Assembly: GCA_024695235.1 (NCBI GenBank)
Contig: JAILIP010000009.1
Span: 55,647-119,646, forward strand
Direction of reading: 5' to 3'
From: Bacilli bacterium
GTDB taxonomy: Bacteria > Bacillota_I > Bacilli_A > RFN20 > CAG-826
Length of the DNA stretch: 64,000 bases
How positions within the stretch are numbered: the first letter of the stretch is position 1; each line of letters begins with the position of its first letter. Shown here one piece after another: positions 1-64,000 of this stretch. A program made the translations under genes and the position numbers. The notes under the pieces are model-generated. The model searched no databases. It was not told where the DNA came from and was given only the letters and a program-made list of their open reading frames with translations.

Positions 1-1173
1 AACTTTTGGAACTTCAACAGGTTTAGGTTGCTCAATTGGTTTAACCTCAACTTTTGGTTGTTCAACAACAACTTTCTTTTCCTCAATCGGAGCTGTCTCA
101 TGCATTGTTGTGAGTCTAAGAATGATAACTTCGAACATTGTGCGGATATTTGAAACAGTCTTGTAGTCAATTTGAGCCTTCAAGAACGTTCCAATCATTT
201 CATTTAATGAACGAGTGTCGATTAACTTCGCAAGATCATCCGCCATTTCCTCACTTAAAACTGTGAGTTCGCTTTCATCTTTGGTTTTCTTGATGATGAG
301 AACATCTTTTAAGATTTCAAGTAAATCAGATGTGAGACGTTTAAGGTCAACACCACCTTCATAGAAGGCATTAATTTTCTTTAGACATGTTGCAAGGTCA
401 CCATTATAGATGGCTTTGATGAATGCAACTTTTTCTTCCAAAGAAGTTAAACCGAAAAGTGAATAGACATCTTCCTCTTTAAGTGATGAACCACTATAGG
501 CAAGGATTTGATCAAGAATTGATAAGGCATCTCTCATTCCACCATCAGCTAAAGCAATGACAGCTTTGACTGCATCATCGGTGTATGAGACACCTTCTTT
601 ATTAAGAATATCCACCATTCTTTGATAGATATCTGTATCACTCACTTTAGTGAAATCATATCTTTGACAACGAGAAAGAATCGTTGGAAGGATATTATGT
701 GGTTCAGTTGTAGCAAGGATGAAGATAACATGTGAAGGAGGTTCTTCAAGAGTTTTAAGCAAAGCATTAAAAGCATTTGCAGTCATCATATGAACTTCAT
801 CGATGATATATACTTTGTATCTTCCTTTAATTGGGAGGTAGTTGACTTTGTCAATTAAGTCACGAACCTGTTCGACACCATTATTTGATGCAGCGTCGAT
901 TTCAATTACATCAGGATGTGTACCTTCAATGACTTCTCTACAGTTAGAACATTCATTGCATTGACACCCAATTCCTTTTTCACAGTTAAGCGCTTTTGCA
1001 AATAGCTTTGCCATAGAGGTTTTTCCTGTTCCTCTAGGACCGCAGAAAAGGTAGGCGTGAGCAATCTTATTTGTTGCTAATGCATTCTTTAAAGTTCTAA
1101 CGATATGTTTTTGACCCGCTACTTCTTCAAAAGTTTGAGGGCGATATGTTCTGTATAATGCTTTATATGCCAT
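1..1173 (-). CDS. dnaX: DNA polymerase III subunit gamma/tau, N-terminal part (3' end runs off the left edge of the window)
   Basis: Reverse translation from ATG (CAT at 1171-1173) gives MAYKALYRTYRPQTFEEVAGQKHIVRTLKNALATNKIAHAYLFCGPRGTGKTSMAKLF... It has Walker A GPRGTGKTS, a Cys cluster CEKGIGCQCNECSNC and Walker B IIDEVHM. The distal part is P/K/E/V-rich and is still open at position 1. It is missing from the ORF track because no stop lies inside the window. Confidence 0.9.
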   Translation of the reverse strand, partial: MAYKALYRTYRPQTFEEVAGQKHIVRTLKNALATNKIAHAYLFCGPRGTGKTSMAKLFAKALNCEKGIGCQCNECSNCREVIEGTHPDVIEIDAASNNGVEQVRDLIDKVNYLPIKGRYKVYIIDEVHMMTANAFNALLKTLEEPPSHVIFILATTEPHNILPTILSRCQRYDFTKVSDTDIYQRMVDILNKEGVSYTDDAVKAVIALADGGMRDALSILDQILAYSGSSLKEEDVYSLFGLTSLEEKVAFIKAIYNGDLATCLKKINAFYEGGVDLKRLTSDLLEILKDVLIIKKTKDESELTVLSEEMADDLAKLIDTRSLNEMIGTFLKAQIDYKTVSNIRTMFEVIILRLTTMHETAPIEEKKVVVEQPKVEVKPIEQPKPVEVPKV

Positions 1174-1288
1174 ATTTAATTACCGTTTTTGATTATACTA
1201 TTTTTATGACCTACTTAAAAGAATAAAACACGACTTTTAATAATATTATTAATTTCGTGTTACTCCTCTTTATAGAAACTCAAAAATA

Positions 1289-1297
1289 TGATATAAT
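1289..1297 (+). promoter_or_regulatory. Extended -10 box TGaTATAAT upstream of prfA
   Basis: TG at 1289-1290 and TATAAT at 1292-1297 lie 11 nt before the prfA ATG (1309). No Shine-Dalgarno sequence lies between them, which implies a leader of only a few nucleotides. Confidence 0.4.
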
Positions 1298-1308
1298 TTG
1301 CCTCACTT

Positions 1309-2388
1309 ATGGATGCTAGTATGTTAAAAAGACTTGAAGCCACAAAAGAAAGGCTCCAAGAAATCGATGAAGAATTACTCAAAGAAGATGTCATGAAAGA
1401 CATGAAGAAATTTCGTGATCTTTCTAAAGAAAGAAGTAACCTTGCTCCTATCGTAGATAACTATGAAAAGTATCTTAAGATTACAAGTGATCTAAAAGAT
1501 GCTGAAGTAATGTCTCAAGATTCAGATCCAGAGATATCTCAATTCGGTAAAGACGAACATAAACGTCTTTTGGACGATGAAGAAAAACTTGTTGAAGAAA
1601 CAAAAATCCTTCTTTTGCCAAAAGATCCTAATGATGATAAAAACATCATTGTTGAAATTAGAGGTGCTGTTGGAGGAGATGAAGCAAATATCTTTGCTGG
1701 TGATCTATTCAGAATGTACGTTAGATATGCAGAGCATATGGGATATAAGATTCAAATGATTGATGAATACCCATGTGAAGCAGGAGGATATTCTCTTGTT
1801 TCCTTTATGATTAAAGGAGAAGGCGCATATTCAAGACTCAAATTCGAAAGTGGTTCTCATCGTGTCCAACGTGTTCCGAAGACTGAAGCAAGTGGAAGAA
1901 TCCATACTTCCACCGCCACAGTTCTTGTCATGCCTGAAGTTGAAGAAATAGAAGTTGAAATCAACATGAATGATGTTCAAGTTGATACTTATCACTCTCA
2001 AGGTGCAGGCGGACAAAACGTTAACAAAACAGAATCTGCAGTTAGAATGACTCATATTCCAACTGGTGTTGTTGTCGCATGTCAAACTGAGAAATCTCAA
2101 ATTCAAAATAGAGAAATTTGTCTTCAAATGTTAAGAGCGAAAATCTATGCTATGAGGCAAGAAGAACAAGAAGCAAAAATTGGTAACGAAAGAAGACTTA
2201 AAATCGGTACTGGTGAACGTAGCGAAAAAATAAGAACTTATAACTATCCTCAAAATAGAATTACTGATCACAGAATCGGTTTCACAGTTCAAAAACTTGA
2301 TCGCGTAATGGAAGGTGAATTAGATGAAATTTTAGATGCATTAATTCATTACGATCAAGAGATGAAAATGTTAGGTGAGCAAGAGTAA
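1309..2388 (+). CDS. prfA: Peptide chain release factor 1
   Basis: 359 aa with the GGQ motif ([12 protein letters not shown]) and an RF1-type PxT tripeptide (RVPKTEASGRIHTS). It is followed by prmC, the usual arrangement. Confidence 0.95.
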   Translation: MDASMLKRLEATKERLQEIDEELLKEDVMKDMKKFRDLSKERSNLAPIVDNYEKYLKITSDLKDAEVMSQDSDPEISQFGKDEHKRLLDDEEKLVEETKILLLPKDPNDDKNIIVEIRGAVGGDEANIFAGDLFRMYVRYAEHMGYKIQMIDEYPCEAGGYSLVSFMIKGEGAYSRLKFESGSHRVQRVPKTEASGRIHTSTATVLVMPEVEEIEVEINMNDVQVDTYHSQGAGGQNVNKTESAVRMTHIPTGVVVACQTEKSQIQNREICLQMLRAKIYAMRQEEQEAKIGNERRLKIGTGERSEKIRTYNYPQNRITDHRIGFTVQKLDRVMEGELDEILDALIHYDQEMKMLGEQE

Positions 2389-3245
2389 TGCCAACCTTAA
2401 TTGAAGTATATAAAAAAGCCACAAAAAAGCTTGAAAATATTAAAAGAGACGAAAGCGATATTCGTCTCCTTTTATGTGAAGTAAACCACCTCGAAAATAT
2501 GAGTGAATTTTATCTAAAAAAAGATGAAGAAATTTTAGATTTAGATAGATTCAATTCTCTACTTGAAAGATATCAAAAAAGAGAACCTGTCCAATATATT
2601 ATTGGAAAGTGCGATTTTTTTGGTTCTAAATTCAATGTCGATAGACGTGTCTTAATACCGCGAGTTGAGACCGAAGAAGTTGCCCTTTATGCACTTAGAA
2701 AAATCACCTCAGTTTTTGGCGATAAAAAAATCGTTTTAGCAGATGTTTGTTGTGGTTCTGGCTGCATTGGAATTTCTCTTGCAAAACACACCGAAATTTC
2801 TACCTTATTTTTAAGCGATATTTCGCGTGATGCTTGTGATGTTGCTGCCTCAAATTTAGCTTTCAACGAAATAAGTGGATTTGTACTTAATGGTGATGCT
2901 TTAAAACCTTTAATCAAACATAACATTAAGGTTGATGTTATTGTGGCTAATCCACCATATATTTTAAATAAGAACGATGTTCAAAAATCGGTCCTAGATT
3001 ATGAGCCACATAACGCTCTTTTTACCACCGATAATTTAGATGTTTATCGATCAATAATTATGGATGCACAAAAAGTAATGAACGACAAACTTTTAATGGT
3101 GTTTGAAATTGGATACGACTTAAGAAATAAACTAATTACACTTCTTCAAGAACTCAATATCCCGTGCACATTTACTTTTAGAAAAGATATGAATGGAAAT
3201 GACCGTATCTTTTCCATCCTTTTGGAGCGTACAATAGAAGCATGA
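2388..3245 (+). CDS. prmC: Release-factor glutamine methyltransferase (HemK/PrmC)
   Basis: It has the NPPY catalytic motif (VANPPYI) and a SAM-binding loop (DVCCGSGCIG). The TAATG start overlaps the prfA stop. The gene ends in TGA, overlapping the next ATG. Confidence 0.9.
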   Translation: MPTLIEVYKKATKKLENIKRDESDIRLLLCEVNHLENMSEFYLKKDEEILDLDRFNSLLERYQKREPVQYIIGKCDFFGSKFNVDRRVLIPRVETEEVALYALRKITSVFGDKKIVLADVCCGSGCIGISLAKHTEISTLFLSDISRDACDVAASNLAFNEISGFVLNGDALKPLIKHNIKVDVIVANPPYILNKNDVQKSVLDYEPHNALFTTDNLDVYRSIIMDAQKVMNDKLLMVFEIGYDLRNKLITLLQELNIPCTFTFRKDMNGNDRIFSILLERTIEA

Positions 3246-3847
3246 AAGAGTTTAGAATAGATCAATTATCTCAAGCTGCTAATATCCTTCGAAATGGAGG
3301 ATTAATTGCCTTTCCAACAGAAACAGTTTTTGGCTTAGGTGTTATCTATGATAACAAAGAGTCTTATGATAGACTCATCGATGTTAAAAGAAGACCTCCG
3401 GAAAAGCCATTCACATTAATGTGTTCGTCATCAAGCGATATTGAAAAGTATGCCTATCTAAACGATAAAGCCAAAAAATTAATTGCCGCTTTTGTTCCTG
3501 GTGAATTCACAATCATACTAAAAGCTAAAGAAAATTTACCTTCTTGGTGTGTATCTAAAGAAGGAATGGTTGGCATTAGAGTCCCTAACGACATAAACAT
3601 TCAAAAACTTATTAGTTTAGTCAAAAAACCACTTCTTGTTCCTAGTGCGAATAAATCAGGTGAGCCACCACTAACTAAAGATAAAGATGTATTAAATACA
3701 TTCTCTAACGAAATAGATGGTATAATTCTAGGGGAATCAAAGAGTAATGTTCCATCTACAATCGTTATAGTAAATGATGACGATGTTAGCATTGTTCGTT
3801 TAGGAAAAATATCAAAAGAAGATATTGAAAAAACATTGAAGGAGTAA
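3242..3847 (+). CDS. tsaC: L-threonylcarbamoyladenylate synthase, YrdC/YwlC-type (single domain)
   Basis: 201 aa with a YrdC-like N-terminus (LRNGGLIAFPTETVFGLG) and ...SANKSGEPP... It sits after prfA-prmC, as ywlC does in Bacillota. Confidence 0.8.
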   Translation: MKEFRIDQLSQAANILRNGGLIAFPTETVFGLGVIYDNKESYDRLIDVKRRPPEKPFTLMCSSSSDIEKYAYLNDKAKKLIAAFVPGEFTIILKAKENLPSWCVSKEGMVGIRVPNDINIQKLISLVKKPLLVPSANKSGEPPLTKDKDVLNTFSNEIDGIILGESKSNVPSTIVIVNDDDVSIVRLGKISKEDIEKTLKE

Positions 3848-3852
3848 ACAAT

Positions 3853-4278
3853 ATGAAATTAGCAATTGGAAGCGATCACGCTGGATATAATTACAAACAA
3901 GAAATCATTAAATATCTTTCAAGTAAAGGTCATGAAATGGTTGATTGTGGCACTAATTCACTTGAATCATGTGACTATCCTATTTTTGGTAGAGCAGTTG
4001 CTCAAAAAGTAGCTAACAAAGAAGTTGATTTTGGCATTGTTGTTTGCTCATCTGGTGAAGGAATCATGATGGCCGCTAACAAAGTTAAGGGTGTACGTGC
4101 AGGTCTTGCATATAATGATGATGTCGCACGTCTCATTAGACAACATAACAATGCAAATGTTATTGGCTTCGGTGCTAACTTCATGGAACTCAAAGATGTT
4201 TTAAAAAGAATAGACATATTCCTCTCCACTGACTTCGAAGGTGGACGTCACGAAAGACGTGTTAATGAAATAGAATAA
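3853..4278 (+). CDS. rpiB: Ribose-5-phosphate isomerase B (RpiB/LacAB family)
   Basis: 141 aa, beginning MKLAIGSDHAGY..., with CGTN...C.SGEG and GARFM-like motifs typical of RpiB. Confidence 0.85.
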   Translation: MKLAIGSDHAGYNYKQEIIKYLSSKGHEMVDCGTNSLESCDYPIFGRAVAQKVANKEVDFGIVVCSSGEGIMMAANKVKGVRAGLAYNDDVARLIRQHNNANVIGFGANFMELKDVLKRIDIFLSTDFEGGRHERRVNEIE

Positions 4279-4294
4279 AAATATTTTAAAAATT

Positions 4295-4319
4295 ATGGAA
4301 GCTGTGCTTCCATTTTTTT
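4295..4319 (+). terminator. Intrinsic terminator after rpiB
   Basis: An 8-bp stem ATGGAAGC/GCTTCCAT with loop TGT is followed by T7. Confidence 0.75.
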
Positions 4320-4377
4320 GACCTCTGACACACTTTTTGATTTTTAGACTAGATAAAGGGTAGGAGGATTTTTATGT

Positions 4378-5214
4378 ATGGAGAAAATAAAAGTGAAAGA
4401 GGTAGAAATCTCAATTACAGGGATTGCAGATGACGATTTCATTAATCTTACAGACATTGCAAAGATTGCTAATAGCGAATTCCCGTCATATGTAGTCAAA
4501 AATTGGCTGAGGTTAAGAAGTACAATTGAATTTTTAGGACTTTGGGAAAAAATAACTAATCCCAATTTTAATTTGGTCGAATTCGACCATTTTAAAAATG
4601 AATCTGGCACAAATTCTTTTGTGATGACAGCGACAAAATGGGTGAAGCAAACGAACTCTGTCGGATTCAAAACCTCTCGAGGAAAGTATAGTACAGGTAC
4701 GTATGCACACAAAGATATCGCTTTGGAATTTGCATCGTGGATTTCTCCGGAAGTAAGACTTTACATTATTAAAGAGTTTCAAAGATTGAAAAACAAAGAA
4801 TCTAACCAACTTGAATGGAATGGCAAAAGACTCTTAAGCAAATTGAATTACCTTATGCAAACAGAAGCAATTAAAGAAAAACTGATATTGGTCAACTTAA
4901 CCACAGAGCAAAAAAATTCTATCTATGCATCTGAAGCAGATCTTATAAACGTAGCTCTGTTTGGTACAACGGCTAGTCGATGGAGAGCCATGAACCCAGA
5001 ACGAACAGGCAATATCAGGGACTATATCTCAACAATTGAATTATCTATTTTAAGTAATCTTGAACTAATTAATTCAAAACTAATTGAACAAGGCTATTCT
5101 CAAAAAGAAAGGTTAATGATTCTTAATAGAGAAGCGAATAAAGAAAAAGAATTGTTCAAGAGTAAAAATCCAAAAGAAGTTAAGCTTATAGAAAGTGTTC
5201 AAAAAGGTTTATGA
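4378..5214 (+). CDS. KilA-N domain DNA-binding protein (orphan phage-type gene)
   Basis: The N-terminal approximately 130 aa resemble KilA-N/ORF6N domains (FINLTDIAK..., YAHKDIALEFASWISPEV). The C-terminal half is helical. It is wedged between rpiB and comFA, and its TGA stop overlaps the comFA start. Confidence 0.65.
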   Translation: MEKIKVKEVEISITGIADDDFINLTDIAKIANSEFPSYVVKNWLRLRSTIEFLGLWEKITNPNFNLVEFDHFKNESGTNSFVMTATKWVKQTNSVGFKTSRGKYSTGTYAHKDIALEFASWISPEVRLYIIKEFQRLKNKESNQLEWNGKRLLSKLNYLMQTEAIKEKLILVNLTTEQKNSIYASEADLINVALFGTTASRWRAMNPERTGNIRDYISTIELSILSNLELINSKLIEQGYSQKERLMILNREANKEKELFKSKNPKEVKLIESVQKGL

Positions 5215-6353
5215 CAGGCTATGTTTGTCCAAGATGTGGAAACAACGATATCAAATATATTGGATATAAAAATGGCAAACCATATTGTAGAAAATGCATA
5301 TCCTTAAAAGGAGAAGAGGCAAAGCCTTTTCACTATAGTGGTGCTAAACCAGTTTTACATCTTGATTACTCTTTGTCACCTGAACAAAAGAAAATATCAA
5401 ATCAGGTAATTTTGAATTATGTTCACGGCGTGGACACATTGATAAATGCCGTATGTGGAAGTGGTAAAACTGAGCTCATATACGGAGTGATTCAATATGC
5501 GTTAGTTCAAAAACATCCTGTTGCATTTGCTGTACCAAGAAGAGATGTTGCAATAGAACTTTTCTATAGAATCAAATCTGCTTTTCCAAATAATTCTGTC
5601 ACATGTGTTTATGGTGGACACACATCGAACTTGAATGCTGATATTGTTGTTTTAACTACACATCAACTATATAGATATCAAAATTATTTTAAGTTAATTG
5701 TTTTAGATGAAATTGATGCTTTTCCATATAACGGAAACGAACTTTTAACAGCCATGTTTTTAAGATCTTTGTCAGGTCATTCTGTTTTAATGAGCGCTAC
5801 CCCGTCAAAAGAAATTCTTGAATACTACAAAGGAAAAAACAAAGACATTTTAGAACTAAATACAAGGTTCCACCATCACCCATTGCCAGTACCTAAAATT
5901 GCAATTATGATAGGACCGATAAAACTGATGTATTTGATAAAGAAATTGAAAGAGTTTATCAAAGATAAAAAACCAGTATTTATATTTGCTCCAACAATTG
6001 AAATTGCGGAGTCACTTTTTAAGAAAATAGACCTTGTTTTAAAGGGTGGAAATCTTGTTCATTCTAAGAAAAAAGATAGACCAGAAATAATAGATGATTT
6101 TCGTAAAGGTAAATACTCGTTTTTGGTGACTACCGCTGTGCTTGAACGCGGAGTCACAATTAAAAATCTCCAAGTGATTATCTATGATGCTGATCATGAA
6201 CTATATAACGAATACAATCTTGTCCAAATTGCTGGACGAGTAGGAAGGAAATATGATGCTCCAGAAGGCGAAGTCATTTTTCTTGCGTCTAAAAACACAG
6301 ATGCAATGCAAAAAGCAAAAGACACAATCTTGTCCAAAAACAAATATTTGTAA
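5211..6353 (+). CDS. comFA: ComFA-like competence helicase/translocase
   Basis: It has an N-terminal 4-Cys zinc finger (CPRCG...CRKC), Walker A AVCGSGKTE, Walker B VLDEIDA and helicase C-terminal motifs (TTAVLERGVT, QIAGRVGR). Confidence 0.8.
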   Translation: MTGYVCPRCGNNDIKYIGYKNGKPYCRKCISLKGEEAKPFHYSGAKPVLHLDYSLSPEQKKISNQVILNYVHGVDTLINAVCGSGKTELIYGVIQYALVQKHPVAFAVPRRDVAIELFYRIKSAFPNNSVTCVYGGHTSNLNADIVVLTTHQLYRYQNYFKLIVLDEIDAFPYNGNELLTAMFLRSLSGHSVLMSATPSKEILEYYKGKNKDILELNTRFHHHPLPVPKIAIMIGPIKLMYLIKKLKEFIKDKKPVFIFAPTIEIAESLFKKIDLVLKGGNLVHSKKKDRPEIIDDFRKGKYSFLVTTAVLERGVTIKNLQVIIYDADHELYNEYNLVQIAGRVGRKYDAPEGEVIFLASKNTDAMQKAKDTILSKNKYL

Positions 6354-6957
6354 GATTTGCTTTGAACCAATCGAAGATAGTTCTTTGCACTCAGTTTTGT
6401 TTTCTGATGCATCTATTTGCCACAAGTGTTTCAACAAGTTCAAACCAGTTTTTAACAAATTTGATGTATGTGGAGTGAAAGCGATGAATATCTTTAATTA
6501 CGATGAAGTTGTTAAAGAAAAACTATATCAGTTAAAAGGTTGTTTTGATATTGAACTCGGAAGTGTTTTTCTTGAATACTTTCGACCATATCTAAAACTT
6601 AAATATTTAGGGTATCAAATTGTACCTGCTCCATCACATAAATCTCATGATGAAATTCGTGGCTTCAATCATGTTGAAACCATCTTCTCTTCATTAAAAA
6701 TGAAAATGATTAAATGTATTGAAAAAACAAGTGATGTTAAACAATCAGATTTATCTGCTAAAGAACGTGAAAAAATATCAAAGAATTTAATCATCAAAAA
6801 TGGTGAACAAATAACAGGCAAAAAGATACTTATTGTGGATGATGTTTTCACTACTGGATCCACTGTAAAAGCGATGATAAATTTGATCAAAAAATATCAC
6901 CCAAAAAAGATAAAAATATTACTGCTCAGCAAGACATTTTCTCTTTCTGAAAGGTAA
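6301..6957 (+). CDS. comFC: ComFC-like PRTase-fold competence protein
   Basis: It has N-terminal Cys pairs (CKICF...CHKCF) and a C-terminal phosphoribosyltransferase motif ILIVDDVFTTGST. The start is ambiguous. The ATG at 6301 is chosen, and the ORF is open from 6253 and overlaps the comFA end. Confidence 0.7.
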   Translation: MQCKKQKTQSCPKTNICKICFEPIEDSSLHSVLFSDASICHKCFNKFKPVFNKFDVCGVKAMNIFNYDEVVKEKLYQLKGCFDIELGSVFLEYFRPYLKLKYLGYQIVPAPSHKSHDEIRGFNHVETIFSSLKMKMIKCIEKTSDVKQSDLSAKEREKISKNLIIKNGEQITGKKILIVDDVFTTGSTVKAMINLIKKYHPKKIKILLLSKTFSLSER

Positions 6958-7021
6958 TATTTGTATAAGCATTTACTAAATGCTAAAATATTAAAGTTAC
7001 TGCGCTCAAGGAGTAAAATAT

Positions 7022-9439
7022 ATGGCCAATTTTATTGAAAAACTATTTAGGGTAGATCAACGAGTACTCAACAAATATTCTCGTGAAGCTGACAAAGTTC
7101 TCGCATATGAAGACACTATGCGTGCTTTAAGTGATGATGAACTTCGTGCTAAGACGGCAGAGTTTAAAGAAAGACTCGCTAACGGACAAACTCTTGATGA
7201 TATCAAATATGAAGCAATGGCCGTTGCTCGTGAAGCCGCATGGCGTACTCCTTTGCATCAATTCCCATATAAGGTGCAAGTTATTGGCGCTCTTGTTATG
7301 CATGATGGCGATGTAGCCGAAATGAAAACAGGTGAAGGTAAAACTCTTACTGCCACCATGGCAATTTACCTCAACGCTCTTGCAGGTAAAGGCGCATACG
7401 TTGTTACAGTTAACGAATACCTCGCTGCTCGTGACGCTGAATGGATGGGACAAATCTATCGTTTCTTAGGTTTAACCGTAGGTTGCAACCTTAGAGAACT
7501 CACCACTCAAGAAAAACAACAAGCTCACTTATGCGATATTTGTTACACAACAAACTCCGAACTTGGCTTTGACTATCTACGTGATAACATGGCCAAGTCT
7601 AAAAGTGGACGCGTCCTCCGTGGACTCAATTACGCTGTTATTGATGAAGCTGACTCAATCTTAATTGATGAATCAAGAACCCCTCTTATTATTTCTGGAG
7701 GAGCTAAAGCTACAGCTTCTCAATATACAGTTGCAGACCGCTTTGTTAAAACACTTAAAAAAGATAAAGACTTTGATGTCGATATCAAAGATAGAACTGC
7801 TAGCTTAACTGAAGAAGGTTCATTAAAGGCTGAAAGAATGTTTGGTATTCGTAATCTTTATGATCCAGAACATCAAGATCTTGTTCACCGTATTTATCAA
7901 GCTCTTAAAGCTAACTACATTATGACTAGAGACGTTGAATATATGGTTGACCAAGATCATCAAATTCAATTAATTGACCAATTCACAGGTCGTATCCTTA
8001 AAGGCCGTGAATATTCAGACGGTTTACAACAAGCTATTCAAGCTAAAGAAAACGTCGAAATCAAACAAGAGACAGTTACTCTTGCTACTATTACATATCA
8101 AAACTTCTTCCGTTTGTTTACAAAAATGTCCGGTATGACTGGTACTGCTAAAACAGAAGAAGAAGAATTCCAAAAAATTTACAACATGCGTGTTGTTACA
8201 ATTCCAACCAATAGACCAATTCAAAGAATTGACGCTATTGACTACATCTTCGCTCACAAGCAAGAAAAACTCGCTGCTTTAGTTAAAGAAGTTAAAGAAA
8301 GACACGAAAAAGGACAACCAATTCTTATTGGTACAGTTTCCGTTGAATCTTCTGAAGAAGTTTCTAATCTTCTCACAGCAGAAGGCTTAAAACACGAAGT
8401 GTTGAACGCAAAGAATCACGCTCGTGAAGCTGAGATTATTTCTCACGCAGGTGAAAAAGGCGCTATCACAATCGCTACTAACATGGCTGGTCGTGGTACC
8501 GATATTAAGATTGATGATGAGGTCAAGTCCCTTGGTGGACTCTGTGTCTTTGGCACAGAAAGACATGAATCTCGTCGTATTGATAACCAATTACGTGGTC
8601 GTAGTGGACGTCAAGGTGACCCAGGATTCTCTAGATTCTATATCTCCTTTGATGATGATCTCTTAAAGAGATTCGCTGCTGAAAGTGTTCAAAAGAGAAT
8701 TGAAACATTTGGTGAAGGACCGCTTGAATCAAAACTATTCAGCTCCGTTATAACAAATGCTCAAAAACAAATTGAAGGTCAAAACTTTGATATTCGCAAA
8801 AACTTACTTGATTACGATGATGTTATTTCTCGTCAAAGAAAAGCTATCTATGAGAAACGTGATGCGATCATGTTTGCAGATAGCATTGATGACTTAATTC
8901 AAGAGTTCTTTGCTACAACTGGCTTAGTTCTTGCTCATAAGGCTGTCCCAGAAGAAAGCAAAGATGGACTTATCAGTGGCGAAGCACTTCGCAAGTTACT
9001 TGAACCAAGATATATGCCAGAAGGTTCGTTCAAAGAATCAGCATATGATCTTTCTCCAGCTGAAGAAGCAGGTCAAGATTTAGGCGATATGCTTTACGAT
9101 ATTTACCAAATTCGTCGTAAACAATGGCCTGAAGAAGTCGCTAACCAAGTTGAAAGAGAAATCGCTCTTCAAACGATTGACCAAAACTGGACAAAACAAA
9201 TCGATACAATGGCTAGACTTCGTGAAGGTATTCACCTCCGTAGTTATGGTAACGTTAACCCACTTCAAGACTACGTTAATGAAGGCCAAGCCCTCTTTAG
9301 AGAATGTATTGAAAATATTTCTGTTGAAGCAGCATTTAAATTTTTAAATGTTGTCGTTCAAATTAGAAAACAAGCCGAAGCTCCAAAGGAAGAAACTAAA
9401 GGAGCGGTAGACGTTGAAAGTAAGGACAAAAAGGAATAA
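7022..9439 (+). CDS. secA: Preprotein translocase ATPase SecA
   Basis: 805 aa with MKTGEGKTL (Walker A), VIDEADSILIDE (DEAD box) and TNMAGRGTDI. Confidence 0.97.
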   Translation: MANFIEKLFRVDQRVLNKYSREADKVLAYEDTMRALSDDELRAKTAEFKERLANGQTLDDIKYEAMAVAREAAWRTPLHQFPYKVQVIGALVMHDGDVAEMKTGEGKTLTATMAIYLNALAGKGAYVVTVNEYLAARDAEWMGQIYRFLGLTVGCNLRELTTQEKQQAHLCDICYTTNSELGFDYLRDNMAKSKSGRVLRGLNYAVIDEADSILIDESRTPLIISGGAKATASQYTVADRFVKTLKKDKDFDVDIKDRTASLTEEGSLKAERMFGIRNLYDPEHQDLVHRIYQALKANYIMTRDVEYMVDQDHQIQLIDQFTGRILKGREYSDGLQQAIQAKENVEIKQETVTLATITYQNFFRLFTKMSGMTGTAKTEEEEFQKIYNMRVVTIPTNRPIQRIDAIDYIFAHKQEKLAALVKEVKERHEKGQPILIGTVSVESSEEVSNLLTAEGLKHEVLNAKNHAREAEIISHAGEKGAITIATNMAGRGTDIKIDDEVKSLGGLCVFGTERHESRRIDNQLRGRSGRQGDPGFSRFYISFDDDLLKRFAAESVQKRIETFGEGPLESKLFSSVITNAQKQIEGQNFDIRKNLLDYDDVISRQRKAIYEKRDAIMFADSIDDLIQEFFATTGLVLAHKAVPEESKDGLISGEALRKLLEPRYMPEGSFKESAYDLSPAEEAGQDLGDMLYDIYQIRRKQWPEEVANQVEREIALQTIDQNWTKQIDTMARLREGIHLRSYGNVNPLQDYVNEGQALFRECIENISVEAAFKFLNVVVQIRKQAEAPKEETKGAVDVESKDKKE

Positions 9440-10555
9440 TGAAAGAGCTACAAGAACTCAAATTAGCTTTAAACGAGTTAACTGAGCAAATCTATAGACT
9501 CGGTGACTCTCTTTGACCTTGCCTTCTTAAATGACAAAATTGAAAAACTAGAAAAAGAACAAAATCGTGATGACTTTTGGAACGATCAAAAAGCCGCATT
9601 AGCCATCATCGATGAATATAATGACGTTAAAGAAGAACGCGATACTTATCTCAAAATAGATAAGACTCACAAAGACATACAAGACCTCCTTTTAGCGTGC
9701 ACAAACGAAGATGAAGACACCAAAAATTTCATTGATGAAATGATTGATGATCTTGCTAAAACAGTTAAGGTATTTAGACAACGTCTCCTTTTTAAAGGAG
9801 AATTTGATAAAAACGATGTCATTTTAGAAGTTCATAGTGGCGCAGGTGGAACCGAAGCTCAAGACTGGGCGGACATGCTTGCAAGAATGTACGTTAGATG
9901 GTGTGAAAGACATCATATGAAGTTCCAAGTTGTGGATTCTCAACCAGGAGAAGAAGCTGGAATTAAATCGATGGTTCTTTCAATCAAAGGAAAGAATGCC
10001 TATGGTCTTCTTAAAAGCGAAAAAGGTGTCCATCGTTTGGTGAGAATTTCTCCTTTTGACGCGAACAAAAGAAGACATACATCATTTGCCTCAATCAACA
10101 TTGTTCCTCAATTTGAAGGTGACACGACAATCAAGATTGAAGACAAAGATTTAAAAGTTGATACATATCGTAGCGGTGGAGCAGGTGGACAAAACGTCAA
10201 CAAAGTTGAAACCGCTGTTAGAATTACACACATTCCAACTGGAATTGTGGTCTCATGTCAAGTCGAAAGAAGCCAACTCTCTAACCGTGAAATGGCGATG
10301 AATATGCTTAAGAGCAAACTCTATCAACTCGAAATCGAAAAGAAAGAAAAAGCCCTCAAAAACATTGTTGGAGAGCAAAAGGATATTGAATGGGGGAGCC
10401 AAATCCGTTCATACGTCTTTTGCCCATATACAATGGTGAAAGATAATCGCACAAATTATTCTGAAAGTGATGTTGACGCTGTCATGGATGGAAATCTTGA
10501 TGGTTTCATATATGCATATCTTGATATGCTTGCTAGAAACAAAGAATTAAAATAA
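9439..10555 (+). CDS. prfB: Peptide chain release factor 2 (needs a programmed +1 frameshift)
   Basis: Frame 0 starts at ATG 9439 (TAATG overlap with the secA stop) and reads [25 protein letters not shown], ending at the in-frame TGA 9514-9516. The +1 frame continues from GAC 9515 as [13 protein letters not shown]... It has an SPF motif ([15 protein letters not shown]) and GGQ ([12 protein letters not shown]). Confidence 0.9.
9508..9517 (+). promoter_or_regulatory. prfB +1 ribosomal frameshift site (tCT CTT TGA C)
   Basis: The CUU UGA C slippery/stop context at 9511-9517 is identical to the conserved RF2 autoregulatory site. The upstream GGTGA (9502-9506) is only a weak SD-like stimulator. 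Confidence 0.85.
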
Positions 10556-12534
10556 TGCCAGAACATCTATTTAAAATTGAATCGAAATATAAGCCTACTG
10601 GTGATCAACCTCAAGCCATAAAAGAGCTTGTTGATGGCATCAATGAAGGCAAGAAATTTCAGGTTCTTTTAGGCGCGACTGGTACAGGAAAAACATTCAC
10701 TGTTTCAAACATCATTGAAAAGGTTCAAAAACCAACTCTTGTTATTGTTCACAATAAAACATTAGCAGGACAACTATACGAAGAATTCAAACAATTATTC
10801 CCACATAACCGTGTTGAATACTTTGTTTCAAACTTTGATTTTTATCAACCAGAAGCTTACCTTCCAAAGTCAGATACATACATCGATAAGTCTGCAGTTA
10901 TGAATGAAGAAATTGAGATGCTCAGAACGTCTGCAATTAATTCAATCTTAGAAAGAAGAGACACAATTATTGTGGCATCTGTTGCCTCAATTTATGGTTT
11001 GACTGACCCAGATGAATACCGTAATTTAGCGTTTGATATTCGTGTTGGAGAAGAGATTGATAGAAAGGAATTTTTCGCCAAACTTGTGGACGCTCAATAT
11101 CAAAGAAATAGCCTTGATTTAGGCCCTGGTTCTTTTAGAGTTAGAGGAGACGTAATTGAGGTTGCTCCTCCTCACACTGATGATTTTATCATCAGAATTG
11201 ACACTTTTGGCGATGAAATCGAAACAATTTCGGAAGTAAATAGACTCACTGGCGAAGTTAAAAATCAATATAAGACATATCCGTTTTTCCCAGCCTATGA
11301 TCACGCTTCAACAAGAGCAAGAATTAAACGTGCTGTAACCACAATTGAAGAAGAGTTAATTGATAGACTCAAATTCTTCAAAGATAATGGCAAGCTTCTT
11401 GAAGCTGAACGTCTTGAAATGAGAACAAGACAAGATATGGATTCGCTCCTTGAATTCGGAATGTGTCCAGGTATTGAAAACTACTCTCGTCATATTGATG
11501 GAAGAGCACCTGGAAGTAGACCATTCTCTTTGATTGATTATTTCCCAAAAGATTTCTTAATGATCATTGACGAATCTCACGTTACACTTCCTCAATTACA
11601 TGGAATGTATAATGGTGATCGTTCTCGTAAAGAGACACTCGTGGAATATGGTTTTAGATTACCAAGTGCTCTAGATAATAGACCACTTCGTTTTGAAGAA
11701 TTTGAAAAGCTTATTCCACAGGTAATTTTCACATCTGCTACACCTGGAGATTATGAACTTGAAAAAACTAATGGAGTTGTTTCTGAACAAATCATTCGTC
11801 CAACCGGTTTAGTGGATCCAGAGATCGAAGTTAGAAGATCATTAGGTCAAATTGATGACCTCATTTATGAGATTAAAAAGAGAATTGAAAGCAATGAAAG
11901 AGTTATGGTGGTAACCATCACTATTCGTATGGCAGAAGACCTCACGGCTTTCTTAAAAGAAAGAGGCATCAAAGTAGCCTATCTTCATAACGAGACAAAA
12001 ACACTTGAAAGAAGTGAGATTATTTATCAACTTCGCAAAGGCAAATATGATGTTTTAGTAGGCATTAATCTTTTAAGAGAAGGCTTGGATATTCCTGAGG
12101 TTTCTTTGATTGCAATTTTAGATGCTGACAAGGAAGGATTCTTACGTTCAACACGTTCACTCATTCAAATTATTGGTAGAGCAGCCCGTAACAAAAACGG
12201 AAAAGTTATCATGTATGCAGATAATATGACCGATTCAATGAAGGCTGCCATTGATGAAACAAATAGAAGACGTTCCATTCAACAAAAATACAATGATGAC
12301 AACGGAATTATCCCTGAAACAATCATCAAAGAAGTGCGTCCACCAATCAAAAATATTCAAACTGAAAAAGATAAGATGGATAAACTTTCTAAAGTATCTT
12401 CACGTAGTGAAATAGAAAAAGAAATCAAACGTCTTGAAAAAGAAATGAAAGCCGCTGCAAAAGAATATGACTTTGAACGTGCTGCTGAAATACGTGATGT
12501 CATTATTGAGTATCGAACTTCACTTAATAAATAA
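10555..12534 (+). CDS. uvrB: Excinuclease ABC subunit B
   Basis: 659 aa with GATGTGKT (Walker A), IIDESHVT and a C-terminal UVR motif ([11 protein letters not shown]). Confidence 0.97.
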
Positions 12535-12598
12535 AGCGTTTGCTTTATGAATTAGTTTGTGCAATTATATTAAAGCAACTTGAAAGGAGGAAACAAAA

Positions 12599-12829
12599 AT
12601 GAAATGGTATGATGTTATCTTATTAATCGTCTCACTCATCATCATTGTTTTATCCTTGCTTCAAGGTGGTAAATCAGAAGGTGCCTCCGGTGCTATTACT
12701 GGTGGTGGAATGAACATCTTTGTTAAAACAAAAGAAAGAGGTTCAGAAAAAATCATTACATGGTTAACCTTCTCATTTGTTGTTGTATTCATGTTCTTCG
12801 CTATCTTCATTAGCGTATATCGTGGATAA
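12599..12829 (+). CDS. secG: Preprotein translocase subunit SecG
   Basis: 76 aa with two TM segments flanking a Gly-rich loop (GGKSEGASGAITGGG). A strong SD (AAGGAGG) lies upstream. Confidence 0.8.
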   Translation: MKWYDVILLIVSLIIIVLSLLQGGKSEGASGAITGGGMNIFVKTKERGSEKIITWLTFSFVVVFMFFAIFISVYRG

Positions 12830-12840
12830 GACAAACTAAG

Positions 12841-12864
12841 TACCGCATCAGGCGGTATTTTTTT
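12841..12864 (+). terminator. Intrinsic terminator after secG
   Basis: Stem TACCGC/GCGGTA with loop ATCAG, then T7. Confidence 0.75.
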
Positions 12865-12913
12865 ATGTTTGTCACATTTATAATGTGATACAATAGTTCG
12901 CGAGGTAGTTATT

Positions 12914-14143
12914 ATGAAAAAATCTGTATTAAAGAAATATGCAAAACTCATCGTTAGAGTAGGCGGCAATGTCCAAAAGGGACAAGATGTCGAATTATTA
13001 ATTGGAGTAGAGCAAGAATTACTCGCTACATACATTGTTGAAGAATGCTATAAAGTAGGCGCCCGCAAAGTCAATGTTCGTTGGCAAAGTGATAAGACTG
13101 CTAAAGTTGCCTATAAGAAAGCAACTGTTAAAGCTCTTTCAACTATGGAAAATTATGAGATTGAAAGACAAAGATATCTTTCAGAAAAGCTTCCAGTCAT
13201 GATTTACATCGAAAGTTCTGATCCAGACGCTATGAAAGGTGTCAATCAAGCCAAGATTGCTAAAGTCAGCCAAAACGTATATCCAATCATCAAGCCATTC
13301 CGCAAGATGAGAGAAAATAAATATCAATGGATTATTGCAGGTGCTGCATCACCTGAATGGGCTAAGAAAGTTTTCCCGGATCTTCCTAAAAAGAAAGCTG
13401 TTGAAGCTTTATGGGATGCAATCATTAAAACATCCAGATGTGACAACGATGATCCGATCAAAGCCTGGAAAGAACACAATGATGATTTAAAGAAGAGAAC
13501 TACAAAGTTAAATTCTTTGAATTTAGATTATCTCCATTACACATCTAAAAATGGTACAGATTTCAAAGTATGGTTACTTCCAAATGTTAATTGGTTGGCA
13601 GGTGGAGAAGAAGCTCTTGGTTCAAATATTTTCTATAATCCAAATATTCCTAGTGAAGAAGCATTTACTTCTCCTTGCAAAGGAAAAGCAGAAGGTATTG
13701 TTTATTCTACAAAACCACTTTCCTATATGGGTGAACTCATTGAAGACTTCTCAGTGAGATTTGAAAATGGCAAAGCAGTAGAGGTTAAAGCTAAAAAAGG
13801 TGAAGAACTTCTAAAACAAATGATTAAAATGGATGAAAATGCATGTTACTTAGGTGAATGTGCTCTTGTTCCATTTGATTCACCAATCAACAACACAGGT
13901 ATTCTTTTCTTCAATACTTTGTATGATGAAAACGCAGCCTGCCACTTAGCTCTTGGAAGAGGATTTACTAACTTAGTCAAAGACTATCATAAGTACACAG
14001 AAGAAGAACTCATCAAGATGGGTATCAATGATTCTCAAATTCACGTTGATTTTATGATCGGTTCAAAAGATTTATCAATTGTTGGATACACTCGTGATGG
14101 TAAAAAAGTCCAAATCTTTAAAGATGGAAACTGGGCATTTTAA
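12914..14143 (+). CDS. M29-family aminopeptidase (AmpS/PepS-like)
   Basis: 409 aa. The N-terminus, LKKYAKLIVRVGGNVQKGQDV...GARKVNVRWQSD, and the overall length match thermophilic-metalloprotease M29 aminopeptidases as recalled. Confidence 0.75.
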   Translation: MKKSVLKKYAKLIVRVGGNVQKGQDVELLIGVEQELLATYIVEECYKVGARKVNVRWQSDKTAKVAYKKATVKALSTMENYEIERQRYLSEKLPVMIYIESSDPDAMKGVNQAKIAKVSQNVYPIIKPFRKMRENKYQWIIAGAASPEWAKKVFPDLPKKKAVEALWDAIIKTSRCDNDDPIKAWKEHNDDLKKRTTKLNSLNLDYLHYTSKNGTDFKVWLLPNVNWLAGGEEALGSNIFYNPNIPSEEAFTSPCKGKAEGIVYSTKPLSYMGELIEDFSVRFENGKAVEVKAKKGEELLKQMIKMDENACYLGECALVPFDSPINNTGILFFNTLYDENAACHLALGRGFTNLVKDYHKYTEEELIKMGINDSQIHVDFMIGSKDLSIVGYTRDGKKVQIFKDGNWAF

Positions 14144-14160
14144 TTAAAAGAGGTAGAATT

Positions 14161-15060
14161 ATGCAATTAGTTATTTTGGCAGCAGGAATGGGAAGCCGCT
14201 TCGGTGGGCTTAAACAAATGGAGCCAATGGATGAAGCTGGTAACTTCCTATTAGATTATTCAGTATATGATGCTAAACAAGCAGGTTTTGATTCTGTTGT
14301 GTTCATCATCAAAAAAGATTTCTTTAAAGAATTCAAAGACAGTATTGGTAAAAGAGTTGAGAAACTCATTAAAGTCGATTATGCTTTCCAAGACTTAAAC
14401 GATTTACCAGCTGGATTTAAGTGTCCAGAAGGTAGGGAAAAACCTTGGGGTACCGCTCATGCGATATACGCGGCACGTGAATTCATCAAAGAAGATTTCA
14501 TTATCATTAACGGTGATGACTTCTATGGAAGAGATGCTTTCATGGTTGCTGCTAAATATATCAAATCATTACCAGCTAATTCCAAAGGAAAATACGCCAA
14601 TGTTGCCTTCAAAGTTTGTAACACAATGACTGAAAATGGTTCTGTTAAACGCGGCGTTTGCTTTGAAAAAGACGGCATGTTATCTCGTTTGGTTGAATCA
14701 TCAATTCAAAGAGATAAAGACGGCAAGATTATTTGTTCACCACTTGATGGAAGTGCTTCATTTGAAGTTAAAGAAGATCAACCTGTCTCAATGAACCTAT
14801 TTGTCTTCAACAAAGACTTGATGGATAAGTTAGAAGAAAGATTCCCAGCCTGGTTAAAAGATAATATTGGCGATCTTAAAGCCGAATTCCTTATTCCAAC
14901 AGTTGTAGATGAACTTGTCCACGAAGGAAAAGCCACACTTAAATTATTATCAACATCATCAGTCTGGTTCGGTGTCACATATCGTGAAGATAAACCAGGT
15001 GTTGTTAAAGCCTTAAAAGCCTTAGTTGATAAAGGCGAATACAAAGAAGGTTTGTATTAA
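14161..15060 (+). CDS. Sugar-phosphate nucleotidyltransferase family protein
   Basis: It has the N-terminal NTP_transferase signature VILAAGMGSRFGG.K, with ...WGTAHA and INGDDFY. Confidence 0.65.
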   Translation: MQLVILAAGMGSRFGGLKQMEPMDEAGNFLLDYSVYDAKQAGFDSVVFIIKKDFFKEFKDSIGKRVEKLIKVDYAFQDLNDLPAGFKCPEGREKPWGTAHAIYAAREFIKEDFIIINGDDFYGRDAFMVAAKYIKSLPANSKGKYANVAFKVCNTMTENGSVKRGVCFEKDGMLSRLVESSIQRDKDGKIICSPLDGSASFEVKEDQPVSMNLFVFNKDLMDKLEERFPAWLKDNIGDLKAEFLIPTVVDELVHEGKATLKLLSTSSVWFGVTYREDKPGVVKALKALVDKGEYKEGLY

Positions 15061-15063
15061 TAC

Positions 15064-15092
15064 AAAAAACGGATCATCGCGATCCGTTTTTA
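15064..15092. terminator. Bidirectional terminator between convergent genes
   Basis: AAAAAACGGATC-atcgc-GATCCGTTTTT: a hairpin flanked by an A-run and a T-run, between the ends of 14161..15060 (+) and 15099..16775 (-). Confidence 0.8.
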
Positions 15093-15098
15093 ATTTGC

Positions 15099-16775
15099 TT
15101 AGAAGAAGTTTTCACCCCACCAGAAGTCAAACCAATCATCCCAATCATCTGGTGCGTCATGGTAATGATCTTCATGTGGTCTATCATGGTGATACTCACC
15201 ATCTTTAGCGTGATCAATTACTTCACCAAACATGAAGTTAATTTCTTGATTGAACATGTGGAAGAATTCGCTTAATACATCAGCGTAATATTCAATTGTT
15301 CTAATAACTTCATCATATTCATCTATGTTATTTTCATCATTTATAATAAATGAAACCTTTCTTAATGAGGCTGCAAATTCTTTATAGTCTTCAATTGTTA
15401 ATTCCATGCCTCCTTCAGGACCTTCTGGGCCTGGACGAGTGAAACTACGATGATGTGGATGGTCATGACCATAGTCATCCCACCAATCCCATCTATCATC
15501 TTCAAGAGGTGGAAGCTTATCTGGCTTGTGTTGATGGAACTTCTCATTGAAGATTTTGGCTAATTCTTCGTATTTAATTGATAAGCTTTCATATAGTGAA
15601 ACAATATCATCTATAGCTTCTTGATATTCAACACAATCTTGAAGATCCTCAAGGAACATTTCTTTCATTTCTGCATCAGAAATCATTTCATCGATGAATC
15701 TAAGATATTCAAGGTAATCTTGCATTTCTTCTTTAGAAGCATCTTTGTATTTCTCGAGCCAATCTTCATAGTTTGTGGAGAAACAAAGAACTTTAACAGT
15801 CTTACCTTCTTTTGTGACAAATAAACGAGTGACATATTCATAAATTGTTCTAATAAGAATTTCTAATTCACTATCAATTTCAATGCTTTGTTCACTTTCA
15901 GAAATAGTAACTTCGTATTTAGCGATAACTCTATTGGCCTTAATGAATTCTTTAATCACGTTTTCTAATTCTGCTTTAGCAACATCGAAATATTCTTTGT
16001 CATTTTTATCAAATGTGAAGTTGATCGAAATGACATTTTCTTTAGAAGGATTTTGTCTTTCAATGTATCCGAGATTCAAAGCAGTAGATAAATATGTGCT
16101 TGTGAAATCTTTGATTGAGTAAGAAGAAGTGATTGCTCTTTTCACTCCAAAGTTAGAGATGATGTCATTTGATTCATCGTTAAGTGAAACGATTGAATTG
16201 TTATCAACATATCCATCATTTTTAACAGCATAGAAAACAGAAGGATTGAATGATTCACTTGCGGATTTAACATTCATTGAAATTGCGCTGCTAGAAGATA
16301 ATGTCGGAGTAGTACTTTCACTTGGCTCATCATCAATTTTGATTACCTTTTTGTTTCTTGAAAGTAATACTGTGGTGGTAGCAACAGCAGCCACTAAAGT
16401 AGTGGTGATTATTCCAAAAGGAATAGGTCTAAACAATTTGGTAAAGAAAGAAGGCTTTGGCTCTTCTTTGTCGATACCTTGGAAAACACCACTTTTTACA
16501 TTTGGAACAAAATCATTTCCTTCTTCTTTGATGTGGTCTTTTGCATAAACATCTTCACGTGGAGCGTTTGGTTCAACACCAATCATGGCATAGATGCGTT
16601 CGATTTTGTTTGGGGTGAACTTATTACCTTCGTTTTGAATCTTTTCTTCAACAGCTTTTGTTTCTGTCTTTTCAATATATGAAATGCCTAAAGATTCATA
16701 GATTTTGTCTATGTCGTTTTTGACGAAATTCTTGCTTTCGTTATTTAGAATATTCTGCAAGTTTTTTCTGCGCAT
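15099..16775 (-). CDS. Single-pass membrane protein, putative anti-sigma factor with His/Asp/Trp-rich extracytoplasmic motifs
   Basis: Its ATG (16775) overlaps the sigma gene end by 35 nt and is preceded by AAAGGGA. It has one TM segment (FGIITTTLVAAVATTTVLL), no recognisable catalytic domain, and H/D/W-rich segments at approximately 15444-15512 and 15102-15240. Confidence 0.5.
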   Translation of the reverse strand: MRRKNLQNILNNESKNFVKNDIDKIYESLGISYIEKTETKAVEEKIQNEGNKFTPNKIERIYAMIGVEPNAPREDVYAKDHIKEEGNDFVPNVKSGVFQGIDKEEPKPSFFTKLFRPIPFGIITTTLVAAVATTTVLLSRNKKVIKIDDEPSESTTPTLSSSSAISMNVKSASESFNPSVFYAVKNDGYVDNNSIVSLNDESNDIISNFGVKRAITSSYSIKDFTSTYLSTALNLGYIERQNPSKENVISINFTFDKNDKEYFDVAKAELENVIKEFIKANRVIAKYEVTISESEQSIEIDSELEILIRTIYEYVTRLFVTKEGKTVKVLCFSTNYEDWLEKYKDASKEEMQDYLEYLRFIDEMISDAEMKEMFLEDLQDCVEYQEAIDDIVSLYESLSIKYEELAKIFNEKFHQHKPDKLPPLEDDRWDWWDDYGHDHPHHRSFTRPGPEGPEGGMELTIEDYKEFAASLRKVSFIINDENNIDEYDEVIRTIEYYADVLSEFFHMFNQEINFMFGEVIDHAKDGEYHHDRPHEDHYHDAPDDWDDWFDFWWGENFF

Positions 16776-17307
16776 CCGATTCCCTTTTCTCTAGTTCTTT
16801 TCTAAGTTTTTCTAGGGCTACTTTATATTTCCAGGTAACGGTTCCAATCGGTAAGTTGAGAAGTTCTGCGATTTCACGATGTTTGTATTCACCAACGGTG
16901 AACATGATGAGAATCTTGAATTCGCTTTCAGTGAGAATCTCACTAGCGAGCCTGATTGTTGGAGTGTCAACACTTTGATCGATTGAATATAGTCCGTCTG
17001 GAACTACTTGATCTTCATCATAATCAAAGCCAACGATTTTCTTGCGCTTGTTGAACTCGTTAATAGCAAGGTTTTTCGCAATGGTTAAGATCCAGTTACG
17101 AACATTTGTTCCTTCTTGATAGTAGCTAGCTTTCTCATATAAAGCGATATATGTTTGTTGCATAACATCTTCTGCGGTAGCGTAGTCTTTAACTATCGGT
17201 AAGACAAATGTAAAAACCCCTTTGCTTGTCAGATTGTAAATCGTGGCAAGGCTATTAGTGTCGCCATTTTTTAGTGCGATTAAGGCTTTTTCAAGTTTCT
17301 CTTTCAT
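16741..17307 (-). CDS. ECF-type sigma-70 family sigma factor
   Basis: 188 aa with region 2 (DVMQQTYIALYEK...NWILTIAKN) and a region 4 HTH (EYKHREIAELLNLPIGTVTWKY). Confidence 0.85.
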   Translation of the reverse strand: MKEKLEKALIALKNGDTNSLATIYNLTSKGVFTFVLPIVKDYATAEDVMQQTYIALYEKASYYQEGTNVRNWILTIAKNLAINEFNKRKKIVGFDYDEDQVVPDGLYSIDQSVDTPTIRLASEILTESEFKILIMFTVGEYKHREIAELLNLPIGTVTWKYKVALEKLRKELEKRESDAQKKLAEYSK

Positions 17308-17335
17308 ACCTTTATATTATAAAGTATTTGCTTCA

Positions 17336-17373
17336 CAAAAGTGACGCGAATTATGTGTGGGTGTGTGCGTCAC
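17336..17373 (-). terminator. Possible terminator after the polymerase/YolD-like operon
   Basis: On the minus strand, GTGACGC-(19 nt GT/AC-rich loop)-GCGTCAC is followed by TTTT. The long loop lowers confidence. Confidence 0.4.
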
Positions 17374-17407
17374 CTATGGGAGTTATGAAAAACTCTACTA
17401 TATTAAC

Positions 17408-17743
17408 TTAAGCAAAATCAAAATTATTGGAAAAATACTCGCAGTCGATATCGATGATTTCATTAAGAGGTATTTCACCTTCATCTAAAACGAGATTTCT
17501 TTGATATTTATTTATATATTTGATGGTCGTTTTTATTTTATAAATGTAGCCATCATAGAAATATGTGATGGTGATTTCTTCACCTTTATAATTTGAAAGA
17601 ATCACATTAATTTTTTCTGCTCTTTCGTTGGAGATTTTTGGCTTTTCGATTTTATTTTTTTCAAAACGCATCTTCTCTAAACAGGTGGATTGCTCAATTA
17701 AAGATGAGAATGGTGCCCATTTTTTCATGCCGCGATCGCTCAT
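17408..17743 (-). CDS. YolD-like protein
   Basis: 111 aa with the N-terminal motif DRGMKKWAPFSSL typical of YolD/YqjX, encoded directly downstream of a Y-family polymerase. Confidence 0.75.
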   Translation of the reverse strand: MSDRGMKKWAPFSSLIEQSTCLEKMRFEKNKIEKPKISNERAEKINVILSNYKGEEITITYFYDGYIYKIKTTIKYINKYQRNLVLDEGEIPLNEIIDIDCEYFSNNFDFA

Positions 17744-18984
17744 CTTCTATGTCCTCCTATTTGATTATGTCTTTCTTTAGCAGTGCTCTTCTTTAATAGT
17801 GAAGAACCGCGAAGCACGCTATTTTGACCATATTTATTTTTGACTTCATCCATTACTTTTTGCAAAGCCTTTCTCTCGGCGGATGTTTTTTCATCTTCGA
17901 ACAAAGAAAGTTGGTCATATTTTGAGGAAGAAAGTTTTCCATACGAAATACTTATTCCGCGAGTGAGGCTCTTTCCAATATGTTGCCTAAACAAAAGAAG
18001 TAGTTCGTTATATAAAACCTCTGTGTCATCAGTTGGATAGTCTAGTTTGCTTTGATGAGCAAATCCTCCTGGATGATCATAATCATATCTAATCATTAGA
18101 CCAACGACTGAAGTTTTTTGACCATGACTTCTTAGACGTGATGATAAATCATCATTCATCTCTTGAATCAGCATTTCAGCTTCTTTTGGTGTGTAGTCTT
18201 CATGAAGCACTTGTCCAAGCGTAAAACTATTCTCTTGAGGAGTGTATTTATCACGAATATTTGTGTTATCAATTCCGTTAGCGTGTTCCCAAAGCTGTTC
18301 ACCCATAATTCCAAATTTCTCTTTTAAAAGAGTCTTAGGTGTTTGAGCAAGTTGACCCACAGTAAAAACACCTAGATTGTTTAATTTTTGTTCGTATCCA
18401 CGAGATATTCCCCACATCTTTGATAGAGGAGCTACTGGCCATAACTTAGTTGGAATATCTTCTTTTTTCCATTCAGAAATAAATGGTGGTTTTTTCTTAC
18501 CATCTAAATCTAAAGCAAGCTTCGCCATAAGCATGTTTTCACCAATACCAGCGGTGGCAACAAGCTTAGTTCTATCATAGATAGTTTTTTGGATTTTTCT
18601 TACAAGTTGTCTAGAGGTAAGTTTGCACGAATCCAAGTATGGACCAAGATTCACGAACATCTCATCAATTGAATAGACATGGATATCATCTTCTCCGACA
18701 AATTCCATGACAATTGAGACAATCTCAGCTGATTTTTCAACATACATTTCCATCCTCGGGGTGGCAAACACCATATCTTTGAGATTTGGTAACTCTCTTT
18801 TTCTGCATCTAGAAGGGACACCCATTTCTTTTAGAAAAGGTGATACAGAAAGAACAATCGTTCCTTCTCCTCTTGATGGATCTACAACTGCTAAAGGAGT
18901 GGTGAAAGGATTCAAACCACGATCAACACATTCTACGAACGAATAGAATGCTTTCATATCAATTACAGCAATAGATTTTTTCAT
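17740..18984 (-). CDS. Y-family translesion DNA polymerase (UmuC/UvrX-like)
   Basis: 414 aa with IAVIDMKAFYSFVECVDR... and SIDEMF motifs of the ImpB/MucB/SamB family. Confidence 0.85.
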   Translation of the reverse strand: MKKSIAVIDMKAFYSFVECVDRGLNPFTTPLAVVDPSRGEGTIVLSVSPFLKEMGVPSRCRKRELPNLKDMVFATPRMEMYVEKSAEIVSIVMEFVGEDDIHVYSIDEMFVNLGPYLDSCKLTSRQLVRKIQKTIYDRTKLVATAGIGENMLMAKLALDLDGKKKPPFISEWKKEDIPTKLWPVAPLSKMWGISRGYEQKLNNLGVFTVGQLAQTPKTLLKEKFGIMGEQLWEHANGIDNTNIRDKYTPQENSFTLGQVLHEDYTPKEAEMLIQEMNDDLSSRLRSHGQKTSVVGLMIRYDYDHPGGFAHQSKLDYPTDDTEVLYNELLLLFRQHIGKSLTRGISISYGKLSSSKYDQLSLFEDEKTSAERKALQKVMDEVKNKYGQNSVLRGSSLLKKSTAKERHNQIGGHRR

Positions 18985-19068
18985 GATTGATTTAATTTTA
19001 AAGTATCGAAGATGTATTTACATCTAAGAATTCATTTTTTGTTATTCGTATGATAGAATACATTTCAC

Positions 19069-19144
19069 GGGCCTATAGCTCAGCTGGGAGAGCGCCTCGT
19101 TCGCAACGAGGAGGTCGCCGGTTCAATCCCGGTTAGGTCCACCA
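19069..19144 (+). tRNA. tRNA-Ala (anticodon CGC), CCA encoded
   Basis: 76-nt cloverleaf. The acceptor is GGGCCTA/TAGGTCC with the G3:U70 alanine identity pair. D arm GCTC..GAGC, anticodon stem CCTCG/CGAGG with loop TTCGCAA, T arm GCCGG-TTCAATC-CCGGT, and a terminal ACCA. Confidence 0.9.
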
Positions 19145-19215
19145 TTTCTAAACAAGTGTCGTTGTCCAAAGTCACTTATTCAAAATTGGACAAAAAGACT
19201 TATCCAGCATAGTTT

Positions 19216-19240
19216 AGGCCTCTTCGGAGGTCTTTTCTTG
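19216..19240 (+). terminator. Terminator downstream of tRNA-Ala
   Basis: GGCCTC-TTCG-GAGGTC hairpin (UUCG tetraloop) followed by TTTTCTT. Confidence 0.6.
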
Positions 19241-19300
19241 TGTCTTGACTCTTTTTAAGTGCAAAATGCACTTTAAAGCATTTTATGATAATAATTTCCT

Positions 19301-19609
19301 ATGGAAAATAATTATACAAACCGCTACATATTGGAAACTGGCATTGGCCTTCAAGATGTCGATCATTTAAAGAATTCATCATATTTTCTTAGGGAATCCG
19401 AAAGATATTTAAAAGGCGAAATCTCGCTAGATGAATTAGACGACATCGTGGACTCCTATTACAAGAGCAAACCAGCCGTGGGAGATAGAAGCGAGGAAGC
19501 TGATAAAATCTCGATTAGAATAGCCAAAATAATCGGTGAAGATTATTTCACTTTTACCGTTGGGCAGCTACTTTCTATTCATCGAATTCTATTTGAAGGT
19601 ATTTCATAA
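19301..19609 (+). pseudogene. Truncated Fic/DOC-family gene (N-terminal fragment only)
   Basis: The 102-aa ORF ends at ...LLSIHRILFEGIS*, where a Fic core would begin, so the HPFxxGNGR motif is absent. Downstream, 19610-19890 contains only short out-of-frame remnants. Confidence 0.55.
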
Positions 19610-20050
19610 ACTCTTTAGTGATGGCAAACTACACAAACTCACAAAAAGGAATTCATGAAGATAGAACGTACCCCATTAAGTTTCTCAGAAATTTGTTATT
19701 AAACGAGGATAACCGGTTGGAAAACAAAGAATTGCTGTTGTAGCAGTCTTTGCATCTGTTATTGTTAACTTCTATAACGAAATGAATAAAAGAAGAGAAG
19801 ATAGAACTCTTAAAAAGATTCTTAATGAAGTTGAGGAAATAGAAACTGAAAAAGCAAAAGAAGAGTCTAAAGAAAATTCACCGACTTAATATAAATATTA
19901 AACAACAATTAAAGAACCATTGTTTAGTTACTCTATGAACATGATATTTCATGTATCATAAAGTTGTATTCATTTGCTATTATTGATATAGTATTGTCAC
20001 GTGATAGTAAACATCATGACGTTAACTTAAAAAGTATTAGGAGAACATAT

Positions 20051-21067
20051 ATGGCAAAATTCTTAGTTACTGGCGGAGCTGGTTTCATTGGTGGAAATTT
20101 CCTCCATATCATGGTTAATAAATATCCAAACGATAAATATGTTTGCATTGATGCATTAACATATGCAGGTAATATGGAAACATTAGCCCCCATTATGGAT
20201 AAACCAAATTTTAAATTTGTTCACGAAGATATCACAAATAGAAAAGCTGTTTTTGCCTTATTTGAAAAAGAACATTTTGATTTTGTCATTAACTTTGCTG
20301 CTGAGAGCCATGTTGATAGAAGTATTGAAAATCCTGAAATTTTCTTAAAGACAAACATCTTAGGAACACAAGTTTTAATGGATGCATGTAGAAAATATGG
20401 AATTAAAAGATATCATCAAGTTTCAACCGATGAAGTATATGGCGATTTACCACTCGATAGACCAGATTTGTTCTTCCACGAAGATACTCCTATACATACG
20501 TCTTCGCCATATAGTGCTTCGAAAGCTAGTGCTGATTTATTAGTGCTTGCTTATCATAGAACATTTGGCCTACCTGTAACGATCTCAAGATGTTCAAATA
20601 ACTATGGTCCATATCATTTCCCTGAAAAGTTAATTCCGTTAATGATTCAAAAGGCTCTTCGAAACGAACCACTTCCTGTTTATGGTAACGGTGAAAATGT
20701 TAGAGATTGGCTCTATGTTGGAGACCATTGTACCGCTATTGATTTAATTGTTAGAAATGGAAAAGACGGTGAAGTTTACAATATTGGTGGGCATAATGAA
20801 AGAACAAATCTTCAAGTTGTTAAGACAATTCTTAAGGCTTTAGGAAAACCAGAATCCCTCATCAAATATGTAAAAGATAGACCGGGCCATGATTTAAGAT
20901 ATGCAATGGATCCAACAAAAATTGAAACAGAATTAGGTTGGAAACCAGAACACAATTTTGATACTGGTATAGTTGCAACCATCAAGTGGAATCTAGATAA
21001 CCAAGAGTGGTTGAAACACGTTGAATCTGGTGAATATATGAACTGGATGAAAAGGCAATACAAATAG
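20051..21067 (+). CDS. rfbB: dTDP-glucose 4,6-dehydratase
   Basis: MAKFLVTGGAGFIGGNF (Rossmann), STDEVYG and YSASKA catalytic motifs. The start is set at ATG 20051, because the 29 codons upstream in the ORF track lack homology-like features. Confidence 0.93.
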   Translation: MAKFLVTGGAGFIGGNFLHIMVNKYPNDKYVCIDALTYAGNMETLAPIMDKPNFKFVHEDITNRKAVFALFEKEHFDFVINFAAESHVDRSIENPEIFLKTNILGTQVLMDACRKYGIKRYHQVSTDEVYGDLPLDRPDLFFHEDTPIHTSSPYSASKASADLLVLAYHRTFGLPVTISRCSNNYGPYHFPEKLIPLMIQKALRNEPLPVYGNGENVRDWLYVGDHCTAIDLIVRNGKDGEVYNIGGHNERTNLQVVKTILKALGKPESLIKYVKDRPGHDLRYAMDPTKIETELGWKPEHNFDTGIVATIKWNLDNQEWLKHVESGEYMNWMKRQYK

Positions 21068-21069
21068 AT

Positions 21070-21633
21070 ATGGAAAAAGTAATTGGCAATTTTAAATTTA
21101 TAGAAACAAACATCAAAGATGTATTTGTGATTGAACCTAAAAAATATGGTGATAATCGCGGATATTTTATGGAAACATATAAACAAACTGATTTTGAAGA
21201 AGCAGGAATCAAATATAATTTCATTCAAGATAATCAATCAAAATCAAAAAGAGGAGTTCTAAGAGGTCTTCATTTTCAAACGAAACATCCTCAAGCAAAA
21301 TTGGTTAGATGTCTTGAAGGTGAAGTCTTTGATGTGTGTGTTGATTTAAGAAAAAATAGTCCAACTTATGGAAAATGGTTTGGTTTAATTCTTTCTGCTG
21401 AAAAAGGTAATATGCTAATGATTCCTCGCGGTTTTGCACATGGTTTTGTTGTAGTAAGTGAAACCGCTACATTTTGTTATAAATGTGATGAAGTTTATCA
21501 CCCAGAAGATGATGGAGGTATCATTTATAATGATCCTCAAATCGACATTAAATGGCCAGATGTTGGAGAATTACTTTTATCGGAAAAAGATCAAAAACAT
21601 CCAACACTAAAAGAAGCAAATATTACATTCTGA
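21070..21633 (+). CDS. rfbC: dTDP-4-dehydrorhamnose 3,5-epimerase
   Basis: 187 aa cupin with DNRGYFMETY, RGLHFQ and VPRGFAHGF-like motifs. Confidence 0.93.
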   Translation: MEKVIGNFKFIETNIKDVFVIEPKKYGDNRGYFMETYKQTDFEEAGIKYNFIQDNQSKSKRGVLRGLHFQTKHPQAKLVRCLEGEVFDVCVDLRKNSPTYGKWFGLILSAEKGNMLMIPRGFAHGFVVVSETATFCYKCDEVYHPEDDGGIIYNDPQIDIKWPDVGELLLSEKDQKHPTLKEANITF

Positions 21634-21637
21634 AAAT

Positions 21638-22522
21638 ATGTTAAGTAAAGATTCGAAAATAATTGTAACTGGTATAAGAGGGCAGCTTGGCTTTGATTGT
21701 TTAAGAGTGCTTGCCAAACGCGGATACACAAATGTTCTTGGAATAGATAAAGAAGAACTTGATATTACTGATGAGCAAGCTGTCATTTCTTTTATCAAAA
21801 AGGAAAAACCTGTTGCACTTATTCATAATGCCGCGTGGTCTGCAGTAGATAAGGCTGAGGAATTTCCTGAACTTGTTAATAAAGTAAATGCTCTAGGTCC
21901 TAAATATCTTGCGCAAGGTTGTAAAATGGTTGGAGCTAAGATGGTTTATATATCCACTGATTATGTTTTTGATGGACTTGGCGATAAACCATTTGAAGTT
22001 GACGCTAAAAGAAAAGGCTTATCAGTGTATGGTAAATCAAAAGCCGATGGTGAAAAGTATGTTGAAGAAGTTTTAAAAGAACATTTTATTGTACGCACAT
22101 CTTGGGCTTTTGGAATTAACGGTAATAACTTTGTTAGAATCATGCTTAACTTAGCAGATAATGGTAAAAAAGAACTCAATGTCGTATGCGATCAAATTGG
22201 TTCAGTTACATATACATATGATTTAGCAGAACTTCTTACCGATTTAATTGAAACAGATAAATTTGGAATTTATCACGCGACAAATGAAGGTTATATTTCC
22301 TGGGCAGACTTTGCAGAAAAGATATTCGCTTTAGCAGGTAAAGACGTCAAAGTTAATAAAGTGACCACAAAAGAATACCTTGCCTTAAATCCTGTTCAGG
22401 CAATTAGACCGCTTAATAGCAGACTAAGCAAAAAAGCTCTTGATAAAAATGGTTTTAAGAGACTACCAAATTGGGAAGACGCTCTTAAGCGTTATTTGAA
22501 AGAATTGGGTCGTTTAGCCTAA
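21638..22522 (+). CDS. rfbD: dTDP-4-dehydrorhamnose reductase
   Basis: 294 aa with IIVTGIRGQLG, ISTDYVFDG and YGKSKADGE motifs. Confidence 0.9.
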   Translation: MLSKDSKIIVTGIRGQLGFDCLRVLAKRGYTNVLGIDKEELDITDEQAVISFIKKEKPVALIHNAAWSAVDKAEEFPELVNKVNALGPKYLAQGCKMVGAKMVYISTDYVFDGLGDKPFEVDAKRKGLSVYGKSKADGEKYVEEVLKEHFIVRTSWAFGINGNNFVRIMLNLADNGKKELNVVCDQIGSVTYTYDLAELLTDLIETDKFGIYHATNEGYISWADFAEKIFALAGKDVKVNKVTTKEYLALNPVQAIRPLNSRLSKKALDKNGFKRLPNWEDALKRYLKELGRLA

Positions 22523-22637
22523 TTGATATTAGCAAACAATGAGGATAGAAATGATTTTCTATTCTTTTTTTATGTCTTATAATAAGTTGTCAAATATTGG
22601 ACGAAATTAATTTGTAAATAATTAAACGGAGCAGAAT

Positions 22638-23522
22638 ATGAAAGGCATTATATTAGCAGGCGGATCGGGTACACGCCTATACCCATTAACTAAAGTTACC
22701 AGTAAACAATTACTACCAGTTTATGATAAGCCAATGATCTATTACCCATTAGCAATTCTTATGCTAGCAGGTATTAGAGACATTCTCATTATTTCAACAC
22801 AAGAAGACACACCAAGATTCAAAGAACTTCTAAAAGATGGTTCCGATTTTGGTGTTCGTTTCTCATATGTTGTTCAACCATCACCAGATGGTCTTGCTCA
22901 AGCCTTCCTTCTTGGAGAAGAATTCATCGGTGATGATTCATGCGCAATGATTCTTGGCGACAACATCTTCTATGGTGACGGAATTAAAAAGAAACTTAGA
23001 GATAGTGTAGCAGCAGCTGAAAAAGGCTTTTCAACTGTTTATGGTTATTACGTCAACGATCCAGAACGTTTTGGTGTCGTTGAATTTGATGAAAACAACA
23101 ACGCAAAATCAATTGAAGAAAAACCAGCCAATCCAAAGAGTAACTATGCAGTTACTGGTTTATACTTCTATCCAAAAGGTGTTTCCAACATGGCTAAGAA
23201 AGTTAAACCAAGTCCTAGAGGTGAACTTGAAATTACTGATTTAAATGTTCTTTACCTCAAAGAAAAGAAACTATGTGTTGAACTTCTTGGACGTGGAGTA
23301 ACATGGCTTGATACAGGAACACATGAGTCCCTTGTTGATGCTTCTTTGTTTGTTAAAACAGTTGAAGATAAGATGGGTTTGAAGATTTCCTGTCCAGAAG
23401 AAATTGCCTATAAGAATGGTTGGATCAGTAAAGAACAACTTCTTAAAGAAGGCGAAAGCATGTCAAAGAATCAATATGGCAAACACTTACTAAATGTTGC
23501 TAACGGAAAGATCATGTACTAA
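22638..23522 (+). CDS. rfbA: Glucose-1-phosphate thymidylyltransferase
   Basis: [18 protein letters not shown]... with [11 protein letters not shown] and LEITD motifs. Confidence 0.95.
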
Positions 23523-23538
23523 TTCAAGGGTGAATTAA

Positions 23539-24684
23539 ATGAAAAATGTATTTATTATCGGTTCCAAAGGAATCCCTGCTAAGTATGGGGGATATGAAAC
23601 ATTCGTTGAATATCTTACCGCAAGAAAGATAAACAAAGACATCAAATACCATGTCGCTTGTTTAGCAAAAGACAATAACGAATTTGAACATAACGGAGCA
23701 AGATGCTTTAACGTTAAGGTTCCTAATATCGGTGCTGCTAAAGCCGTCTATTATGATATCTATGCTTTAAAAAGCATCATCAAATATGTCAAAGAAAATG
23801 ATATCAAGGATGCAATTGTTTTAATTCTTGCATGCCGTATTGGTATTGTCTTTAGAAAATATGTTAGAAAACTTCACGCCTTAGGTGTTGAAGTTATTGT
23901 TAATCCAGATGGTCATGAATGGAAAAGAAGTAAATGGCCATGGATTATCAAAAAATACTGGAAATATTCTGAACGCAGAATGATTAAATACACTGATAGA
24001 ATTATCTGTGACTCAGTCAACATCGAAAAATATATCCATGAAGAATATGGAAAATATAATCCAAAGACATCTTTTGTGGCCTATGGTTCGGATGTTGTTG
24101 AATTAAAGAAAAACACCGAACTATTCAAATCATGGGCCGAGAAGTTTGATCTTAAGAGTGATGAATACTATCTAGTCGTTGGTAGATTCGTTCCAGAAAA
24201 TAACTATGAGATGATGATCAAAGGCTATATGGCGTCAAACACTAAAAAGCCACTTGTTCTCATCACAAATGTTGAAAAGAACAAATTCTATGAACGTCTA
24301 CTCAAGTCCACTCAATTTGATAAAGATCCACGAGTGAAATTCGTTGGAACGGTATATGATCAAGCGTTGCTTCAAGAAATTAGATACAATGCTTTTGCAT
24401 ATATTCATGGTCATTCTGTTGGAGGCACAAACCCAAGCCTACTTGAAGGTCTTGCCTGCACCGATTTATCAATGCTATTTGATGTATCATTCAATCGTGA
24501 AGTTGGAGGAGATACAGCCCTTTACTTTGACTCAGCTGAATCGTTTACAAAACTCATTGAAGATTCTGAAAAACTAAGCAAAGAAGAAATCGCCAAATAT
24601 GCGAAGGCCTCAAGCCAGAGAATTAAAGACAATTATTCTTGGGAATCAATATGTTCAAAATACGAAGAGAGATTTTATGAGTAA
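23539..24684 (+). CDS. Glycosyltransferase with DUF1972-type N-terminus (rhamnosyltransferase-like)
   Basis: The N-terminus IIGSKGIPAKYGGYETFVE is characteristic of DUF1972/GT4 enzymes of rhamnose-polysaccharide loci, as recalled. It sits directly after rfbA. Confidence 0.7.
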   Translation: MKNVFIIGSKGIPAKYGGYETFVEYLTARKINKDIKYHVACLAKDNNEFEHNGARCFNVKVPNIGAAKAVYYDIYALKSIIKYVKENDIKDAIVLILACRIGIVFRKYVRKLHALGVEVIVNPDGHEWKRSKWPWIIKKYWKYSERRMIKYTDRIICDSVNIEKYIHEEYGKYNPKTSFVAYGSDVVELKKNTELFKSWAEKFDLKSDEYYLVVGRFVPENNYEMMIKGYMASNTKKPLVLITNVEKNKFYERLLKSTQFDKDPRVKFVGTVYDQALLQEIRYNAFAYIHGHSVGGTNPSLLEGLACTDLSMLFDVSFNREVGGDTALYFDSAESFTKLIEDSEKLSKEEIAKYAKASSQRIKDNYSWESICSKYEERFYE

Positions 24685-25813
24685 GAAAGTAATCCTAGTC
24701 GATCAAATCGCTAAAATAAGCTATAAGTATACATTCTCACTAGCAGAATGTCTAATTAAGCAAGGTGTTGATGTTCATCTAGTTTTAGACTTAAAAAAGA
24801 ATGATGAAGTAAATTGTAAAACTGATAGCATCTTCCTTACCGATGAGAAAAATGTCTCAAAAGTTAAGAAGGTTTTTAATCTCTTTTCTTCTTATAGAAG
24901 AATAAGACAAATTATCAAGGAAGAAAACATTGATATTCTTCACATTCAATGGATCAATTTCTCACCAATTGAATATCACCTTTTGAAGCGTATTGCTAAG
25001 AAGACAAAAATTGTCATGACAGTCCATGACATCCTTCCATTTAATGAGAAGGGATATGACAAACGTTATTATCGTAAGATTTATCATCTTCCAAGCAAAA
25101 TCATTGTCCAAGCAGACACAAACTACGATAGATTCAAAGAACTATTCCCAGAAGACATTGATAAAGTCACAATCATTCCTCACGGAAACTCCTTGAAGTA
25201 TGCTGATTTACATTCTCAAGATGAATCACGTGAAAAGATTGGCATCAATAAAGACTACTTCACTTTCCTCTTCTTCGGACAAATCAAGCAAATCAAAGGT
25301 GTTGATATTCTTCTAGAAGCCTTTGAAAAATTCCATCAAAATCATCCTGAATCACAACTTGTTGTAGCAGGTAAACTATGGTATGCCGAAGAAGGTGTCT
25401 ATGAAAAGATATTCAATAGAGATGGATATCCAAAAGAATTCCTTAAATGGGATGAACGTTTCATCGGTGATGAAGAAATTGGATATTACTACTCAGCTTG
25501 TGATGTCACAGTCCTTCCGTACAAAGATTTATATCAAAGTGGAGTTATCCAGCTTGCTTATGCATATAAGAAAGTTCCAATTGTTTCAAATCTAAAACCA
25601 TTCTTAGAAGTAGTGGACGAGAATTCTGGTTACATATTCGAAAACGAGAATGTTGACTCTTTAGTTGAGGCAATGGAAAAAGCATTCCAAAACAAAAAGA
25701 ACGCTGATAAACTCGTTGAAAACGGTATCAAGACGATTAAAGCTAAATACAATTGGGAAGATATCGCCAAAAAGATCATCGATGAATGTTACGATGAAAA
25801 AATACCCGAGTAA
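24677..25813 (+). CDS. GT4-family glycosyltransferase
   Basis: Start at ATG 24677 (MSKKVILVDQ...), overlapping the upstream stop by 8 nt. Two-Rossmann GT-B layout with FFGQIKQIKGVDILLEAF... in the C-terminal half. Confidence 0.7.
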   Translation: MSKKVILVDQIAKISYKYTFSLAECLIKQGVDVHLVLDLKKNDEVNCKTDSIFLTDEKNVSKVKKVFNLFSSYRRIRQIIKEENIDILHIQWINFSPIEYHLLKRIAKKTKIVMTVHDILPFNEKGYDKRYYRKIYHLPSKIIVQADTNYDRFKELFPEDIDKVTIIPHGNSLKYADLHSQDESREKIGINKDYFTFLFFGQIKQIKGVDILLEAFEKFHQNHPESQLVVAGKLWYAEEGVYEKIFNRDGYPKEFLKWDERFIGDEEIGYYYSACDVTVLPYKDLYQSGVIQLAYAYKKVPIVSNLKPFLEVVDENSGYIFENENVDSLVEAMEKAFQNKKNADKLVENGIKTIKAKYNWEDIAKKIIDECYDEKIPE

Positions 25814-25830
25814 AAAACTCGGGTTTTCTT
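25804..25830 (+). terminator. Terminator at the end of the rfb/GT operon
   Basis: ACCCGAG-(7 nt, includes the stop codon)-CTCGGGT followed by TTTTCTT. Confidence 0.6.
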
Positions 25831-25850
25831 GTGCCTACACGTGGGCACAC

Positions 25851-25879
25851 TTGATAAATAAGACACTTGCTTATAAAAT
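25851..25879 (+). promoter_or_regulatory. Sigma-70-type promoter TTGATA-N17-TAAAAT for the GGDEF gene (leaderless candidate)
   Basis: -35 at 25851-25856 and -10 at 25874-25879, with the ATG 7 nt downstream (25887) and no SD. Confidence 0.5.
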
Positions 25880-25886
25880 ATGAACA

Positions 25887-27026
25887 ATGCAAAACTCAAA
25901 AGTTAAAAATGCTCTTCTTTATGGAGGAGTAAGCAAGGAAGAATACGAAAGAACAAAGCCTATTATCAATAGGACTAATCAAAAGATTTGGAAAATCTCA
26001 TCTGTTTTCTTTGAGATTCTCTTTTTAATTTTGTTCGTAGTTTCTTTAGTGACTCACCTTGCAATCGAAGACAAACCAGAGATATCAGAAATGTTCTTTG
26101 CCTACATGATTCCTTTTGGAGTCTTGTCATTTTACATGATAATCCTTGTCCTTGTTTTCCAAGGCGGATTCAAAAATAGTTCAAACGCATTACTTCCCCT
26201 TATTTATATTTCCATGGGAGTAATTCTAATATCGTTAGGTTCAATATCTATCTTTCTTGATGATGGTGTTAGTGGGGCAGCCTTTGTTGTCGCACTTATC
26301 ATTTTTCCGTTCTTTGTAACAGATAGACCTCTTAGATATATCATCTTTACCTTCTTAGCAGGAGTTATATATCTTTTACTTTCTTTATTTGTCAAAAAAG
26401 CATCTGTTGAATTAAAAATTAGAGATGTTATTTTAACAACGGCATCTATTCTTATTTCGATTTTCATCTCTATTGTTCTTAATATCACACGCGTTAGACG
26501 TAATGCGGATTTATACACACTTGAGTTACAAAGAGATACAGATGCCTTAACTTCTGTTAAAAACGTTAACGCTTATGACCGCAAAGTAGATGAACTTAAA
26601 GAAAAGATTCAAAACCATGCGGATGTTAGATTCGCAATCGTTATTTTTGATATCAACGATCTTAAATATATCAACGATAGTTATGGCCATCCTCAAGGTG
26701 ACCAACTCATCATTAGAACTGCAAAACTAATATGTGATGCTTTCAAGCATTCACCTGTCTATCGTATTGGTGGTGACGAGTTCGTCGCTATACTTGAAGG
26801 AATAGATTACTCAAATAGAGAAGTACTCATTCGTCAACTTCATGAAAGAATAGATCAAATTCACCAAGAAGCTAAAACAAGAAAAGATGATACATCAGTC
26901 GCCTTTGGTGTTGGAATATTTAATCCAAAGAACGACTTTGATTACATCACAGTGTTCTCACGTGCAGATGCAGAGATGTACGATAATAAGCGCATTGTGA
27001 AGGCCAGAAATGCTCAAAAGAAATAA
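25887..27026 (+). CDS. Membrane-bound diguanylate cyclase (GGDEF domain)
   Basis: The N-terminal half has approximately 5-6 TM segments. The C-terminal domain has FDINDLKYINDSYGHPQGD and an intact RIGGDEF active site. No RxxD I-site was seen upstream of GGDEF. Confidence 0.85.
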   Translation: MQNSKVKNALLYGGVSKEEYERTKPIINRTNQKIWKISSVFFEILFLILFVVSLVTHLAIEDKPEISEMFFAYMIPFGVLSFYMIILVLVFQGGFKNSSNALLPLIYISMGVILISLGSISIFLDDGVSGAAFVVALIIFPFFVTDRPLRYIIFTFLAGVIYLLLSLFVKKASVELKIRDVILTTASILISIFISIVLNITRVRRNADLYTLELQRDTDALTSVKNVNAYDRKVDELKEKIQNHADVRFAIVIFDINDLKYINDSYGHPQGDQLIIRTAKLICDAFKHSPVYRIGGDEFVAILEGIDYSNREVLIRQLHERIDQIHQEAKTRKDDTSVAFGVGIFNPKNDFDYITVFSRADAEMYDNKRIVKARNAQKK

Positions 27027-27031
27027 TTTAT

Positions 27032-27061
27032 TTGCAATAAATATAAACTTAGTTTTATAAT
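27032..27061 (+). promoter_or_regulatory. Strong sigma-70-type promoter TTGCAA-N18-TATAAT for the 27196 gene
   Basis: -35 at 27032-27037 and -10 at 27056-27061. This predicts a 5' UTR of approximately 128 nt. Confidence 0.55.
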
Positions 27062-27195
27062 TTATGTGTCCCAAAAATCATATCTAAATTGTCCCATATT
27101 AGATCTGATTAATAAGACATTTCCTATCATCCACTCAATTTAAGATAAACGTTGAGTGATTTTCTGCGTTTATCCCCTAGAAAGGAATTATTAAA

Positions 27196-27882
27196 ATGAA
27201 AAAATCAAAAATCGTCGTCCCAGCCGTTGCATTATTAGCTCTTGGTTTGGCCGCTTCTACAACTGCTACAGTTGCATGGTTCCAAGCAACATCAGCAGCT
27301 ACATTAACAGACAAATCAGCACCAGCAACAGTTAATGTTCAATCTTCTACTTATAGTGCAGGTGCATATTATGTTAAAGCAACTGCATCATTCTCACCAA
27401 GCGCAGCTCTTGATTATACTGATAAGAATGGCTCCACTTGGGTAATCGTTAATGGTTATTTAAGAACAGCCGCAGTTAAAAGTGCAAAATACGCATCAGT
27501 TACAATTGCAGTAAACTTCTATTCGAACGAAGCTTGTACACAAGCTGCTACTGTATCCGAACTCGCTGAAATTGGCGCCGCATTTAGTGGTTTAACAGTT
27601 ACAATCAACCCAGATGCAAACACAAGATTAACAACCAGTGATCCAAGTAGCAATTTTGCTACAGCTTTCGCTTCTAAATTGGATGTTAGTGATACGGTCA
27701 ATGTTACCTTAAGCTCTGCCGGCGCAGCTTCATATTCGAATAATACCCATTATGTCTCAGTTAATGGCGATGGTACAAGTGAAGTTGCAGATGCTCACGT
27801 TGATGGCGAAGCCGCCGCATCAGAATACACTACAGATGGCGGACTTACATTAACAATCGCTTCTACAGCAAGATCTGCTTAA
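27196..27882 (+). CDS. Small secreted Ala/Ser/Thr-rich protein with a SipW-cognate-like signal peptide; candidate major fibre subunit
   Basis: 228 aa. The sequence runs MKKSK, then a hydrophobic helix, then TATVAWFQATS. The mature part is A/S/T/V-rich with beta-strand-like alternation. SD AGAAAGGA lies upstream. The gene is monocistronic, with its own promoter and a strong terminator. Confidence 0.6.
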   Translation: MKKSKIVVPAVALLALGLAASTTATVAWFQATSAATLTDKSAPATVNVQSSTYSAGAYYVKATASFSPSAALDYTDKNGSTWVIVNGYLRTAAVKSAKYASVTIAVNFYSNEACTQAATVSELAEIGAAFSGLTVTINPDANTRLTTSDPSSNFATAFASKLDVSDTVNVTLSSAGAASYSNNTHYVSVNGDGTSEVADAHVDGEAAASEYTTDGGLTLTIASTARSA

Positions 27883-27906
27883 TTTATAATCTTTATAAAG
27901 ATTTAG

Positions 27907-27929
27907 GGCACACTATGTGTGCCTTTTTT
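27907..27929 (+). terminator. Intrinsic terminator after the 27196 gene
   Basis: GGCACAC-tat-GTGTGCC followed by T6. Confidence 0.8.
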
Positions 27930-28032
27930 AAAAGAAAGCAAATTATTTGGTTTCTACAATCTGACTTCGAGCAAAAACTTTTTGCATTTTCACACATATG
28001 TTACTATTATTAAAGGTGCGTATAGGTGGATT

Positions 28033-28407
28033 ATGAAACCATTAACAAAAAAGATTTTGATTTATAGTGGCCTTTCACTCGACATTATTGTCACTGTGTT
28101 TTTGTTTGTTTTATCAATCATAATGTTGGCCACAATGCCAGAAACATATCCTGGATTTGATATGAAAATGTATTATGAAAGCCATCCTGGTTTCATAACT
28201 TATTTGCAGGCAAATCCTACAGTATACTTATTAGCATGCGTCTTGCCTCTTGTTATTCTTTTGATTGGCAATATATTTTTACTTATTTTATTCATTAATA
28301 AAGCCGGAAAGAAAAAAGCGGCGTTGTCAGATTTATCAGAGGATCAAAAGGCTGCCCTTCGTGCTGAAATCCTTAAAGAAATGGATTCACCAGAAGAAAA
28401 GAAATAA
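28033..28407 (+). CDS. Small two-TM membrane protein with a charged C-terminal tail, unknown function
   Basis: Start at ATG 28033 (MKPLTKKILIYSG...), preceded by AGGTGG. It has two hydrophobic segments and the tail LSEDQKAALRAEILKEMDSPEEKK. Confidence 0.55.
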   Translation: MKPLTKKILIYSGLSLDIIVTVFLFVLSIIMLATMPETYPGFDMKMYYESHPGFITYLQANPTVYLLACVLPLVILLIGNIFLLILFINKAGKKKAALSDLSEDQKAALRAEILKEMDSPEEKK

Positions 28408-28426
28408 GTGTCTTAGTAGTTTGAAT

Positions 28427-28450
28427 GCGAGCTCATACGGGCTCGCTTTT
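28427..28450 (+). terminator. Intrinsic terminator after the 28033 gene
   Basis: GCGAGCTC-atac-GGGCTCGC (8 bp, one G:T pair) followed by TTTT. Confidence 0.7.
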
Positions 28451-28485
28451 AATTTTCATGAACTTTAGTTCATAAATATTGGTGT

Positions 28486-28515
28486 TTGAATACACGCATA
28501 TATACGTGATATATT
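28486..28515 (+). promoter_or_regulatory. Promoter TTGAAT-N18-(TGa)TATATT driving riboswitch 1 and operon 1
   Basis: -35 at 28486-28491 and an extended -10 TGATATATT at 28507-28515. The predicted start site lies at approximately 28522, at the 5' edge of the aptamer. Confidence 0.5.
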
Positions 28516-28521
28516 TAAATT

Positions 28522-28645
28522 AGCAAAAAGCAAAACCACAGTGATGTGGCGACGCAAAACTAAAGGGTCTTAATTAAGATAGCCAGTTGCCTAGAGGTTC
28601 TTATTGAACGCCACTAAATGGATGATAGGTAGCTGGCTTTTAAAA
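28522..28645 (+). promoter_or_regulatory. c-di-GMP-I (GEMM-I)-like riboswitch 1, aptamer plus terminator-type expression platform
   Basis: GCAAAACCACA-GUGA-UGUGGCGACGCAAAACUAAAGGGUCUUAAUUAAGAUAGCCAGUUGCC (28530-28591) has these features: a GNRA-capped hairpin, a GACGCAAA junction, a second hairpin with a CUAAAG/GAUAGCC receptor-like loop, and an AGCCAG-UUGCC closing. The 3' half (28581-28593) can instead pair with 28626-28638 in a 13-bp stem followed by UUUU. Confidence 0.7.
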
Positions 28646-28700
28646 AGAAATCTCATTGGGACAATAATAATCTAATACTAAACACTGGAAAGATTTTCTT

Positions 28701-29480
28701 ATGGTCGATTTAAGCTTTATTAGGAAACGTAAAGCTAAGAAAATCGTTGCACTAGTTGGCGGGTTATGTGGCGCTGCAGTAGTAGTTGTATCTGCTGTTG
28801 CCCTTTTGGGCCAAAGAGCCGCACCTTTAACTGTCAAGCTTACTAACAGTGGTGCATCATTAGCATTATTCAAGTCTGAATTCGAAAACGATCGTAAATC
28901 ATTCTTACTCGCTACTGATAGCAAACCATATACTGAAATAAGCGAACCCGCTTTACGCGCATATGAGAGCGTACTAGACGTGGATGATTCAAAACCTCTC
29001 CTCACATCGGATGAGCAATCACTCCAATTCTATCAATACACTTTCTATCTCACGAATAGTGGCGCAAGTGCAGCTGATTACACATTCAGCTTAAACATTT
29101 CCTATCCACACAGATCCAGCTTTGACTTAGCTGATGTTTTGCGTGTGCGCTTTTATGAGAATGACGGAAACGATAAGTTGACTCATAACTACAAGACTTA
29201 TGCCAAACACTCGGATATATATAATGCCGAAACAGGTGAATATGAACCTGAACGCATTTCTGGTAGTCAAAGTGAATTTGCTGAGAAGTTTGAAAATGCA
29301 AACACAGTTCTCACTCAAAACGTATCCGCTTTCCCTGCAGGAGCAGTCACACGTTACACAGTTGTCGTGTGGATTGAAGGTGAAGACCCACAAAGTAAAG
29401 GTCCAGCTCCAGTGGACTCTGGTATTGCTCTAGGAGTAAACATTAGTGCCCATGAAGCAGAGGAGACACCTCTCGAATAA
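28701..29480 (+). CDS. N-terminally TM-anchored or secreted beta-rich protein, TasA/camelysin-like candidate (paralogue group, WIEGEDP motif)
   Basis: 259 aa. A basic N-terminus is followed by the TM helix IVALVGGLCGAAVVVVSAVALLG, but with no AW[FY] motif. LTNSGAS occurs twice, like the N-G-S strand motif recalled from TasA. The C-terminal VVVWIEGEDP resembles VFVEGWDEH and QYIEGWDRD in the next two ORFs. Confidence 0.45.
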   Translation: MVDLSFIRKRKAKKIVALVGGLCGAAVVVVSAVALLGQRAAPLTVKLTNSGASLALFKSEFENDRKSFLLATDSKPYTEISEPALRAYESVLDVDDSKPLLTSDEQSLQFYQYTFYLTNSGASAADYTFSLNISYPHRSSFDLADVLRVRFYENDGNDKLTHNYKTYAKHSDIYNAETGEYEPERISGSQSEFAEKFENANTVLTQNVSAFPAGAVTRYTVVVWIEGEDPQSKGPAPVDSGIALGVNISAHEAEETPLE

Positions 29481-30495
29481 ATTATCTGCAACGCTTGCAG
29501 CGTCTATATTAGCCGTAGCACTCACAGGAGTTACCTGTGGGACTTTTGCTTGGTTTACGTACGAGACGCGCGCAAAGATTGAAGAATTTCAAGGAATTAC
29601 TATTGGAGTCGGTGATTTGCAAGTGGGTATTCTGTCAGAAGCATATTTAGATAGAGCTGAAGAATATGGTTTGATTAGAGATGAAAGTAATCCTAACGAA
29701 ACAATTTACTGGTTTGATGGTCATACCATGGAGAATGAAACAATTAACTATGTTTTAAGTTCAAACGGTTATGCCACAAATGCTTTGCATCCAGTAACTT
29801 CGCGTAAATATGTGACTGGTGATCCTCTCACCCTATATGCTGCTCCTGATTTTAAACCCGAAGAAGATGCCAAAGCATCAAAAGATGGTAGAATATTCTT
29901 GCCGTTAGTTTTTAAATACGAAGACATCATTGATGATAGTTTGATTTCAAATGAAAACATATTCCTGTCTGATGTAAAACTTTCAACGCCAAGCAGCGAT
30001 AGTTACATCCACAGGGCAGTTCGTGTTCATACGGATAACAAAAATAACAATCGTCATTTGATTAACCCAACAACAAGCGAAGATGGTTCTACTGGTGTTG
30101 GTGGTGTCTTAGATTTAAATAAAGACGGTTTTTATGATACCGAGGTTACAGGTAGCGACCTCCGAGAACATGTATATGGGCAAGCCGAGTTCCAATACAA
30201 AACTGAAGTAGAAACAGAGGACACTTTTGTTCCTATTGAACAAAGAACAACATTCAAAGCCGGGCATCTAGCAGGTGCCTATTCACTTGAATCGTGTACT
30301 CCTGAAAAAGCAGAGTATGAAGGTTTTTATGGCTTTAGGAATAAACGCAAATGGGTTGCAACTACAAATCCAGAGACGAACAACTATGCTTATCTAGACC
30401 TATCTGTATTTGTTGAAGGATGGGATGAACACGTCATCGATTCTGAACGAGATTTACCATTTTCCATGGAGTTGAAATTTGAAGTAGTATTCTAA
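29446..30495 (+). CDS. Secreted protein with a SipW-cognate-like signal peptide (paralogue A, DxNxDG loop, EGWD motif)
   Basis: The GTG at 29446 lies 9 nt after AGGAG; an alternative ATG is at 29452. The N-terminus is ...LAVALTGVTCGTFAWFTYETRA. It has GGVLDLNKDGFYD and ends with FVEGWDEH...SMELKFEVVF. Confidence 0.55.
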   Translation: MPMKQRRHLSNKLSATLAASILAVALTGVTCGTFAWFTYETRAKIEEFQGITIGVGDLQVGILSEAYLDRAEEYGLIRDESNPNETIYWFDGHTMENETINYVLSSNGYATNALHPVTSRKYVTGDPLTLYAAPDFKPEEDAKASKDGRIFLPLVFKYEDIIDDSLISNENIFLSDVKLSTPSSDSYIHRAVRVHTDNKNNNRHLINPTTSEDGSTGVGGVLDLNKDGFYDTEVTGSDLREHVYGQAEFQYKTEVETEDTFVPIEQRTTFKAGHLAGAYSLESCTPEKAEYEGFYGFRNKRKWVATTNPETNNYAYLDLSVFVEGWDEHVIDSERDLPFSMELKFEVVF

Positions 30496-30496
30496 A

Positions 30497-31561
30497 ATGA
30501 ATAAAAAACGTTTAGCAGCATTTGGAATAGCAATAACGGGTGTGATGTTAGTAGCATCTGTGGCTTTTACTGTTGCTTGGTACAATGGTTCATCTAATTT
30601 AGCAGTCTATAACTTCGACATTTCTCTAGGTGACAAGAAACTTACTATTTCCACAGATAATGTGAATTTCAAAGAAAACTTAACTAGAGATGATGTCAAA
30701 GACGCTATCCCGGAAAAATACAGGCCTGTTAGCAGTGCCTTCTCCAATGAATGGATAAGTCAAAAAGCAACCCTTCCGCAATTTACATCTGGTTACAACT
30801 ACATACCAGAAAAGGTGAATATGACATCAATTGATGATGTCAACAACGCTGATGATGGTGTATTCAGAAAAGTGTTATATCTCAAAAGTGATTCTTATGC
30901 AAAAGTATCTTTAGATGCAGAGAAAACTTACATTAACGCAGATAATGATTCAAATGAAAGCATTTCAGGAAAACTCAAAAAGGTATATCCAAACTTAACC
31001 AAAGAACAAATTGTGGAACAACTTAACAAAATTGAGAATTCACTTCGCTTCTCAATCCTTGTCTTAAATGATGATGGAAAAGAAGTTGATGATAGTGAAT
31101 ATCAATACACGATCGTGGATCCACATAAAAATGGAACCACAAAATTAGGTGGCATCTTGGATGCAGATGGCGACGGTTATTACGATAACGTCAATGGTAA
31201 AGAAGTCATTTATGGCGAAGTTAAAAACGCAAATGATGGAACCATCTCATATAAGAATGCTGAAGCAAACGATGTAGGGGAATCAGAGAATTGTTTTGAT
31301 TCCAAACATAAAGCCGGCGTCCAAGCCTTAGATTTTGAATCTTCAGAATCAAAAGGTATGGAAATAGTCGAAGAACACTCTTTATCCTTAGAGGAACTTA
31401 GTCAGTTCACCTTTACACTTCAGGCTGATGTCTCTAAGAAGATAGTGTTGTCCCAATATATTGAGGGTTGGGATAGAGATAGTGATAATTACACAATGTT
31501 TTCCCGTTTTGTCACTAGTATTTGTTTCAAACTAGCAGACGGGGGGAATGGAGGCAACTAA
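30497..31561 (+). CDS. Secreted protein with a SipW-cognate-like signal peptide (paralogue B, DxDxDG loop, EGWD motif)
   Basis: MNKKRLAAFGIAITGVMLVASVAFTVAWYNGSS, with GGILDADGDGYYD and YIEGWDRDSDNY...ICFKLAD. Its length and motif order match the 29446 ORF. Confidence 0.55.
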   Translation: MNKKRLAAFGIAITGVMLVASVAFTVAWYNGSSNLAVYNFDISLGDKKLTISTDNVNFKENLTRDDVKDAIPEKYRPVSSAFSNEWISQKATLPQFTSGYNYIPEKVNMTSIDDVNNADDGVFRKVLYLKSDSYAKVSLDAEKTYINADNDSNESISGKLKKVYPNLTKEQIVEQLNKIENSLRFSILVLNDDGKEVDDSEYQYTIVDPHKNGTTKLGGILDADGDGYYDNVNGKEVIYGEVKNANDGTISYKNAEANDVGESENCFDSKHKAGVQALDFESSESKGMEIVEEHSLSLEELSQFTFTLQADVSKKIVLSQYIEGWDRDSDNYTMFSRFVTSICFKLADGGNGGN

Positions 31562-31564
31562 AAT

Positions 31565-33091
31565 ATGTCAGCATATTTTCAATATTTAGGTGCAATGATT
31601 GTGGAATTTTTCAAAAACTTTGGAGGATTTTTTGCCGCAGGGTGGAAACTACTTCCAAGCCAATTTGAAAGATATAACGCAATATATAAAGCCTATTCAC
31701 CAGACTTTGGTGCTGGTGGATGGATAATGTGGGTTATTTTCCTCATTGTCTTTATAGGTGCAATTGGAGCACTCGGATTTGGAATTTATCTACTTCTCCG
31801 CAAATACATTAAATTTGCTAAGAAAGAAATTGAGAAGGATGAACTTCAAAGACAAATTGGTAGACTCAATTACGAGTTATATCAAATCATGCAAGAAAGA
31901 GATCGTATCTTAGATATGAAAGTTAAATCTCTTGGCATTGATAAAAAGATTGGACCAGAAGGAGAAGGTGGAGAGCCATCTGAAGATGAGCAAACAATCG
32001 AGGAACTTCAATCTAGATTCCCTAAATTAACTCACGTTGATAATCTCTATCGTGGAAAAGATAACGAAATTCCAGAAGTTGAAGGTCTCACATTAAAAGA
32101 TCTTTGTGAAAACTTCCGTAACTTCGCAGCATCTCAACTTGGTCTATACTATACCATCACAACTATCAGACAATTATTTGCTGGTATCGGTGCTGGTAAA
32201 CTCGTCATTCTCGAAGGTATTTCTGGTACAGGTAAAACTTCCTTACCATATGCTTTAGGTAAATTCTTTGCTCATGATGCTGAAATCTGTTCAGTTCAAC
32301 CTAACTGGAAAGATAGATCTGAACTTCTTGGTTACTACAACGAATTTACTAAGAAATTTAATGAATCCGAATTCTTACGCGCGCTATATACTACTTTATA
32401 TAGAAGAGATTTAAATATCATCGTCCTCGATGAAATGAACCTTGCCCGTGTTGAATATTACTTTGCTGAATTCTTATCCGTTTTGGAAATGCCTAATCCA
32501 AATGAATGGAACATTGAACTTATCGGTTCACATGATGAAAACGATCCAAAACAATTCAAGAATGGCAAAATCAAAATCCCTCAAAACGTTATCTTCTTTG
32601 GAACAGCCAATAACGATGACTCAACCTTTACAATCTCCGATAAGGTTTACGACCGTGCTATTTGCTTGTTCTTCGATAACAAAGGTATTCCATTTGAAGC
32701 TCCATTCCAAGCTCCAATGGTTGTACCATATACACAAATGCAAAGACTATTTGATGAAGCTGACGCCAAATATCCTTGCAGTGAAGATACATTAATGAAA
32801 TTTGCTGAACTAGACGACTTCGTTATTAAGAAATTCCGTCTTGCATTCGGTAACCGTATCTTAAAACAACTCAAGAAATTCGTTCCATGCTTTGTTGCCT
32901 GCGGTGGAACAGAACTTGACGCAATTGACTTTATCTTTACAAACAAGATTCTTAAGAAGTTTGAATCCCTTAACATCGGATTCTTGAAAGTAGAGCTCAA
33001 AGAGCTCAATGCTATGCTTGATAGACTTTTCGGAGCCGATAATTTCCCAATGGCTCACAAGTTTGTCAATAACTTAATTAGAATGGCTTAA
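31565..33091 (+). CDS. Membrane-anchored McrB-like AAA+ (AAA_5/dynein-related clade) NTPase
   Basis: It has one TM segment (WIMWVIFLIVFIGAIGALGFGIYLLL) followed by a basic stretch and a coiled coil. The NTPase core has Walker A GISGTGKTS, SVQPNWKDRSELLGYYN, Walker B plus signature IIVLDEMNLARVEYYFAEFLSVLE, and FFGTANNDDSTFTISDKVYDRA. SD GGAGG lies upstream. Confidence 0.65.
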   Translation: MSAYFQYLGAMIVEFFKNFGGFFAAGWKLLPSQFERYNAIYKAYSPDFGAGGWIMWVIFLIVFIGAIGALGFGIYLLLRKYIKFAKKEIEKDELQRQIGRLNYELYQIMQERDRILDMKVKSLGIDKKIGPEGEGGEPSEDEQTIEELQSRFPKLTHVDNLYRGKDNEIPEVEGLTLKDLCENFRNFAASQLGLYYTITTIRQLFAGIGAGKLVILEGISGTGKTSLPYALGKFFAHDAEICSVQPNWKDRSELLGYYNEFTKKFNESEFLRALYTTLYRRDLNIIVLDEMNLARVEYYFAEFLSVLEMPNPNEWNIELIGSHDENDPKQFKNGKIKIPQNVIFFGTANNDDSTFTISDKVYDRAICLFFDNKGIPFEAPFQAPMVVPYTQMQRLFDEADAKYPCSEDTLMKFAELDDFVIKKFRLAFGNRILKQLKKFVPCFVACGGTELDAIDFIFTNKILKKFESLNIGFLKVELKELNAMLDRLFGADNFPMAHKFVNNLIRMA

Positions 33092-33095
33092 TTAA

Positions 33096-35021
33096 ATGGC
33101 TAAACAATCATCAAGCAAATATCGAAAATTAGAAAGAAGCTATGCTTCAAAATCTAAAAAACTTTATTCATCAAATGATGGTAAAGAACTTTTAGATATC
33201 ATTTCTAGTGGTCGCAATAAGTATTTAAGATTAGATCGATTTGAATCATCCGCGATGGATATGACATGGATTAAACAAATCGAAGATTGTATTGATCCTT
33301 TAGGTGATATTGTTAATAACCCTAAAAAGACAATCCAAACTCTTACAGAGGTTGTACAAGTTGAGAAAGTCAAAAAGATTGGCATTGAAACAGTTCAACA
33401 TCTTTCAAGTCACACCCAATTTATTAAGACGATTGATGAAAATGGTGATGTCACTCCATCAAAACTTCTCAACGTCTACAATGATGACTTCTATGCGATT
33501 TATGAAAATAGATTCATTGCAACATTAATTCGCCATCTATTGATATTTGTTGAAAAACGTTATCAATTCGTTTTGCAAAACGCTACTCTATCTGACGTTG
33601 GAGTTCTTTATATGAAGAACCATACTGAACACGATGGAGCAGTCATCGATATTGAAACAAAAGTAAGATATTCACGTCCTGCTGAAGCAGTTGCTATTGA
33701 TAAACTAAAAGGATATCTCAAACGTATCGAAGATATTCGTAAATATCTAAAGTTCTATGCGAACACAGAATTTATGAAGATTCTCCGTCGTGAAAGAGAC
33801 GTCCGTAACCCAATCTTGCAGACAAACATTATTCGTAAGAACCCTAAGTATCATAAATGTTACTTACTCTGGCTATTTATCAATCGCTTTAAAGAAGCAG
33901 GAATTGAAGTTAAAGTCGAAGAAAACTATTCAGAACTTTCTGAAGAACAAATTCGTGAGATCAACGAAACTATGTGTTCATCGTTCCTCCTATTAAGAGG
34001 AAAAGACATGTCTCCTAGAACTGAAAAGTCCAAGAAGGCATATAAACCAGTCTTCATGAAGACATACGATGATGAAATCTATAAACCAATGGACTACAAA
34101 GGTCCAATTGAATATATCCGTGTTGATGATAAGTATCGCGAATACTCTGAATCTTTACATGTGGTTGAACCACACCCAACCAAGCAACGAAAAGCATACG
34201 ACAAAGAAAAATATGACGACAATAAAGCTCGTCGTGTTAAGAAAGCAGAGGTCGATGCTTTGCTAAAACGTAAAGAAAAAGAAAAAGCTATATATGAAGA
34301 GAACGAGAAACTTGCACTCGAACGCGAGATTGCGCGTGATAAATATGTAGAAGAAAAAGCAGAACAAGAAATCCGTGAAGAAGCTATTGCTAAAGTTGAA
34401 AAAGCACGTGAAAAACTTGTTGGTAAAGCTAATAAGGCTAAACCTGCTCCTAAGAAGAAAGTAGTAGAAAAGAAACAACCTAAGAAAGCTCCTGCCAAGA
34501 AGGCCGAACCTAAAAAGAAACCAGTCAAGAAGGCTGAGCCAAAGAAACAGCCTGTTGAAAAAGCAGAACCTAAGAAGGAAAAACCGGCTAAAAAAGTTGA
34601 GAAAAAAGTCGAAAAGAAGCCTGTTAAGAAGGTAGAGAAAAAGGTTGAACTAAAACCTGCTAAGAAGCCAGTTGTTCAAAAGAAAGAATCTAAACCAAAA
34701 GAGGCTCCTAAAAAAGCACCGGTAAAGAAGGAAACACCTAAAAAGGTGGCTAAACCAAAACCAGCGCCTAAAAAAGAAGAGCCAAAGAAGGTTGAAGAAC
34801 CAAAACCTAAGGTAGAAAAACCTGTTGAAGCTAAACCAGTTGAACCTGTCAAAGTGGTGGAACCTCCAAAAGAGGAAAAACCAGTTGAACAACCTAAACC
34901 GGTAGAAGCTCCGAAGGTTGAGCCAAAACCTGCTCCAAAGAAAGCTCCTAAACCAAAAGCGAAGAAAGAAAAACCTGAAACTTTCGCTAAGCTTTCATCA
35001 TTTAGAAGCAAGATTAAATAA
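33096..35021 (+). CDS. McrC/DUF2357-like partner protein lacking an obvious nuclease domain, with a coiled coil and a Lys/Pro-rich tail
   Basis: 641 aa with no TM segment. The central segment YAIYENRFIATLIRHLLIFVEKRY...NPKYHKCYLLWLFINRF resembles the ENRF-type core recalled from McrC-family partners of McrB-like NTPases. It is translationally coupled to the AAA+ gene (4-nt gap). The C-terminal approximately 230 aa are low complexity. Confidence 0.45.
   Translation: MAKQSSSKYRKLERSYASKSKKLYSSNDGKELLDIISSGRNKYLRLDRFESSAMDMTWIKQIEDCIDPLGDIVNNPKKTIQTLTEVVQVEKVKKIGIETVQHLSSHTQFIKTIDENGDVTPSKLLNVYNDDFYAIYENRFIATLIRHLLIFVEKRYQFVLQNATLSDVGVLYMKNHTEHDGAVIDIETKVRYSRPAEAVAIDKLKGYLKRIEDIRKYLKFYANTEFMKILRRERDVRNPILQTNIIRKNPKYHKCYLLWLFINRFKEAGIEVKVEENYSELSEEQIREINETMCSSFLLLRGKDMSPRTEKSKKAYKPVFMKTYDDEIYKPMDYKGPIEYIRVDDKYREYSESLHVVEPHPTKQRKAYDKEKYDDNKARRVKKAEVDALLKRKEKEKAIYEENEKLALEREIARDKYVEEKAEQEIREEAIAKVEKAREKLVGKANKAKPAPKKKVVEKKQPKKAPAKKAEPKKKPVKKAEPKKQPVEKAEPKKEKPAKKVEKKVEKKPVKKVEKKVELKPAKKPVVQKKESKPKEAPKKAPVKKETPKKVAKPKPAPKKEEPKKVEEPKPKVEKPVEAKPVEPVKVVEPPKEEKPVEQPKPVEAPKVEPKPAPKKAPKPKAKKEKPETFAKLSSFRSKIK
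34435..34980 (+). repeat. Lys/Pro/Glu/Val-rich low-complexity coding repeats (imperfect KKxEPKK / PKxxEKPVE units)
   Basis: The translated tail reads KPAPKKKVVEKKQPKKAPAKKAEPKKKPVKKAEPKKQPVEKAEPKKEKPAKKVEKKVEKKPVKKVEKKVELKPAKKP...EPKPKVEKPVEAKPVEPVKVVEPPKEEKPVEQPKPVEAPKVEPKPAPKKAPKPKAKK. The spurious antisense ORFs at 34094-35011 are by-products of this composition. Confidence 0.85.
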
Positions 35022-35026
35022 ATTAT

Positions 35027-35794
35027 ATGAGTGAGGAAAAATTAGAAGTAGTCGATAAACCAAAAAAAGACAAAAGCAAAGGTAAGAAGATTAAATCCAT
35101 TGTTGAATGGACCATTATTGGAATCTTCATTAGTGCTGCGTTAGTCTTGGTAGGTTTTAAGATTTACTCAAGCAAGACAAACAAGTCAATGTTTGGTTCA
35201 CAATATCCAGTCGTTCTTACTGACTCAATGGAACCAGACTACAAGGTTAAAGACGTATTGGTAGTAAAAGAAGTTGATCCCGCAGTACTTAAAGAAGGCG
35301 ATGATGTTACCTTCTATTGGGATTTAACTGGTAAAGGTGATGTTTATCCGATGACCCATAGGGTCAAGTCCATTGAATACTTCGCAAATGCCGAAGAAAA
35401 CGATGGATATCACTATACAATCATCACTCATGGTATCAATACCAAATCAAACCAATGTGGTAAGCCTGAAGGATGCGACATGACGTGGCAAACTCAAACA
35501 TTTCACGAAGATGCCCTCATTGGAAAAGTGGTTAGAAAAAGTTGGTTCTTGAAATTTGTTACTTCTGTTTGGGGATTGATTCTTTTAATTCTTCTGCCGT
35601 GTCTATACATCATGACTACAACTGTTGTAGATGCGTTCAAGAAGCTTGAAGAAGCCGATAAAGAAGCAGAACTTACTACTGTGGGCGTTGGAGAAAAACC
35701 AGATAATGATCCACTTGCAGGACTATCTGAAAATGATATTGAAGCCCTTAAGAAACAGATGCTTGATGAGATGTTAAATAAAGGAAAGAAATAG
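35027..35794 (+). CDS. SipW-like (archaeal/ER-type, S26B) signal peptidase I
   Basis: It has an N-terminal TM segment, the catalytic Ser box VVLTDSMEP, the His box PMTHRV, and a C-terminal TM segment (VWGLILLILLPCLYIMTTTVV). This is the same architecture as B. subtilis SipW as recalled (LSGSMEP/THRI), plus N- and C-terminal charged extensions. Confidence 0.75.
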   Translation: MSEEKLEVVDKPKKDKSKGKKIKSIVEWTIIGIFISAALVLVGFKIYSSKTNKSMFGSQYPVVLTDSMEPDYKVKDVLVVKEVDPAVLKEGDDVTFYWDLTGKGDVYPMTHRVKSIEYFANAEENDGYHYTIITHGINTKSNQCGKPEGCDMTWQTQTFHEDALIGKVVRKSWFLKFVTSVWGLILLILLPCLYIMTTTVVDAFKKLEEADKEAELTTVGVGEKPDNDPLAGLSENDIEALKKQMLDEMLNKGKK

Positions 35795-35795
35795 T

Positions 35796-37331
35796 ATGAA
35801 AAACAAATTGTATGCAAAACCTAAACAACTATTGGTGATTTCATCGATCGTTTTCGTGCTGGTTTTAGCAGCATCTGTTGTTTTATTCGTGCTTGGTTTC
35901 TTTACCGAACTCCCATTTATTGCATATATTTCCTTCGTGTTGTTACCACTCGCAGGTGCGTTCTTACTATTTTCAATTTTAAATTATGCGAAGAATGACA
36001 ATATGCTAAGAACACTTCAAATTGAAAACCAATATCAACTTGGCATCGGAAACTATTTCTTCAATTATCAAATGTTCTCTGAACGAGTAAAAAAATTACG
36101 TCGTAAACATGATCTTGATAAGACATATGTTATCGCATTCTCTGTATATAACATCCTCAGTAGTGGAACCATATCTTCATATCAAAGAAGATTGAATGGT
36201 TATATTGCATCATTTATTGGGGCAAAGGTTTTCCAAACCAAGATGGTAAACCCAAATGATATTGCTTTCTGTTTCCATAGAAACGTATTCATCGTGTATT
36301 CCTTTATGGATTTAGATAAGACTCGTGAATTAATCGAGATACTCCGTAAAGCAATATATGAAATCGTTAAAGAAAAGGAACTCAAAGTATTTGTTCAACC
36401 ACATTTTGGTGTTGCAGAAATTCTTCCTACAACAGACATTATCGTTGGAGTGGATAATGCCATCTTTGCTCGTAACGTAGATGAAAGAAACTTTGAAGAA
36501 TTGACATTCTACAAAGATGACTTCCGCGTCGAAACAAATAAAGATGAGATCGAAGAAATTAGAGATGCATTAAAGAACAATGAATTTGTTGTCTACTATC
36601 AACCAAAGTTTGATGTATCCAAAAAGAAATTTGTTGGCTTTGAAGCTCTTATTAGATGGAATTCACCTAGATATGGTTTACTCCTTCCGGGAAGATTTAT
36701 TGAAAAAGCTGAAATCGGTGGTCTAATCCATGAATTAGATATGTTCGTTCTTAGACAAGTTATTAAGGATTTAGAAAACCTTAAAGCAAGAAACATGAAT
36801 TTACTTCCTGTTTCTGTTAACTTCTCATTATATGAATTCTATTCCTCAGCATTTTTAACAGAATTAATTGAACTTATTGATAGATCTGCTTTAAAGCCAG
36901 AACTTATTGAAATTGAAATTACCGAAACTACAACCCAAGCCAATACATTCATGGCTACATCGATTCTTAATCGTCTCCGTAATCACGGACTCAAGATTTT
37001 AATGGATGATTTTGGAAGTGGATTCTCAAATCTTCTCCAACTTAATTCATTACCATTTGATGCAGTTAAGATTGATAAGTGCCTTATTGATGGAGTTGCC
37101 TCTGATCCTAAGACAAAAGAAATCGTTAAACTTGTTATTGGTTTATGCAAAGCCAATCAACTAGGCATTGTTGCAGAAGGTGTTGACTCCAAAGAAAAAG
37201 TCGATGTCTTAACCAAAATGGGTTGTGATGTCATCCAAGGATTCTACTATTCTGAACCTCTATCTCTATTAGAGGCCCTAGAATTTTTAGATGACAATCC
37301 GTTCACCAAGAAAGGAGGAAGTAAGAAATGA
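35796..37331 (+). CDS. Membrane-anchored c-di-GMP phosphodiesterase (degenerate GGDEF plus intact EAL)
   Basis: It has two N-terminal TM segments. The GGDEF-like domain has HRNVF in place of GGDEF. The EAL domain has all hallmark motifs: FEALIRW, VNFS, EIEITE, DDFGSGFS, KIDK, AEGVD and QGFYYS. Confidence 0.8.
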   Translation: MKNKLYAKPKQLLVISSIVFVLVLAASVVLFVLGFFTELPFIAYISFVLLPLAGAFLLFSILNYAKNDNMLRTLQIENQYQLGIGNYFFNYQMFSERVKKLRRKHDLDKTYVIAFSVYNILSSGTISSYQRRLNGYIASFIGAKVFQTKMVNPNDIAFCFHRNVFIVYSFMDLDKTRELIEILRKAIYEIVKEKELKVFVQPHFGVAEILPTTDIIVGVDNAIFARNVDERNFEELTFYKDDFRVETNKDEIEEIRDALKNNEFVVYYQPKFDVSKKKFVGFEALIRWNSPRYGLLLPGRFIEKAEIGGLIHELDMFVLRQVIKDLENLKARNMNLLPVSVNFSLYEFYSSAFLTELIELIDRSALKPELIEIEITETTTQANTFMATSILNRLRNHGLKILMDDFGSGFSNLLQLNSLPFDAVKIDKCLIDGVASDPKTKEIVKLVIGLCKANQLGIVAEGVDSKEKVDVLTKMGCDVIQGFYYSEPLSLLEALEFLDDNPFTKKGGSKK

Positions 37332-38077
37332 TTTTAATCATTGGAACAAATCATGATGATGTTCTTTACTATGAAAGCATTCTTTCATCTCCTAAAGAAG
37401 AAGTTATCCTAGATAAGTATCACGCACTCGTTGGAACAATCGCTTCTCAAGAAACAATGGTCCTTCAAGATGTGTATACATCATACTTATCAGGAATACT
37501 TGCAACATATATCATCAATCATTACTTCATTTCTTTAATCATCAATGTCGGTAGATGTGAAGCTATCTCTGATTCACTTAAAGTAGGGGATATAGTGCTC
37601 TCTGAATCTATTGTCTTTGGTGATGTCGATCAAATTGCCTCTTTGAAAGGTACGACCCTCGGTCAAATTCCTGGATATCCTCGTTCATTTGCGGTTCCAA
37701 ATAACCTAACTAGGAACTTATATACTTCTTTAGAGAAGATTGTTGATAAACGATTTGTTTTAGCAACATTTGTTTCCTCCTCGTTCTTTAGACAAAGCAA
37801 AGAAAGAGTAGGAGAAATTTCTAAGGATGAATATATTAACTCTCTAAATCAAAATATTGTCCTCGATGGAGAAAGTGCTGGCATCGCTTTAGTGAGTCAA
37901 CTCACACATGTTCCATTCATTGCTGTTAAAGTGGTGGAAGCTAAGGCTGGCAATTATACTTCCTTAGAAGATTACTTACTTGTTTTAGATGAGTATGCAC
38001 CTCTAGGCAAAGCTGTATCAAACTTCATTGGTGAGATTTCTCGTACTGATATTTTAAGAATAGGAGGTAAGTTCTAA
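37328..38077 (+). CDS. Divergent MTA/SAH-nucleosidase-fold (PNP_UDP_1) protein
   Basis: It is collinear with Pfs/MtnN (MILIIGTNHDDV, IINVG..., LKVGDIVLSE, GQIPGYP, LDGESAG, VPFIAVK), but several canonical residues are substituted: EME becomes DGE and RAISD becomes KVVEA. Confidence 0.55.
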   Translation: MILIIGTNHDDVLYYESILSSPKEEVILDKYHALVGTIASQETMVLQDVYTSYLSGILATYIINHYFISLIINVGRCEAISDSLKVGDIVLSESIVFGDVDQIASLKGTTLGQIPGYPRSFAVPNNLTRNLYTSLEKIVDKRFVLATFVSSSFFRQSKERVGEISKDEYINSLNQNIVLDGESAGIALVSQLTHVPFIAVKVVEAKAGNYTSLEDYLLVLDEYAPLGKAVSNFIGEISRTDILRIGGKF

Positions 38078-41000
38078 TGGCAAAAAAAGAAGTTATGTCT
38101 TTAAAGTCCTATTCTAAAAAGGCTTTACTAACCATTATCCTTTTATTCTTAATGGTGCTTATTCTTACCGGAGGAGTAATTGCTTCTATTTATCTAGTTT
38201 TAAACCAATTACTTCAAATTCTTATTTGTTCATTCCTAGTTTTAGGAATTCTTATTGCTCTTTTCTACATCGTCTTTATTGGTAAACGCTTATATGATCT
38301 TTTCTATAAGCAAGGAATTGAGATTACAACTCATAATATTCAAGCGTTATCAAATTTTGATAAGAGTTTTGACTATTATGAAGAAGATGAATATAAAGAA
38401 CTTAAAGATTTAAATACAACATTTAAAGATATTGCAAAAAACGTTGGGGGAAGAACAATTATCTCTCAAGGCCTTGCTCATCAAGAAGTGCCATTAAAGT
38501 ATGACGATGAGGCAAAACATTTTGTGAATGAATCATCTCTTATCAAGAATATGCATTCACTTATAATTGCTTCTGAATCATATCGAAATGCATTGATTGA
38601 TATTTCATATAACTTAGGCAAAGAGACAATTGAAGAAAAAAGTGTTTCTCGTATTTATAATACGATTAAAGAAAACCTTTCATATGAACATGTTCTAATT
38701 TCTTTTAAAGAAAACAAACAAGGATTTGTTGTATATGTTCCGGCATTTGATTCAATCAACCAATTAAAAGAAGAATTAGAATATATCATTAAAGATATTT
38801 CTCTAGTGAAAAAAGGCGGAACAACAAAACGTGCTGTAGTTGCGCACGTAAGTGTTGCTATTTATCCATATTCATCAATTGATAATCTTGTTAAAGACTT
38901 ATCTAAAGCTAGAAAAGAAAAGAAAGTTCTTAATATTTATATTCCAGAAAGAACATTTGAATTTAATAACAAATTGCTATTCTCTTCGATGAATATCAAT
39001 AACACAACTAAACTCATTGAAGATGTCTCATCAATTGTTCCAGATCCAAAACTATATGCATCTAATTTAACAAGAATTAAAAAGTGCATTGATAACACAT
39101 CTAACTATTATGGCTTTGATGCCGCAGGATATCTTGGATATGACAAAGATAACGAAAAATATATAAATGTATACTCATTCACATCTAAAGACGAAGTCAT
39201 ATTCAAAGATTCAGTCGATATATCTAAGAAATTTATCCAAACTCTTAACGCTGTTAAAGATAGCGATTCAAGTTACTACTTCTCAAGCAGAAAACATATT
39301 AATAACAGACTAGCGTTATATGTCGATCAATACCGCATCCGTTCAGGTTTATTTTACATCCTATCGCGTGATGATAAACCATTCGGTGTGTTATATTTCC
39401 TTAATCGTCATAAAGACTTATCCTTTGACGCATATATGAAGGAATCTTTGATTACTTCATGTCATGTCTTAGGTAGCGTTTTAGAAAAGATGGACGCAAG
39501 AAGAAATGTTAATGTTGCAGATAAGCGTCTCAGTGAGATATTAAAAATCTCTGGAATGACCCTATATTCGGTCAATAAGGCCAATTATGAGATTGTTAGG
39601 TATTCTCAATCACTTTTGCGTTTATTCCCGTCATTTGACCCTTCTATGCCTTGTTATAAGGCTCTATATGGTTTAAATAAACCTTGTAAGAACTGTCCAC
39701 TTAAGCAAAAACGTCATATGATAAGTGAAATTAATTCACATAAATATGAAGTATATCCTGTCTTTGCTAACAAGTATGATCCAACTGCTCACTTATTAAT
39801 TCAACCTCAAAAAGGTGATGATGTATCTGAAAGATTTGATGATGAAACATTACTTTCAAGCTTTGCTTCATTTAGAACGGATTTATCTAACCAATTGCTT
39901 TCTAACGTAAGTGGCAAGATTCTCCTACTTAAAGTCAAGAACATCAAAGATGTTATATCCTCAGTTAAAAACGGTGGATATGTCACACTTATCAAAGAGT
40001 TCTCTGATAGAGTATTAACTCATTATGTAGACTTTGCTGACGTATATCAATTTAATAGTTCAACGCTTGCGTTGATTCTTCATGATAAGAGCGATGAAGA
40101 CATCGTTTCTATCTGCCAAGAAATCTGTGATATTGTTCAATCAGAAAAGGTTGATGATACACATCTATCATTTATGTATTTAGTTAAGAACTACTCCGCT
40201 AATGATACAAATGACGCACTTCAAAAAACATTGCTTGATGCGCTTGATAAATACAAAGATGAAAATGAAGATGAAATCGTCTTTGTTGATACTGAATATA
40301 AGCGTAGTGCATCTTTAGACGGATACCTTCTTGAACAACTATTGTCCTCCTTTGGAGAAAAGACATATGATATGGAATTCACTCCATTATTATCAAACAA
40401 CACCCGTCTTGTTTATGGAGTTGAAATCACTCCTAATATTGTCGATAGAAATGTAAATAAACGATTAGATATTTCTAAGGCAATAGAAGTGGCACATAAT
40501 AAGGGCTTTGGAGACATCTATAGTGATGGAATGTTATTGTATTTAGATGATCTAATTAGTAGATATACGTATACCTTCTTTATGTCCACAGATATATCAT
40601 GTATGTCACTTAAAGTTGATCATAATTTCATCAATCAAGATCGCTTTATAGAGCATCTAAAAGAGATATATTCTAAGCATCAATTGCCTAAAGGATTTAT
40701 TGCCTTTGAGGTGAGTGAAGATGATGTCTACGAACACGAAAAAGAATACAAAGAAATCGTTAGAAAAGCTGCTCAAATTGGTGTTAATTTCATAGTCTAT
40801 GACTATGAAGGTAACAAATATACAGTTGCTTCATTAGGCGAACTTGGCTTTAAAGAAATTAAGTTCTCTAAGAAGATTTTGTCCTCTATTAATGATCGAG
40901 ATTCATATAACCAAACAACCTATATGTGGCTTGAAGCTATCAAGCAACAAATGAAGGTCAATTTCACTGGTGTTGAATCTCGTAAATCATCAGAAGCTAT

Positions 41001-41124
41001 CGTCTTTGAAGGTTACGATTGCGGAGTTCAAGGTGACTATTACTTCAAGCCAATGGATGAAGTAAAAGCCTTTGAAGTTATTAGAACTCGTAACATGAAA
41101 GACAAAGATAATCTTGATAACTAA
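38077..41124 (+). CDS. Large membrane-anchored protein with degenerate GGDEF and degenerate EAL domains (candidate c-di-GMP receptor)
   Basis: 1015 aa with two closely spaced N-terminal TM segments and a Cys motif PCYKALYGLNKPCKNCP. The GGDEF-like segment ILLLKVKNIKDV...VYQFNSSTLALILHD has no GGDEF. The EAL-like C-terminus has substituted motifs: GVEITPN for EAL, FEVSED, VYDYEGN for DDFGTG, IKFSK for KIDK, TGVES and QGDYYFKP. Confidence 0.55.
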   Translation: MAKKEVMSLKSYSKKALLTIILLFLMVLILTGGVIASIYLVLNQLLQILICSFLVLGILIALFYIVFIGKRLYDLFYKQGIEITTHNIQALSNFDKSFDYYEEDEYKELKDLNTTFKDIAKNVGGRTIISQGLAHQEVPLKYDDEAKHFVNESSLIKNMHSLIIASESYRNALIDISYNLGKETIEEKSVSRIYNTIKENLSYEHVLISFKENKQGFVVYVPAFDSINQLKEELEYIIKDISLVKKGGTTKRAVVAHVSVAIYPYSSIDNLVKDLSKARKEKKVLNIYIPERTFEFNNKLLFSSMNINNTTKLIEDVSSIVPDPKLYASNLTRIKKCIDNTSNYYGFDAAGYLGYDKDNEKYINVYSFTSKDEVIFKDSVDISKKFIQTLNAVKDSDSSYYFSSRKHINNRLALYVDQYRIRSGLFYILSRDDKPFGVLYFLNRHKDLSFDAYMKESLITSCHVLGSVLEKMDARRNVNVADKRLSEILKISGMTLYSVNKANYEIVRYSQSLLRLFPSFDPSMPCYKALYGLNKPCKNCPLKQKRHMISEINSHKYEVYPVFANKYDPTAHLLIQPQKGDDVSERFDDETLLSSFASFRTDLSNQLLSNVSGKILLLKVKNIKDVISSVKNGGYVTLIKEFSDRVLTHYVDFADVYQFNSSTLALILHDKSDEDIVSICQEICDIVQSEKVDDTHLSFMYLVKNYSANDTNDALQKTLLDALDKYKDENEDEIVFVDTEYKRSASLDGYLLEQLLSSFGEKTYDMEFTPLLSNNTRLVYGVEITPNIVDRNVNKRLDISKAIEVAHNKGFGDIYSDGMLLYLDDLISRYTYTFFMSTDISCMSLKVDHNFINQDRFIEHLKEIYSKHQLPKGFIAFEVSEDDVYEHEKEYKEIVRKAAQIGVNFIVYDYEGNKYTVASLGELGFKEIKFSKKILSSINDRDSYNQTTYMWLEAIKQQMKVNFTGVESRKSSEAIVFEGYDCGVQGDYYFKPMDEVKAFEVIRTRNMKDKDNLDN

Positions 41125-41144
41125 TTTAAATGATTATCTGAATG

Positions 41145-41167
41145 AGTAGGCTTATTGCCTACTTTTT
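41145..41167 (+). terminator. Intrinsic terminator ending operon 1
   Basis: AGTAGGC-ttatt-GCCTACT followed by TTTTT. Confidence 0.8.
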
Positions 41168-41279
41168 CGTATAAAGTTAATAATTTATCAAAAAGATATT
41201 TATTTAATTAAATTTCATAAATTAAATATATCAAAGATATATTTGAATGTGCATACATACTTATACGAGCAATATATAC

Positions 41280-41308
41280 TTGTATTGTGTGCGCATAGTA
41301 TATAAAAT
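41280..41308 (+). promoter_or_regulatory. Promoter TTGTAT-N17-TAAAAT driving riboswitch 2 and operon 2
   Basis: -35 at 41280-41285 and -10 at 41303-41308. The predicted start site lies approximately 10 nt upstream of the aptamer. Confidence 0.45.
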
Positions 41309-41324
41309 ATACTTGAACTTGATA

Positions 41325-41412
41325 AAGGCAAAACTACAGTGATGTAGTGACGCAAAGCTAAAGGGTCTTGATTAAGATAGCCAGTTGCCAATAATGGTGA
41401 CTGGCTTTTAAA
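41325..41412 (+). promoter_or_regulatory. c-di-GMP-I (GEMM-I)-like riboswitch 2, aptamer plus terminator-type expression platform
   Basis: GGCAAAACUACA-GUGA-UGUAGUGACGCAAAGCUAAAGGGUCUUGAUUAAGAUAGCCAGUUGCC (41327-41389). GGCAA/UUGCC closes P1. 57 of 63 positions are identical to copy 1, with one compensatory C-G to U-A change in the GNRA hairpin. 41379-41390 can alternatively pair with 41395-41406 (12 bp, loop AUAA) followed by UUUU. Confidence 0.75.
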
Positions 41413-41437
41413 AATATCAGTCAAGAAAGGTAAGCTA

Positions 41438-44400
41438 ATGAATCGTTTCCAAAAAAGAATAATGATCATCGCTGCAGCAATCTGCAATGTTTCGCTTACC
41501 CTTACAGCAGCTGGTGTTGCAACATATGCTTGGTTTAAAGCTAAAGCAAATCTTGTAGCCGTTTCAAATAATCTCTCAATCAGTGTTGCCGACCCTGATG
41601 AAAAATTTGAATATGACATTTATAAATATGATGATAACCTTAAGGCTGGCAAAAAATTTACTGATCCTAGTGATTTTACCTTGCCTGATTATGATACATA
41701 CATCACCGAGAAAAACGTTTACGCGAACTGCATCATACGCGCTGAAGTCACAGTCCCCTCATTAAATACATCCGATGAGTATTTCACCATTGATGTCACA
41801 AGACTTGCTTCAAACTACTTCATTACAAGTACAACAAAGGTTGATAAAAAGACATCTAATGTTATTCAATTAAAATCTGCTGTCTATTCTTTCTTAGAAA
41901 GTGGCGAAACCGATTTTACAGAAAACACTAATATGATTGGACACGGAGATATTGACGAAACCTCTCCTGCGACAATCTATTCAACTGTCAGTGACTATTT
42001 TGCCACTAAACAAACTCCAACAACATTCGTTCCTATTAGATATGATGATAATGGTAATCCTATTGTTAATCGTGGAGATGACGAGAACAAAAGAACCATT
42101 ACCCTTATTCCAGACTTACCTACAGGTTATACAATCACAAAGGTAATTATCTATCTCGAATGTTCTTATCACGAAGATTTAGTTGATAAGTATGTTGAGT
42201 CTAATTCTACAGATTCTGCTGCAACAAAATATGCACTTCAAGGCGATGTTTCGTCAATTGTTTTTTCACATAAAGAAAAAGTTGCAAAAACATCACAAGC
42301 AACTGGTAAATACATTAAGGTAGAATCTACTGCTGCTTTAGCTAACGGTCAGTATTTGCACGCGTACGAGACGGATGAATCCACAGGCGCCGCAAAACTT
42401 ATGAAGGGTAGTTTAGCAACCAGTGATAAAGCTGCTACCAACCCATCCGGAATCTTTGTAGCAGATAACATTAGAGATGCAACGATAAACTCACTACCAT
42501 CCAACGAGCCAAAATCAATTGACACCACCGACGCCATTGATAGTGATGCATTTGCTTACACTAAAAAGAGTGGTGAAAATTCTATAAATACATTTAAGTC
42601 AAAAGCTGGTTACTACATTGGTAACGATACCCAATCTAATGGTATTGCGACTAACGATGACTATGCCAATGGTTACAAACACCAAATTACTTTCAGTGGA
42701 GATCATGCAAACGTTGATGCTTATGGTACTGGCTCAAACAACATGAGATTAGGATACTATACATCTGGAAATGGCAGATTCTATTATCAAAAGGATTCTG
42801 GAAAACAAACAGACCTGTTTAGATATACCGAAAACGTTGCAGAAATGCCCACATTAACCGGTATAGAAATTACAACTGCAACAACTGCCACCTCATTCTA
42901 CACATCACAAAAATTTGCTATTACTAATTTAGTTGTAACAGCCACCTATTCCAATGACTCATCTGCAATAGTTACGAAGTCATGTACTTTCACTTCAGAT
43001 ACCGATCCAGCTACACTAGTGCCTGGCACTACTACTTTGAGCACTGTGACCCAATCAAAGAATATTTATGTCAGTTATTCTGAAGGCGGAGTAACGATTA
43101 ATGGTGAAGGTGTAGCTGCTTTAACATACACAATTAGTGTTGCTCAAGATGAACTAAATTCAATTTCTGCAACTGCTCCAACCAAATCTTATTATTTTGT
43201 CAATGAAGAGTTTTCATCAGCAGGCATGACTGTTACCGCTCATTATAAATCTGGCAATCCTGTCAACATTGAATTAAATAATCCTAATTTAACAATTACT
43301 GCTCCTAGCATGTCATCAGTTAGTGATCCATCTGTTAATGTCTCATATACTGATGGAGTTACAAAATCTACTACTGTTACAATTCACATTGTCGCAAGGT
43401 ACTTAAGCATCAATAAGAACAGTGCATCTGTTGCAGAGGGCGGAGATGTAACAATCACTGTAGATCATAATCAGGATGTCACAATCACAAATACTCCTGG
43501 AACTGGAACTGTTTCCTTAAATCCTAGTTCAATTGAGTACACAGGAACAAATAAGGCTAGAACAACCACTGATGTAACGGTTCATGGCGAGACAGCTGGC
43601 ACCGTAACTCTCACATTTTCTTCCAGTGGATGTTCACCTGTTTCATGCAATATTACTGTTACCGCTACACCTGCTGATGTGATTACTATGACCGCAGATG
43701 AAGTCATCACCGATTCGGGTTATAAGGCATATGCTACAAACATTTCAAAGGATTACAATGGTACAGGAAGTGAATCAAAAGGATGGCTTGTAACATTTGG
43801 CGGAAATAACTACACATTTGGTACAAATAATAATGCTACCAATTTTGATAATTGTAATTTGTCTTCGTATGACAAGTATGCTGTCAGTACAGTGGCAACT
43901 ACTTCAGAAACCGCTGCTGCGTTTGCAAATACGAGCGTGATGCACAAGATTAGGAATATCTCGTTCACATGTACTGGTGGTACAAATTTGAACACAACAA
44001 CCGCATATATAATCTATTCTGCTGATAATATTACTTTTTCAAAACCAACATTAGCTTCCGGTTCTACATCACAAGGTACTACTGTGACTTCTGGAACAAC
44101 GTATACCTTTAAATTTAATTCGGCATTGGCCGGATATTTTGCGATTGTATTTAAATCAAGTCTTTCTAGCGTTGGCAACTGGAAGATAGAGGGCCTATCT
44201 GTAACTTACAACCCTAAAGCTCTTGATCATATCGCTATCACTGGAGATGTTTCGAATAAATCTTACACAAGTGGACAATCGTTAAATATGTCAGGTTTAG
44301 TTGTTACAGCGTATTACACAGATAATACAAACGAAGTTGTAACAGGAAGTGCAACATTAACCTCTTCTGTAGATCCATTAACCACTGGTACTACATCAGT

Positions 44401-45220
44401 TACTGTTACTGCTTCTTACACATTCGGCAGCTCTACAGAGACGGCGACTAAGAGCGTTACTGGTTTAACAGTTACAGCACCGTCGACGCTAATAACTGCA
44501 ATTACTTTAACTGCTGCAAGTTCATCAATTGTAGCTGGGAATACTACAACAGTTACAATTGGAATTACACCAAGCAGCGCTTCGTCACAAAATATTACAG
44601 TCACTTTAACTGCTGGCGGCGGAACATATGGTAGATTTGATAATTCGACCGGCAGCACAACAACAAAAGATGTTCAATGTAGTAGTGGTTCTGGCTCGTT
44701 TACTGTTTATGGTGTTGCAGCTGGTTCATTCAAACTTCAAGCTGCAGCAAATGATGGATCTAGTATAACTTCCAATCAAATCACTATTACAGTTACCGCT
44801 CCATCCAGTATTACATTCACAACTAATAGATCTAATCTATCGCCAACTTGGTCTTCCTCTGGTACGTATACCGTTACTTCAAGCGGTGAGACTATAACGT
44901 TTAGTAATTTGACTGCATCCAGCAATAGTGATATTCAAATGGCAAAGAATTCCACAGCAACTAGTACTGAATTCTCAGGAAATATTTCTCAAATCATATT
45001 GTATGGTTGTGCACATACAGGTTCTAAGAGCGATGGTTCATTTACTGTTAGCGGTAGTGCGAATGGATCGTCGTGGACAGAGGTGTACTCAATTTCAAAT
45101 ATGAGTCCTTCTCAAGGAAACATCACTATTTCAGTTTCTTCGGGGTATAAGTATTTTAAAGTTACAGTTGGCAGCTCACGTGTCCTTAAGATTACTGGAA
45201 TTAAGGTTACATATTCATAA
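41438..45220 (+). CDS. Giant secreted adhesin-like protein with a SipW-cognate-like signal peptide, Ig-like repeats and two jelly-roll/CBM-like modules
   Basis: 1260 aa, N-terminus MNRFQKRIMIIAAAICNVSLTLTAAGVATYAWFKAKANL. It has repeated Ig-like units of the type L(T/D).I.(I/A)T...K.(Y/F)....(F/L)...G(L/M).VTA.Y and Big_2-like units (SASVAEGGDVTITV; IVAGNTTTVTIGITPSSAS). It has no LPXTG, no C-terminal TM segment and no lipobox. SD AAAGG lies upstream. Confidence 0.75.
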   Translation: MNRFQKRIMIIAAAICNVSLTLTAAGVATYAWFKAKANLVAVSNNLSISVADPDEKFEYDIYKYDDNLKAGKKFTDPSDFTLPDYDTYITEKNVYANCIIRAEVTVPSLNTSDEYFTIDVTRLASNYFITSTTKVDKKTSNVIQLKSAVYSFLESGETDFTENTNMIGHGDIDETSPATIYSTVSDYFATKQTPTTFVPIRYDDNGNPIVNRGDDENKRTITLIPDLPTGYTITKVIIYLECSYHEDLVDKYVESNSTDSAATKYALQGDVSSIVFSHKEKVAKTSQATGKYIKVESTAALANGQYLHAYETDESTGAAKLMKGSLATSDKAATNPSGIFVADNIRDATINSLPSNEPKSIDTTDAIDSDAFAYTKKSGENSINTFKSKAGYYIGNDTQSNGIATNDDYANGYKHQITFSGDHANVDAYGTGSNNMRLGYYTSGNGRFYYQKDSGKQTDLFRYTENVAEMPTLTGIEITTATTATSFYTSQKFAITNLVVTATYSNDSSAIVTKSCTFTSDTDPATLVPGTTTLSTVTQSKNIYVSYSEGGVTINGEGVAALTYTISVAQDELNSISATAPTKSYYFVNEEFSSAGMTVTAHYKSGNPVNIELNNPNLTITAPSMSSVSDPSVNVSYTDGVTKSTTVTIHIVARYLSINKNSASVAEGGDVTITVDHNQDVTITNTPGTGTVSLNPSSIEYTGTNKARTTTDVTVHGETAGTVTLTFSSSGCSPVSCNITVTATPADVITMTADEVITDSGYKAYATNISKDYNGTGSESKGWLVTFGGNNYTFGTNNNATNFDNCNLSSYDKYAVSTVATTSETAAAFANTSVMHKIRNISFTCTGGTNLNTTTAYIIYSADNITFSKPTLASGSTSQGTTVTSGTTYTFKFNSALAGYFAIVFKSSLSSVGNWKIEGLSVTYNPKALDHIAITGDVSNKSYTSGQSLNMSGLVVTAYYTDNTNEVVTGSATLTSSVDPLTTGTTSVTVTASYTFGSSTETATKSVTGLTVTAPSTLITAITLTAASSSIVAGNTTTVTIGITPSSASSQNITVTLTAGGGTYGRFDNSTGSTTTKDVQCSSGSGSFTVYGVAAGSFKLQAAANDGSSITSNQITITVTAPSSITFTTNRSNLSPTWSSSGTYTVTSSGETITFSNLTASSNSDIQMAKNSTATSTEFSGNISQIILYGCAHTGSKSDGSFTVSGSANGSSWTEVYSISNMSPSQGNITISVSSGYKYFKVTVGSSRVLKITGIKVTYS

Positions 45221-45231
45221 AAGGAGAAAAG

Positions 45232-48200
45232 ATGTTTAAGTTTTTGAAGCAACACAAATTCACAATCTTACTCACAGCATTAAATGCTCTCCTTTTAAGT
45301 GCGGCTGTTATCGGAACTGTCGCTTGGTATTCAATCAAAATGGAGATTGATCCACCTACTGGTACAACTCAAACAAGTGGTATTTTAAAATCATATTTTG
45401 ATTCTGGAAGTGGTACCCAGGGTGATCCTTATGTAATCACAAGGCCTATTCATTTTTATCACCTATCATATCTTCAAAATTCTGATTATTTCGGGGATAG
45501 CACAAAATATTTCCGTTTTGGGAAAAACATTGATGGCGACGCTAATGGAGAATATGAATTCTACAATTATGGTGATGATGGCAAACTTCTTGCTGGAACT
45601 TCAAAAGAATTAAATGTTAAGTATTACAGTGGCACAAATGCCTTATATCCAATCGGCACGCCTCAACATCCATTTAAATCAGTTATCTATGGAACAAACC
45701 TTACTGTTAAAAATGTACACATCAAAGGTGATGGTTTAGCAGATATAGGTGTCTTTGGATATGTTCACGAAGATGCTGAAATACATAACTTGTATTTTGA
45801 TACAGTATCTATTGATACAGGAACGCCTACATCATCTAATGGTACTCACTCCCACACAAGTGGAAAATACAACGTTGGCTACTTAGCCGGTCATATACAA
45901 TCTAGTGATTCTTTTGACAATGTCTATGTGAATAAATGCGAAATTTACAATAGTGGCATCCCTAACATCCAAGGTTTAACTGAATATGGATATTTTGGTA
46001 AATGCGATTCTATTGAGACACCTTTAACTACATCGAGTACAGATGAATATAGAATTGATCCAGCTACTGTCCAAGGATATTTCAAAGACAACTGGACATC
46101 TGGCAAGCAATTGTCTAGTAAGTCTGTCACCACAAGAAACACAGAGTATACTGTGAAAGGAACAGATTTCACATCTGTAGTTAATAGTAGCGATAATAAC
46201 CATAATGCAAGTACATCTTACACAATGAAAGGTACGGCATCGAGTGTTCCGCACAATTATTCATTATCTACTATTGGCCATCAGGGTGAAGAAACCAGTT
46301 ATGAGATTTCATACTCCAGCAGTCACTTGAATATGGACGTAAGTACCACCGTTATTCCGGATGGAGTAAATATTAATACTATTACAGAACCAGGTTCTTA
46401 CATGTATTGGGATACATCCGCTTCAAAATGGGTATATTATGTCATTTCTCCAGGTGGCTCAACATCTTCTAAAACCTTTAACGTTTTCTCATTGTCCTAT
46501 CAATATAACGGCAATACGTACTATGTTTATGTTAGTGGCAATGTTACTGAAAGCAATGGTGTAAAAAATTACTCAGGATTGTCACTTGCTGTTTCTTCTA
46601 CAGTGCCATCGATTAGCAATAGACGTTATTGGTTCTCTTTGAGATCGTCAAACACCGATTATGGTATAACATCAATTGCTACTAATTCTGGCGCTGAACG
46701 CTACTATTTATTCTGTCCAGATGTTGATGCTTATGCCTATATTACAAGCAACACAACAATTAATTTCGGCAATTATTCAACTGTGAAGGACTTATCGGGC
46801 ACAGGATCATCTAAGACATTCACTTTTGATGGTGTTGATACAAAGATTGAATGGGTCGGTTCTAGTAATACGAACTATGGTTTCCAAGCAACATCATCCT
46901 CTATTACAGCAATAAGACCTGTTAGTGGAAATGATGCAACTATTTTCGCACTTAATGGTACAGGTGCTCGCACTTCGGAAAGCTCATCTGATACAGATAA
47001 GTATCAATTGGTTACGGATACATCTCAGTTGAAGAATAATCAAGAATACTCTATCGGCTATGATGCTGGTGATTTGCACAGGTTGATTGGCGAGCAAAGA
47101 ACTAATAATAGAACCGCAGTTACAGTAACTGTCGATTCTGGAACAACTTTAAATTCTGCATCTGGTGTTAGAAAATTTACTTTGGGTGTCGATGATGAAA
47201 CAATAACTGGGTCAACTGTATATTCGTTCTTTGACCAAGCAGAATATACTGGTAATGGTGGCTATTTGTATGCGGCATCATCATCGCATAACTACTTAAG
47301 AACTCAACAAACAAACAATTTAAACGGATTATGGTCGATAACTTTTGGCAGTGGCGGAGCAGCAACAGTAACAGCACAAGGTAGTAACTCTCGAAACCTA
47401 CTTAGATACAATTCGTCAGATGATTTGTTTGCATCTTATGGTCAAGGTCAGAAACTAGTTAAAATCTATAAATATATTGCCGGGTCTGGAACTATCCAAA
47501 CCGCAAATCATGCGGAATTGATTGCAACCGTAGAAGATGGAACTGATGTCGATCCAGTACCGTATGATGCATTTTATGATGCTGATACAACCGGTGGAAC
47601 AAACTATCAATCCATTACTTTTACTCGTGAACGCATTACATGGGATTTTACAAATCATTTAATAACCATTTCCCCACAATCCAACCAACATTATGAAAGA
47701 ATAACATCAATTGACGATCTTTCAGATGGTGAATATTTAATTGTTACAGAATCAGGCGGGAAGGCTCTTAATGGTCAAGGAAGTGGTGGCGCGAGCGCAT
47801 CTGTCACAATAACCAACCATACTATTCCTTACAATGAAACAACAACAGGGTATGCTTTTACATTGGATTCTGAGAATGGAAGATTCCTGGCAAAAGACAG
47901 CTACTATATATATAGTGCTGGCAGTGGTACAAGCATGTCTTATACTCAAACAGAATCAGACCTAGTTAACCACTCGATTTCTTTTGATGGTAACAATGTT
48001 GTAATTAAATCGCCAAACAATAATAGAAAATTGGCTTACTATTCATCAGGACCTAATTTTAGATACTATGCTTCGATTGGCAGTGGCCAAGAAGTTCAAT
48101 TGTACAAACTTATTAGTGAAACAACCGAACCTGAATATATTGCTGATACAATAGCTACTTTGGATAACAAATATAATAAAGATAAAATTGATGCTGTTGG

Positions 48201-49122
48201 TACAGTAACCTATTCATCTTCATCGATGACATTTGCATCAAATCTTAGCAATATCAAAGCAGTTAGTAAATGGAATACAGAAAATAGTGAGCTTGGTATT
48301 GGTGCCAAATTCTATCAAACAAGATACTTATCTAATTCCTTAGTGTTATTTGTCCCTAACCAAGGTGCATTAGATTTCGGAACAATTCATTTGGAATCAA
48401 CTGGAACAGCCCCTGTATTTGTGAAAGGATCAGATAATGGCATAACTAATTTTGAACCATCAATTGGATTTACTGATGCGAGAATCGGCTGTACTGATGA
48501 TTTGGTGGGAGACAGCAACCATAGTTATACTTTAAGTCTTAACATGCATAATATATTCAACCTATGTTATGCAGCATTAGATTCGGATGGTAAAATACTT
48601 GCATCATATGATACTGATGGCGCTAAAGTGCTTCCTGCAACCGCAATCAATCCATCTAATATTGCAACATTTGTACTAGCAATAAGTGTTCCTTCTTCAT
48701 CAATGTCTGTTTCAGCAATCAACTTAAAGATTCGTCATCTTGAAGGCGAAATGGCGAACTTCAGTAATGTTGGTTATAGAAACGCAACGTACACTTCTGG
48801 TGCTACGATTGTTGATTCAATCGTAACAGACAATGTCAATACAACCACAAGTACTATCGCAAGAGAAGCTATTGATTTTAGAATTGATAGTGGTTCTAAT
48901 TCTAATAAGATCTTCTTTAGAATGATGTATAATGCTACGACGAAAACGTACGATATTACATTCAAATGCACGTCGAACACACACATACTAATCTTTAATT
49001 TTGATGCTGAAAGAGTAAAACTGTATTTGAACGATTCGCAATTAACTGAATCTTATCATGATGAAACTGTGTCAGGAACAGCTTGGACGTATCCAGTAGC
49101 ACTTCCGTCAAACTATAGTTAA
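45232..49122 (+). CDS. Giant secreted protein with a SipW-cognate-like signal peptide, a beta-helix/GLUG-like region and two copies of a recurrent approximately 160-aa module
   Basis: 1296 aa, N-terminus MFKFLKQHKFTILLTALNALLLSAAVIGTVAWYSIKME. It has IGVFGYVHEDAEIHNLYF (GLUG-like). It has no C-terminal anchor. A strong SD AAAGGAG lies upstream, 11 nt after the upstream stop. Confidence 0.75.
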   Translation: MFKFLKQHKFTILLTALNALLLSAAVIGTVAWYSIKMEIDPPTGTTQTSGILKSYFDSGSGTQGDPYVITRPIHFYHLSYLQNSDYFGDSTKYFRFGKNIDGDANGEYEFYNYGDDGKLLAGTSKELNVKYYSGTNALYPIGTPQHPFKSVIYGTNLTVKNVHIKGDGLADIGVFGYVHEDAEIHNLYFDTVSIDTGTPTSSNGTHSHTSGKYNVGYLAGHIQSSDSFDNVYVNKCEIYNSGIPNIQGLTEYGYFGKCDSIETPLTTSSTDEYRIDPATVQGYFKDNWTSGKQLSSKSVTTRNTEYTVKGTDFTSVVNSSDNNHNASTSYTMKGTASSVPHNYSLSTIGHQGEETSYEISYSSSHLNMDVSTTVIPDGVNINTITEPGSYMYWDTSASKWVYYVISPGGSTSSKTFNVFSLSYQYNGNTYYVYVSGNVTESNGVKNYSGLSLAVSSTVPSISNRRYWFSLRSSNTDYGITSIATNSGAERYYLFCPDVDAYAYITSNTTINFGNYSTVKDLSGTGSSKTFTFDGVDTKIEWVGSSNTNYGFQATSSSITAIRPVSGNDATIFALNGTGARTSESSSDTDKYQLVTDTSQLKNNQEYSIGYDAGDLHRLIGEQRTNNRTAVTVTVDSGTTLNSASGVRKFTLGVDDETITGSTVYSFFDQAEYTGNGGYLYAASSSHNYLRTQQTNNLNGLWSITFGSGGAATVTAQGSNSRNLLRYNSSDDLFASYGQGQKLVKIYKYIAGSGTIQTANHAELIATVEDGTDVDPVPYDAFYDADTTGGTNYQSITFTRERITWDFTNHLITISPQSNQHYERITSIDDLSDGEYLIVTESGGKALNGQGSGGASASVTITNHTIPYNETTTGYAFTLDSENGRFLAKDSYYIYSAGSGTSMSYTQTESDLVNHSISFDGNNVVIKSPNNNRKLAYYSSGPNFRYYASIGSGQEVQLYKLISETTEPEYIADTIATLDNKYNKDKIDAVGTVTYSSSSMTFASNLSNIKAVSKWNTENSELGIGAKFYQTRYLSNSLVLFVPNQGALDFGTIHLESTGTAPVFVKGSDNGITNFEPSIGFTDARIGCTDDLVGDSNHSYTLSLNMHNIFNLCYAALDSDGKILASYDTDGAKVLPATAINPSNIATFVLAISVPSSSMSVSAINLKIRHLEGEMANFSNVGYRNATYTSGATIVDSIVTDNVNTTTSTIAREAIDFRIDSGSNSNKIFFRMMYNATTKTYDITFKCTSNTHILIFNFDAERVKLYLNDSQLTESYHDETVSGTAWTYPVALPSNYS

Positions 49123-49128
49123 TAAAAT

Positions 49129-49154
49129 AGCACGTTCAAAATAACGTGCTTTTT
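49129..49154 (+). terminator. Intrinsic terminator ending operon 2
   Basis: AGCACGTT-caaaat-AACGTGCT followed by TTTT. Confidence 0.8.
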
Positions 49155-49265
49155 CATATGTGTTACACATGTATACACGCTTAAATTATTTTGATTATTA
49201 ATCTTATTAGCATATAATGAGAATGCATATTTAGTTTTAATGTAGACTTTTATAGGAGATTAGAT

Positions 49266-50696
49266 ATGGAAAAAGAAAATATAATCGAAGAAGAAAAGCC
49301 AAGTAAATGGACATTTGGTAAATACCTTAAAGGTATTGCTAAATATAAATGGTGGGTTGTTGGATCCACTGTCTTAGGTACAGTCTTAGGTTTTGTTGGG
49401 TTTAAATTCGTTTTAAATCCAATTCGTAAGAATCTAACTGCTCAATATTCATATAACTTAGCAGGAACATACGAAGATGAAGATACAATTCGCTTTGTCG
49501 ATGGTACAGTCTTTAACTCATATGACCTTACCAATATCGAAAACTTGAAGAAAGTTAAAGATAGCAAGGAAGAATATAGCAGAATCGATGTTGAAAAAAT
49601 CATCACCGACGGTGGTATCACAATCACAAAGGATATCATTGAAAAAGATACAAGTACTACAACCGTTAAAGATAAAACAACAGAGAATGTTTCTATTACA
49701 TACACTCTTGTTGCAAAAGCTAGATGCTTCCCAAATGATAAAGTTGGAAAAGAATTCTTATATGATTTAATTACTCTTCCAAAATCATTATCAAACGCTG
49801 CTATTAGTAACTACCATGTTGGTTCATATTTCTCACCAGTTTTTGAAACATTATCATTTGAAACTCAAGTTGAACAACTTGGTAAGCAATATGATGCCAA
49901 TATTGAAGTGTATACTGCATTATCAGAGAAGTTCTCAACATCTGCCGCTGTTGATAGTGATGGTACAAAACTCTATCAAGCATTGAATGCTTTCCAAAGT
50001 AAGTACTATTCAGCAGGTTCTCAAGTCTTCTATAAAGAACTTGAATCCTCATTAGCAGCTAATAAGTATGTTAAATACAATGCAGATGATATTGATCAAG
50101 CAATTGCAGATATTAAAGCTACTGCTAATTCAAACATTGAATCAGTTGATAGACTTAAAGATCAAATTGCTACATATGAATCAATTCTCACCCAATGGAC
50201 AAATATCAAAACATACATCACCGATGAATCAATCCTCCATGAAAAGATTATTGAACTCAGTGACAAGATTGCTGCCTTAAAAACAGAACTATTCAACGTC
50301 ATTAAAGAATTAAACAAATTTGGATATGAATGTGATAGTGATGGCAAATGGGAATATAAAGCAGCTTTAAAAGGTTCACGTTATTACCTTGAACAAATCA
50401 AAGCCGATCCAACAAGTGAAGAATCAGTTGCATTCGCAAACGGATGCAAAGCATTCACTAAACGTATTGCTGACTACCATGATGTTCTTGAAGATGATAG
50501 TGAAGTCACAACAAGTGTTCTTAGATACTGCTATGACTCATATCAAAACAGAGTCTCCATTCTTGGAACAGGTTATGTTGTTACAGCTAAAGGCATCTCT
50601 GACTTCATTGGTCTAGCAGCCGGATTAGTCCTTGGATTTGCAATCTCCTCATTAATCTGCGCTTCCATCTACATCAACAAAGAAGAAGAGAAATAA
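49266..50696 (+). CDS. Wzz/polysaccharide co-polymerase-like chain-length determinant (no kinase domain)
   Basis: 476 aa with PCP topology: an N-terminal TM segment (WWVVGSTVLGTVLGFVGF), a large coiled-coil-rich ectodomain, and a C-terminal TM segment (GLAAGLVLGFAISSLICASIYI). Confidence 0.5.
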   Translation: MEKENIIEEEKPSKWTFGKYLKGIAKYKWWVVGSTVLGTVLGFVGFKFVLNPIRKNLTAQYSYNLAGTYEDEDTIRFVDGTVFNSYDLTNIENLKKVKDSKEEYSRIDVEKIITDGGITITKDIIEKDTSTTTVKDKTTENVSITYTLVAKARCFPNDKVGKEFLYDLITLPKSLSNAAISNYHVGSYFSPVFETLSFETQVEQLGKQYDANIEVYTALSEKFSTSAAVDSDGTKLYQALNAFQSKYYSAGSQVFYKELESSLAANKYVKYNADDIDQAIADIKATANSNIESVDRLKDQIATYESILTQWTNIKTYITDESILHEKIIELSDKIAALKTELFNVIKELNKFGYECDSDGKWEYKAALKGSRYYLEQIKADPTSEESVAFANGCKAFTKRIADYHDVLEDDSEVTTSVLRYCYDSYQNRVSILGTGYVVTAKGISDFIGLAAGLVLGFAISSLICASIYINKEEEK

Positions 50697-50741
50697 TTAA
50701 CTAAAATAAAAATGGCATCATGCTGATGCCTTTTTTAATAC

Positions 50742-51401
50742 CTATTCTCCAGTATGATCTGTAATAACAAACCAGATAGCTTTGAAGATAATCTTTAGGT
50801 CTGTTTTAACTGATCTTGTTTGGATGTATTTAATATCTAGTTCAACCCATTCATCGAAACTCATTTGGTGTCTATTGTGGGTTATTTGCCATAAGCAGAT
50901 GACTCCACCTTTAACTTTGAGTCTATTCATTTGATATGGGGTGTATTCAGCAACTTCTTCTGGAAGTGGTGATCTAGGACCAACGATTGAAAGTCTCCCC
51001 ATTAAGATATCCCATATTTGTGGTAATTCATCTAATGATGTCTTTCTTAGGAATTTACCAAATTTGGTAATACGTGGGTCATCTTTCATCTTGAAGACAG
51101 GACCATCAGCTTCGTTTTTGCCTTGCTTGATGAGTTCTTCTTTCATTTGCTCGGCGTTTGGTTTCATAGAACGAATCTTATGGAACTTGATGATCTTTCC
51201 ATCTTTACCAACACGATCAGAAGCGTATATTGGGCGATGTCCATCTTCACAGAACTTAATGAACATCAATATCAATAGCACCCAACCAAATAGTAAAAAG
51301 AACATTATAGATGCAAAAATATCAAATGCTCTTTTAATAAAGAGATAGAATTTTCCACCGGCAGGTTGTATATCTTGATTTTTACTAATTTCGTTTGTCA
51401 T
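50742..51401 (-). CDS. Priming phosphoglycosyl transferase (bacterial sugar transferase family, WbaP/EpsL-like)
   Basis: 219 aa with KRAFDIFASI, then a TM segment, then KFHKIRSM, DDPRITKFGKFLRKTSLDELPQ and SIVGPRSP. Confidence 0.85.
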   Translation of the reverse strand: MTNEISKNQDIQPAGGKFYLFIKRAFDIFASIMFFLLFGWVLLILMFIKFCEDGHRPIYASDRVGKDGKIIKFHKIRSMKPNAEQMKEELIKQGKNEADGPVFKMKDDPRITKFGKFLRKTSLDELPQIWDILMGRLSIVGPRSPLPEEVAEYTPYQMNRLKVKGGVICLWQITHNRHQMSFDEWVELDIKYIQTRSVKTDLKIIFKAIWFVITDHTGE

Positions 51402-51538
51402 AAGTCTTGTATCAAACTACTATCGTATTTTATATATTCGTTATCTAAAATGCAAGGTGTTAGGGCATGTAATTTCTAATTACTGACCCTAAAGCATATA
51501 CGTGCTTATACATAAAAAGTGTATTATTATATTTAAGT

Positions 51539-52978
51539 ATGTTGACTGAACTATTCCCAAAACTTAAAGAAAACATAGTCATCAAGTACATAAATAAATT
51601 TCTGTACTCAAAGTTTTATATTGCACTTATTGCTTTATGCACATTGCTCTGCAACATCTTTGGTTTTGAAATTATTTACTATTATCCACTTGTCTTAGTA
51701 AGTGTCATTTTCCCATGCTTCTTCTCAGAAGATATGCTACCTATGGTAGCACCTCTAGGAATGACGTATGCTTCTGTGTCAATTAAGAGCAATGGAAACT
51801 ATGTTACAGGTCATTCTTTATTTGATGGTAGTTCTAAAATTAATTTGTTCATTCTTTTTGGATTAGCGATTGGATTTACTCTTGCTAGAGTTATGTATAA
51901 CTTTATCAAAAGAAAGGATCTTACAAGAAGAATGCCTTCATTATTATTTGGATATATAGGAATGGGGCTTGCCTTTATTCTTGCAGGACTATTTTCCATC
52001 TACTATGAAGCTAAGCACATCTTATACCCAGTAGTGGTATTCCTATCATTGTCATTCTGTTATTTTATCCTTCTATTTGTTATTGATTGGAAGAAGACAG
52101 AAAAGAGTTACTTTGCCTGGGTTATGACATTCTATGGATTAGTTATCTCATGTGAAGTTATCTATATTGTTATTTCCATTAAGATGGGCAACACAATATT
52201 CATCTCTAACCTTGGACAAATATTTACAGGCTGGGGCATGAGAAATAATATTGCCGGACAAATTAGCTTATGTGTTGCTGCTCCTATCTATCTCGCAATT
52301 AAATCTAAAAAGCCACTCATCTATTTATGGATGCCTTTATTCATGATTGTTAGCTGCTTCTTAGTTAACTCTCGTGGTGGAGCATTAACATCATGCTTAA
52401 TCTTTGTTATTGCTATTATCATTTACTTTGTAAAAGTTGATAAGATTGCTCGTATTAAAGGTATAGCAATGCTAGGTGCCGCTACACTGGCTGGTATCGT
52501 TTTATTCGTCGTTAAATTTAACGCTATTAAAGAGCTACTATCTCGTTTCTTTGCCTCTATTGGTGAGTCTGATATGTATGTCATCACTCAAGGAAGAAAT
52601 GAAACATGGATGCATGGCATGAGTAACTTCTTTGAGAACACCTTGTTCGGTGTTGGATTCTATCAATGTAAAGATTATATCTTCTATAATTTCACAACCG
52701 GATTTGTTCCTGCTAGATATCATAATATCTATATTCAATTCTTAGCATCTACTGGTCTATTTGGTATAGCAGCATATTTCTATCACCGCGCTCAAACATT
52801 ATTTATCACATTTAAAAAGCCTTCACTTGAGAAGACATTTATATACTTTACAGTGCTTGCACTTGTGATCTCTTCACTAACAGACAATCATTTCTTCAAT
52901 ATTGGTCCAGGGCTTAACTACTGTATGGCGCTCGCCTTTATTGAAGGCATGAATATATTAGAAGAAAAGGCTGTTTAA
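51539..52978 (+). CDS. O-antigen ligase/polymerase-like (Wzy_C family) integral membrane protein
   Basis: 479 aa with approximately 10-12 TM segments and NSRGGALTS and ARYHNIYIQFLASTGLFG motifs typical of Wzy_C proteins. Confidence 0.65.
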   Translation: MLTELFPKLKENIVIKYINKFLYSKFYIALIALCTLLCNIFGFEIIYYYPLVLVSVIFPCFFSEDMLPMVAPLGMTYASVSIKSNGNYVTGHSLFDGSSKINLFILFGLAIGFTLARVMYNFIKRKDLTRRMPSLLFGYIGMGLAFILAGLFSIYYEAKHILYPVVVFLSLSFCYFILLFVIDWKKTEKSYFAWVMTFYGLVISCEVIYIVISIKMGNTIFISNLGQIFTGWGMRNNIAGQISLCVAAPIYLAIKSKKPLIYLWMPLFMIVSCFLVNSRGGALTSCLIFVIAIIIYFVKVDKIARIKGIAMLGAATLAGIVLFVVKFNAIKELLSRFFASIGESDMYVITQGRNETWMHGMSNFFENTLFGVGFYQCKDYIFYNFTTGFVPARYHNIYIQFLASTGLFGIAAYFYHRAQTLFITFKKPSLEKTFIYFTVLALVISSLTDNHFFNIGPGLNYCMALAFIEGMNILEEKAV

Positions 52979-52990
52979 CAGCCTTCTTTT
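52967..52990. terminator. Shared palindromic terminator containing both convergent stop codons
   Basis: AAGGCTGT-tta-ACAGCCTT, with the TAA of the + gene at 52976-52978 and the TAA of the - gene (complement of 52975-52977) in the loop. A T-run lies on the + side and an A-rich run on the other. Confidence 0.6.
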
Positions 52991-53457
52991 CTTATCTTAA
53001 CAAATCCTTTGACTGAATAGACAATTCCTATTATTAACACAAAGAAGAGACAACCAAGGGAGTTAATCCCAACATCTTTCCAAGATCCTCCACGTCCTTC
53101 AACAAATAGTTGAATGAATTCAGATAATCCAGCGATAAGGATTCCAAAGAATAAACCTATCGGTAAAACAACTCCTCTATGAGGGAATTTATCTTTTGTG
53201 TAGAACATCAATGTCAAAGTTGCAAAGCAAGCATTAAGTCCATTAAGAAGAAAATGACCAATTGATTTTCTAACAATCGTGGCAAATGTATCTTTATCAG
53301 TAGATGGTTTTATGACATCCGAAATATCTTTTGCTAAGTTTTGAGACATAGCAGCAGAAATATTCTCTTTGATAAAAGCATTAACAATAATTGTGATTGT
53401 AGCCACAATAGTTAATCCAAGAAATATTAATGTTACAATCAGACGTGACTTTTTCAT
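52975..53457 (-). CDS. VanZ-like membrane protein
   Basis: 160 aa with 4 TM segments. The motif SEFIQLFVEGRGGSWKDVGINSLG matches the VanZ-family E..Q.F...R....D...N..G pattern. Confidence 0.65.
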   Translation of the reverse strand: MKKSRLIVTLIFLGLTIVATITIIVNAFIKENISAAMSQNLAKDISDVIKPSTDKDTFATIVRKSIGHFLLNGLNACFATLTLMFYTKDKFPHRGVVLPIGLFFGILIAGLSEFIQLFVEGRGGSWKDVGINSLGCLFFVLIIGIVYSVKGFVKIRKEGC

Positions 53458-53494
53458 CTTTTATATTGTATATCTTTTGTTTTAATAGAAATAA

Positions 53495-53520
53495 CTATAT
53501 TTTTTCTAGAAAAAGTATAG
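53495..53520. promoter_or_regulatory. 26-bp near-perfect palindrome upstream of fba (candidate operator)
   Basis: CTATATTTTTTCT|AGAAAAAGTATAG has 12 of 13 arm positions complementary. It overlaps a TAGAAT -10-like hexamer (53517-53522). Confidence 0.3.
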
Positions 53521-53555
53521 AATATTTATGTAACTAAAAATAAGGAGCAAATAAT

Positions 53556-54533
53556 ATGCCATTAGTAAATAGTAAAGAATTATTCAAAAAAGCATATGAT
53601 GGTGGATACGCTATCGGTGCTTTTAACTGCAATAACATGGAAATTGTTCAAGCTATCACTGAAGCCGCTCAAGAATGCAAATCACCAGTCATTCTTCAAG
53701 TCAGCGCAGGCGCTAGAAAATATGCAAAGCCATGTTATCTTAAACACTTAGTTGAAGCAGCATGTGAAGATACAGACATTCCAATCGTTCTTCACCTTGA
53801 CCATGGTGCAGACTTTGAAATTTGCAAAGACTGCATTGATGGAGGTTTTACCTCAGTCATGATTGATGCTTCAAGTAAATCCTTTGAAGAAAATATCGCT
53901 TTAACAAAGAAAGTCGTTGAATACGCTCATGCTCATAAGCCATATGTTACAGTTGAAGCTGAACTTGGTACATTAGCAGGTATTGAAGACGATGTTAAAG
54001 TTGAACATGGTGCTGAATCATACACCAAACCAGAAGACGTCGAAGAATTCGTTCGTAGAACCGGTTGTGATAGCCTCGCTATCGCCATTGGTACAAGCCA
54101 CGGTGCATATAAGTTCAGACCAGAACAATGTACAAGAGATCCTAAGACAGGCATCTTACTACCTCCTCCACTAAGATTTGATATCTTAGAAGAAGTTAGC
54201 AAACGTCTACCAGGATTCCCAATTGTTCTCCATGGTTCTAGCTCAGTTAACCAAGAATACGTTAAGATCATCAATGATCACGGTGGAAAACTTGTTGATG
54301 CTGTTGGTGTTCCTGAAAGCCAACTTCGTCAAGCTGCTAGACTCGCTGTTTGTAAGATCAACATCGATAGTGATCTTCGTTTAGCAATGACAGCTGGTAT
54401 CCGTGAACACATGGAAGCACATCCAGATCATTTCGACCCACGTCAATATGTTGGTGATGGCCGTAAATACGTCAAAGACCTTGTTAAACACAAAATTACT
54501 GAAGTTTTAGGTTCAGACGGAAAAGCTGAATAA
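53556..54533 (+). CDS. fba: Class II fructose-1,6-bisphosphate aldolase
   Basis: 325 aa with AFNCNNME, VILQVS, LHLDHG, GTSHGAYKF and LHGSS motifs. SD AAGGAG lies upstream. Confidence 0.93.
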   Translation: MPLVNSKELFKKAYDGGYAIGAFNCNNMEIVQAITEAAQECKSPVILQVSAGARKYAKPCYLKHLVEAACEDTDIPIVLHLDHGADFEICKDCIDGGFTSVMIDASSKSFEENIALTKKVVEYAHAHKPYVTVEAELGTLAGIEDDVKVEHGAESYTKPEDVEEFVRRTGCDSLAIAIGTSHGAYKFRPEQCTRDPKTGILLPPPLRFDILEEVSKRLPGFPIVLHGSSSVNQEYVKIINDHGGKLVDAVGVPESQLRQAARLAVCKINIDSDLRLAMTAGIREHMEAHPDHFDPRQYVGDGRKYVKDLVKHKITEVLGSDGKAE

Positions 54534-54544
54534 TTAATTGGATT

Positions 54545-54567
54545 AGCATCACATTTGTGGTGCTTTT
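54545..54567 (+). terminator. Terminator after fba
   Basis: AGCATCAC-attt-GTGGTGCT (one G:T pair) followed by TTT. Confidence 0.55.
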
Positions 54568-54582
54568 CTAGTGGAGGTTTAT

Positions 54583-57264
54583 ATGAAGAAAAGAATAATT
54601 GCTGCTTTAGTATCGCTTGCACTTCTTGGTGGTAGTGCACTTGTTTTAAGCCATAAAGAAGCAGTGGAAACTAAAGCTGCTGGTAGCTACTACACAAGAG
54701 TCACCAGTTTAAGCGAATTATCTGTTGGTGATGAAGTTGTTATTGCGTCTGCAACAAGCCAAGTCGCTAATGGTTCAGAAGTAGATAGCAAATATTTAAG
54801 TAAAGTCTCAGTTTCAATTACTGGAAACACATTATATGATTCAACATCATCTGCAGTTAGGTTAAGAGTTGAAAATGGTTCTTCTTCAGGAACATATTCT
54901 TTTAAGAATACAAACAACAATAAATATTTAGCGTCAAATAAAAATAGCGATCAATATCTCAGATATTTCAACACTACTAAAGCGGATTATTCATCATATA
55001 ACTTAACTATGGCAGGAGATAACTCATATATCTCCATGCAAGTTGTTGCAACTAACTCAAACAATTACCGTTATATTAAATACAATCCTGCAAGTGCCAC
55101 CCAACAATTTAGAACATACAAATCCAATTCTGGTGGCATGGAAGAAATTAACCTATATAAGTACACTGGTGCAGAAAAGAAAATCTCAATTGATCAAAAG
55201 ACATCTGATGATAATGTAGAAGTTGAGGTTGGTAACACAGTTAACCTCACAACAACAGCTGAGAACTTTACTCCAGTGTCATATTCATGGTCAGTCAATA
55301 GTGGCAATGAATCAAAAGTTCAAATTACTCCTGATAACGATAAAGTATCAGTGAAATTCTTATCTGAAGGCACTGATATTCAAATAACCGTTACTGCAAC
55401 AGATTCCTCATCAAATGAATATACTGCCTCAATTAAATATGATGCAGTCGTTTACTCATACACCTATCAATTCAATGATGGCAACTACTTTATCAATGTT
55501 AAAAATGAAGACGAGTTTATATTTGTTAATAATTCATTTGCCGAGAAAAATAATGACATTACATCAAATTACTTGATTGACGATAATGGTAAAGTGATAT
55601 TTGAACACGCAGCAAAAGGCAATAACACATATTATTTAAAGAATAGTAGTGGCAAGTATCTTGTTGCTGGTTCGAATGCAAGACTTAATATAAGCAATTC
55701 TCAACCAGATACATATTGGACCATTACTGAAAATTCAACACCTGGAACTTATAAGATTTCTGATCACGATACATCTAAAGTTCTTGTGTATTCTCCTAGA
55801 CAATCTAACTATGGAAAATTCATGTGTTTCTTAGAAAGTGGTGTTCAAACATATGATGGAGATATCATGTGGCTAAACATTTCAAAGCCATGGACATTCT
55901 CTAGTTTTGAACACACTGATATTATTCCTGATAAATTAACATATAAAATTGAAGAATCATTCGATCCTACAGGAATGATCCTTAAAGCTAATTTCACCGA
56001 CGAAGATTCGAATGTATATCCAATTGATGTCACAAACGAATATAGTTGGCCTGCATTTTCTGAAAATCAAACATCTATTACTGGTACATTCTCTATTGGT
56101 ACCAATAATGATTCTGTCACAGTTACAGGATTAAAAGTTCTCAGTTATGAGTTGCACTCAATTAGCGTTAATTATGCTGGAGCAAAAGTATCTTACATTG
56201 AAGGTCAAACAATTAAGAAAGATGATCTAATTGTTACCGCTACATATAAAGCTGATGGTGGAGACGATGAAATAGTCACATTGAACGCAAGTGACTACAC
56301 TGTCTATCCAACAAAAGCCGGTAGAAACACAACTGAAATCACAGTTGGATACGAAGGCAAGACTTCTACTTATCCAATCAGTGTCACTCCAAATCATTTC
56401 ATCCATTGCGATGATGATTCTAAAGTTAGACCAGGCCATAATGTCATCTTCACCGAAGAAGTTTATGGTGTGGAAATGAAAGCAGATTTCACTGCTCAAG
56501 ATTATGAGGAAATCCCAACTGCGGTAGGTCAATTTGAAGTTGAACAAGGTGCAAAACCACTTACAGTTTCATTTAAAAATAGTGGTGGAAAATACCTCGG
56601 AATTGATGGCACAAAAGTTGCATTATTAGACAGCAAAGTTGAGTTATCTTCTTGGACAGTTATCTTTGCTCACGATGAATGCTACATTGAAAATGTAGGA
56701 AAGACGAATTATTACCTCTGTTACAGCTATTCAGGCAAAAAATTCCAAGTCTATGAAAATGGCTCTGGTGGTAATGGTTTTGCAGTAATTTGGATTGACG
56801 AAAACTCAACTCCAGAAGAATTTATTGATCATCTTGAACTCGATACTTCATCAGTTAAGAAAACATTCGCAGTCAATGAAGCTTTCTCATATGACGGTTT
56901 AATCGTTAAAGCTGTTTATGAAAGTGGCTCAAAAGTAACACTTGATGATTATGTCGTAGTTGCTCCAAACATGTCTAGTGCTGGTAGTAAGACTGTCACA
57001 GTTAGATATATCAACATCTTTGAGGCAACATATCAAATCACTGTTAGTAACGGTGATACACCATCCGGAGGTGGAGATTCTAGCGGTGGAGGCTCATCAG
57101 GCGGCGGATCATCTACATCTGGCGATTCTGATGAAGGAGAAAAAGCCAAAGGAAAACTTAATTTTGGTGCAGTAATTGGTATATCCGTTGGTAGCTCCGT
57201 CCTTATCTTAGGTGGTGTCGGATTAGCGGTATTCCTAATCGTCACAAAGAAGAAAAAACAATAA
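54583..57264 (+). CDS. Tail-anchored surface protein with Ig-like repeats and recurrent approximately 160-aa modules
   Basis: ATG 54583 follows GGAGG. It has the signal peptide MKKRIIAALVSLALLGGSALVLS and the same Ig-like repeat type as the 41438 protein. The C-terminus has a Gly/Ser linker (GGDSSGGGSSGGGSSTSGDS), then the TM helix GAVIGISVGSSVLILGGVGLAVFLIV, then TKKKKQ. No LPXTG is present. Confidence 0.75.
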   Translation: MKKRIIAALVSLALLGGSALVLSHKEAVETKAAGSYYTRVTSLSELSVGDEVVIASATSQVANGSEVDSKYLSKVSVSITGNTLYDSTSSAVRLRVENGSSSGTYSFKNTNNNKYLASNKNSDQYLRYFNTTKADYSSYNLTMAGDNSYISMQVVATNSNNYRYIKYNPASATQQFRTYKSNSGGMEEINLYKYTGAEKKISIDQKTSDDNVEVEVGNTVNLTTTAENFTPVSYSWSVNSGNESKVQITPDNDKVSVKFLSEGTDIQITVTATDSSSNEYTASIKYDAVVYSYTYQFNDGNYFINVKNEDEFIFVNNSFAEKNNDITSNYLIDDNGKVIFEHAAKGNNTYYLKNSSGKYLVAGSNARLNISNSQPDTYWTITENSTPGTYKISDHDTSKVLVYSPRQSNYGKFMCFLESGVQTYDGDIMWLNISKPWTFSSFEHTDIIPDKLTYKIEESFDPTGMILKANFTDEDSNVYPIDVTNEYSWPAFSENQTSITGTFSIGTNNDSVTVTGLKVLSYELHSISVNYAGAKVSYIEGQTIKKDDLIVTATYKADGGDDEIVTLNASDYTVYPTKAGRNTTEITVGYEGKTSTYPISVTPNHFIHCDDDSKVRPGHNVIFTEEVYGVEMKADFTAQDYEEIPTAVGQFEVEQGAKPLTVSFKNSGGKYLGIDGTKVALLDSKVELSSWTVIFAHDECYIENVGKTNYYLCYSYSGKKFQVYENGSGGNGFAVIWIDENSTPEEFIDHLELDTSSVKKTFAVNEAFSYDGLIVKAVYESGSKVTLDDYVVVAPNMSSAGSKTVTVRYINIFEATYQITVSNGDTPSGGGDSSGGGSSGGGSSTSGDSDEGEKAKGKLNFGAVIGISVGSSVLILGGVGLAVFLIVTKKKKQ

Positions 57265-57276
57265 AAATTAAAAGGT

Positions 57277-57306
57277 GCTTATTCAAATTGAATAGGCATC
57301 TTTTTT
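57277..57306 (+). terminator. Intrinsic terminator
   Basis: GCTTATTC-aaatt-GAATAGGC, then T6 after 3 nt. Confidence 0.65.
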
Positions 57307-57483
57307 ATACAACTATTTTCGGTATGTCATTTTTGCATTTACTAACATAACCTTATATTTTATATAAAAGCAACTTGAGTCAAAATGTGAGCTCAAAGCT
57401 GCTTCCAAGAAATATACAAAGTATTTGCTTTTATAATTATGAAAGTGTTATGCTCTTTGCATAAACGAAAGGAGATTCCTTTT

Positions 57484-58905
57484 ATGAAAAAACGAATTCT
57501 ATTATTATCAACTGCAGCCTTATTATCGCTAGGTGCCTTAGGAGGCTGTAACAAAGATGACAAGAAGTCTTCTGATGAACCAACATCTGAAGCTCCAGTA
57601 GATCCTGAAGAAAACTGGCCAGTAAAAGAATGGTCATCCGAAGAAAAGGCAGTTATCGAATCAGTCCTTGGTAGTGGAAACACAATTCCTTTCTATTACA
57701 TCAAAGACCAAACTGTTAAAGCTGGTAAGAAGAGTGGAGTTATGACTCTTGTTATCTCTTCTACAAATACAGAAGCATTCTCAACTGATGATTTATCAGC
57801 ATATGTCAGAAAACTTTTAAGATTCGGTTATGAAGCTTGTGATGATTCTTCATCCAGCACATATCATTATCGTGTCAAATTATCTTCTGATTATGTTTTT
57901 GATCACTATATCGATGTCAAATTTGCCATCGTTAATAAGAAATCATGGACAATCAACGCAATCCTTGGTGATGAAGTTAGAAACCATAGCTTTGCTGGAA
58001 GAGATGCACCTTATGGAGCAAGTAAATTTGCTACATTAAATAGTGAGATTTCACAATACTTTGCTAGTAGCGGTATTAAGAATGCATTAGTCTTACCAAC
58101 TGCAATCGAAGATGAAACTGCTGCAGAAAAAGCAATCACATCATACGATTTCATTGATATGCGTTATAAAGCAATGGATGCCAAGAAACATCCAAGTAGC
58201 TCATCTGAAGATTTGCCAGTTTATTACTATGATAGTGGAGCACCTGCTGCTAGATTTGTCTTCACATCTACTGATGATAAAATAGCATTAGCGGAAGAAA
58301 GAGTTAACGCAGCTTATGCTTCAGCATTCAACAAGATCGTTCAAAACGATTCTAACTTCAAGATTGCTGGTGCATATCGTAGTGAAAGTGGATTTGAACT
58401 CTCAGTATCATCCTCTAAAGTTGATAAAGAAGAAGGTATCCCAGCTAAAGTAAATGCTGACTTTGCTTTCCAAGAAGTTCATGACTTCTCTGGTAAATAC
58501 CACAGAATCTTCGATAATGGTTCGGGCGATGAACTTGAACTTGGTATTGGTTCTCTTGTTGAAAGATACATCAATGCCGAAGTACCTTCTGAAGGCGTAG
58601 AGATTTCATTCCCTGTTATCGAAGTTGGAAGTAGCTTCACTGCTGTTGCAAAAGATGTCCGCTTCAGCAATTGGTCAAAGACAAAAATTGTTGGCAACGC
58701 ACAAATCGAAGCAACATTAGTTGGTGTTACAGATCCACTTGAAGGAGTAACACAATCAATCACCGTTGATGCAGGTTACACAGCTGTGGGTGAATCTGGT
58801 GGAGTATATACCTTCACAAAAGGTAATTGCACATTGACGATGAAATATACTGCTTCTGCACTTAACACAGTAGTATTAACATTCACATACGGTCTTCCTG
58901 ATTAA
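57484..58905 (+). CDS. Lipoprotein of unknown function
   Basis: ATG 57484 follows AAGGAG. It has the lipobox MKKRILLLSTAALLSLGALGGC|NKDD, and the mature part has no recognisable domain. Confidence 0.75.
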   Translation: MKKRILLLSTAALLSLGALGGCNKDDKKSSDEPTSEAPVDPEENWPVKEWSSEEKAVIESVLGSGNTIPFYYIKDQTVKAGKKSGVMTLVISSTNTEAFSTDDLSAYVRKLLRFGYEACDDSSSSTYHYRVKLSSDYVFDHYIDVKFAIVNKKSWTINAILGDEVRNHSFAGRDAPYGASKFATLNSEISQYFASSGIKNALVLPTAIEDETAAEKAITSYDFIDMRYKAMDAKKHPSSSSEDLPVYYYDSGAPAARFVFTSTDDKIALAEERVNAAYASAFNKIVQNDSNFKIAGAYRSESGFELSVSSSKVDKEEGIPAKVNADFAFQEVHDFSGKYHRIFDNGSGDELELGIGSLVERYINAEVPSEGVEISFPVIEVGSSFTAVAKDVRFSNWSKTKIVGNAQIEATLVGVTDPLEGVTQSITVDAGYTAVGESGGVYTFTKGNCTLTMKYTASALNTVVLTFTYGLPD

Positions 58906-58916
58906 ACAAAACGACT

Positions 58917-58940
58917 AACCGGATTTATATCCGGTTTTTT
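58917..58940 (+). terminator. Intrinsic terminator after the lipoprotein gene
   Basis: AACCGGA-tttata-TCCGGTT followed by TTTT. Confidence 0.75.
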
Positions 58941-58976
58941 GTTGAATGGATATATTATTTTATATAAAATATAAGT

Positions 58977-60212
58977 ATGAAAAAACCATTAGCAGATTCA
59001 TTACGTCCAGTATCACTTGATGAAGTTGTTGGTCAAAAACATCTTTTAGCAAAAGATGCTGTTTTCCGTAAGAGCGTCGATTCAGGCAAAATCTCTAATA
59101 TGATTTTCTACGGCCCTCCAGGTGTTGGTAAAACCACACTTGCTAATATCATCGCCAAAAAGGCCAATATGACCTTGTATAAACTTAATGGTACAAGTGC
59201 ATCCACAGATGATATTAAAAAGGTAATCGGCGATGTGAATTCTGTATTCACTCAAAACGGCATTCTTCTATATTTGGATGAAATACAATACCTCAACAAG
59301 AAGCAACAGCAATCTCTTTTAGAGTTCGTTGAAAGTGGAGATATCACTTTAATTGCATCTACAACTGAGAATCCATTCTTTTATGTATATCCAGCACTTC
59401 TATCTAGATGTTCTGTTTTTGAATTCAAAGCAATCTCAATCGATGATATCAAAGAAGGACTCAAAAACATTCTTAAAAAGATAGATGTTAAATGTGATGA
59501 AAATGCTTTAGAAAAACTCGCCATGTCTGCAAACGGTGACATGCGTAAAGCCATCAATAATTTAGAGTTCCTTGTATCAAGCAAAAAAGAAAATGAATCA
59601 ATATCTCTAAGTGATGTTGAAAACATGATTCCTAAAGCCAATATCTCTTATGATAGAGGTGAAGATCATCATTTTGATACATTATCAGCATTTATGAAAT
59701 CACTCCGTGGCTCTGATCCAGACGCTGCGATATTCTACTTAGCTAAGCTTCTTGAAGGAGGAGATTTAATCGCTGCCTCAAGAAGACTATTATGTTCTGT
59801 TAATGAAGATGTTGGTCTTGCATATCCTCAACTCATTCCAATTGTTAAGGCGTGTGTTGATTCTGCTCTTCAACTTGGTATGCCTGAGGCTAGATTGCCT
59901 TTGAGCAATGCGACAATTCTAATTGCAACAGCACCTAAATCTAATTCAAGCTATCTTGCATATGCCTCTGCTCAAAAAGACATTGAAAATGGCAAAGGAA
60001 CATCTACTCCTCGTCAACTTCAAAACACTCACTTCGATGGAAAAGATGCAAAAGTGAAAGGACAACATTATAAGTATCCTCATGATTATCCTCATCACTA
60101 TGTGAAACAACAATATCTACCAGATGATTTAAAAGATTCTAAATACTATATTCCTCAAGATAATAAAAACGAGAACGCTACTAAAGAATATTGGGATAAG
60201 ATTAAAAAATGA
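58977..60212 (+). CDS. rarA: Replication-associated recombination protein A (MgsA/RarA AAA+ ATPase)
   Basis: 411 aa with LRPVSLDEVVGQKHL, GPPGVGKTTLA, LDEIQ, and a C-terminal MgsA domain (YLAKLLEGGD..., HYKYPHDYPHHYV). Confidence 0.9.
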   Translation: MKKPLADSLRPVSLDEVVGQKHLLAKDAVFRKSVDSGKISNMIFYGPPGVGKTTLANIIAKKANMTLYKLNGTSASTDDIKKVIGDVNSVFTQNGILLYLDEIQYLNKKQQQSLLEFVESGDITLIASTTENPFFYVYPALLSRCSVFEFKAISIDDIKEGLKNILKKIDVKCDENALEKLAMSANGDMRKAINNLEFLVSSKKENESISLSDVENMIPKANISYDRGEDHHFDTLSAFMKSLRGSDPDAAIFYLAKLLEGGDLIAASRRLLCSVNEDVGLAYPQLIPIVKACVDSALQLGMPEARLPLSNATILIATAPKSNSSYLAYASAQKDIENGKGTSTPRQLQNTHFDGKDAKVKGQHYKYPHDYPHHYVKQQYLPDDLKDSKYYIPQDNKNENATKEYWDKIKK

Positions 60213-60895
60213 AAAAGAAAACGTTAGATCTTTTAGGAATAATCATTAACGCTTGTACAGCTCTTTTCTCTTTGGCTGGTATTCTTTGGTATTACATTTC
60301 CCAATTATGTATCAAGATGGAAGTTGAACCTGAAGTTCTTAATTTCTATTTCACAGTTAATTCAAATATTTTCTTAGTTATTTGTTCTATCATCGCATTG
60401 GTCTTTTACGTACTCGCGTATTTAAAAGATAAAGATATCCCGTATTGGGTATCAATTATGAAACTCACAGCTGTAACTGCTGTATCTTTAACATTCTTTA
60501 CAACAGTATTTTTCTTAACACCTGTATTTGGATCTCAAGACATTAATCTAATGATTTCTTTCTATACCAAAGCAAGTTTCTTTATGCATGTTCTTTCACC
60601 AATTACCGCAATGGTGGGATTTGCGTTATTTGAAATTCATAACGTTATCAAATTCAAACACATCTGGATTGCGATTGTCCCAATTATTATCTATGAAACC
60701 ATTTATATGTCTTTTGTGTTTGCTACTGGCAATCTCCATTACGATTTATATGGTTTTGCTCATAGTTACGAGGGTGATACCCTTCATGTAGGTAGAGCAA
60801 TCGTCTCAATTATTGCAACGCCTATTATTTCATTTGGCTTAGCCACTTTATGGTGGTATCTAAACAAACTATCTCGCAAGAGATTTATCAAATAA
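60209..60895 (+). CDS. Integral membrane protein (approximately 6 TM), unknown function
   Basis: 228 aa and highly hydrophobic. The ATGA start overlaps the rarA stop. Confidence 0.6.
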   Translation: MKKKTLDLLGIIINACTALFSLAGILWYYISQLCIKMEVEPEVLNFYFTVNSNIFLVICSIIALVFYVLAYLKDKDIPYWVSIMKLTAVTAVSLTFFTTVFFLTPVFGSQDINLMISFYTKASFFMHVLSPITAMVGFALFEIHNVIKFKHIWIAIVPIIIYETIYMSFVFATGNLHYDLYGFAHSYEGDTLHVGRAIVSIIATPIISFGLATLWWYLNKLSRKRFIK

Positions 60896-60899
60896 AAAA

Positions 60900-60925
60900 G
60901 ACCACATCTCTGTGGTCAATTTTTA
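60900..60925. terminator. Bidirectional terminator
   Basis: GACCACA-tctc-TGTGGTC flanked by AAAAAA and (aa)TTTTT, between convergent genes. Confidence 0.7.
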
Positions 60926-60937
60926 TATCAGGAAGAA

Positions 60938-61387
60938 TTACTTTTCTTCTTTTGCTTCTTCGGCTGGTTTTTCTTCTTTGTCTTTAGCAACTACATCTTT
61001 GACTTGTTGTTTAGAGATAGCTTGGATTTCTCCTGCATCTTCACCTCTAATGACTAAGATCAATGAGAGAATACCACCAACAAGGTAGCAAATGTTTCCG
61101 ATTGCACCAGCAACGATACACATGATGTGTGGAGCTTTGCTCTTGGAATCTTCTTTTTGTTTTCTGATGGCAACGCCAACAACGATCCAAATAGCAATCT
61201 CAACAAGTAAGTAAACGAAGCAGACGATTGCGCGAGCAACCCAATAAATGACGCCTTCTTCATTTGCTTGAACGGCATAGACAGCAATTGCAATGCCACA
61301 TCCGATAATGCCAAGGGCTAAAAGGATGACAGCAACTAATTGAAGCCATTTACCAACTGTGTAAAAGACATGAGCAGTTTTCTTCAT
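60938..61387 (-). CDS. Small membrane protein (4 TM) with a Lys/Glu-rich tail, unknown function
   Basis: Start at ATG 61387 (MKKTAHVFYTVGKW...), preceded by GGAGG. The 40 extra codons in the ORF track upstream lack an SD. Confidence 0.6.
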   Translation of the reverse strand: MKKTAHVFYTVGKWLQLVAVILLALGIIGCGIAIAVYAVQANEEGVIYWVARAIVCFVYLLVEIAIWIVVGVAIRKQKEDSKSKAPHIMCIVAGAIGNICYLVGGILSLILVIRGEDAGEIQAISKQQVKDVVAKDKEEKPAEEAKEEK

Positions 61388-61450
61388 AATTATTTCCTCC
61401 GTTAGATATGGTATCACTATACAAAGTAAAATCAATTGTCGATTCATAAA

Positions 61451-61459
61451 TGCTATAAT
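61451..61459 (+). promoter_or_regulatory. Extended -10 TGcTATAAT, 6 nt upstream of the nucleoside-hydrolase ATG (leaderless candidate)
   Basis: TG at 61451-61452, TATAAT at 61454-61459 and ATG at 61466, with no SD. Confidence 0.5.
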
Positions 61460-61465
61460 CCTTAT

Positions 61466-62398
61466 ATGGACAAAAGAAAAATCATTATCGATTGTGATCC
61501 AGGGCATGATGACGCTGTTGCTATTATGATGGCGGCGTCTGCGCCTAATTTAGAATTAATTGGAATCACAGTTGAAGCAGGTAACCAAACATTAGAAAAA
61601 ACAGGTAGAAACGCCTTAAATATGGTGCAATACCTTAATTTAGATATTCCTGTAGCATTAGGCGCTAATCATCCTTTAAAAAGGGAACCTCAAACATGTG
61701 CTGAAATTCATGGAGAAAGTGGACTAGATGGTTTTACATTTCCTCCATTAAAAATATCTTTTGATAAAAGAGACGCTGTTACATTATTGAAAGATTTACT
61801 TTTAGCAAATGACAAAGTCACATTAGTTCCAACAGGACCATTAACAAATATTGCATTATTACTTCAAAAGCATCCAGAAGTTAAATCTCATATTGAAGAG
61901 ATTGTATTAATGGGTGGCTCAATTGGATACGGAAATGTTTCTCCTGCAGCAGAATTCAACATTCTTTGTGATCCTGAAGCTGCAGAAGTTGTTTTTGAAA
62001 GTGGGCTTACTGTGAAGATGATGGGGTTAGATGTCACTAGACGTGTTCTTTTATATCCAGAGATTCTTGAAAGAATGAATAAGATTGGAAACAAGGTATC
62101 TGATTTGTTTTATGCCTTGATGAAAACATTCAACGCAAATCAAAAGAAAATATTTGGACACGAAGGTGCGCCTTTACATGACCCTGCTACAATTGTTTAT
62201 CTAATTAATCCAAATGTCATCACACTTAAAAAGATGAATGTTGAAATAGATGTTAGTGGTGGACCATCTTATGGTCGCACAAACTGTGATCAATTTGATT
62301 ATCTACATCGTCCACATAATGCCTACGTTGCAATTGATATTGATGTAGATGAATATTGGAATGTAATAGAAAAAGGCCTTAAGGCCTTCTCTAATTAA
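61466..62398 (+). CDS. Ribonucleoside hydrolase (IUNH/RihA-like)
   Basis: MDKRKIIIDCDPGHDDAVAIM carries the DxDxxxDD nucleoside-hydrolase fingerprint. The ATG at 61466 is preferred over the TTG at 61436. Confidence 0.85.
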   Translation: MDKRKIIIDCDPGHDDAVAIMMAASAPNLELIGITVEAGNQTLEKTGRNALNMVQYLNLDIPVALGANHPLKREPQTCAEIHGESGLDGFTFPPLKISFDKRDAVTLLKDLLLANDKVTLVPTGPLTNIALLLQKHPEVKSHIEEIVLMGGSIGYGNVSPAAEFNILCDPEAAEVVFESGLTVKMMGLDVTRRVLLYPEILERMNKIGNKVSDLFYALMKTFNANQKKIFGHEGAPLHDPATIVYLINPNVITLKKMNVEIDVSGGPSYGRTNCDQFDYLHRPHNAYVAIDIDVDEYWNVIEKGLKAFSN

Positions 62399-63363
62399 GC
62401 TTGAGGCTCTTCACTAGGAGCCTTTTTCTTTCTAAACAATAATAAGTAGTTAATTAGTGAACCAACTAATAATGTAGTTCCGAATCCAGCAGCTGTATCA
62501 CTTAAGAAGTGAGCGCCTGCATATACACGTGATAATCCTGCAAGGATGCACCAGAGCATTCCGACATAGAATAATGCAACCATAATTCTTCTATCATCTC
62601 TTACTTTTGGTGAGCAGCAAGCAATATATGGGAGCACGAACATTGCTGTGCCTGCATATACTGTATGTCCACTTGGGAATGATTTGAGATTGTTGGATTT
62701 AAATGATTTATCTTTGATTGAAGCAGTAATTGATTTAAATGGATCAAGTTTCCATAACGGATGGAATGCAGCCTCTGGGTCATCTAATGTGAAGATATAT
62801 CTTGGACGTGGTCTTGACCATAAGAATTTCATTCCGTTAGATACAATTGCACTTGCAGCAGCGATAATAATCATAGCGATTCCTAAGATAAACATATCGT
62901 GTTGATCAAATCCCCATTTAAATCTACCTAATGCTGCTAGTCCTACAAATAGACCTTCCATAATGAAAGCAAAGAAAACAGCAAGTATTTTAATAACTGA
63001 AGCGTGTTCTTGCATTCTAATGATATCTTTACTGATATCGTTGAATGTGTCATAGACAAAATAGTAACTGACTAGAATTGCTAATGCACCTATAACAATT
63101 GAGAATACTTCCCAAACTTTCTTTCCTTTATATCTACAGAAGATTAAAGAACCGCCTGCAAAGCCTAGTCCTAAACAAACTGGCAATTCTACAAGTGCTG
63201 CTCCAACGATGCCAAACCAGCTTTCATTTCCTGGAACATACACTGCACTTGTTAATTTGTAGTCAAAGATACCACCTAAAACAAGTATTGCTACTACAAT
63301 ACATGCAGCGATAATAATATCTCTTAATTTAATTGGATTTTTTGCATTAACACTAATTTTCAT
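62395..63363 (-). CDS. PAP2-family phosphatase (membrane)
   Basis: It has the tripartite PAP2 motif KFLWSRPRP ... PSGH ... SRVYAGAHFLSD, and several TM segments. Its stop overlaps the convergent hydrolase stop (TTAA at 62395-62398). Confidence 0.85.
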   Translation of the reverse strand: MKISVNAKNPIKLRDIIIAACIVVAILVLGGIFDYKLTSAVYVPGNESWFGIVGAALVELPVCLGLGFAGGSLIFCRYKGKKVWEVFSIVIGALAILVSYYFVYDTFNDISKDIIRMQEHASVIKILAVFFAFIMEGLFVGLAALGRFKWGFDQHDMFILGIAMIIIAAASAIVSNGMKFLWSRPRPRYIFTLDDPEAAFHPLWKLDPFKSITASIKDKSFKSNNLKSFPSGHTVYAGTAMFVLPYIACCSPKVRDDRRIMVALFYVGMLWCILAGLSRVYAGAHFLSDTAAGFGTTLLVGSLINYLLLFRKKKAPSEEPQA

Positions 63364-63372
63364 AACAATCTC

Positions 63373-63930
63373 CTAACGTGTTAGCCTTCTTGCATTGGAC
63401 ATAACAAGATTGCTTAATATTTTAACATTATCTTCAATTGAACCGGTATCATAAATGATCCATGATTTAACAACTCCGTATACACCCTGAACAATATAGT
63501 TGACTATTATTGTGTTTTTCTTTGTATCCTCGCAGTACGCTGATACTAGTTTACGAATATCTCTTAGTTTTCTTTCAATGTAACCACTTAAATTTTGATC
63601 AGTAAGGATGATTCTGTATAAATCCATTTCATCCGCTAAAGTTTCAAACATTGAAGTAAAGAACTTATCCACGATTCTTTTGCTAATTACTGTTTTTGGT
63701 ATTAAATCAATATCAATTTCATCAAACTTCTTTTGGAATGACTTGGCAACAATGGAAGTAATAATGTCTTCTTTAGTACCATATCTAATATAAATTGTAT
63801 TACGATTTACATTTGCTCTTTTAGCAATATCGACAAGGTGGATATTCGCATATCCTTTTTCTTCAATTAATTCTAAGAATGCTTGTTCAATTGCAACTTC
63901 TGTTTTTTCAATTCTTAAATCTTTACTCAT
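63373..63930 (-). CDS. TetR/AcrR-family transcriptional regulator
   Basis: MSKDLRIEKTEVAIEQAFLELIEEKGYANIHLVDIAKRANVNRNTIYIRYGTKEDI is a TetR N-terminal HTH. The gene lies 9 nt upstream of the PAP2 gene, which has its own AGGAG. Confidence 0.85.
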   Translation of the reverse strand: MSKDLRIEKTEVAIEQAFLELIEEKGYANIHLVDIAKRANVNRNTIYIRYGTKEDIITSIVAKSFQKKFDEIDIDLIPKTVISKRIVDKFFTSMFETLADEMDLYRIILTDQNLSGYIERKLRDIRKLVSAYCEDTKKNTIIVNYIVQGVYGVVKSWIIYDTGSIEDNVKILSNLVMSNARRLTR

Positions 63931-64000
63931 ATTTAGCATTTTACTATAAATGCACAATAATAGGCAAATGCAAAATTATGTCTATTGAAATATATTCAAT

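Follow-up and report, generated by a model that had tools for sequence, protein, structure and literature searches.

A set of genes for secreted proteins, a signal peptidase, an McrBC-like pair and cyclic-dinucleotide enzymes was found in the 64 kb window (the whole stretch of DNA that was analysed), with the ORFs at the coordinates given in the first-pass annotation (Table 1; ORFs without a name are called by their first position). That annotation had proposed three transcription units. The nine-gene operon at 28701-41124 was retained, its intergenic gaps of -35 to +5 nt showing tight packing, but four units were counted instead of three, because the 27196 gene and the operon are separated by the gene of the small membrane protein mem124, which has its own terminator. 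Terminator-like hairpins bound the units (27907-27929, 28427-28446, 41144-41164 and 49129-49150), and a promoter-like site for small228 is located at 27032-27061. Composition gave no hint that the 'island' is foreign (GC 0.31-0.38 inside vs 0.33-0.38 outside).

Table 1. Features of the locus, in window coordinates.
Feature	Position	Strand	Evidence and properties
Membrane GGDEF diguanylate cyclase	25887..27026	+	Pfam GGDEF 91.3 bits
small228, small secreted A/S/T-rich beta-sandwich protein	27196..27882	+	monocistronic; AF2 pLDDT 78.1
Terminator-like hairpin	27907..27929	+	GGCACAC-TAT-GTGTGCC then T6; 3' of small228; read straight from the sequence, absent from the scan list
mem124, small two-TM membrane protein	28033..28407	+	likely start ATG 28033; longest ORF from GTG 27919
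mem124 terminator	28427-28446		sequence scan
c-di-GMP-I (GEMM-I) aptamer, operon leader	28519..28594	+	RF01051, 57.7 bits, gathering score 35
Expression platform, operon leader	28581..28642	+	13-bp terminator stem, then U-run; RNA folds z-scores -3.1, -4.0
A259, bitopic membrane protein	28701..29480	+	N-terminal TM helix; conserved ALLGQ[RK]AAPLTV segment
B349, secreted protein	29446..30495	+	signal ...CGTFAWF; GGVLDLNKDGFYD acidic loop; EGWD motif
C354, secreted protein	30497..31561	+	signal ...FTVAWY; GGILDADGDGYYD loop; invariant EGWD; AF2 pLDDT 87.6, pTM 0.83
AAA508, membrane-tethered McrB-like AAA+ NTPase	31565..33091	+	AAA_5 21.3 bits, just below cutoff 22
McrC-like partner	33096..35021	+	DUF2357 (residues 65-160) 28.3 bits, cutoff 23.3
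Divergent SipW/ER-archaeal-type signal peptidase I	35027..35794	+	two TM helices; TDSMEP (Ser), THRV (His); tail LSENDIEALKKQMLDEML
Membrane EAL phosphodiesterase	35796..37331	+	Pfam EAL 224.6 bits
PNP_UDP_1-family protein, nucleoside phosphorylase/nucleosidase fold	37328..38077	+	Pfam 42.3 bits
1015-aa membrane protein, degenerate EAL	38077..41124	+	Pfam EAL 56.4 bits (weak)
Terminator-like hairpin, end of nine-gene operon	41144..41164	+
Second GEMM-I aptamer, adhesin leader	41318..41393	+	RF03167 c-di-GMP-I-GGC, 60.7 bits, gathering score 59
Expression platform, adhesin leader	41379..41409	+	12-bp terminator stem, then UUUU; RNA folds z-scores -4.65, -6.16
1260-aa S/T-rich secreted protein, putative adhesin	41438..45220	+	signal ...ATYAWF; one Big_3 domain
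1296-aa secreted protein, putative adhesin	45232..49122	+	signal ...GTVAWY
Terminator-like hairpin, end of adhesin unit	49129..49154	+	hairpin 49129-49150

Neighbourhood conservation, suggested as a check in the first-pass annotation, was assessed in 85 loci out of a set of 97 species-level genomes with a match. The order A259-B349-C354-AAA508-DUF2357-peptidase-EAL-PNP-dEAL is present in nearly all of these loci and recurs in ~80 genomes, counted at species level, of uncultured Bacilli from gut and rumen, so that the gene set is strongly co-conserved. The PNP_UDP_1 gene always lies between the two EAL genes, and the cyclase 25887 is found upstream of the locus in many relatives, not in all. 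No operon protein is better conserved than AAA508: its identity is 57-89% in those relatives whose copy is full-length, as against only 26-59% for the marker protein C354.

Both multigene units had been described as starting with a GEMM-I-like riboswitch. The Rfam matches lie above the gathering scores, and Rfam aptamers were detected ahead of the operon and ahead of the adhesin genes in 7/7 relatives tested. In the operon leader the 5' arm of the terminator stem is the 3' strand of the aptamer (AGCCAGUUGCCUA); the stem of the adhesin leader is likewise built from the aptamer 3' strand, and a terminator overlapping this strand was found in 10 of the 13 leaders examined. Both leaders look like ON switches, a direction predicted from the computed aptamers and overlapping terminators.

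The ligand was approached by cmscan alignment and sequence comparison. The operon aptamer has A at the position equivalent to G20 of Vc2 (28529). The aptamer of the adhesin leader has G there; at position A47 it keeps A, where the GGC model has G, and is thus canonical at this diagnostic base. Among regex-detected aptamers of the locus family, 54/60 carry A at the G20 position. G20A is the signature of GEMM-Ib riboswitches (c-GAMP/bispecific); Vc2 G20A binds both ligands with Kd of 53 nM and 120 nM, and a bispecific example is known from Clostridium beijerinckii (PMC6140456). Because most aptamers carry A20, the family ligand could be 3',3'-cGAMP, or both ligands, in which case the locus would not be a pure c-di-GMP circuit. 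A riboswitch response mainly to 3',3'-cGAMP, or one of equal strength to both ligands, is nevertheless judged unlikely: the adhesin leader of the window has G20, no cGAMP synthase was seen in the 64 kb window, and the operon encodes a conserved EAL enzyme which is predicted to be active. EAL chemistry is c-di-GMP-specific. Furthermore, the adjacent cyclase 25887 has an intact GGDEF motif with the canonical guanine-specifying Asp (GHPQGDQL, read from the translation) and is presumably, following the Hypr-GGDEF literature, not of the cGAMP-producing type.

All catalytic motifs of the phosphodiesterase 35796 (YQPK, EAL, NFS, ExxE, DDFGSG, KID, EGV, QG) are conserved across its orthologues. In 38077, DDFGSG is replaced by YDYEGN (pairwise alignment) and EAL by EIT (by reading). 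This protein has a conserved CxxCP element and, read from the translation, two back-to-back TM helices; its overall conservation is low. The complete c-di-GMP circuit described at first is supported for the cyclase, the phosphodiesterase and the degenerate EAL domain by their Pfam scores; however, Pfam detected no GGDEF domain in 38077, and its 'doubly degenerate' description was made by eye. The protein is a candidate c-di-GMP receptor or scaffold.

The six-frame translation of the window contains six copies of the motif T-x-A-W-[F/Y], compared to a chance expectation of ~0.3 motifs over all six frames (a rough estimate from typical residue frequencies). Five of the six lie at residues ~24-34 of the ORFs 27196, 29446, 30497, 41438 and 45232, each directly behind an N-terminal hydrophobic helix, which confirms the common N-terminal pattern reported for five ORFs. 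The motif is conserved in related loci; B349 sequences keep it in 62/79 cases under a strict and in 77/79 under a relaxed definition. In profile comparisons, the substrates are related to one another by their first ~40 residues only. The signal region of small228 (MKKSKI..PAVALLALG..ATVAWF) is strongly conserved and the remainder hypervariable, with relatives aligning over the first 30-65 aa only. B349 and C354 are paralogues (hhalign probability 99.9%, E 4e-32). The C354 family comprises 2,563 representatives at E<=1e-3, and no Pfam domains were found in the C354-family proteins checked. A C-terminal strand motif W-[IL]-E-G-x-D is common to A259, B349 and C354; A259 matches C354 with an hhalign probability of 90% over 25 columns, and the T-x-A-W motif is found in 0/64 sequences of the A259 family. 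A259 is accordingly a candidate membrane anchor or base and a partial relative of B349/C354.

The first-pass annotation had regarded the secreted proteins as true TasA/camelysin subunits, processed by SipW and forming donor-strand fibres which carry the giant adhesins. A SipW-type peptidase is indeed encoded in the operon, and the motif is in register with the TasA cleavage site (T-W-A↓A-F vs T-x-A↓W-F), although the underlying hhalign match is weak (probability 1.8%). TasA matures at residue 28, and residues 28-38 form its donor strand (PMC9674648). AF2 gives a beta-sandwich for both 30497 and 27196, and the part of the chain that follows the presumed cleavage site is unstructured in each model; the top Foldseek matches, all weak, have jelly-roll or beta-sandwich folds, and one of them is the archaeal bundling pilin 7ueg, which is TasA-like (E 0.84). 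TIGR04088 scored 12.4 bits on the 27196 N-terminus, below its cutoff of 19. Against this, Peptidase_M73 matched neither the window proteins nor 47 family members, the NCBIfam SipW-substrate families matched none of the secreted proteins, neither confident model had a PDB match better than E 0.07 (hence no significant match for small228 or C354), B. subtilis TasA entries were absent among the 50 matches listed for either model, and the substrates have the signal region alone in common. TasA/camelysin homology is thus not supported, the fibre model as a whole appears improbable, and 'fibre' is used as an analogy only, because the substrates resemble no known fibre subunit.

Regarding the 'anchorless giant adhesins', two proteins of ~1,300 aa without a C-terminal anchor are present. 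The word 'adhesin' is an interpretation, because the two proteins hold one Big_3 domain between them; no known domain was found in the 45232 protein. The 41438 protein aligns to the C354 family alignment (A1) by the signal region only and has a homologue behind a riboswitch in the related locus L002; homologues of the 45232 protein are found in loci L010, L040 and L038. Another surface protein of the window has a plain C-terminal TM anchor and no LPXTG.

The peptidase 35027 had been called an ER/archaeal-type SipW homologue, and this assignment holds: TIGR02228 (44 bits, cutoff 51.85) and NF046067 SipW (42.9 bits) match at E ~1e-11, both scores being under the curated cutoffs, and the 65 aligned sequences from the window and related loci retain the catalytic Ser and His. 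At the equivalent of SipW Asp106, GDN is changed to GIN in a provisional alignment with SipW. The cytoplasmic tail of mem124 (LSDLSEDQKAALRAEILKEM), whose orthologues in relatives have ~120 aa, resembles the peptidase tail. The tail motif is present in 53/65 peptidase and 38/45 membrane-protein family sequences and in no other locus family; elsewhere it was found only in 6 unassigned ORFs.

With these components, a regulated release similar to the Lap system could be envisaged, in which N-terminal signal anchors hold the adhesins, SipW-like cleavage, gated by the McrBC-like motor, by the degenerate EAL receptor or by both, releases them, and the second messenger sets retention versus shedding. 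The adhesins without C-terminal anchor, hydrophobic regions of ~20 residues (long enough to span a membrane), the co-conserved degenerate EAL membrane protein, a conserved cytoplasmic peptidase tail which could take in a signal, and the plain TM anchor of the other surface protein would agree with this. However, an extracytoplasmic output domain such as that of LapD is missing from the degenerate EAL protein, as read from the translation, the peptidase is not of the LapG class, and the relatives B349, C354 and A259 as well as the small hypervariable protein would be left unexplained. A low probability is therefore assigned to regulated release, including its gating.

AAA508 matches McrB in the PDB (E 8e-4) and the PADLOC family PDC-M26A (E 6.6e-40), and its own family comprises at least 8,000 90%-identity clusters. 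It contains Walker A GISGTGKT, Walker B VLDEMN and the signature TANNDDS; from the translation, a TM helix was read at residues ~53-77 and a coiled-coil-like segment behind it. The DUF2357 score of its partner was obtained after the low-complexity tail had been taken off. The partner has a possible relict PD-(D/E)xK region with conserved E187-x-K189 and a variable upstream Asp, and a K/P/E-rich tail of variable length (ORF-derived protein lengths 444-2071 aa). In known systems, neither Sec export nor donor-strand polymerisation needs such a motor. The AAA_5/DUF2357 pair reported earlier is thus present, yet it is not 'embedded': the McrB-like ATPase is the best-conserved operon protein, so that the pair belongs to the core and is no inserted defence module. 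Modules for defence are, as a rule, mobile and patchily distributed. A working McrBC/CoCoNuT-type nucleic-acid-targeting module beside an ordinary SipW-dependent secretion cluster is very unlikely, despite the strong match to a defence-candidate family, the McrB similarity, the DUF2357 domain, the nearly invariant E-x-K and a lysine-rich tail which could bind nucleic acid, since the pair keeps a fixed position between secreted-protein genes and peptidase in ~80 species, a TM helix occupies the place of the DNA-reading domain, the Asp upstream of E-x-K varies (D/N), and Bell et al. tie this clade to signal peptidases, not nucleases (PMC11090510).

The reading which we favour, and consider rather probable as a whole, is that of a chromosomal, vertically inherited locus, specific to a lineage of uncultured gut and rumen Bacilli, which builds or displays cell-surface proteins at high cyclic-dinucleotide levels, whose McrBC-like/peptidase core corresponds to the CoCoPALM class and whose secreted proteins are not demonstrable TasA homologues. 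Bound ligand would keep the strand AGCCAGUUGCC within each GEMM-I aptamer; otherwise, this strand would form the terminator. The switched units would export the two paralogous 350-aa beta proteins and the two 1,300-aa putative adhesins, and the separately transcribed small hypervariable protein would be a member of the same exported set. The long hydrophobic signals end in [G/S]-T-x-A↓W-[F/Y], which would fit the -3/-1 rule for signal peptidase I; motif, adjacency and the register matching TasA suggest that the SipW/ER-type peptidase of the operon cuts there. A259 would remain in the membrane, because it has only the C-terminal strand motif in common with B349/C354 and no cleavage motif, and could anchor the released subunits, whose N-termini, aromatic and conserved, may serve for attachment or polymerisation. 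The McrB-like NTPase and McrC-like activator, as the most constrained core, probably power cleavage or assembly by nucleotide hydrolysis, and the C-terminal tail motif of the peptidase and the small membrane protein may be a means of docking. Judging from the domains, the co-transcribed EAL enzyme, predicted to be active, would exert a negative feedback, with the degenerate EAL protein as a candidate receptor.

Several known systems resemble parts of the locus. tapA-sipW-tasA of Bacillus subtilis, with TasA donor-strand fibres (PMC9674648, PMC10151520), likewise encodes a dedicated ER-type peptidase beside its secreted substrates and an accessory protein, or one resembling an anchor; the cleavage register T-x-A↓x-[F/Y] is common to both, and so is a function, putative in the window, that relates to biofilm and matrix. 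The window differs by proteins without TasA/Peptidase_M73 sequence or fold match, by W conserved at +1, by at least five unrelated substrates, some of them 1,300 aa long, by the McrBC-like motor and by riboswitch control instead of SinR (PMC9674648). In the operon sipW-bsaA-bsaB-bsaC of Clostridium perfringens, SipW is encoded together with several matrix proteins that are paralogues; their oligomers are anchored in the membrane and not in peptidoglycan, and their secretion reportedly depends on an NTPase-driven (type IV pilus) apparatus, a further likeness (PMC7395162, PMC11580942). However, BsaA and BsaB carry isopeptide locks and are remotely homologous to TasA, nothing of which was detected in the window proteins, and the motor of the window is McrB-like, not a PilB-type ATPase.

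In Firmicutes, c-di-GMP riboswitches control adhesins and pili such as C. difficile pilA1 and CD2831 and B. thuringiensis Cap. They have a GEMM-type ON switch, as is predicted for the window, with a terminator-based platform ahead of large surface adhesin or pilus genes; in the window, the switch would also govern a feedback phosphodiesterase and the machinery for assembly, sortase signals are lacking in the adhesins, and the locus family has mostly A20 (GEMM-Ib-type) aptamers. LapD-LapG-LapA is the adhesin retention system of Pseudomonas. By analogy only, it compares in its degenerate GGDEF/EAL-type membrane protein, dedicated peptidase, giant adhesins, N-terminal processing site and tie to c-di-GMP; the window differs in a degenerate EAL protein without periplasmic output domain, a protease of another class and a Gram-positive or wall-less context.

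The closest match is CoCoPALM, a class named by Bell et al. 2024 (eLife, PMC11090510) in three sentences of genomic context. Common features are an McrB-like NTPase with N-terminal TM and coiled-coil in the usual place of the DNA-binding domain, an McrC-like partner in which DUF2357 is joined by a charged, coiled-coil-like extension, a neighbouring gene of the signal peptidase family, and the abundance of the group. The FtsB homology of the AAA508 N-terminus was not reproduced with Pfam, and the NxD vs NxxD signature is ambiguous in AAA508 (NNDD). The first-pass annotation named no described system of this kind; the system is not wholly undescribed, because the link of the pair to signal-peptidase genes has already been named (PMC11090510). 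The cluster type has never been characterised, with no substrates, regulation or mechanism published. The locus is a real observation, partly anticipated in the literature. To the published CoCoPALM class it adds substrates with a cleavage motif, riboswitch control, GGDEF/EAL genes, an anchored A259 and a common tail motif; new points are the leaders predicted as ON switches, A20 in most aptamers, A259 as a partial relative of the exported paralogues that is anchored in the membrane and has no cleavage motif, and the tail motif of peptidase and mem124.

The ORF coordinates of the first-pass annotation agreed with the ORF map of the window, and genes are named here by their start. Nine genes spaced by -35 to +5 nt form the operon 28701-41124: A259 (28701), B349 (29446), C354 (30497), the McrB-like AAA508 (31565), its McrC-like DUF2357 partner (33096), a SipW/ER-type signal peptidase (35027), an EAL enzyme, a PNP_UDP_1 protein and a degenerate EAL protein. 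The gene of a small protein, small228 (27196), and those of two putative adhesins of 1260 and 1296 aa (41438 and 45232) adjoin it. Three transcription units had been proposed for the locus; these stand, and a fourth was found, a gene for a small membrane protein between the 27196 gene and the operon, with a terminator of its own. Its probable start is the ATG at 28033, because the ORF opening with GTG at 27919 overlaps the upstream terminator. The units are delimited by the terminator-like hairpins tabulated here.

Features of the locus in window coordinates, with the evidence for each
Feature	Position	Evidence
GGDEF cyclase	25887	Pfam GGDEF, 91 bits
Terminator-like hairpin	27907-27929	read directly from the sequence
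Terminator-like hairpin	28427-28446	
c-di-GMP-I aptamer, operon leader	28519-28594	RF01051, 57.7 bits (gathering score 35)
EAL enzyme	35796	Pfam EAL, 225 bits
PNP_UDP_1 protein	37328	Pfam PNP_UDP_1
Degenerate EAL protein	38077	weak Pfam EAL, 56 bits; YDYEGN in place of DDFGSG
Terminator-like hairpin	41144-41164	
c-di-GMP-I-clan aptamer, adhesin leader	41318-41393	RF03167, 60.7 bits (gathering score 59)
Terminator-like hairpin	49129-49150	

An rmlBCDA/glycosyltransferase block borders the locus on one side; Wzz, Bac_transf and Wzy-like genes border it on the other. The surrounding rhamnose-polysaccharide cluster (19964-25813 and 49266-52978) comprises rmlB/C/D/A and two glycosyltransferase genes upstream, and Wzz-like, Bac_transf (minus strand) and Wzy_C-like genes downstream. 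This co-location is not conserved, because the flanks differ in relatives. Chromosomal markers within the window are SecA, two release factors, UvrB and an aldolase. The region shows a flat GC profile; therefore, no compositional island is present. A foreign genomic island was rejected on the flat GC, on flanks of housekeeping and rhamnose-polysaccharide genes and on the inheritance of the locus throughout the lineage with varying flanks. Elsewhere in the window, a 558-aa ORF (15099-16775, minus strand) without Pfam match ends in an odd acidic and aromatic tail (HDRPHEDHYHDAPDDWDDWFDFWWGENFF).

Among genomes scanned at one per species, 97 encode a relative of C354. They derive from uncultured gut, rumen and faecal Bacilli, with the record labels Bacilli bacterium, Erysipelotrichaceae, Mollicutes, Clostridium sp. 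CAG:288, Ca. Onthovivens and Ca. Enterosoma. All window proteins were compared with the ORFs of 85 fetched loci. Wherever the contig was long enough, the order A259-B349-C354-AAA508-DUF2357-peptidase-EAL-PNP-degenerate EAL was retained, which bears out the expected conservation of the gene neighbourhood.

Membership in the riboswitch class (Rfam RF01051, clan CL00126) was judged by the gathering threshold of the covariance models. The GEMM-I-like riboswitch reported at the head of both multigene units was confirmed by two Rfam aptamers above their gathering scores. Eleven more Rfam aptamer matches were obtained in seven related loci, upstream of the operon in 7/7 and also upstream of the adhesin genes where these are present. 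For the second aptamer, a GGC variant was considered and rejected: the diagnostic A47 position is still A, and because of this its RF03167 label is not meaningful. In both leaders, a U-run is preceded by a strong hairpin (stems of 13 bp and 12 bp, z-scores -3.1 to -6.2), and the aptamer 3' strand (AGCCAGUUGCC) doubles as its 5' arm. Terminator and aptamer overlap in this way in 10 of 13 leaders examined in the window and six relatives. As the strand is shared, ligand-stabilised folding should prevent termination, and by standard logic both leaders are predicted ON switches.

The equivalent of Vc2 G20, overlooked in the first-pass annotation, is the unpaired base just 5' of the P1a GC. The operon leader has A at this place (28529), the adhesin leader G; A47 and C92 are retained in both aptamers. 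Regex detection across the related loci L002-L085 gave 60 aptamers, 54 of them with A20. G20A marks GEMM-Ib; the Vc2 variant with this change has a Kd of 53 nM for c-di-GMP and of 120 nM for c-GAMP, and natural bispecific aptamers exist in Clostridium (PMC6140456). A reading with cGAMP as the riboswitch ligand could draw on these properties and would be compatible with the model preferred below, and we consider it improbable. The physiological signal is more likely c-di-GMP, perhaps at lower sensing affinity: the neighbouring cyclase carries the guanine-specifying Asp in its canonical form, and the EAL enzyme of the operon is fully conserved.

Both enzymes were confirmed as GGDEF and EAL proteins by Pfam. 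The cyclase was also considered as a Hypr-GGDEF (cGAMP synthase), which was rejected on its canonical specificity Asp. The PNP_UDP_1 gene (37328-38077, nucleoside phosphorylase/nucleosidase fold) is always found between the active and the degenerate EAL genes in relatives; its expected catalytic region appears altered on our reading of the sequence. The 1015-aa degenerate EAL protein (38077-41124) has few conserved features; one of them is C-x(10)-C-x-x-C-P at residues ~526-541, a possible metal-binding knuckle.

The five ORFs with a shared N-terminal motif were all recovered (27196, 29446, 30497, 41438 and 45232), the motif lying at residues ~24-34 directly after a hydrophobic helix. A six-frame search of the 64 kb window gives six occurrences of T-x-A-W-[F/Y], and the chance expectation over all frames was roughly estimated at ~0.3. 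Two further secreted proteins of the window have ordinary export signals, 54571 a signal peptide and a C-terminal TM anchor, 57439 a lipobox; therefore, the motif is specific to the locus. The former (54571-57264) is an 897-aa Big_3 surface protein in which the C-terminal TM helix is followed by KKKKQ and LPXTG is absent. Its sequence hints at membrane rather than sortase anchoring of surface proteins in this organism.

With [G/S]-T-x-A↓W-[F/Y] as the predicted cleavage site, the -3/-1 rule is satisfied. In an hhalign alignment with a provisional TasA sequence, the motif and the TasA site T-W-A↓A-F coincide in register. Mature TasA starts at residue 28 and its donor strand covers residues 28-38 (PMC9674648). 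The motif is present in 77/79 orthologues of B349 (relaxed pattern) and 81/84 of C354, and also in the small protein and many other 'cargo' proteins (300-1,400 aa) adjoining the operon in relatives.

B349 and C354 are clear paralogues (hhalign probability 99.9%). They share an invariant E-G-W-D, and their common acidic loop GG-x-LD-x-D-x-DG-[FY]-YD looks like a calcium-binding loop. Their common profile finds 2,563 representatives at E<=1e-3, and the members checked had neither a Pfam domain nor an informative name. One 720-aa protein (P0186) matches the profile in three stretches and appears to be a tandem fusion of two subunits. A259 has only the last strand W-[IL]-E-G-x-D in common with the pair (hhalign probability 90%). 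It contains a TM helix, lacks the cleavage motif (0/64 family sequences) and has a conserved ALLGQ[RK]AAPLTV instead. We read A259 as a putative uncleaved, membrane-anchored relative of B349/C354.

In small228 orthologues, the signal is strikingly conserved and the body is not alignable beyond 30-65 residues. The signal peptide of the 27196-27882 product (MKKSKILVPAxAxLALG...) is thus far better conserved than the mature protein; cleaved signals rarely show such a pattern, which is reminiscent of pilin-like conservation.

The secreted proteins had been put forward as TasA/camelysin fibre candidates, a proposal which found no support in HMM and structure searches. Scans of all locus proteins with Pfam, NCBIfam and PADLOC gave no match to the TasA, camelysin or SipW-substrate families. 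Neither Peptidase_M73 nor an NCBIfam SipW-substrate family matched any locus protein or any of 47 C354/B349-family members at E<=1. On isolated N-termini, TIGR04088 (SipW-cognate signal) matched 27196 only, at a sub-threshold 12.4 bits (cutoff 19). TasA was not found among PDB sequences with the C354 family profile, and hhalign to the provisional TasA sequence gave a probability of 1.8%. The fold comparison covered two of six candidates as monomer models. Both AF2 models are beta-rich (C354: pLDDT 87.6, pTM 0.83; small228: pLDDT 78.1, pTM 0.74), with low confidence for the residues just past the predicted cleavage site. The best Foldseek matches in the PDB were generic sandwich or jelly-roll folds without significance (E 0.078 for C354, 0.074 for small228); the TasA-like ABP pilin 7ueg reached E 0.84, and no B. 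subtilis TasA entry was among the 50 matches listed for either model.

PDB sequence searches with both giant proteins returned nothing useful. A shared 'pilin module' on the adhesins was dropped, as their N-terminal 320-400 aa match the C354 family in the signal region only (hhalign). Mutual similarity among the substrates is confined to the first ~40 residues. True TasA-family fibres, to which the register of the motif and the beta-rich models might point, are unlikely given these searches; a more remote structural relationship may exist. On sequences and models, the system would work like a SipW/substrate system, and the proteins should not be filed in the TasA family. A Lap-like regulated shedding of signal-anchored adhesins could likewise start from the hydrophobic helices of 41438 and 45232; we give shedding a small chance.

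For the peptidase, a SipW-type enzyme of the ER/archaeal class had been claimed. It matched TIGR02228 with 44.0 bits (cutoff 51.85, E 1.9e-11) and the SipW family NF046067 with 42.9 bits (cutoff 190, E 3.9e-11). These scores, below both curated cutoffs at E about 1e-11, indicate a significant but divergent S26B homologue, and the claim holds in this form. The catalytic boxes are TDSMEP (Ser, SMxP box) and THRV (His, HR box). In 65 aligned peptidase sequences, S-M and T-H-R are at least 90% conserved and the Ser box has the form T-D/G-S-M. The GDN box with SipW D106 is provisionally GIN in the orthologues, the SipW sequence used as reference being a provisional one. A PDB sequence search with the peptidase gave no useful match.

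The peptidase (35027-35794) and the small two-TM protein (28033-28407) end in a common conserved cytoplasmic helix, L-S-x-E-(D/Q)-K-E-x-L-K-x-x-L-L-x-E-M; the C-termini in the window are LSENDIEALKKQMLDEML and LSDLSEDQKAALRAEILKEM, respectively. A regex for this tail matched 53/65 peptidase and 38/45 membrane-protein family sequences, none of the other locus families, and apart from these only six unassigned ORFs. The shared tail suggests a common cytoplasmic docking partner, for which the McrBC-like complex would be the obvious candidate.

AAA508 matched AAA_5 with 21.3 bits (cutoff 22), PDB McrB with E 8e-4 over residues 194-367 and the PADLOC defence-candidate family PDC-M26A with E 6.6e-40. 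Walker A, Walker B and the N-x-D/D signature are invariant. The signature, TANNDDS, can be read as N-N-D with a second D behind it, in line with the NxD (not NxxD) motif of the CoCoPALM clade treated below; a gapless alignment to NTAD of E. coli McrB is equally obtained. By our reading of the N-terminus, a TM helix (~residues 53-77) is followed by a heptad-like charged segment, both conserved; Pfam gave no DivIC/FtsB match at E<=10 for this part, which in the CoCoPALM clade is an FtsB-like fusion. In contrast to the McrB of type IV restriction systems, AAA508 has no DNA-binding domain, and the TM helix is in that place.

The gene 33096 starts 4 nt after AAA508, and the peptidase gene follows 5 nt further downstream, a position conserved in most loci extending that far. 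The product of 33096 matched DUF2357 (McrC N-terminal domain) with 28.3 bits (cutoff 23.3) once the K/P/E-rich tail was removed, and no nuclease family of Pfam matched. An E/K-rich helical segment was read at ~residues 370-440. E187-x-K189 is nearly invariant in the McrC-like family, whereas the upstream acidic residues vary (D36/N16 at position 167, D33/N25 at position 180). Residues ~440-641 of 33096-35021 form a repetitive K/P/E/V-rich tail of 200 aa, (KKxEPKK) type, and family lengths derived from ORFs range from 444 to 2071 aa. As 33096 has no signal peptide, the tail is probably cytoplasmic.

Full-length copies of AAA508 in relatives are 57-89% identical, compared with 26-59% for the C354 marker, and the conservation spans the whole protein. 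Therefore, AAA508 is under the strongest constraint of all components; it is not the inserted passenger implied by the description of the McrBC-like pair as "embedded". The family comprises at least 8,000 clusters at 90% identity; the homology search was saturated by close relatives, and no distant contexts were among the matches listed. A hitch-hiking defence module, in keeping with the PADLOC match, is very unlikely for a pair so conserved in sequence and position.

The first-pass annotation knew of no described system with this combination; the association of an McrBC-like pair with a signal-peptidase gene has already been named. Bell et al. called this clade CoCoPALM and left its treatment to a future paper (PMC11090510). 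A literature search found no follow-up on CoCoPALM and nothing on 'PDC-M26', and the supplements of the CoCoNuT paper available as text do not contain CoCoPALM. The locus shares with this clade the McrB-like GTPase domain, the adjacent DUF2357 McrC homologue with a coiled-coil and the signal-peptidase-family gene. On the features testable here it fits the description, and it is best filed as a CoCoPALM member with non-TasA substrates. The present analysis adds the signal of the substrates, A259 as a putative anchored relative, predicted ON control by riboswitches in which A20 predominates, the putative GGDEF/EAL feedback embedded in the locus, the shared tail motif and the motor as the most conserved part.

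The best-supported model, which we consider rather probable, is that of riboswitch-gated, SipW-type-processed surface proteins with an McrBC-like motor. It builds on the aptamers, their overlap with terminators, the motif, the domains, synteny and conservation. At high cyclic dinucleotide, both leaders would be read through, and the motif-bearing proteins would be produced and exported via Sec. The dedicated ER-type peptidase would then cut at T-x-A↓W-[F/Y], and at the cell surface the cleaved proteins may attach or form polymers, with A259 as a possible anchor. This attachment or polymerisation would be controlled or assisted by the membrane-tethered McrBC-like NTPase, and the co-transcribed EAL enzyme would feed back on the signal. 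More tentatively, and with less than an even chance, the membrane-tethered McrBC-derived motor could dock via the tail motif onto the ER-type peptidase and the small membrane protein, and power or gate a cleavage-coupled assembly of new-fold subunits on their uncleaved anchored relative under a bispecific A20 riboswitch.

The locus is less unprecedented than first thought, as each ingredient has a precedent. GEMM-controlled adhesins and pili occur in Firmicutes. Further precedents are SipW/TasA (PMC9674648), the SipW/Bsa operons (PMC7395162, PMC11580942) and the McrBC/signal-peptidase association of CoCoPALM (PMC11090510). For this barely described class, the locus supplies [G/S]-T-x-A↓W-[F/Y] as a defined substrate signal, candidates for an anchor protein and a docking motif, and a predicted inducer. 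The A20 riboswitches offer a natural set for the study of ligand bispecificity outside Geobacter. The locus is found in at least 97 species-level genomes of Bacilli from the human, livestock and poultry gut. If the McrB-like motor truly serves surface-protein processing or assembly, a restriction-enzyme engine would have been put to a striking new use; motor-driven assembly, if true, would mean that a defence NTPase has been exapted for protein assembly, in a lineage seemingly without sortase-type anchoring. It would also show how small-genome gut bacteria attach to their hosts or to each other.

Follow-up and report, generated by a model that had tools for sequence, protein, structure and literature searches.

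We identified a class I c-di-GMP (GEMM-I) riboswitch at the predicted 5′ end of the mRNA of a nine-gene operon, for which it probably serves as a transcriptional ON switch. It lies on the forward strand of the 64,000-nucleotide stretch of DNA that was analysed as a whole (the window). The element belongs to the GEMM-I family, its 3′ strand can pair either within the aptamer or with the downstream arm of a terminator-like hairpin, and these alternative pairings are conserved in related leaders. The locus is an ordinary addition to a well-known family, its single unusual trait being an A at a ligand contact that is usually G, and standard annotation would find the riboswitch at 28519–28594.

The leader carries a GEMM-I aptamer

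A scan of the whole window with Rfam 15 at gathering thresholds gives three matches: a tRNA, the leader at 28519–28594 (+) and a second riboswitch at 41318–41393 (+). In the leader, cmscan aligns the full RF01051 (c-di-GMP-I) model, positions 1–87, with a score of 57.7 bits (E = 1.1e-08), 22.7 bits over the gathering score of 35, and the same segment scores 90.3 bits with a covariance model built here from related loci. An earlier note, made from the letters of the sequence, had proposed a c-di-GMP-I-like riboswitch and named the RF01051 search as a check; the search returns a significant match, well over the threshold. Judged on its sequence, 28519–28594 is a genuine GEMM-I member whose place in the family is secure. 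The aptamer is made up of the following elements, with equivalents in Vc2 (Vibrio cholerae, RF01051 type) where they apply.

28519–28594 (+): c-di-GMP-I (GEMM-I) aptamer, from RF01051 and covariation in 80 related aptamers
28529 (+): equivalent of Vc2 G20, which reads the first ligand base; here A (RF01051 consensus G, model position 11)
28530–28534 (+): GCAAA, from sequence reading
28530–28555 (+): P2 helix, closing pairs G28530–C28555 and C28531–G28554, from the cmscan alignment
28535–28540 with 28545–28550 (+): P2 stem, ACCACA/UGUGGC
28541–28544 (+): GNRA tetraloop GUGA capping P2, from sequence reading
28551–28560 (+): junction GACGCAAAAC, from sequence reading
28556 (+): equivalent of Vc2 A47, which intercalates into the ligand, between its two bases; all 80 aligned aptamers have A (column 38)
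28558–28588 (+): P3 hairpin, CUAAAGGGUCUUAAUUAAGAUAGCCAGU, from the cmscan alignment
28558–28561 with 28585–28588 and 28565–28571 with 28576–28584 (+): P3 pairs, with an AG bulge at 28581–28582
28589–28591 (+): closing GCC, from sequence reading
28590 (+): equivalent of Vc2 C92, Watson–Crick partner of the second ligand guanine; C in 79 of 79 (column 143)

The GCAAA, the GNRA hairpin, the junction, P3 and the closing GCC are all found where the earlier note had placed them. P3 with its AG bulge forms the putative tetraloop receptor, by the role of that region in the family, while P1 is just 3–4 bp long and poorly backed by the alignment.

Related loci were collected by a profile search with the first gene of the operon (gene 1), taking one genome per species. 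This gave 80 loci, all from genomes of uncultured Bacilli, Erysipelotrichaceae or 'Bacillales' and mostly from rumen and gut samples. The gene 1 family is small and unnamed, comprises 39 clusters and has homologues with protein identities from 70% down to 26%. RF01051 lies just upstream of the gene 1 homologue in each of the first 20 loci scanned with Rfam, and the covariance model built here places an aptamer there in 77 of the 80; the three loci with no aptamer match are cut by contig ends. The synteny between aptamer and gene 1 is held down to about 26% protein identity. In some relatives, a single 5′ aptamer half is followed by two alternative 3′ halves, and two terminators stand one after the other.

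The base pairs of the aptamer covary. Among 80 aligned relatives, 95.6% of the cells are paired as compared with 84.8% after shuffling, 11 of the 19 pairs have changed on both sides, and none of 500 shuffles reaches the observed values; when the partner is shifted by 1–3 columns, pairing falls to 22–38%. Both-side changes occur in all six pairs of the P2 stem, P3 is 92.7–97.6% paired with compensatory changes at four pairs, and the P2 tetraloop reads G-N-R-A in all 80 aptamers. A chance resemblance or a decayed relic with no regulatory function, suggested by the weak U-run described below and the short P1 and by nothing else, is very improbable in the face of the margin over the gathering score, the covarying pairs, the deep synteny with gene 1 and the invariant ligand-contact nucleotides.

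Two variant families were also considered. We take their names to give the nucleotides at positions 20, 47 and 92, U/A/U for c-di-GMP-I-UAU (RF03168) and G/G/C for c-di-GMP-I-GGC (RF03167); the A/A/C of the window fits neither, and RF03168 scores 54.4 against its gathering threshold of 65.9.

The aptamer lies in the 5′ UTR, 107 nt ahead of the ATG at 28701 and on the same strand as the operon. Two features precede it.

28427–28446: good terminator of the preceding gene, from the terminator scan
28486–28515 (+): sigma-70-type promoter candidate, TTGAAT, 18-nt spacer, TATATT, from the consensus scan

The −10 hexamer of the candidate has a TG upstream, and the transcription start, predicted from the consensus match only, falls at about 28521–28523, on the 5′ border of the aptamer. 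A TTGCA..TATACT-like pair is found equally far from the aptamer in related leaders.

A conserved terminator-like hairpin shares a strand with the aptamer

The aptamer is followed by, and overlaps, a second structure.

28581–28641 (+): terminator-like hairpin, from fold prediction and inverted-repeat search

The 13-bp hairpin between 28581–28593 and 28626–28638 is exactly as the earlier note had placed it and was found again by an independent repeat search, as an inverted repeat of 13 nt (AGCCAGTTGCCTA and TAGGTAGCTGGCT) with 32 nt between the arms. As RNA, the arms pair over all 13 positions, with two G–U wobbles, and the 32-nt loop itself holds two small hairpins. The MFE fold of 28510–28660 includes the hairpin (−38.4 kcal/mol, z = −2.78). 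Its 5′ arm consists of the 3′ strand of P3, C28590 and the 3′ strand of P1, with C28590 paired to G28629 in the terminator fold; because the aptamer uses this arm as its own 3′ strand, the two structures exclude each other, as had been claimed, and the overlap takes in the C92 equivalent. For 28519–28645, the hairpin fold has an energy of −35.3 kcal/mol versus −22.8 kcal/mol with the aptamer enforced, a difference of about 12.5 kcal/mol in secondary structure alone, which suggests that the default state would be OFF and that ligand would be required for ON.

This arrangement is kept in the relatives. In an ungapped search for complementary arms in 75 related leaders, most have a long, well-paired arm 30–40 nt downstream, and compensatory arm changes are found, CCAGCUGCC with GGCAGCUGG in two leaders (L004 and L030) and CCAGGUGCC with GGCACCUGG in a third (L072). 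Five or more of the eight bases after the complementary arm are T in at least 50 of the 75. Since most homologues have a good U-tract right after the hairpin, termination appears to be the ancestral design. The conserved 3′ arm and U-tracts support an ON-switch (anti-termination) reading of these sequences, and the architecture predicted in the earlier note thus extends, compensatory changes included, to the related leaders, most of them with a proper U-tract. The same logic, with a terminator that sequesters the C92 equivalent, has been established experimentally for the GEMM-Ib riboswitch of Geobacter pilM (PMC9262584).

The window itself has a less favourable U-tract. The hairpin is followed by 3–4 U and then A5, the U-run ending at 28641, and the two closest relatives (L081 and L082) read UUUUC at this place; the consensus terminator scan of the window did not call the hairpin at 28581–28641. 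Given the run of four U in this sub-lineage, termination efficiency is uncertain, and the caution about a short U-tract voiced in the earlier note was justified. Terminators with four U can still function with Nus factors.

The mechanism that we infer is as follows. Without ligand, 28581–28593 would pair with 28626–28638 to form the 13-bp hairpin abutting the short U-run, and RNA polymerase would tend to terminate near 28641. A second messenger bound at the three-helix junction would lock the 28581–28593 strand into the aptamer, so that the hairpin would not form and transcription would run on into the operon.

An additional helix and invariant motifs follow the aptamer

Alignment of related leaders reveals three further conserved features downstream of the aptamer.

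About 28593–28607 with about 28637–28655 (+): helix H1, from cognate duplex energies in 45 loci
28620–28629 (+): invariant GGAUGAUAGG, from the alignment of 45 leaders
28657–28663 (+): UGGGACA motif just 3′ of H1, from the alignment of 45 leaders

H1 pairs the segment that follows the aptamer with the U-run and the segment downstream of it. Across 45 loci, the mean duplex energy is −12.1 kcal/mol for cognate versus −6.6 kcal/mol for non-cognate strands, and in 17 of the 45 no other strand pairs better than the cognate one, whose median rank is 1. Folding with the aptamer enforced predicts H1, which forms only without the terminator stem. The strands of H1 and terminator alternate along the leader (a, b, a′, b′), joined by short linkers, from which the two helices should be topologically exclusive at full length. 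The closest relatives L081 and L082 retain H1; in the sub-lineage of the window it is kept through an exchange of its A-rich and U-rich strands, which truncates the U-tract.

Every one of the 45 leaders has the GGA, AU and GG of GGAUGAUAGG, and conservation is at least 90% at its remaining U, G and A; the 3′ part of this motif forms the top of the 3′ arm of the terminator. The GGGACA of the second motif is likewise identical in all 45, the U before it being at least 90% conserved. A permissive Rfam scan of 28595–28700 gave chance-level matches only and no known RNA family. Since the ON-switch model needs neither H1 nor the two motifs, the mechanism may have an extra layer, and the conserved downstream module is possibly a second layer of control on the operon.

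These features bear on another explanation, in which the aptamer is real and its alternative folds, the terminator-like hairpin or the aptamer with H1, expose or hide UGGGACA and set the stability, processing or translation of read-through transcripts rather than mainly intrinsic termination, for which the U-run in the lineage of the window would be too short. The strong covariation of H1, its maintenance through a strand swap that truncates the U-tract, its exclusivity with the hairpin and the invariance or near-invariance of GGAUGAUAGG and GGGACA in the 45 leaders are in keeping with this idea, as is the fact that many related leaders have no obvious Shine–Dalgarno sequence and carry an extra hairpin ahead of the AUG. 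We nevertheless consider it unlikely: most homologues have good U-tracts directly after the hairpin, terminators with a four-U run can work given Nus factors, as is generally known, and the two versions of the explanation that were tested found no support.

The first version was sequestration of the start-codon region by the 3′ strand of H1. The two pair well in the window (AAGAAAUCU against AGAUUUUCUU), but over 43 loci the cognate energy of −6.75 kcal/mol hardly departs from the non-cognate −5.79 kcal/mol. The second was an OFF-state lock between UUGGGAC and the freed 5′ strand of P3 (GUCUUAA), a pairing predicted in the MFE fold of the window; it is weak (−5 to −7 kcal/mol), with no covariation in leaders whose P3 reads GGGCC or GGGAC. 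Separately, UUGGGACA was considered as an internal promoter and rejected, as, taken as a sigma-70 −35 or a sigma-54 −24 element, it has no consistent −10 or −12 partner, respectively, in related leaders.

The operon encodes putative surface proteins and EAL domains

As the earlier note had stated, the riboswitch heads a nine-gene operon. The genes were defined from ORF coordinates and scanned with Pfam, NCBIfam and PADLOC; the gaps between ORFs are 5 nt or less, or the ORFs overlap slightly.

28701–41124 (+): nine tightly packed co-directional genes
Genes 1–3: small secreted-protein candidates, no family match
Gene 4: AAA_5 ATPase, matching the PADLOC candidate family PDC-M26A
Gene 5: 641-aa protein of unknown function
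Gene 6: distant archaeal-type/SipW-like signal peptidase, below NCBIfam cut-offs
Gene 7: membrane protein with an EAL phosphodiesterase domain (E = 1.5e-66)
Gene 8: MTA/SAH-nucleosidase-like protein
Gene 9: 1015-aa membrane protein with a degenerate EAL domain that lacks the catalytic motifs of gene 7
41144–41164: terminator-like site at the operon end

In the translation of gene 7, the EAL, ExxE, DDFGSG, EGVD and QG motifs are all intact. The N-termini of genes 2 and 3 have a hydrophobic segment ending in T-x-A-W-F/Y; no model matched them, and we presume them to be SipW-dependent signal peptides of the TasA/camelysin type. Gene 1 gave nothing in Pfam, NCBIfam or a PDB sequence-profile search, and an exact-sequence look-up found no record. 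Its AlphaFold model is a β-sandwich (pLDDT 79), for which Foldseek returns TM-scores of about 0.3 or lower, the weak matches including the archaeal bundling pilin 7ueg and CFA/I pilins.

The name "fibre operon" used in the earlier note is therefore a plausible label, judged from these sequences, and holds in part: the distant SipW-like signal peptidase and the TasA-type N-termini of genes 2 and 3 favour it, but no gene matches a fibre family and the operon also holds the AAA_5 ATPase, the EAL protein, the nucleosidase-like protein and the degenerate-EAL protein. A reading of the operon as anti-phage defence was set aside, the AAA_5 ATPase (PDC-M26A) being the sole PADLOC match, with no recognisable system around it.

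Under the proposed ON switch, high c-di-GMP would lead to deployment of the surface proteins and, through the active-looking EAL phosphodiesterase of gene 7, to negative feedback on c-di-GMP.

A paralogous riboswitch lies 13 kb downstream in the same surface locus

The region is a chromosomal cell-surface locus. Upstream of the leader lie rhamnose-biosynthesis and glycosyltransferase genes and, two genes away, the only GGDEF protein of the window (25887–27026), whose GGDEF motif is intact and whose GHPQGD carries the Asp that canonically specifies guanine. Downstream of the operon is the second riboswitch.

41318–41393 (+): paralogous riboswitch of the c-di-GMP-I clan, from the Rfam scan

The two aptamers are about 87% identical, counted by eye (about 10 differences over 76 aligned positions). 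In the paralogue, too, the AGCCAGUUGCC strand supplies the 5′ arm of a hairpin, and both have the GGCUUUUAAAAA tail. Unlike the leader, the paralogue has G at position 20 and a compact 12-bp hairpin with a loop of 4–6 nt instead of 32 nt, does not carry H1 or the UGGGACA module, and precedes two giant Big_3-type surface proteins.

Position 20 leaves c-di-GMP as the most likely ligand

The nucleotides of the window that correspond to the Vc2 contacts G20, A47 and C92 are A28529, which is not G, A28556 and C28590; together they make up the A-A-C signature of GEMM-Ib. In the column equivalent to G20, immediately 5′ of the first P2 pair, 68 of 79 related aptamers have A and 11 have G. G20 recognizes the first c-di-GMP guanine, and an A in its place defines the cGAMP-sensing GEMM-Ib class (PMC6140456). 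With A28529 at a ligand contact, specificity for c-di-GMP is not guaranteed. Vc2 with the G20A change takes up either ligand (53 and 120 nM), and a natural A20 aptamer, Cbe 1-2 from Clostridium beijerinckii, binds c-di-GMP at 30 nM, by way of a protonated adenine, and cGAMP at 463 nM (PMC6140456). As A20 variants stay in RF01051 and bind c-di-GMP, A28529 weakens the claim of specificity and not that of membership.

The selectivity of GEMM-Ib could be taken to mean that the aptamer is a 3′,3′-cGAMP sensor, or a truly dual c-di-GMP/cGAMP sensor, with the same ON mechanics. The window retains A47 and C92 along with A20, which is the signature of the class (PMC6140456), and in Geobacter one substitution, A20G, is enough to turn selectivity for cGAMP into selectivity for c-di-GMP (PMC6456294). 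Moreover, A is kept at this position in most leaders while the second riboswitch of the window has G, which suggests selection for a different response. Against this, A20 is necessary and not sufficient for cGAMP selectivity (PMC6140456, PMC6456294): Vc2 G20A and Cbe 1-2 accept either ligand, and the preference of Cbe 1-2 is 15-fold in favour of c-di-GMP (PMC6140456). The Hypr GGDEF enzymes that make cGAMP carry Ser/Thr at the base-specifying position (PMC6456294); a DncV-like CD-NTase would be another source of 3′,3′-cGAMP. No such Ser/Thr GGDEF is present in the 64-kb window or among nine GGDEFs beside related leaders, where the residue is D in seven and N in two; the operon contains EAL domains, and the cyclases nearby are of the canonical Asp type. 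The validated selective GEMM-Ib members come from Geobacter and relatives (PMC6456294, PMC9262584). Judged from the 64 kb of this genome and the related loci, a cGAMP or truly dual sensor is improbable, though a cGAMP synthase may be encoded elsewhere in the genome.

By comparison of sequences and gene content, c-di-GMP is the most likely ligand of the aptamer at 28519–28594. A28529 probably lowers the affinity from the picomolar into the nanomolar range and lets the aptamer bind cGAMP to some extent. The EAL domains in the operon, the Asp-type cyclase upstream and the absence of Ser/Thr GGDEFs in the loci surveyed together favour a c-di-GMP sensor of lower affinity that is possibly bispecific.

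Comparison with characterized GEMM-I riboswitches

The leader shares with Vc2 and the RF01051 family the three-helix architecture, the GNRA hairpin of P2, the GACGCAAA junction, the P3 hairpin with its AG bulge and putative receptor region, the ligand contacts equivalent to A47 and C92, and a place in the 5′ UTR of genes for surface proteins and c-di-GMP turnover. It departs from them by the A at the G20 equivalent, the short P3, the P1 of 3–4 bp and its host, an uncultured gut or rumen lineage that is Bacilli/Erysipelotrichaceae-like.

With the Geobacter GEMM-Ib riboswitches (Gs1761 and the pilM ON switch), it has in common the A at the position-20 equivalent and the transcriptional ON logic proposed here, with an aptamer and a terminator that exclude each other and the C92 equivalent sequestered in the latter (PMC9262584). 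Geobacter belongs to another phylum, however, and the window has no Hypr GGDEF or cGAMP synthase nearby, its operon carries c-di-GMP-specific EAL domains, and its decision region is longer, with a structured loop of 32 nt between the arms. Cbe 1-2, a Firmicute GEMM-I aptamer with a natural A20 that binds c-di-GMP and cGAMP (PMC6140456), stands in a different gene context and is most likely the functional analogue of the window aptamer.

Implications for the GEMM-I family and its hosts

The current understanding of the GEMM-I family is not overturned by this locus. For annotation, the finding assigns cyclic-dinucleotide control to the nine-gene operon and to the giant-adhesin genes next to it, in a Firmicute lineage of the gut or rumen that is uncultured.

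It is also conceivable, if unlikely, that the A20 leaders form a distinct subclass in uncultured gut and rumen Bacilli, in which having A in one riboswitch of a locus and G in the other would set either different ligands, cGAMP or both as against c-di-GMP, or different c-di-GMP thresholds, and H1, GGAUGAUAGG and UGGGACA would constitute an undescribed second layer acting on read-through transcripts. Were this true, the relatives with split aptamers and two terminators would be an elaboration of one device.

The pair of A20 and G20 GEMM-I riboswitches, 13 kb apart and accompanied by a canonical diguanylate cyclase and an EAL phosphodiesterase gene, makes a compact natural system. It could show what a natural A20 does outside Geobacter, be it threshold tuning or response to a second ligand, and the conserved extra helix and motifs could indicate a second control step.

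A second GEMM-I riboswitch ahead of two giant surface genes

The window carries a second GEMM-I riboswitch, located 45 nt upstream of two genes for giant proteins:

41318–41437, second GEMM-I aptamer and leader, with G at the position equivalent to G20 of Vc2
41438–45220, giant protein 1, with a Big_3 domain and a T-x-A-W-F/Y N-terminus
45232–49122, giant protein 2, with a T-x-A-W-F/Y N-terminus
27196–27882, 228-aa protein encoded directly upstream of the main riboswitch

Rfam clan competition labels the second aptamer c-di-GMP-I-GGC (60.7 bits versus 59), but it looks like a canonical c-di-GMP-I type in sequence because its discriminating position reads GCAAAG rather than GCGAAG. The leader shares the ON design of the main riboswitch, with a compact hairpin (41379–41390 with 41395–41406), and the same GGCUUUUAAAAA tail. 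In the single-sequence minimum-free-energy fold of this leader, the P3 5′ strand GUCUUGAU pairs with AUCAGUCAAGA (within 41365–41425), which lies just 5′ of a Shine-Dalgarno-like GAAAGG; this predicted pairing may add a translational layer to the OFF state. The 228-aa protein, for which no family match was found, has an N-terminus closed by T-V-A-W-F, and its signal-peptide-like motif is that of genes 2, 3, 10, and 11.

Leader architectures and a conserved module downstream of the aptamer

Downstream of the main aptamer (28593–28663) and in the leaders of related loci L001–L079, the helix H1 covaries and excludes the terminator stem, and two motifs 3′ of the aptamer, GGAUGAUAGG and UGGGACA, are invariant. 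H1 and both motifs fall in no Rfam family. Two mechanisms were tested for the H1/UGGGACA module, pairing of the H1 3′ strand with the start-codon region and pairing of UUGGGAC with the P3 5′ strand, and neither was supported.

Two further arrangements are found about 250 nt upstream of, or ahead of, the homologue of gene 1, the first gene of the nine-gene operon:

L035, L038, L042, L044, L045, L050, L053, L056, L058, L061, L076, and L079, about 250 nt upstream, leaders with a double 3′ half
L015, 2700–2852, two tandem aptamers, from a sequence-pattern scan

In the former, one complete aptamer, which ends in AGCCAGCAACC, leads into a terminator of its own (CCUCAAU...AUUGAGGUUUUAU). Only the distal P3 and the P1 3′ strand are then repeated (AAGAUAGCCAGUUGCC), ahead of the standard platform. 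Such leaders in effect combine a single 5′ half with a choice of two 3′ halves, and carry two terminators one after the other; the alignment of our own covariance model falls on either 3′ half, depending on the locus. Both tandem aptamers of L015 carry A at position 20, and only the second (2773–2852) is listed by Rfam and by our model.

Genomic surroundings

31565–33091, AAA_5 ATPase of the nine-gene operon
25887–27026, membrane GGDEF protein, two genes upstream of the main riboswitch
19964–25813 and 50742–52978, dTDP-rhamnose and glycosyltransferase genes on either side of the riboswitch-controlled genes
19069–19141, tRNA

A PADLOC scan of the ATPase hits a candidate defence family, PDC-M26A (E = 6.6e-40), and there is also a weak McrB-like hit; no further defence components were recognised in the operon. 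The GGDEF protein keeps its GGDEF motif intact, has the canonical Asp that specifies guanine (GHPQGD), and is likely a local source of c-di-GMP. The flanks encode dTDP-rhamnose biosynthesis (rmlB, rmlC, rmlD, and rmlA-like), glycosyltransferases, a sugar transferase, and a Wzy-type ligase, and the entire region is a cell-surface locus.

Follow-up and report, generated by a model that had tools for sequence, protein, structure and literature searches.

Why do two genes resembling the McrBC restriction enzyme sit in an operon with a signal peptidase and secreted proteins? The locus lies within a 64,000-nt stretch of a Bacilli genome (contig JAILIP010000009.1), which we call the window. A first-pass annotation, made from the sequence alone, had proposed two readings of the gene pair: an McrBC-type module repurposed for a surface fibre, or a defence system riding in a biofilm operon.

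Operon structure and riboswitch

The pair belongs to a nine-gene unit (28701-41124, + strand) downstream of a c-di-GMP-I riboswitch. The unit encodes three secreted or membrane proteins (T1-T3), the AAA+ protein, its partner, a SipW-like peptidase, two EAL proteins and a PNP_UDP_1 protein. The features of the region are as follows:

27196..28407, +: upstream unit (defined by ORFs, relatives and an N-terminal motif)
27196-27882, +: 'TVAWF' protein of the upstream unit, 228 aa, Ala/Thr/Ser-rich
27919-28407, +: ORF of a small conserved membrane protein in the upstream unit (28033-28407 used as search query)
28427-28446: strong terminator closing the upstream unit
28486..28515, +: promoter-like site (TTGAAT, 18-nt spacer, TATATT, upstream TG; a consensus match only), abutting the riboswitch
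28519..28594, +: c-di-GMP-I riboswitch aptamer, operon leader (Rfam RF01051, 57.7 bits against a gathering cut-off of 35)
28701..29480, +: T1, first gene of the unit, 259 aa, N-terminal membrane anchor or signal (ORF)
29446..30495, +: T2, 349 aa, 'TFAWF' N-terminus, putative SipW substrate
30497..31561, +: T3, 354 aa, 'TVAWY' N-terminus, beta-rich, secreted (AF2 model)
31565..33091, +: CoCoPALM-type McrB-like AAA+ protein, predicted GTPase, 508 aa (ORF, profile and motif evidence)
33096..35021, +: McrC-like partner without detectable nuclease, 641 aa, soluble (DUF2357 profile, AF2 model)
35027..35794, +: SipW-like (archaeal/ER-type) signal peptidase I, 255 aa (TIGR02228, SipW model)
35796-37331, +: distal EAL phosphodiesterase (Pfam EAL)
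37328-38077, +: PNP_UDP_1 protein (homologues with PF01048)
38077-41124, +: membrane EAL protein, 1015 aa, distal end of the unit
41144..41164, +: terminator-like hairpin and T run, end of the unit
41318-41393, +: second c-di-GMP riboswitch (Rfam RF03167, 60.7 bits)
41438-45220, +: giant protein with AWF-type N-terminus, 1260 aa
45232-49122, +: giant protein with AWF-type N-terminus, 1296 aa

We read the nine genes as one tightly packed, riboswitch-controlled unit because the gaps are small (T3/AAA+ 3 nt, AAA+/partner 4 nt, partner/SipW-like 5 nt, SipW-like/EAL 1 nt), a riboswitch leads it and the only strong terminators nearby are at its two ends (28427 and 41144). This agrees with the tightly coupled operon described in the first-pass annotation. 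The arrangement extends well beyond this genome: an RF01051-family riboswitch lies 5' of the homologous operon in all seven diverse loci compared, the most distant being loci of Acholeplasmataceae and Izemoplasmatales at 44-48% identity. The distal EAL/PNP_UDP_1/EAL gene order is also kept in relatives (Pfam EAL E 1.5e-66; homologues of the distal genes bear PF01048 and PF00563).

The AAA+ protein

The 508-aa ORF is present exactly as first annotated, and so are all of its quoted motifs: Walker A GISGTGKTS (aa 218-226, nt 32216-32242), QPNWKDRSELLGYYN (aa 245-259), VLDEMNLARVEYYFAEFLSVLE (aa 287-308), FFGTANNDDS (aa 344-353) and DRA (aa 363-365). Walker A and Walker B (VLDEMN, nt 32423-32440) are intact, and both are invariant, along with GTANNDD, across 37 relatives. 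The signature N349-N350-D351 followed by D352 (nt 32609-32620) agrees with the NxD-clade rule of PMC11090510.

It had been proposed that this NTPase belongs to the McrB clade rather than with secretion ATPases, and profile searches place it there and not in an unrelated AAA+ clade. Its PDB sequence matches are to McrB only (E 8e-4 with the single sequence, 1e-4 with the family profile), and hhalign aligns the family profile to E. coli McrB with 95% probability (E 3.5e-8, 239 columns). The Pfam AAA_5 score is 21.3 bits, just below the cut-off of 22. By sequence criteria, then, we assign the protein to the McrB clade.

The protein has a single strong hydrophobic segment at about aa 51-78 (nt 31715-31798), followed by RKYIKFAKK and a short coiled coil at about aa 80-120. 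Both the hydrophobic-segment analysis and the comparison with relatives bear out the earlier proposal that a TM helix and coiled coil replace the usual N-terminal DNA reader. By the positive-inside rule, RKYIKFAKK after the hydrophobic segment predicts that the AAA+ domain is cytoplasmic, as had also been suggested.

The partner protein

The 641-aa ORF and its 4-nt spacing are likewise exactly as annotated, and the protein contains no hydrophobic segment. It can be divided as follows:

aa 64-270 (approximate), nt 33285-33905, +: DUF2357 (McrC N-terminal) domain
aa 300-368: conserved short motifs
aa 370-434, nt 34203-34397, +: long helix or coiled coil
aa 436-641, nt 34401-35018, +: Lys/Pro-rich tail

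The two motifs on which an McrC/DUF2357-type core had been proposed, IYENRFIATLIRHLL (aa 135-149) and YHKCYLLWLFINRF (aa 252-265), were both found. The full-length protein has no Pfam match, and DUF2357 emerges only from a query trimmed of its low-complexity tail, scoring 28.3 bits where the gathering cut-off is 23.3. Using hhalign, aa 64-270 align with a plasmid-borne protein annotated as DUF2357 at 96.5% probability. These profile matches identify the partner as a DUF2357, or McrC-N-terminal-type, protein, since DUF2357 is the N-terminal domain of McrC (PMC11090510). Similarity to E. coli McrC (PF10117) is not detectable by search, and Foldseek with the partner's AF2 model gave no match.

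No PD-(D/E)xK nuclease is detectable in the partner, in line with the first-pass annotation. Nuclease families have no match in 33 relatives, and the AF2 model lacks the alpha-beta-beta-beta-alpha-beta core, with nothing past aa 301 but disorder and one long helix. The one candidate block that had been put forward, VIDIETK, is present at aa 183-189, though at nt 33642-33662 rather than 33646-33663. We rejected it as a nuclease block: it sits in a beta-hairpin inserted into the DUF2357 region, relatives have either Lys or Arg at its Lys position, and a conserved upstream Asp is missing.

Signal peptidase and secreted proteins

The gene downstream of the partner had been called sipW-like, and the searches agree: its product matches TIGR02228 (E 1.9e-11) and the SipW model (3.9e-11), with each match below its model's cut-off, and S67-M68 and H111-R112, the pairs that hold the catalytic Ser and His, do not vary among 14 relatives. 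The peptidase carries TM segments at both its N- and C-termini and, in the cytoplasm, a charged tail; the C-terminal TM and charged helical tail (KERLKKELLEEM-like) are conserved among SipW-like proteins.

The description of the upstream genes as TasA-like is unsupported. None of the unit's neighbouring proteins matches pilins or TasA-like proteins in Pfam, NCBIfam or PDB profiles, the Peptidase_M73/TasA profile included. The confident T3 model (pLDDT 86.8, pTM 0.83) has no PDB counterpart by Foldseek at E<=1e-3. T2 and T3 are weakly paralogous (E about 1e-5), and T1 falls in no Pfam or NCBIfam family, though its homologues hold the equivalent position in relatives. The two giant AWF proteins, in a region with Big_3 domains (41318..49122), are probably further SipW substrates or adhesins.

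Conservation and synteny

At least 581 matching stretches occur in GTDB species representatives. The pair is spread over uncultured Bacilli, Acholeplasmataceae, Izemoplasmatales and Anaeroplasmataceae. Our synteny survey covered 80 genomes, each a species representative, at 44-89% identity. Of 77 loci, 76 have the partner next to the AAA+ gene. A SipW-like gene is no more than 7 kb away in 69 of 70 loci (just farther in the 70th), and an AWF-signal ORF is nearby in 65 of 67. In these genomes the pair co-occurs with SipW/AW[FY] genes almost universally and has no detectable nuclease, unlike an ordinary restriction module that keeps its nuclease and occurs independently of fibre genes.

Conservation is much stronger in the AAA+ protein than in the secreted proteins, with a mean column identity of 72% versus 35% for T3. 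Pilus machineries have a similar contrast, with a conserved motor and variable secreted proteins. Searches of plasmids and phages found no full-length copies; the nearest plasmid-borne relatives of the GTPase are AAA_5 and DUF2357 pairs of the CoCoNuT-like kind.

Comparison with known systems

The pair had been thought undescribed. However, its architecture already has a name, CoCoPALM, given by Bell, Makarova, Wolf and Koonin (eLife 2024; PMC11090510) in three sentences and a supplementary figure, with analysis deferred. Its four traits are an NxD-type McrB-like GTPase, a TM-plus-coiled-coil domain fused at the GTPase N-terminus, a coiled coil on the McrC homologue and an associated signal-peptidase-family gene. 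We checked all four in the window pair and nothing conflicts, so on sequence features we class the pair as a CoCoPALM member. The FtsB homology stated in PMC11090510 was not reproduced in limited tests. To CoCoPALM we add c-di-GMP-I riboswitch control, AWF-signal neighbours, complete absence of the nuclease in the clade, a hypervariable partner tail and the taxonomic spread given above.

E. coli McrBC (PDB 6HZ4, 6UT6, 7VSR) shares with the pair an AAA+ GTPase core, Walker A/B motifs, an Asn/Asp signature and the gene order, with the partner directly downstream. The homologies indicate that the two genes descend from a DNA-restriction enzyme. However, E. coli McrBC has an N-terminal DNA-binding domain where the pair has its TM helix and coiled coil, an NxxD rather than NxD signature, and a PD-(D/E)xK nuclease. 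It is also found in a restriction island, whereas the window pair is in a secretion or adhesion operon. CoCoNuT systems are of the NxD branch and have coiled coils on both homologues, and in many of them the McrC nuclease has been lost or inactivated (PMC11090510). Unlike the window pair, they are soluble, predicted to act in defence and always accompanied by HEPN or another nuclease (PMC11090510); here the GTPase is membrane-anchored, the context is pilus/adhesin-like and the scanned operon genes contain no Pfam nuclease family.

The tapA-sipW-tasA operon of B. subtilis and related SipW-dependent fibre operons resemble the unit in co-encoding a dedicated archaeal-type signal peptidase with secreted proteins in a biofilm/adhesion context, but they have no NTPase and the window unit is under a c-di-GMP riboswitch. 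The N-termini of the unit's secreted proteins presumably resemble the TasA/CalY 'GGTFAYF' signal. Type IV pili, archaella and T2SS have an analogous parts list: a hexameric cytoplasmic NTPase, a leader peptidase, subunits with special signals and, frequently, c-di-GMP control. However, their NTPase is PilB/GspE, unrelated to the McrB-type AAA+ protein, and their peptidase is a prepilin aspartyl peptidase rather than SPase I type. The window GTPase also has just a single TM anchor, with no polytopic platform protein identified.

Proposed function of the pair

We consider it fairly probable that the pair is an McrBC-derived module repurposed for a surface fibre or adhesin, not for DNA restriction. 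Of the two readings first proposed, we favour this one over mobile defence because linkage to SipW/AWF genes is near-universal in 80 genomes and plasmids and phages yielded no full-length copies. The GTPase would assemble into a hexameric ring, with the N-terminal TM helices and short coiled coils tethering it to the cytoplasmic side of the membrane. The partner, an McrC homologue apparently cut down to DUF2357 and a coiled coil, would insert into the ring and stimulate GTP hydrolysis as in McrBC. Having neither nuclease nor DNA reader, the module would have given up restriction. It may instead act with the co-transcribed peptidase and the AWF proteins (T2, T3, the 27196 protein and the giant adhesins) as a cytoplasmic GTP-driven energiser or gate for fibre/adhesin processing, assembly or extrusion, and the leader riboswitch would let c-di-GMP switch the whole unit.

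Several observations count against this reading: the neighbours are not demonstrably pilins or TasA-like, the partner has no detectable similarity to E. coli McrC and no Foldseek match, the published FtsB homology was not reproduced, and the AAA_5 score falls just short of its cut-off. In addition, well-studied SipW/TasA systems, tapA-sipW-tasA among them, need no NTPase for their Sec-exported, SipW-cleaved proteins, so a motor is not obviously required. This leaves some room, though not much, for a regulatory checkpoint that does no mechanical work, in which the GTPase-DUF2357 complex senses nucleotide or c-di-GMP state and its coiled-coil contacts with the SipW-like charged tail permit or block cleavage or release of AWF proteins. 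The conserved tail, the coiled coils in both proteins, the wealth of c-di-GMP turnover genes and the riboswitch in front all suit such a checkpoint. However, neither protein has a c-di-GMP-binding domain that we could find, and the invariant Walker B and sensor residues suggest nucleotide turnover beyond plain binding. The evidence as a whole is compatible with both a checkpoint and a motor.

It is improbable that the pair acts as an anti-phage or abortive module tethered to the membrane, riding in a biofilm operon or guarding a pilus as phage entry site. The GTPase does match the PADLOC candidate defence model PDC-M26A (E 6.6e-40), its closest plasmid-borne relatives are CoCoNuT-like, and one relative (L001) has a second, divergent pair adjoining the operon. 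However, the partner matches no PADLOC model and the pair contains neither a nuclease nor any other effector domain. Defence islands tend to be patchy and to evolve fast, whereas this GTPase is very highly conserved and its synteny near-universal.

Finally, the coiled coil and Lys/Pro-rich tail noted at the partner's C-terminus are present in the window, where Lys makes up 36% of the tail and Pro 18%, and the net charge is +47, but the tail is not a conserved feature. We therefore regard as very unlikely a DNA-handling device, in which the polycationic tail binds DNA and a membrane McrB-like translocase tethers or exports it for the biofilm matrix: McrB is regarded as a DNA translocase (PMC11090510), RGGARPGAGRKPK repeats occur in the tails of some relatives and one has a Pfam AT_hook match (E 1.7e-4), but the GTPase has lost its DNA reader and tails range from 0 to 1891 aa. 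Among the 64 tails that exceed 30 aa, 24 have a net positive charge, 28 have a net negative one and 12 are close to neutral, and the closest species-representative relative (L004, 89% identity in the GTPase) has just about 15 residues past the position taken as the tail start.

Organisation of the operon

The McrB-like AAA+ protein, a predicted GTPase (hereafter the GTPase), and its McrC-like, DUF2357-type partner lie where the first-pass annotation had placed them, with a gap of 4 nt between their ORFs, and every motif it quoted was found in the two proteins, one of them (VIDIETK) needing a coordinate correction. They belong to a nine-gene unit with gaps or overlaps of only a few nt, in the order T1, T2, T3, GTPase, partner, SipW-like peptidase, EAL, PNP_UDP_1, and large EAL protein. 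The features of this unit and its surroundings are:

28427-28446: strong terminator, ends the upstream unit
28486-28515: promoter-like site
28519-28594: c-di-GMP-I riboswitch (57.7 bits)
28701-29480: T1
29446-30495: T2
30497-31561: T3
31565-33091 (+): GTPase, 508 aa
33096-35021 (+): partner, 641 aa
35027-35794: SipW-like peptidase, starting 5 nt downstream of the partner
37328-38077: PNP_UDP_1 (nucleoside phosphorylase family) gene, between the two EAL genes
41144-41164: terminator, end of the nine-gene unit
41318-41393 region: second c-di-GMP riboswitch, GGC variant (RF03167, 60.7 bits), of the locus 41318-49122

Just upstream of the operon locus is a gene for a membrane-bound GGDEF-type protein (25887-27026), and several relatives have the same neighbour. 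The PNP_UDP_1 gene keeps its position in most loci at about 50% identity or above and is gone in the most distant ones.

The GTPase

McrB is the only protein of known structure that the GTPase matches by sequence, both as a single sequence (E 8e-4) and as a 37-member family profile (E 1e-4). When that profile was aligned to E. coli McrB with hhalign, the match had 95% probability (E 3.5e-8) over 239 columns, i.e., the entire AAA+ module, so the McrB clade proposed in the first-pass annotation is the right one. Pfam AAA_5 scores 21.3 bits on the window protein, just below its cut-off of 22, and many close relatives carry a precomputed match to PF07728. The Walker A (GISGTGKTS), Walker B (VLDEMN), and GTANNDD motifs are invariant in 37 relatives, and neither the Walker motifs nor GTANNDDSTFTISDKVYDR vary among relatives at 61-91% identity. 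Residues N349-N350-D351-D352 give the signature N-N-D-D. One branch of McrB GTPases is defined by just this shortened signature, NxD with E or D usually next (PMC11090510).

The protein contains a single strongly hydrophobic segment (about aa 51-78), and the residues RKYIKFAKK behind it place the remainder of the protein in the cytoplasm by the positive-inside rule. After this TM helix come conserved hydrophobic residues with the heptad spacing of a coiled coil (L94, I98, L101, L105, I108, I115), four of the six positions being invariant. The database copy of the protein (P0001, 498 aa) begins at Met11 of the window ORF, omitting 31565-31594. Because most relatives keep the longer N-terminus (MSAYFQYL...), the 508-aa start is probably correct.

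The partner

Searched at full length, the partner matched nothing in Pfam, NCBIfam, or PADLOC, including the partner component of the PADLOC candidate-defence system PDC-M26, and DUF2357 emerges only once the low-complexity tail is trimmed. The tail-less core then reaches 28.3 bits over aa 65-160, above the cut-off of 23.3. Close and distant relatives of the partner score 27-33 bits, and 6 of 33 reach E<=0.01. An hhalign comparison with a Deinococcus plasmid protein, which is annotated as DUF2357 and encoded after an AAA_5 ATPase, widened the homologous span to aa 64-270 (96.5% probability), and the partner therefore is of the DUF2357 type, as first suggested. According to Bell et al. (PMC11090510), DUF2357 corresponds to the N-terminal domain of McrC, the part that inserts into the ring of McrB and boosts its hydrolysis of GTP.

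As in McrBC, the partner gene lies immediately downstream of the GTPase gene, but the partner has no detectable similarity to E. coli McrC. For example, hhalign against McrC (PF10117) gave 0.1% probability, a search of PDB sequences with the partner profile returned only low-complexity noise, and Foldseek with the AF2 model, itself only moderately confident, found nothing in the PDB at E<=1e-3; McrC was recovered by neither PDB search. The link between the partner and McrC therefore depends on DUF2357 and gene order.

The AF2 model (pLDDT 76.8, pTM 0.52) consists of helices and one long beta-hairpin (aa 166-195). The strongly conserved segment aa 85-128 is poorly predicted and may become ordered only upon binding to the ring. 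The segment aa 302-360 is disordered in the model, yet it contains conserved short motifs. It is followed by a coiled coil, modelled as a single helix (aa 370-434, pLDDT about 82-87) and kept in relatives. The protein has no hydrophobic segment.

The first-pass annotation could find no convincing PD-(D/E)xK nuclease in the partner, and we agree: Pfam detects no nuclease family in it or in 33 relatives, and the secondary structure of the model contains no PD-(D/E)xK core, having neither the room nor the pattern for one. The one candidate it had named, VIDIETK, is at aa 183-189 (nt 33642-33662, not 33646-33663). We reject it as a nuclease motif: it sits inside the beta-hairpin of the DUF2357 span, its Lys is K or R among relatives, and there is no conserved upstream Asp. 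The hairpin cannot be aligned in the Deinococcus relative. A second candidate, E271-x-K273, was also rejected, position 271 being E, D, N, S, H, T, or A among relatives.

The peptidase and its putative substrates

The SipW-like peptidase resembles the archaeal-type signal peptidase I and SipW models at E of about 1e-11, under their curated cut-offs (TIGR02228, 44 bits against 51.85; SipW model, 42.9 against 190). Its catalytic Ser-Met and His-Arg boxes (Ser67, His111) are invariant in all 14 aligned relatives, and the window clade has "GIN" in place of the "GDN" box. In the same alignment (A5), all relatives have a C-terminal TM segment and then a conserved, charged, helical cytoplasmic tail.

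Five window proteins, with ORFs starting at 27196, 29446 (T2), 30497 (T3), 41438, and 45232, begin with a hydrophobic stretch that closes with A-W-F or A-W-Y (AWF proteins), which we take to resemble SipW-cognate signals. The last two of the five lie behind the second riboswitch; they are giant proteins (1260 and 1296 aa) that also contain Big_3 domains, and are probably adhesins on which the same peptidase acts.

The genes upstream of the GTPase had been called TasA-like, and this description found no support: T1-T3 and the related AWF proteins have no TasA/camelysin (Peptidase_M73) match in Pfam or NCBIfam. Searching the PDB with a T3 profile gave nothing. T3 has a confident, beta-rich AF2 model (pLDDT 86.8, pTM 0.83), and in the fold comparison, which covers this model alone, Foldseek found nothing in the PDB at E<=1e-3, TasA being absent and the archaeal bundling pilin 7UEG appearing only at E 1.4. 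The model may represent an unrecognised fold for secreted or pilus proteins, and T2 is weakly paralogous to T3 (E about 1e-5). Set against the TasA/SipW fibre system, the window shows no TasA/camelysin subunit in these searches, and its peptidase is a candidate for the dedicated SipW-type enzyme.

Conservation across genomes

The GTPase family is large, with more than 8000 matching database proteins, and among the 120 matches listed almost all are near full length (about 500 aa). Using two peptide patterns, we found at least 581 stretches encoding a GTPase relative in one-per-species genomes, and the best 80 of these (44-89% identity) were used for synteny counts. They come from uncultured Bacilli, from MAGs labelled Erysipelotrichaceae, and from Izemoplasmatales, Acholeplasmataceae, and Anaeroplasmataceae.

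The partner is directly downstream of the GTPase in 76 of the 77 loci with room for it. The first-pass annotation had proposed surveying genomes for co-occurrence of the pair with SipW-like and AWF-type genes, and both were regularly present. By a family HMM, 69 of 70 loci have a SipW-like gene no more than 7 kb away and in the same orientation (in the 70th it lies just past a 2331-aa partner), and an AWF-type ORF occurs in 65 of 67. A c-di-GMP-I riboswitch precedes the operon in all seven loci sampled over the 44-89% identity range. Mean column identity is 72% for the GTPase vs 35% for the secreted protein T3.

In one Acholeplasmataceae chromosome (locus L063), a tandem pair of c-di-GMP-I riboswitches (6175-6408) precedes the operon and a third (14853-14927) lies downstream. 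At locus L001 (CAYQEK010000001.1), the homologous operon is directly preceded by another McrB-like/DUF2357-like pair of divergent sequence (1-2984 of the locus). Its GTPase is 910 aa long and contains GTANRDES, and its 522-aa partner ends in zinc ribbons. This 910-aa GTPase matches the PADLOC model PDC-M26A at E 1.9e-51, and its partner aligns with the window partner at 97% hhalign probability. The window has no second pair of this kind.

Interpretation

McrBC is the textbook modification-dependent restriction enzyme. The first-pass annotation offered two readings of the window pair, a module repurposed for the surface fibre or a membrane-tethered defence system, and the evidence favours the first. 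For defence, one can cite the match of the PADLOC candidate-defence model PDC-M26A to the AAA+ core of the GTPase (E 6.6e-40), but as a sequence match this shows only the core common to defence-type relatives. CoCoNuT systems, which are predicted to act in defence, have an associated HEPN or other nuclease gene, whereas Pfam found no nuclease family among those window operon genes that were scanned. In plasmids and phages, tblastn gave only AAA+-domain matches (28-39% identity, coverage <=66%) and never the form with TM helix plus coiled coil. With no effector, fixed synteny, and no mobile copies found, a defence role for the pair is unlikely.

The best-supported reading of these sequences is instead a domesticated McrBC module, in which a membrane-tethered GTPase ring and a nuclease-less DUF2357 partner would work with a SipW-like peptidase and AWF substrates under c-di-GMP control. 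The predicted ring would sit at the membrane and be activated by the partner, and the two would act with the peptidase on proteins carrying the AWF signal. Their role could be either that of a motor driving assembly or that of a gate licensing processing. The charged tail that the peptidase conserves on the cytoplasmic side, together with the coiled coils on both GTPase and partner, suggests a physical link among the three.

The pair had also been thought undescribed, which is not so: "another large clade" of NxD GTPases has been named CoCoPALM, with its analysis deferred to a later paper (Bell, Makarova, Wolf, Koonin, eLife 2024, PMC11090510). The window pair shares the NxD signature, the TM segment and coiled coil on the GTPase, the coiled coil on the McrC homologue, and the signal-peptidase gene. 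It fits each feature stated for the clade except homology to FtsB: neither Pfam nor an hhalign comparison with E. coli FtsB picked this up in the GTPase N-terminus. In the papers searched, we found no follow-up on CoCoPALM and none mentioning PDC-M26, and "mcrB" in a paper on C. perfringens BsaA is only an E. coli strain genotype. The window system is of a kind already named but never characterised, interesting rather than unprecedented.

A bolder proposal, which we hold only tentatively and think rather doubtful, is that CoCoPALM may be a third, independently evolved NTP-driven pilus or fibre machine, derived from a domesticated restriction enzyme. The nuclease-less McrC stalk would be the internal camshaft of the membrane-tethered McrB GTPase ring, and GTP hydrolysis would power the assembly, extrusion, or retraction of subunits that SipW has processed and whose fold has so far gone unrecognised. 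The machine would be controlled by c-di-GMP, and its hosts would be gut and environmental Bacilli with reduced genomes, together with their relatives resembling Mollicutes.

If domestication is the true explanation, it would clearly exemplify how a defence motor can be taken over for building the cell surface: the DNA reader and nuclease were lost, a membrane anchor was gained, and the module became fixed in a pilus/adhesin operon. Surface proteins of the SipW type, which signal peptidase I processes, would also have their first associated NTPase. The system is widespread. Its carriers are gut and rumen Bacilli, little known and for the most part uncultured, and Acholeplasma/Izemoplasma-like lineages, whose adhesion biology is essentially unexplored, and the conserved riboswitch gives experimenters a way to induce it.

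The partner tail

Lys makes up 36% and Pro 18% of the last 206 residues of the window partner, whose net charge is +47 over this stretch. Among partners, tail length varies between 0 and 1891 aa, and some tails are strongly acidic, others strongly basic. This variability weakens the idea that the Lys/Pro tail binds DNA: because tails differ so widely in length and charge, such a role seems unlikely to be general.

At three loci, L013 (4599-11594), L045 (9017-15760), and L041 (6556-11346), the partners are giants (1596-2331 aa) whose tails are strongly acidic, and other species (e.g., loci L004 and L008) have almost tail-less ones. In the partner alignment (A1), some tails contain repeated RGGARPGAGRKPK units that look like AT-hooks, and a further group has a conserved C-terminal domain of some 50 aa with the pattern IPGKFIVK..GYY...FDDF..A..IK...GGKVIKL. 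The proteins that show one or the other of these features are P0148, P0156, P0171, P0172, P0178, and P0179, and also P0206, P0211, P0214, P0219, P0224, P0227, and P0240.
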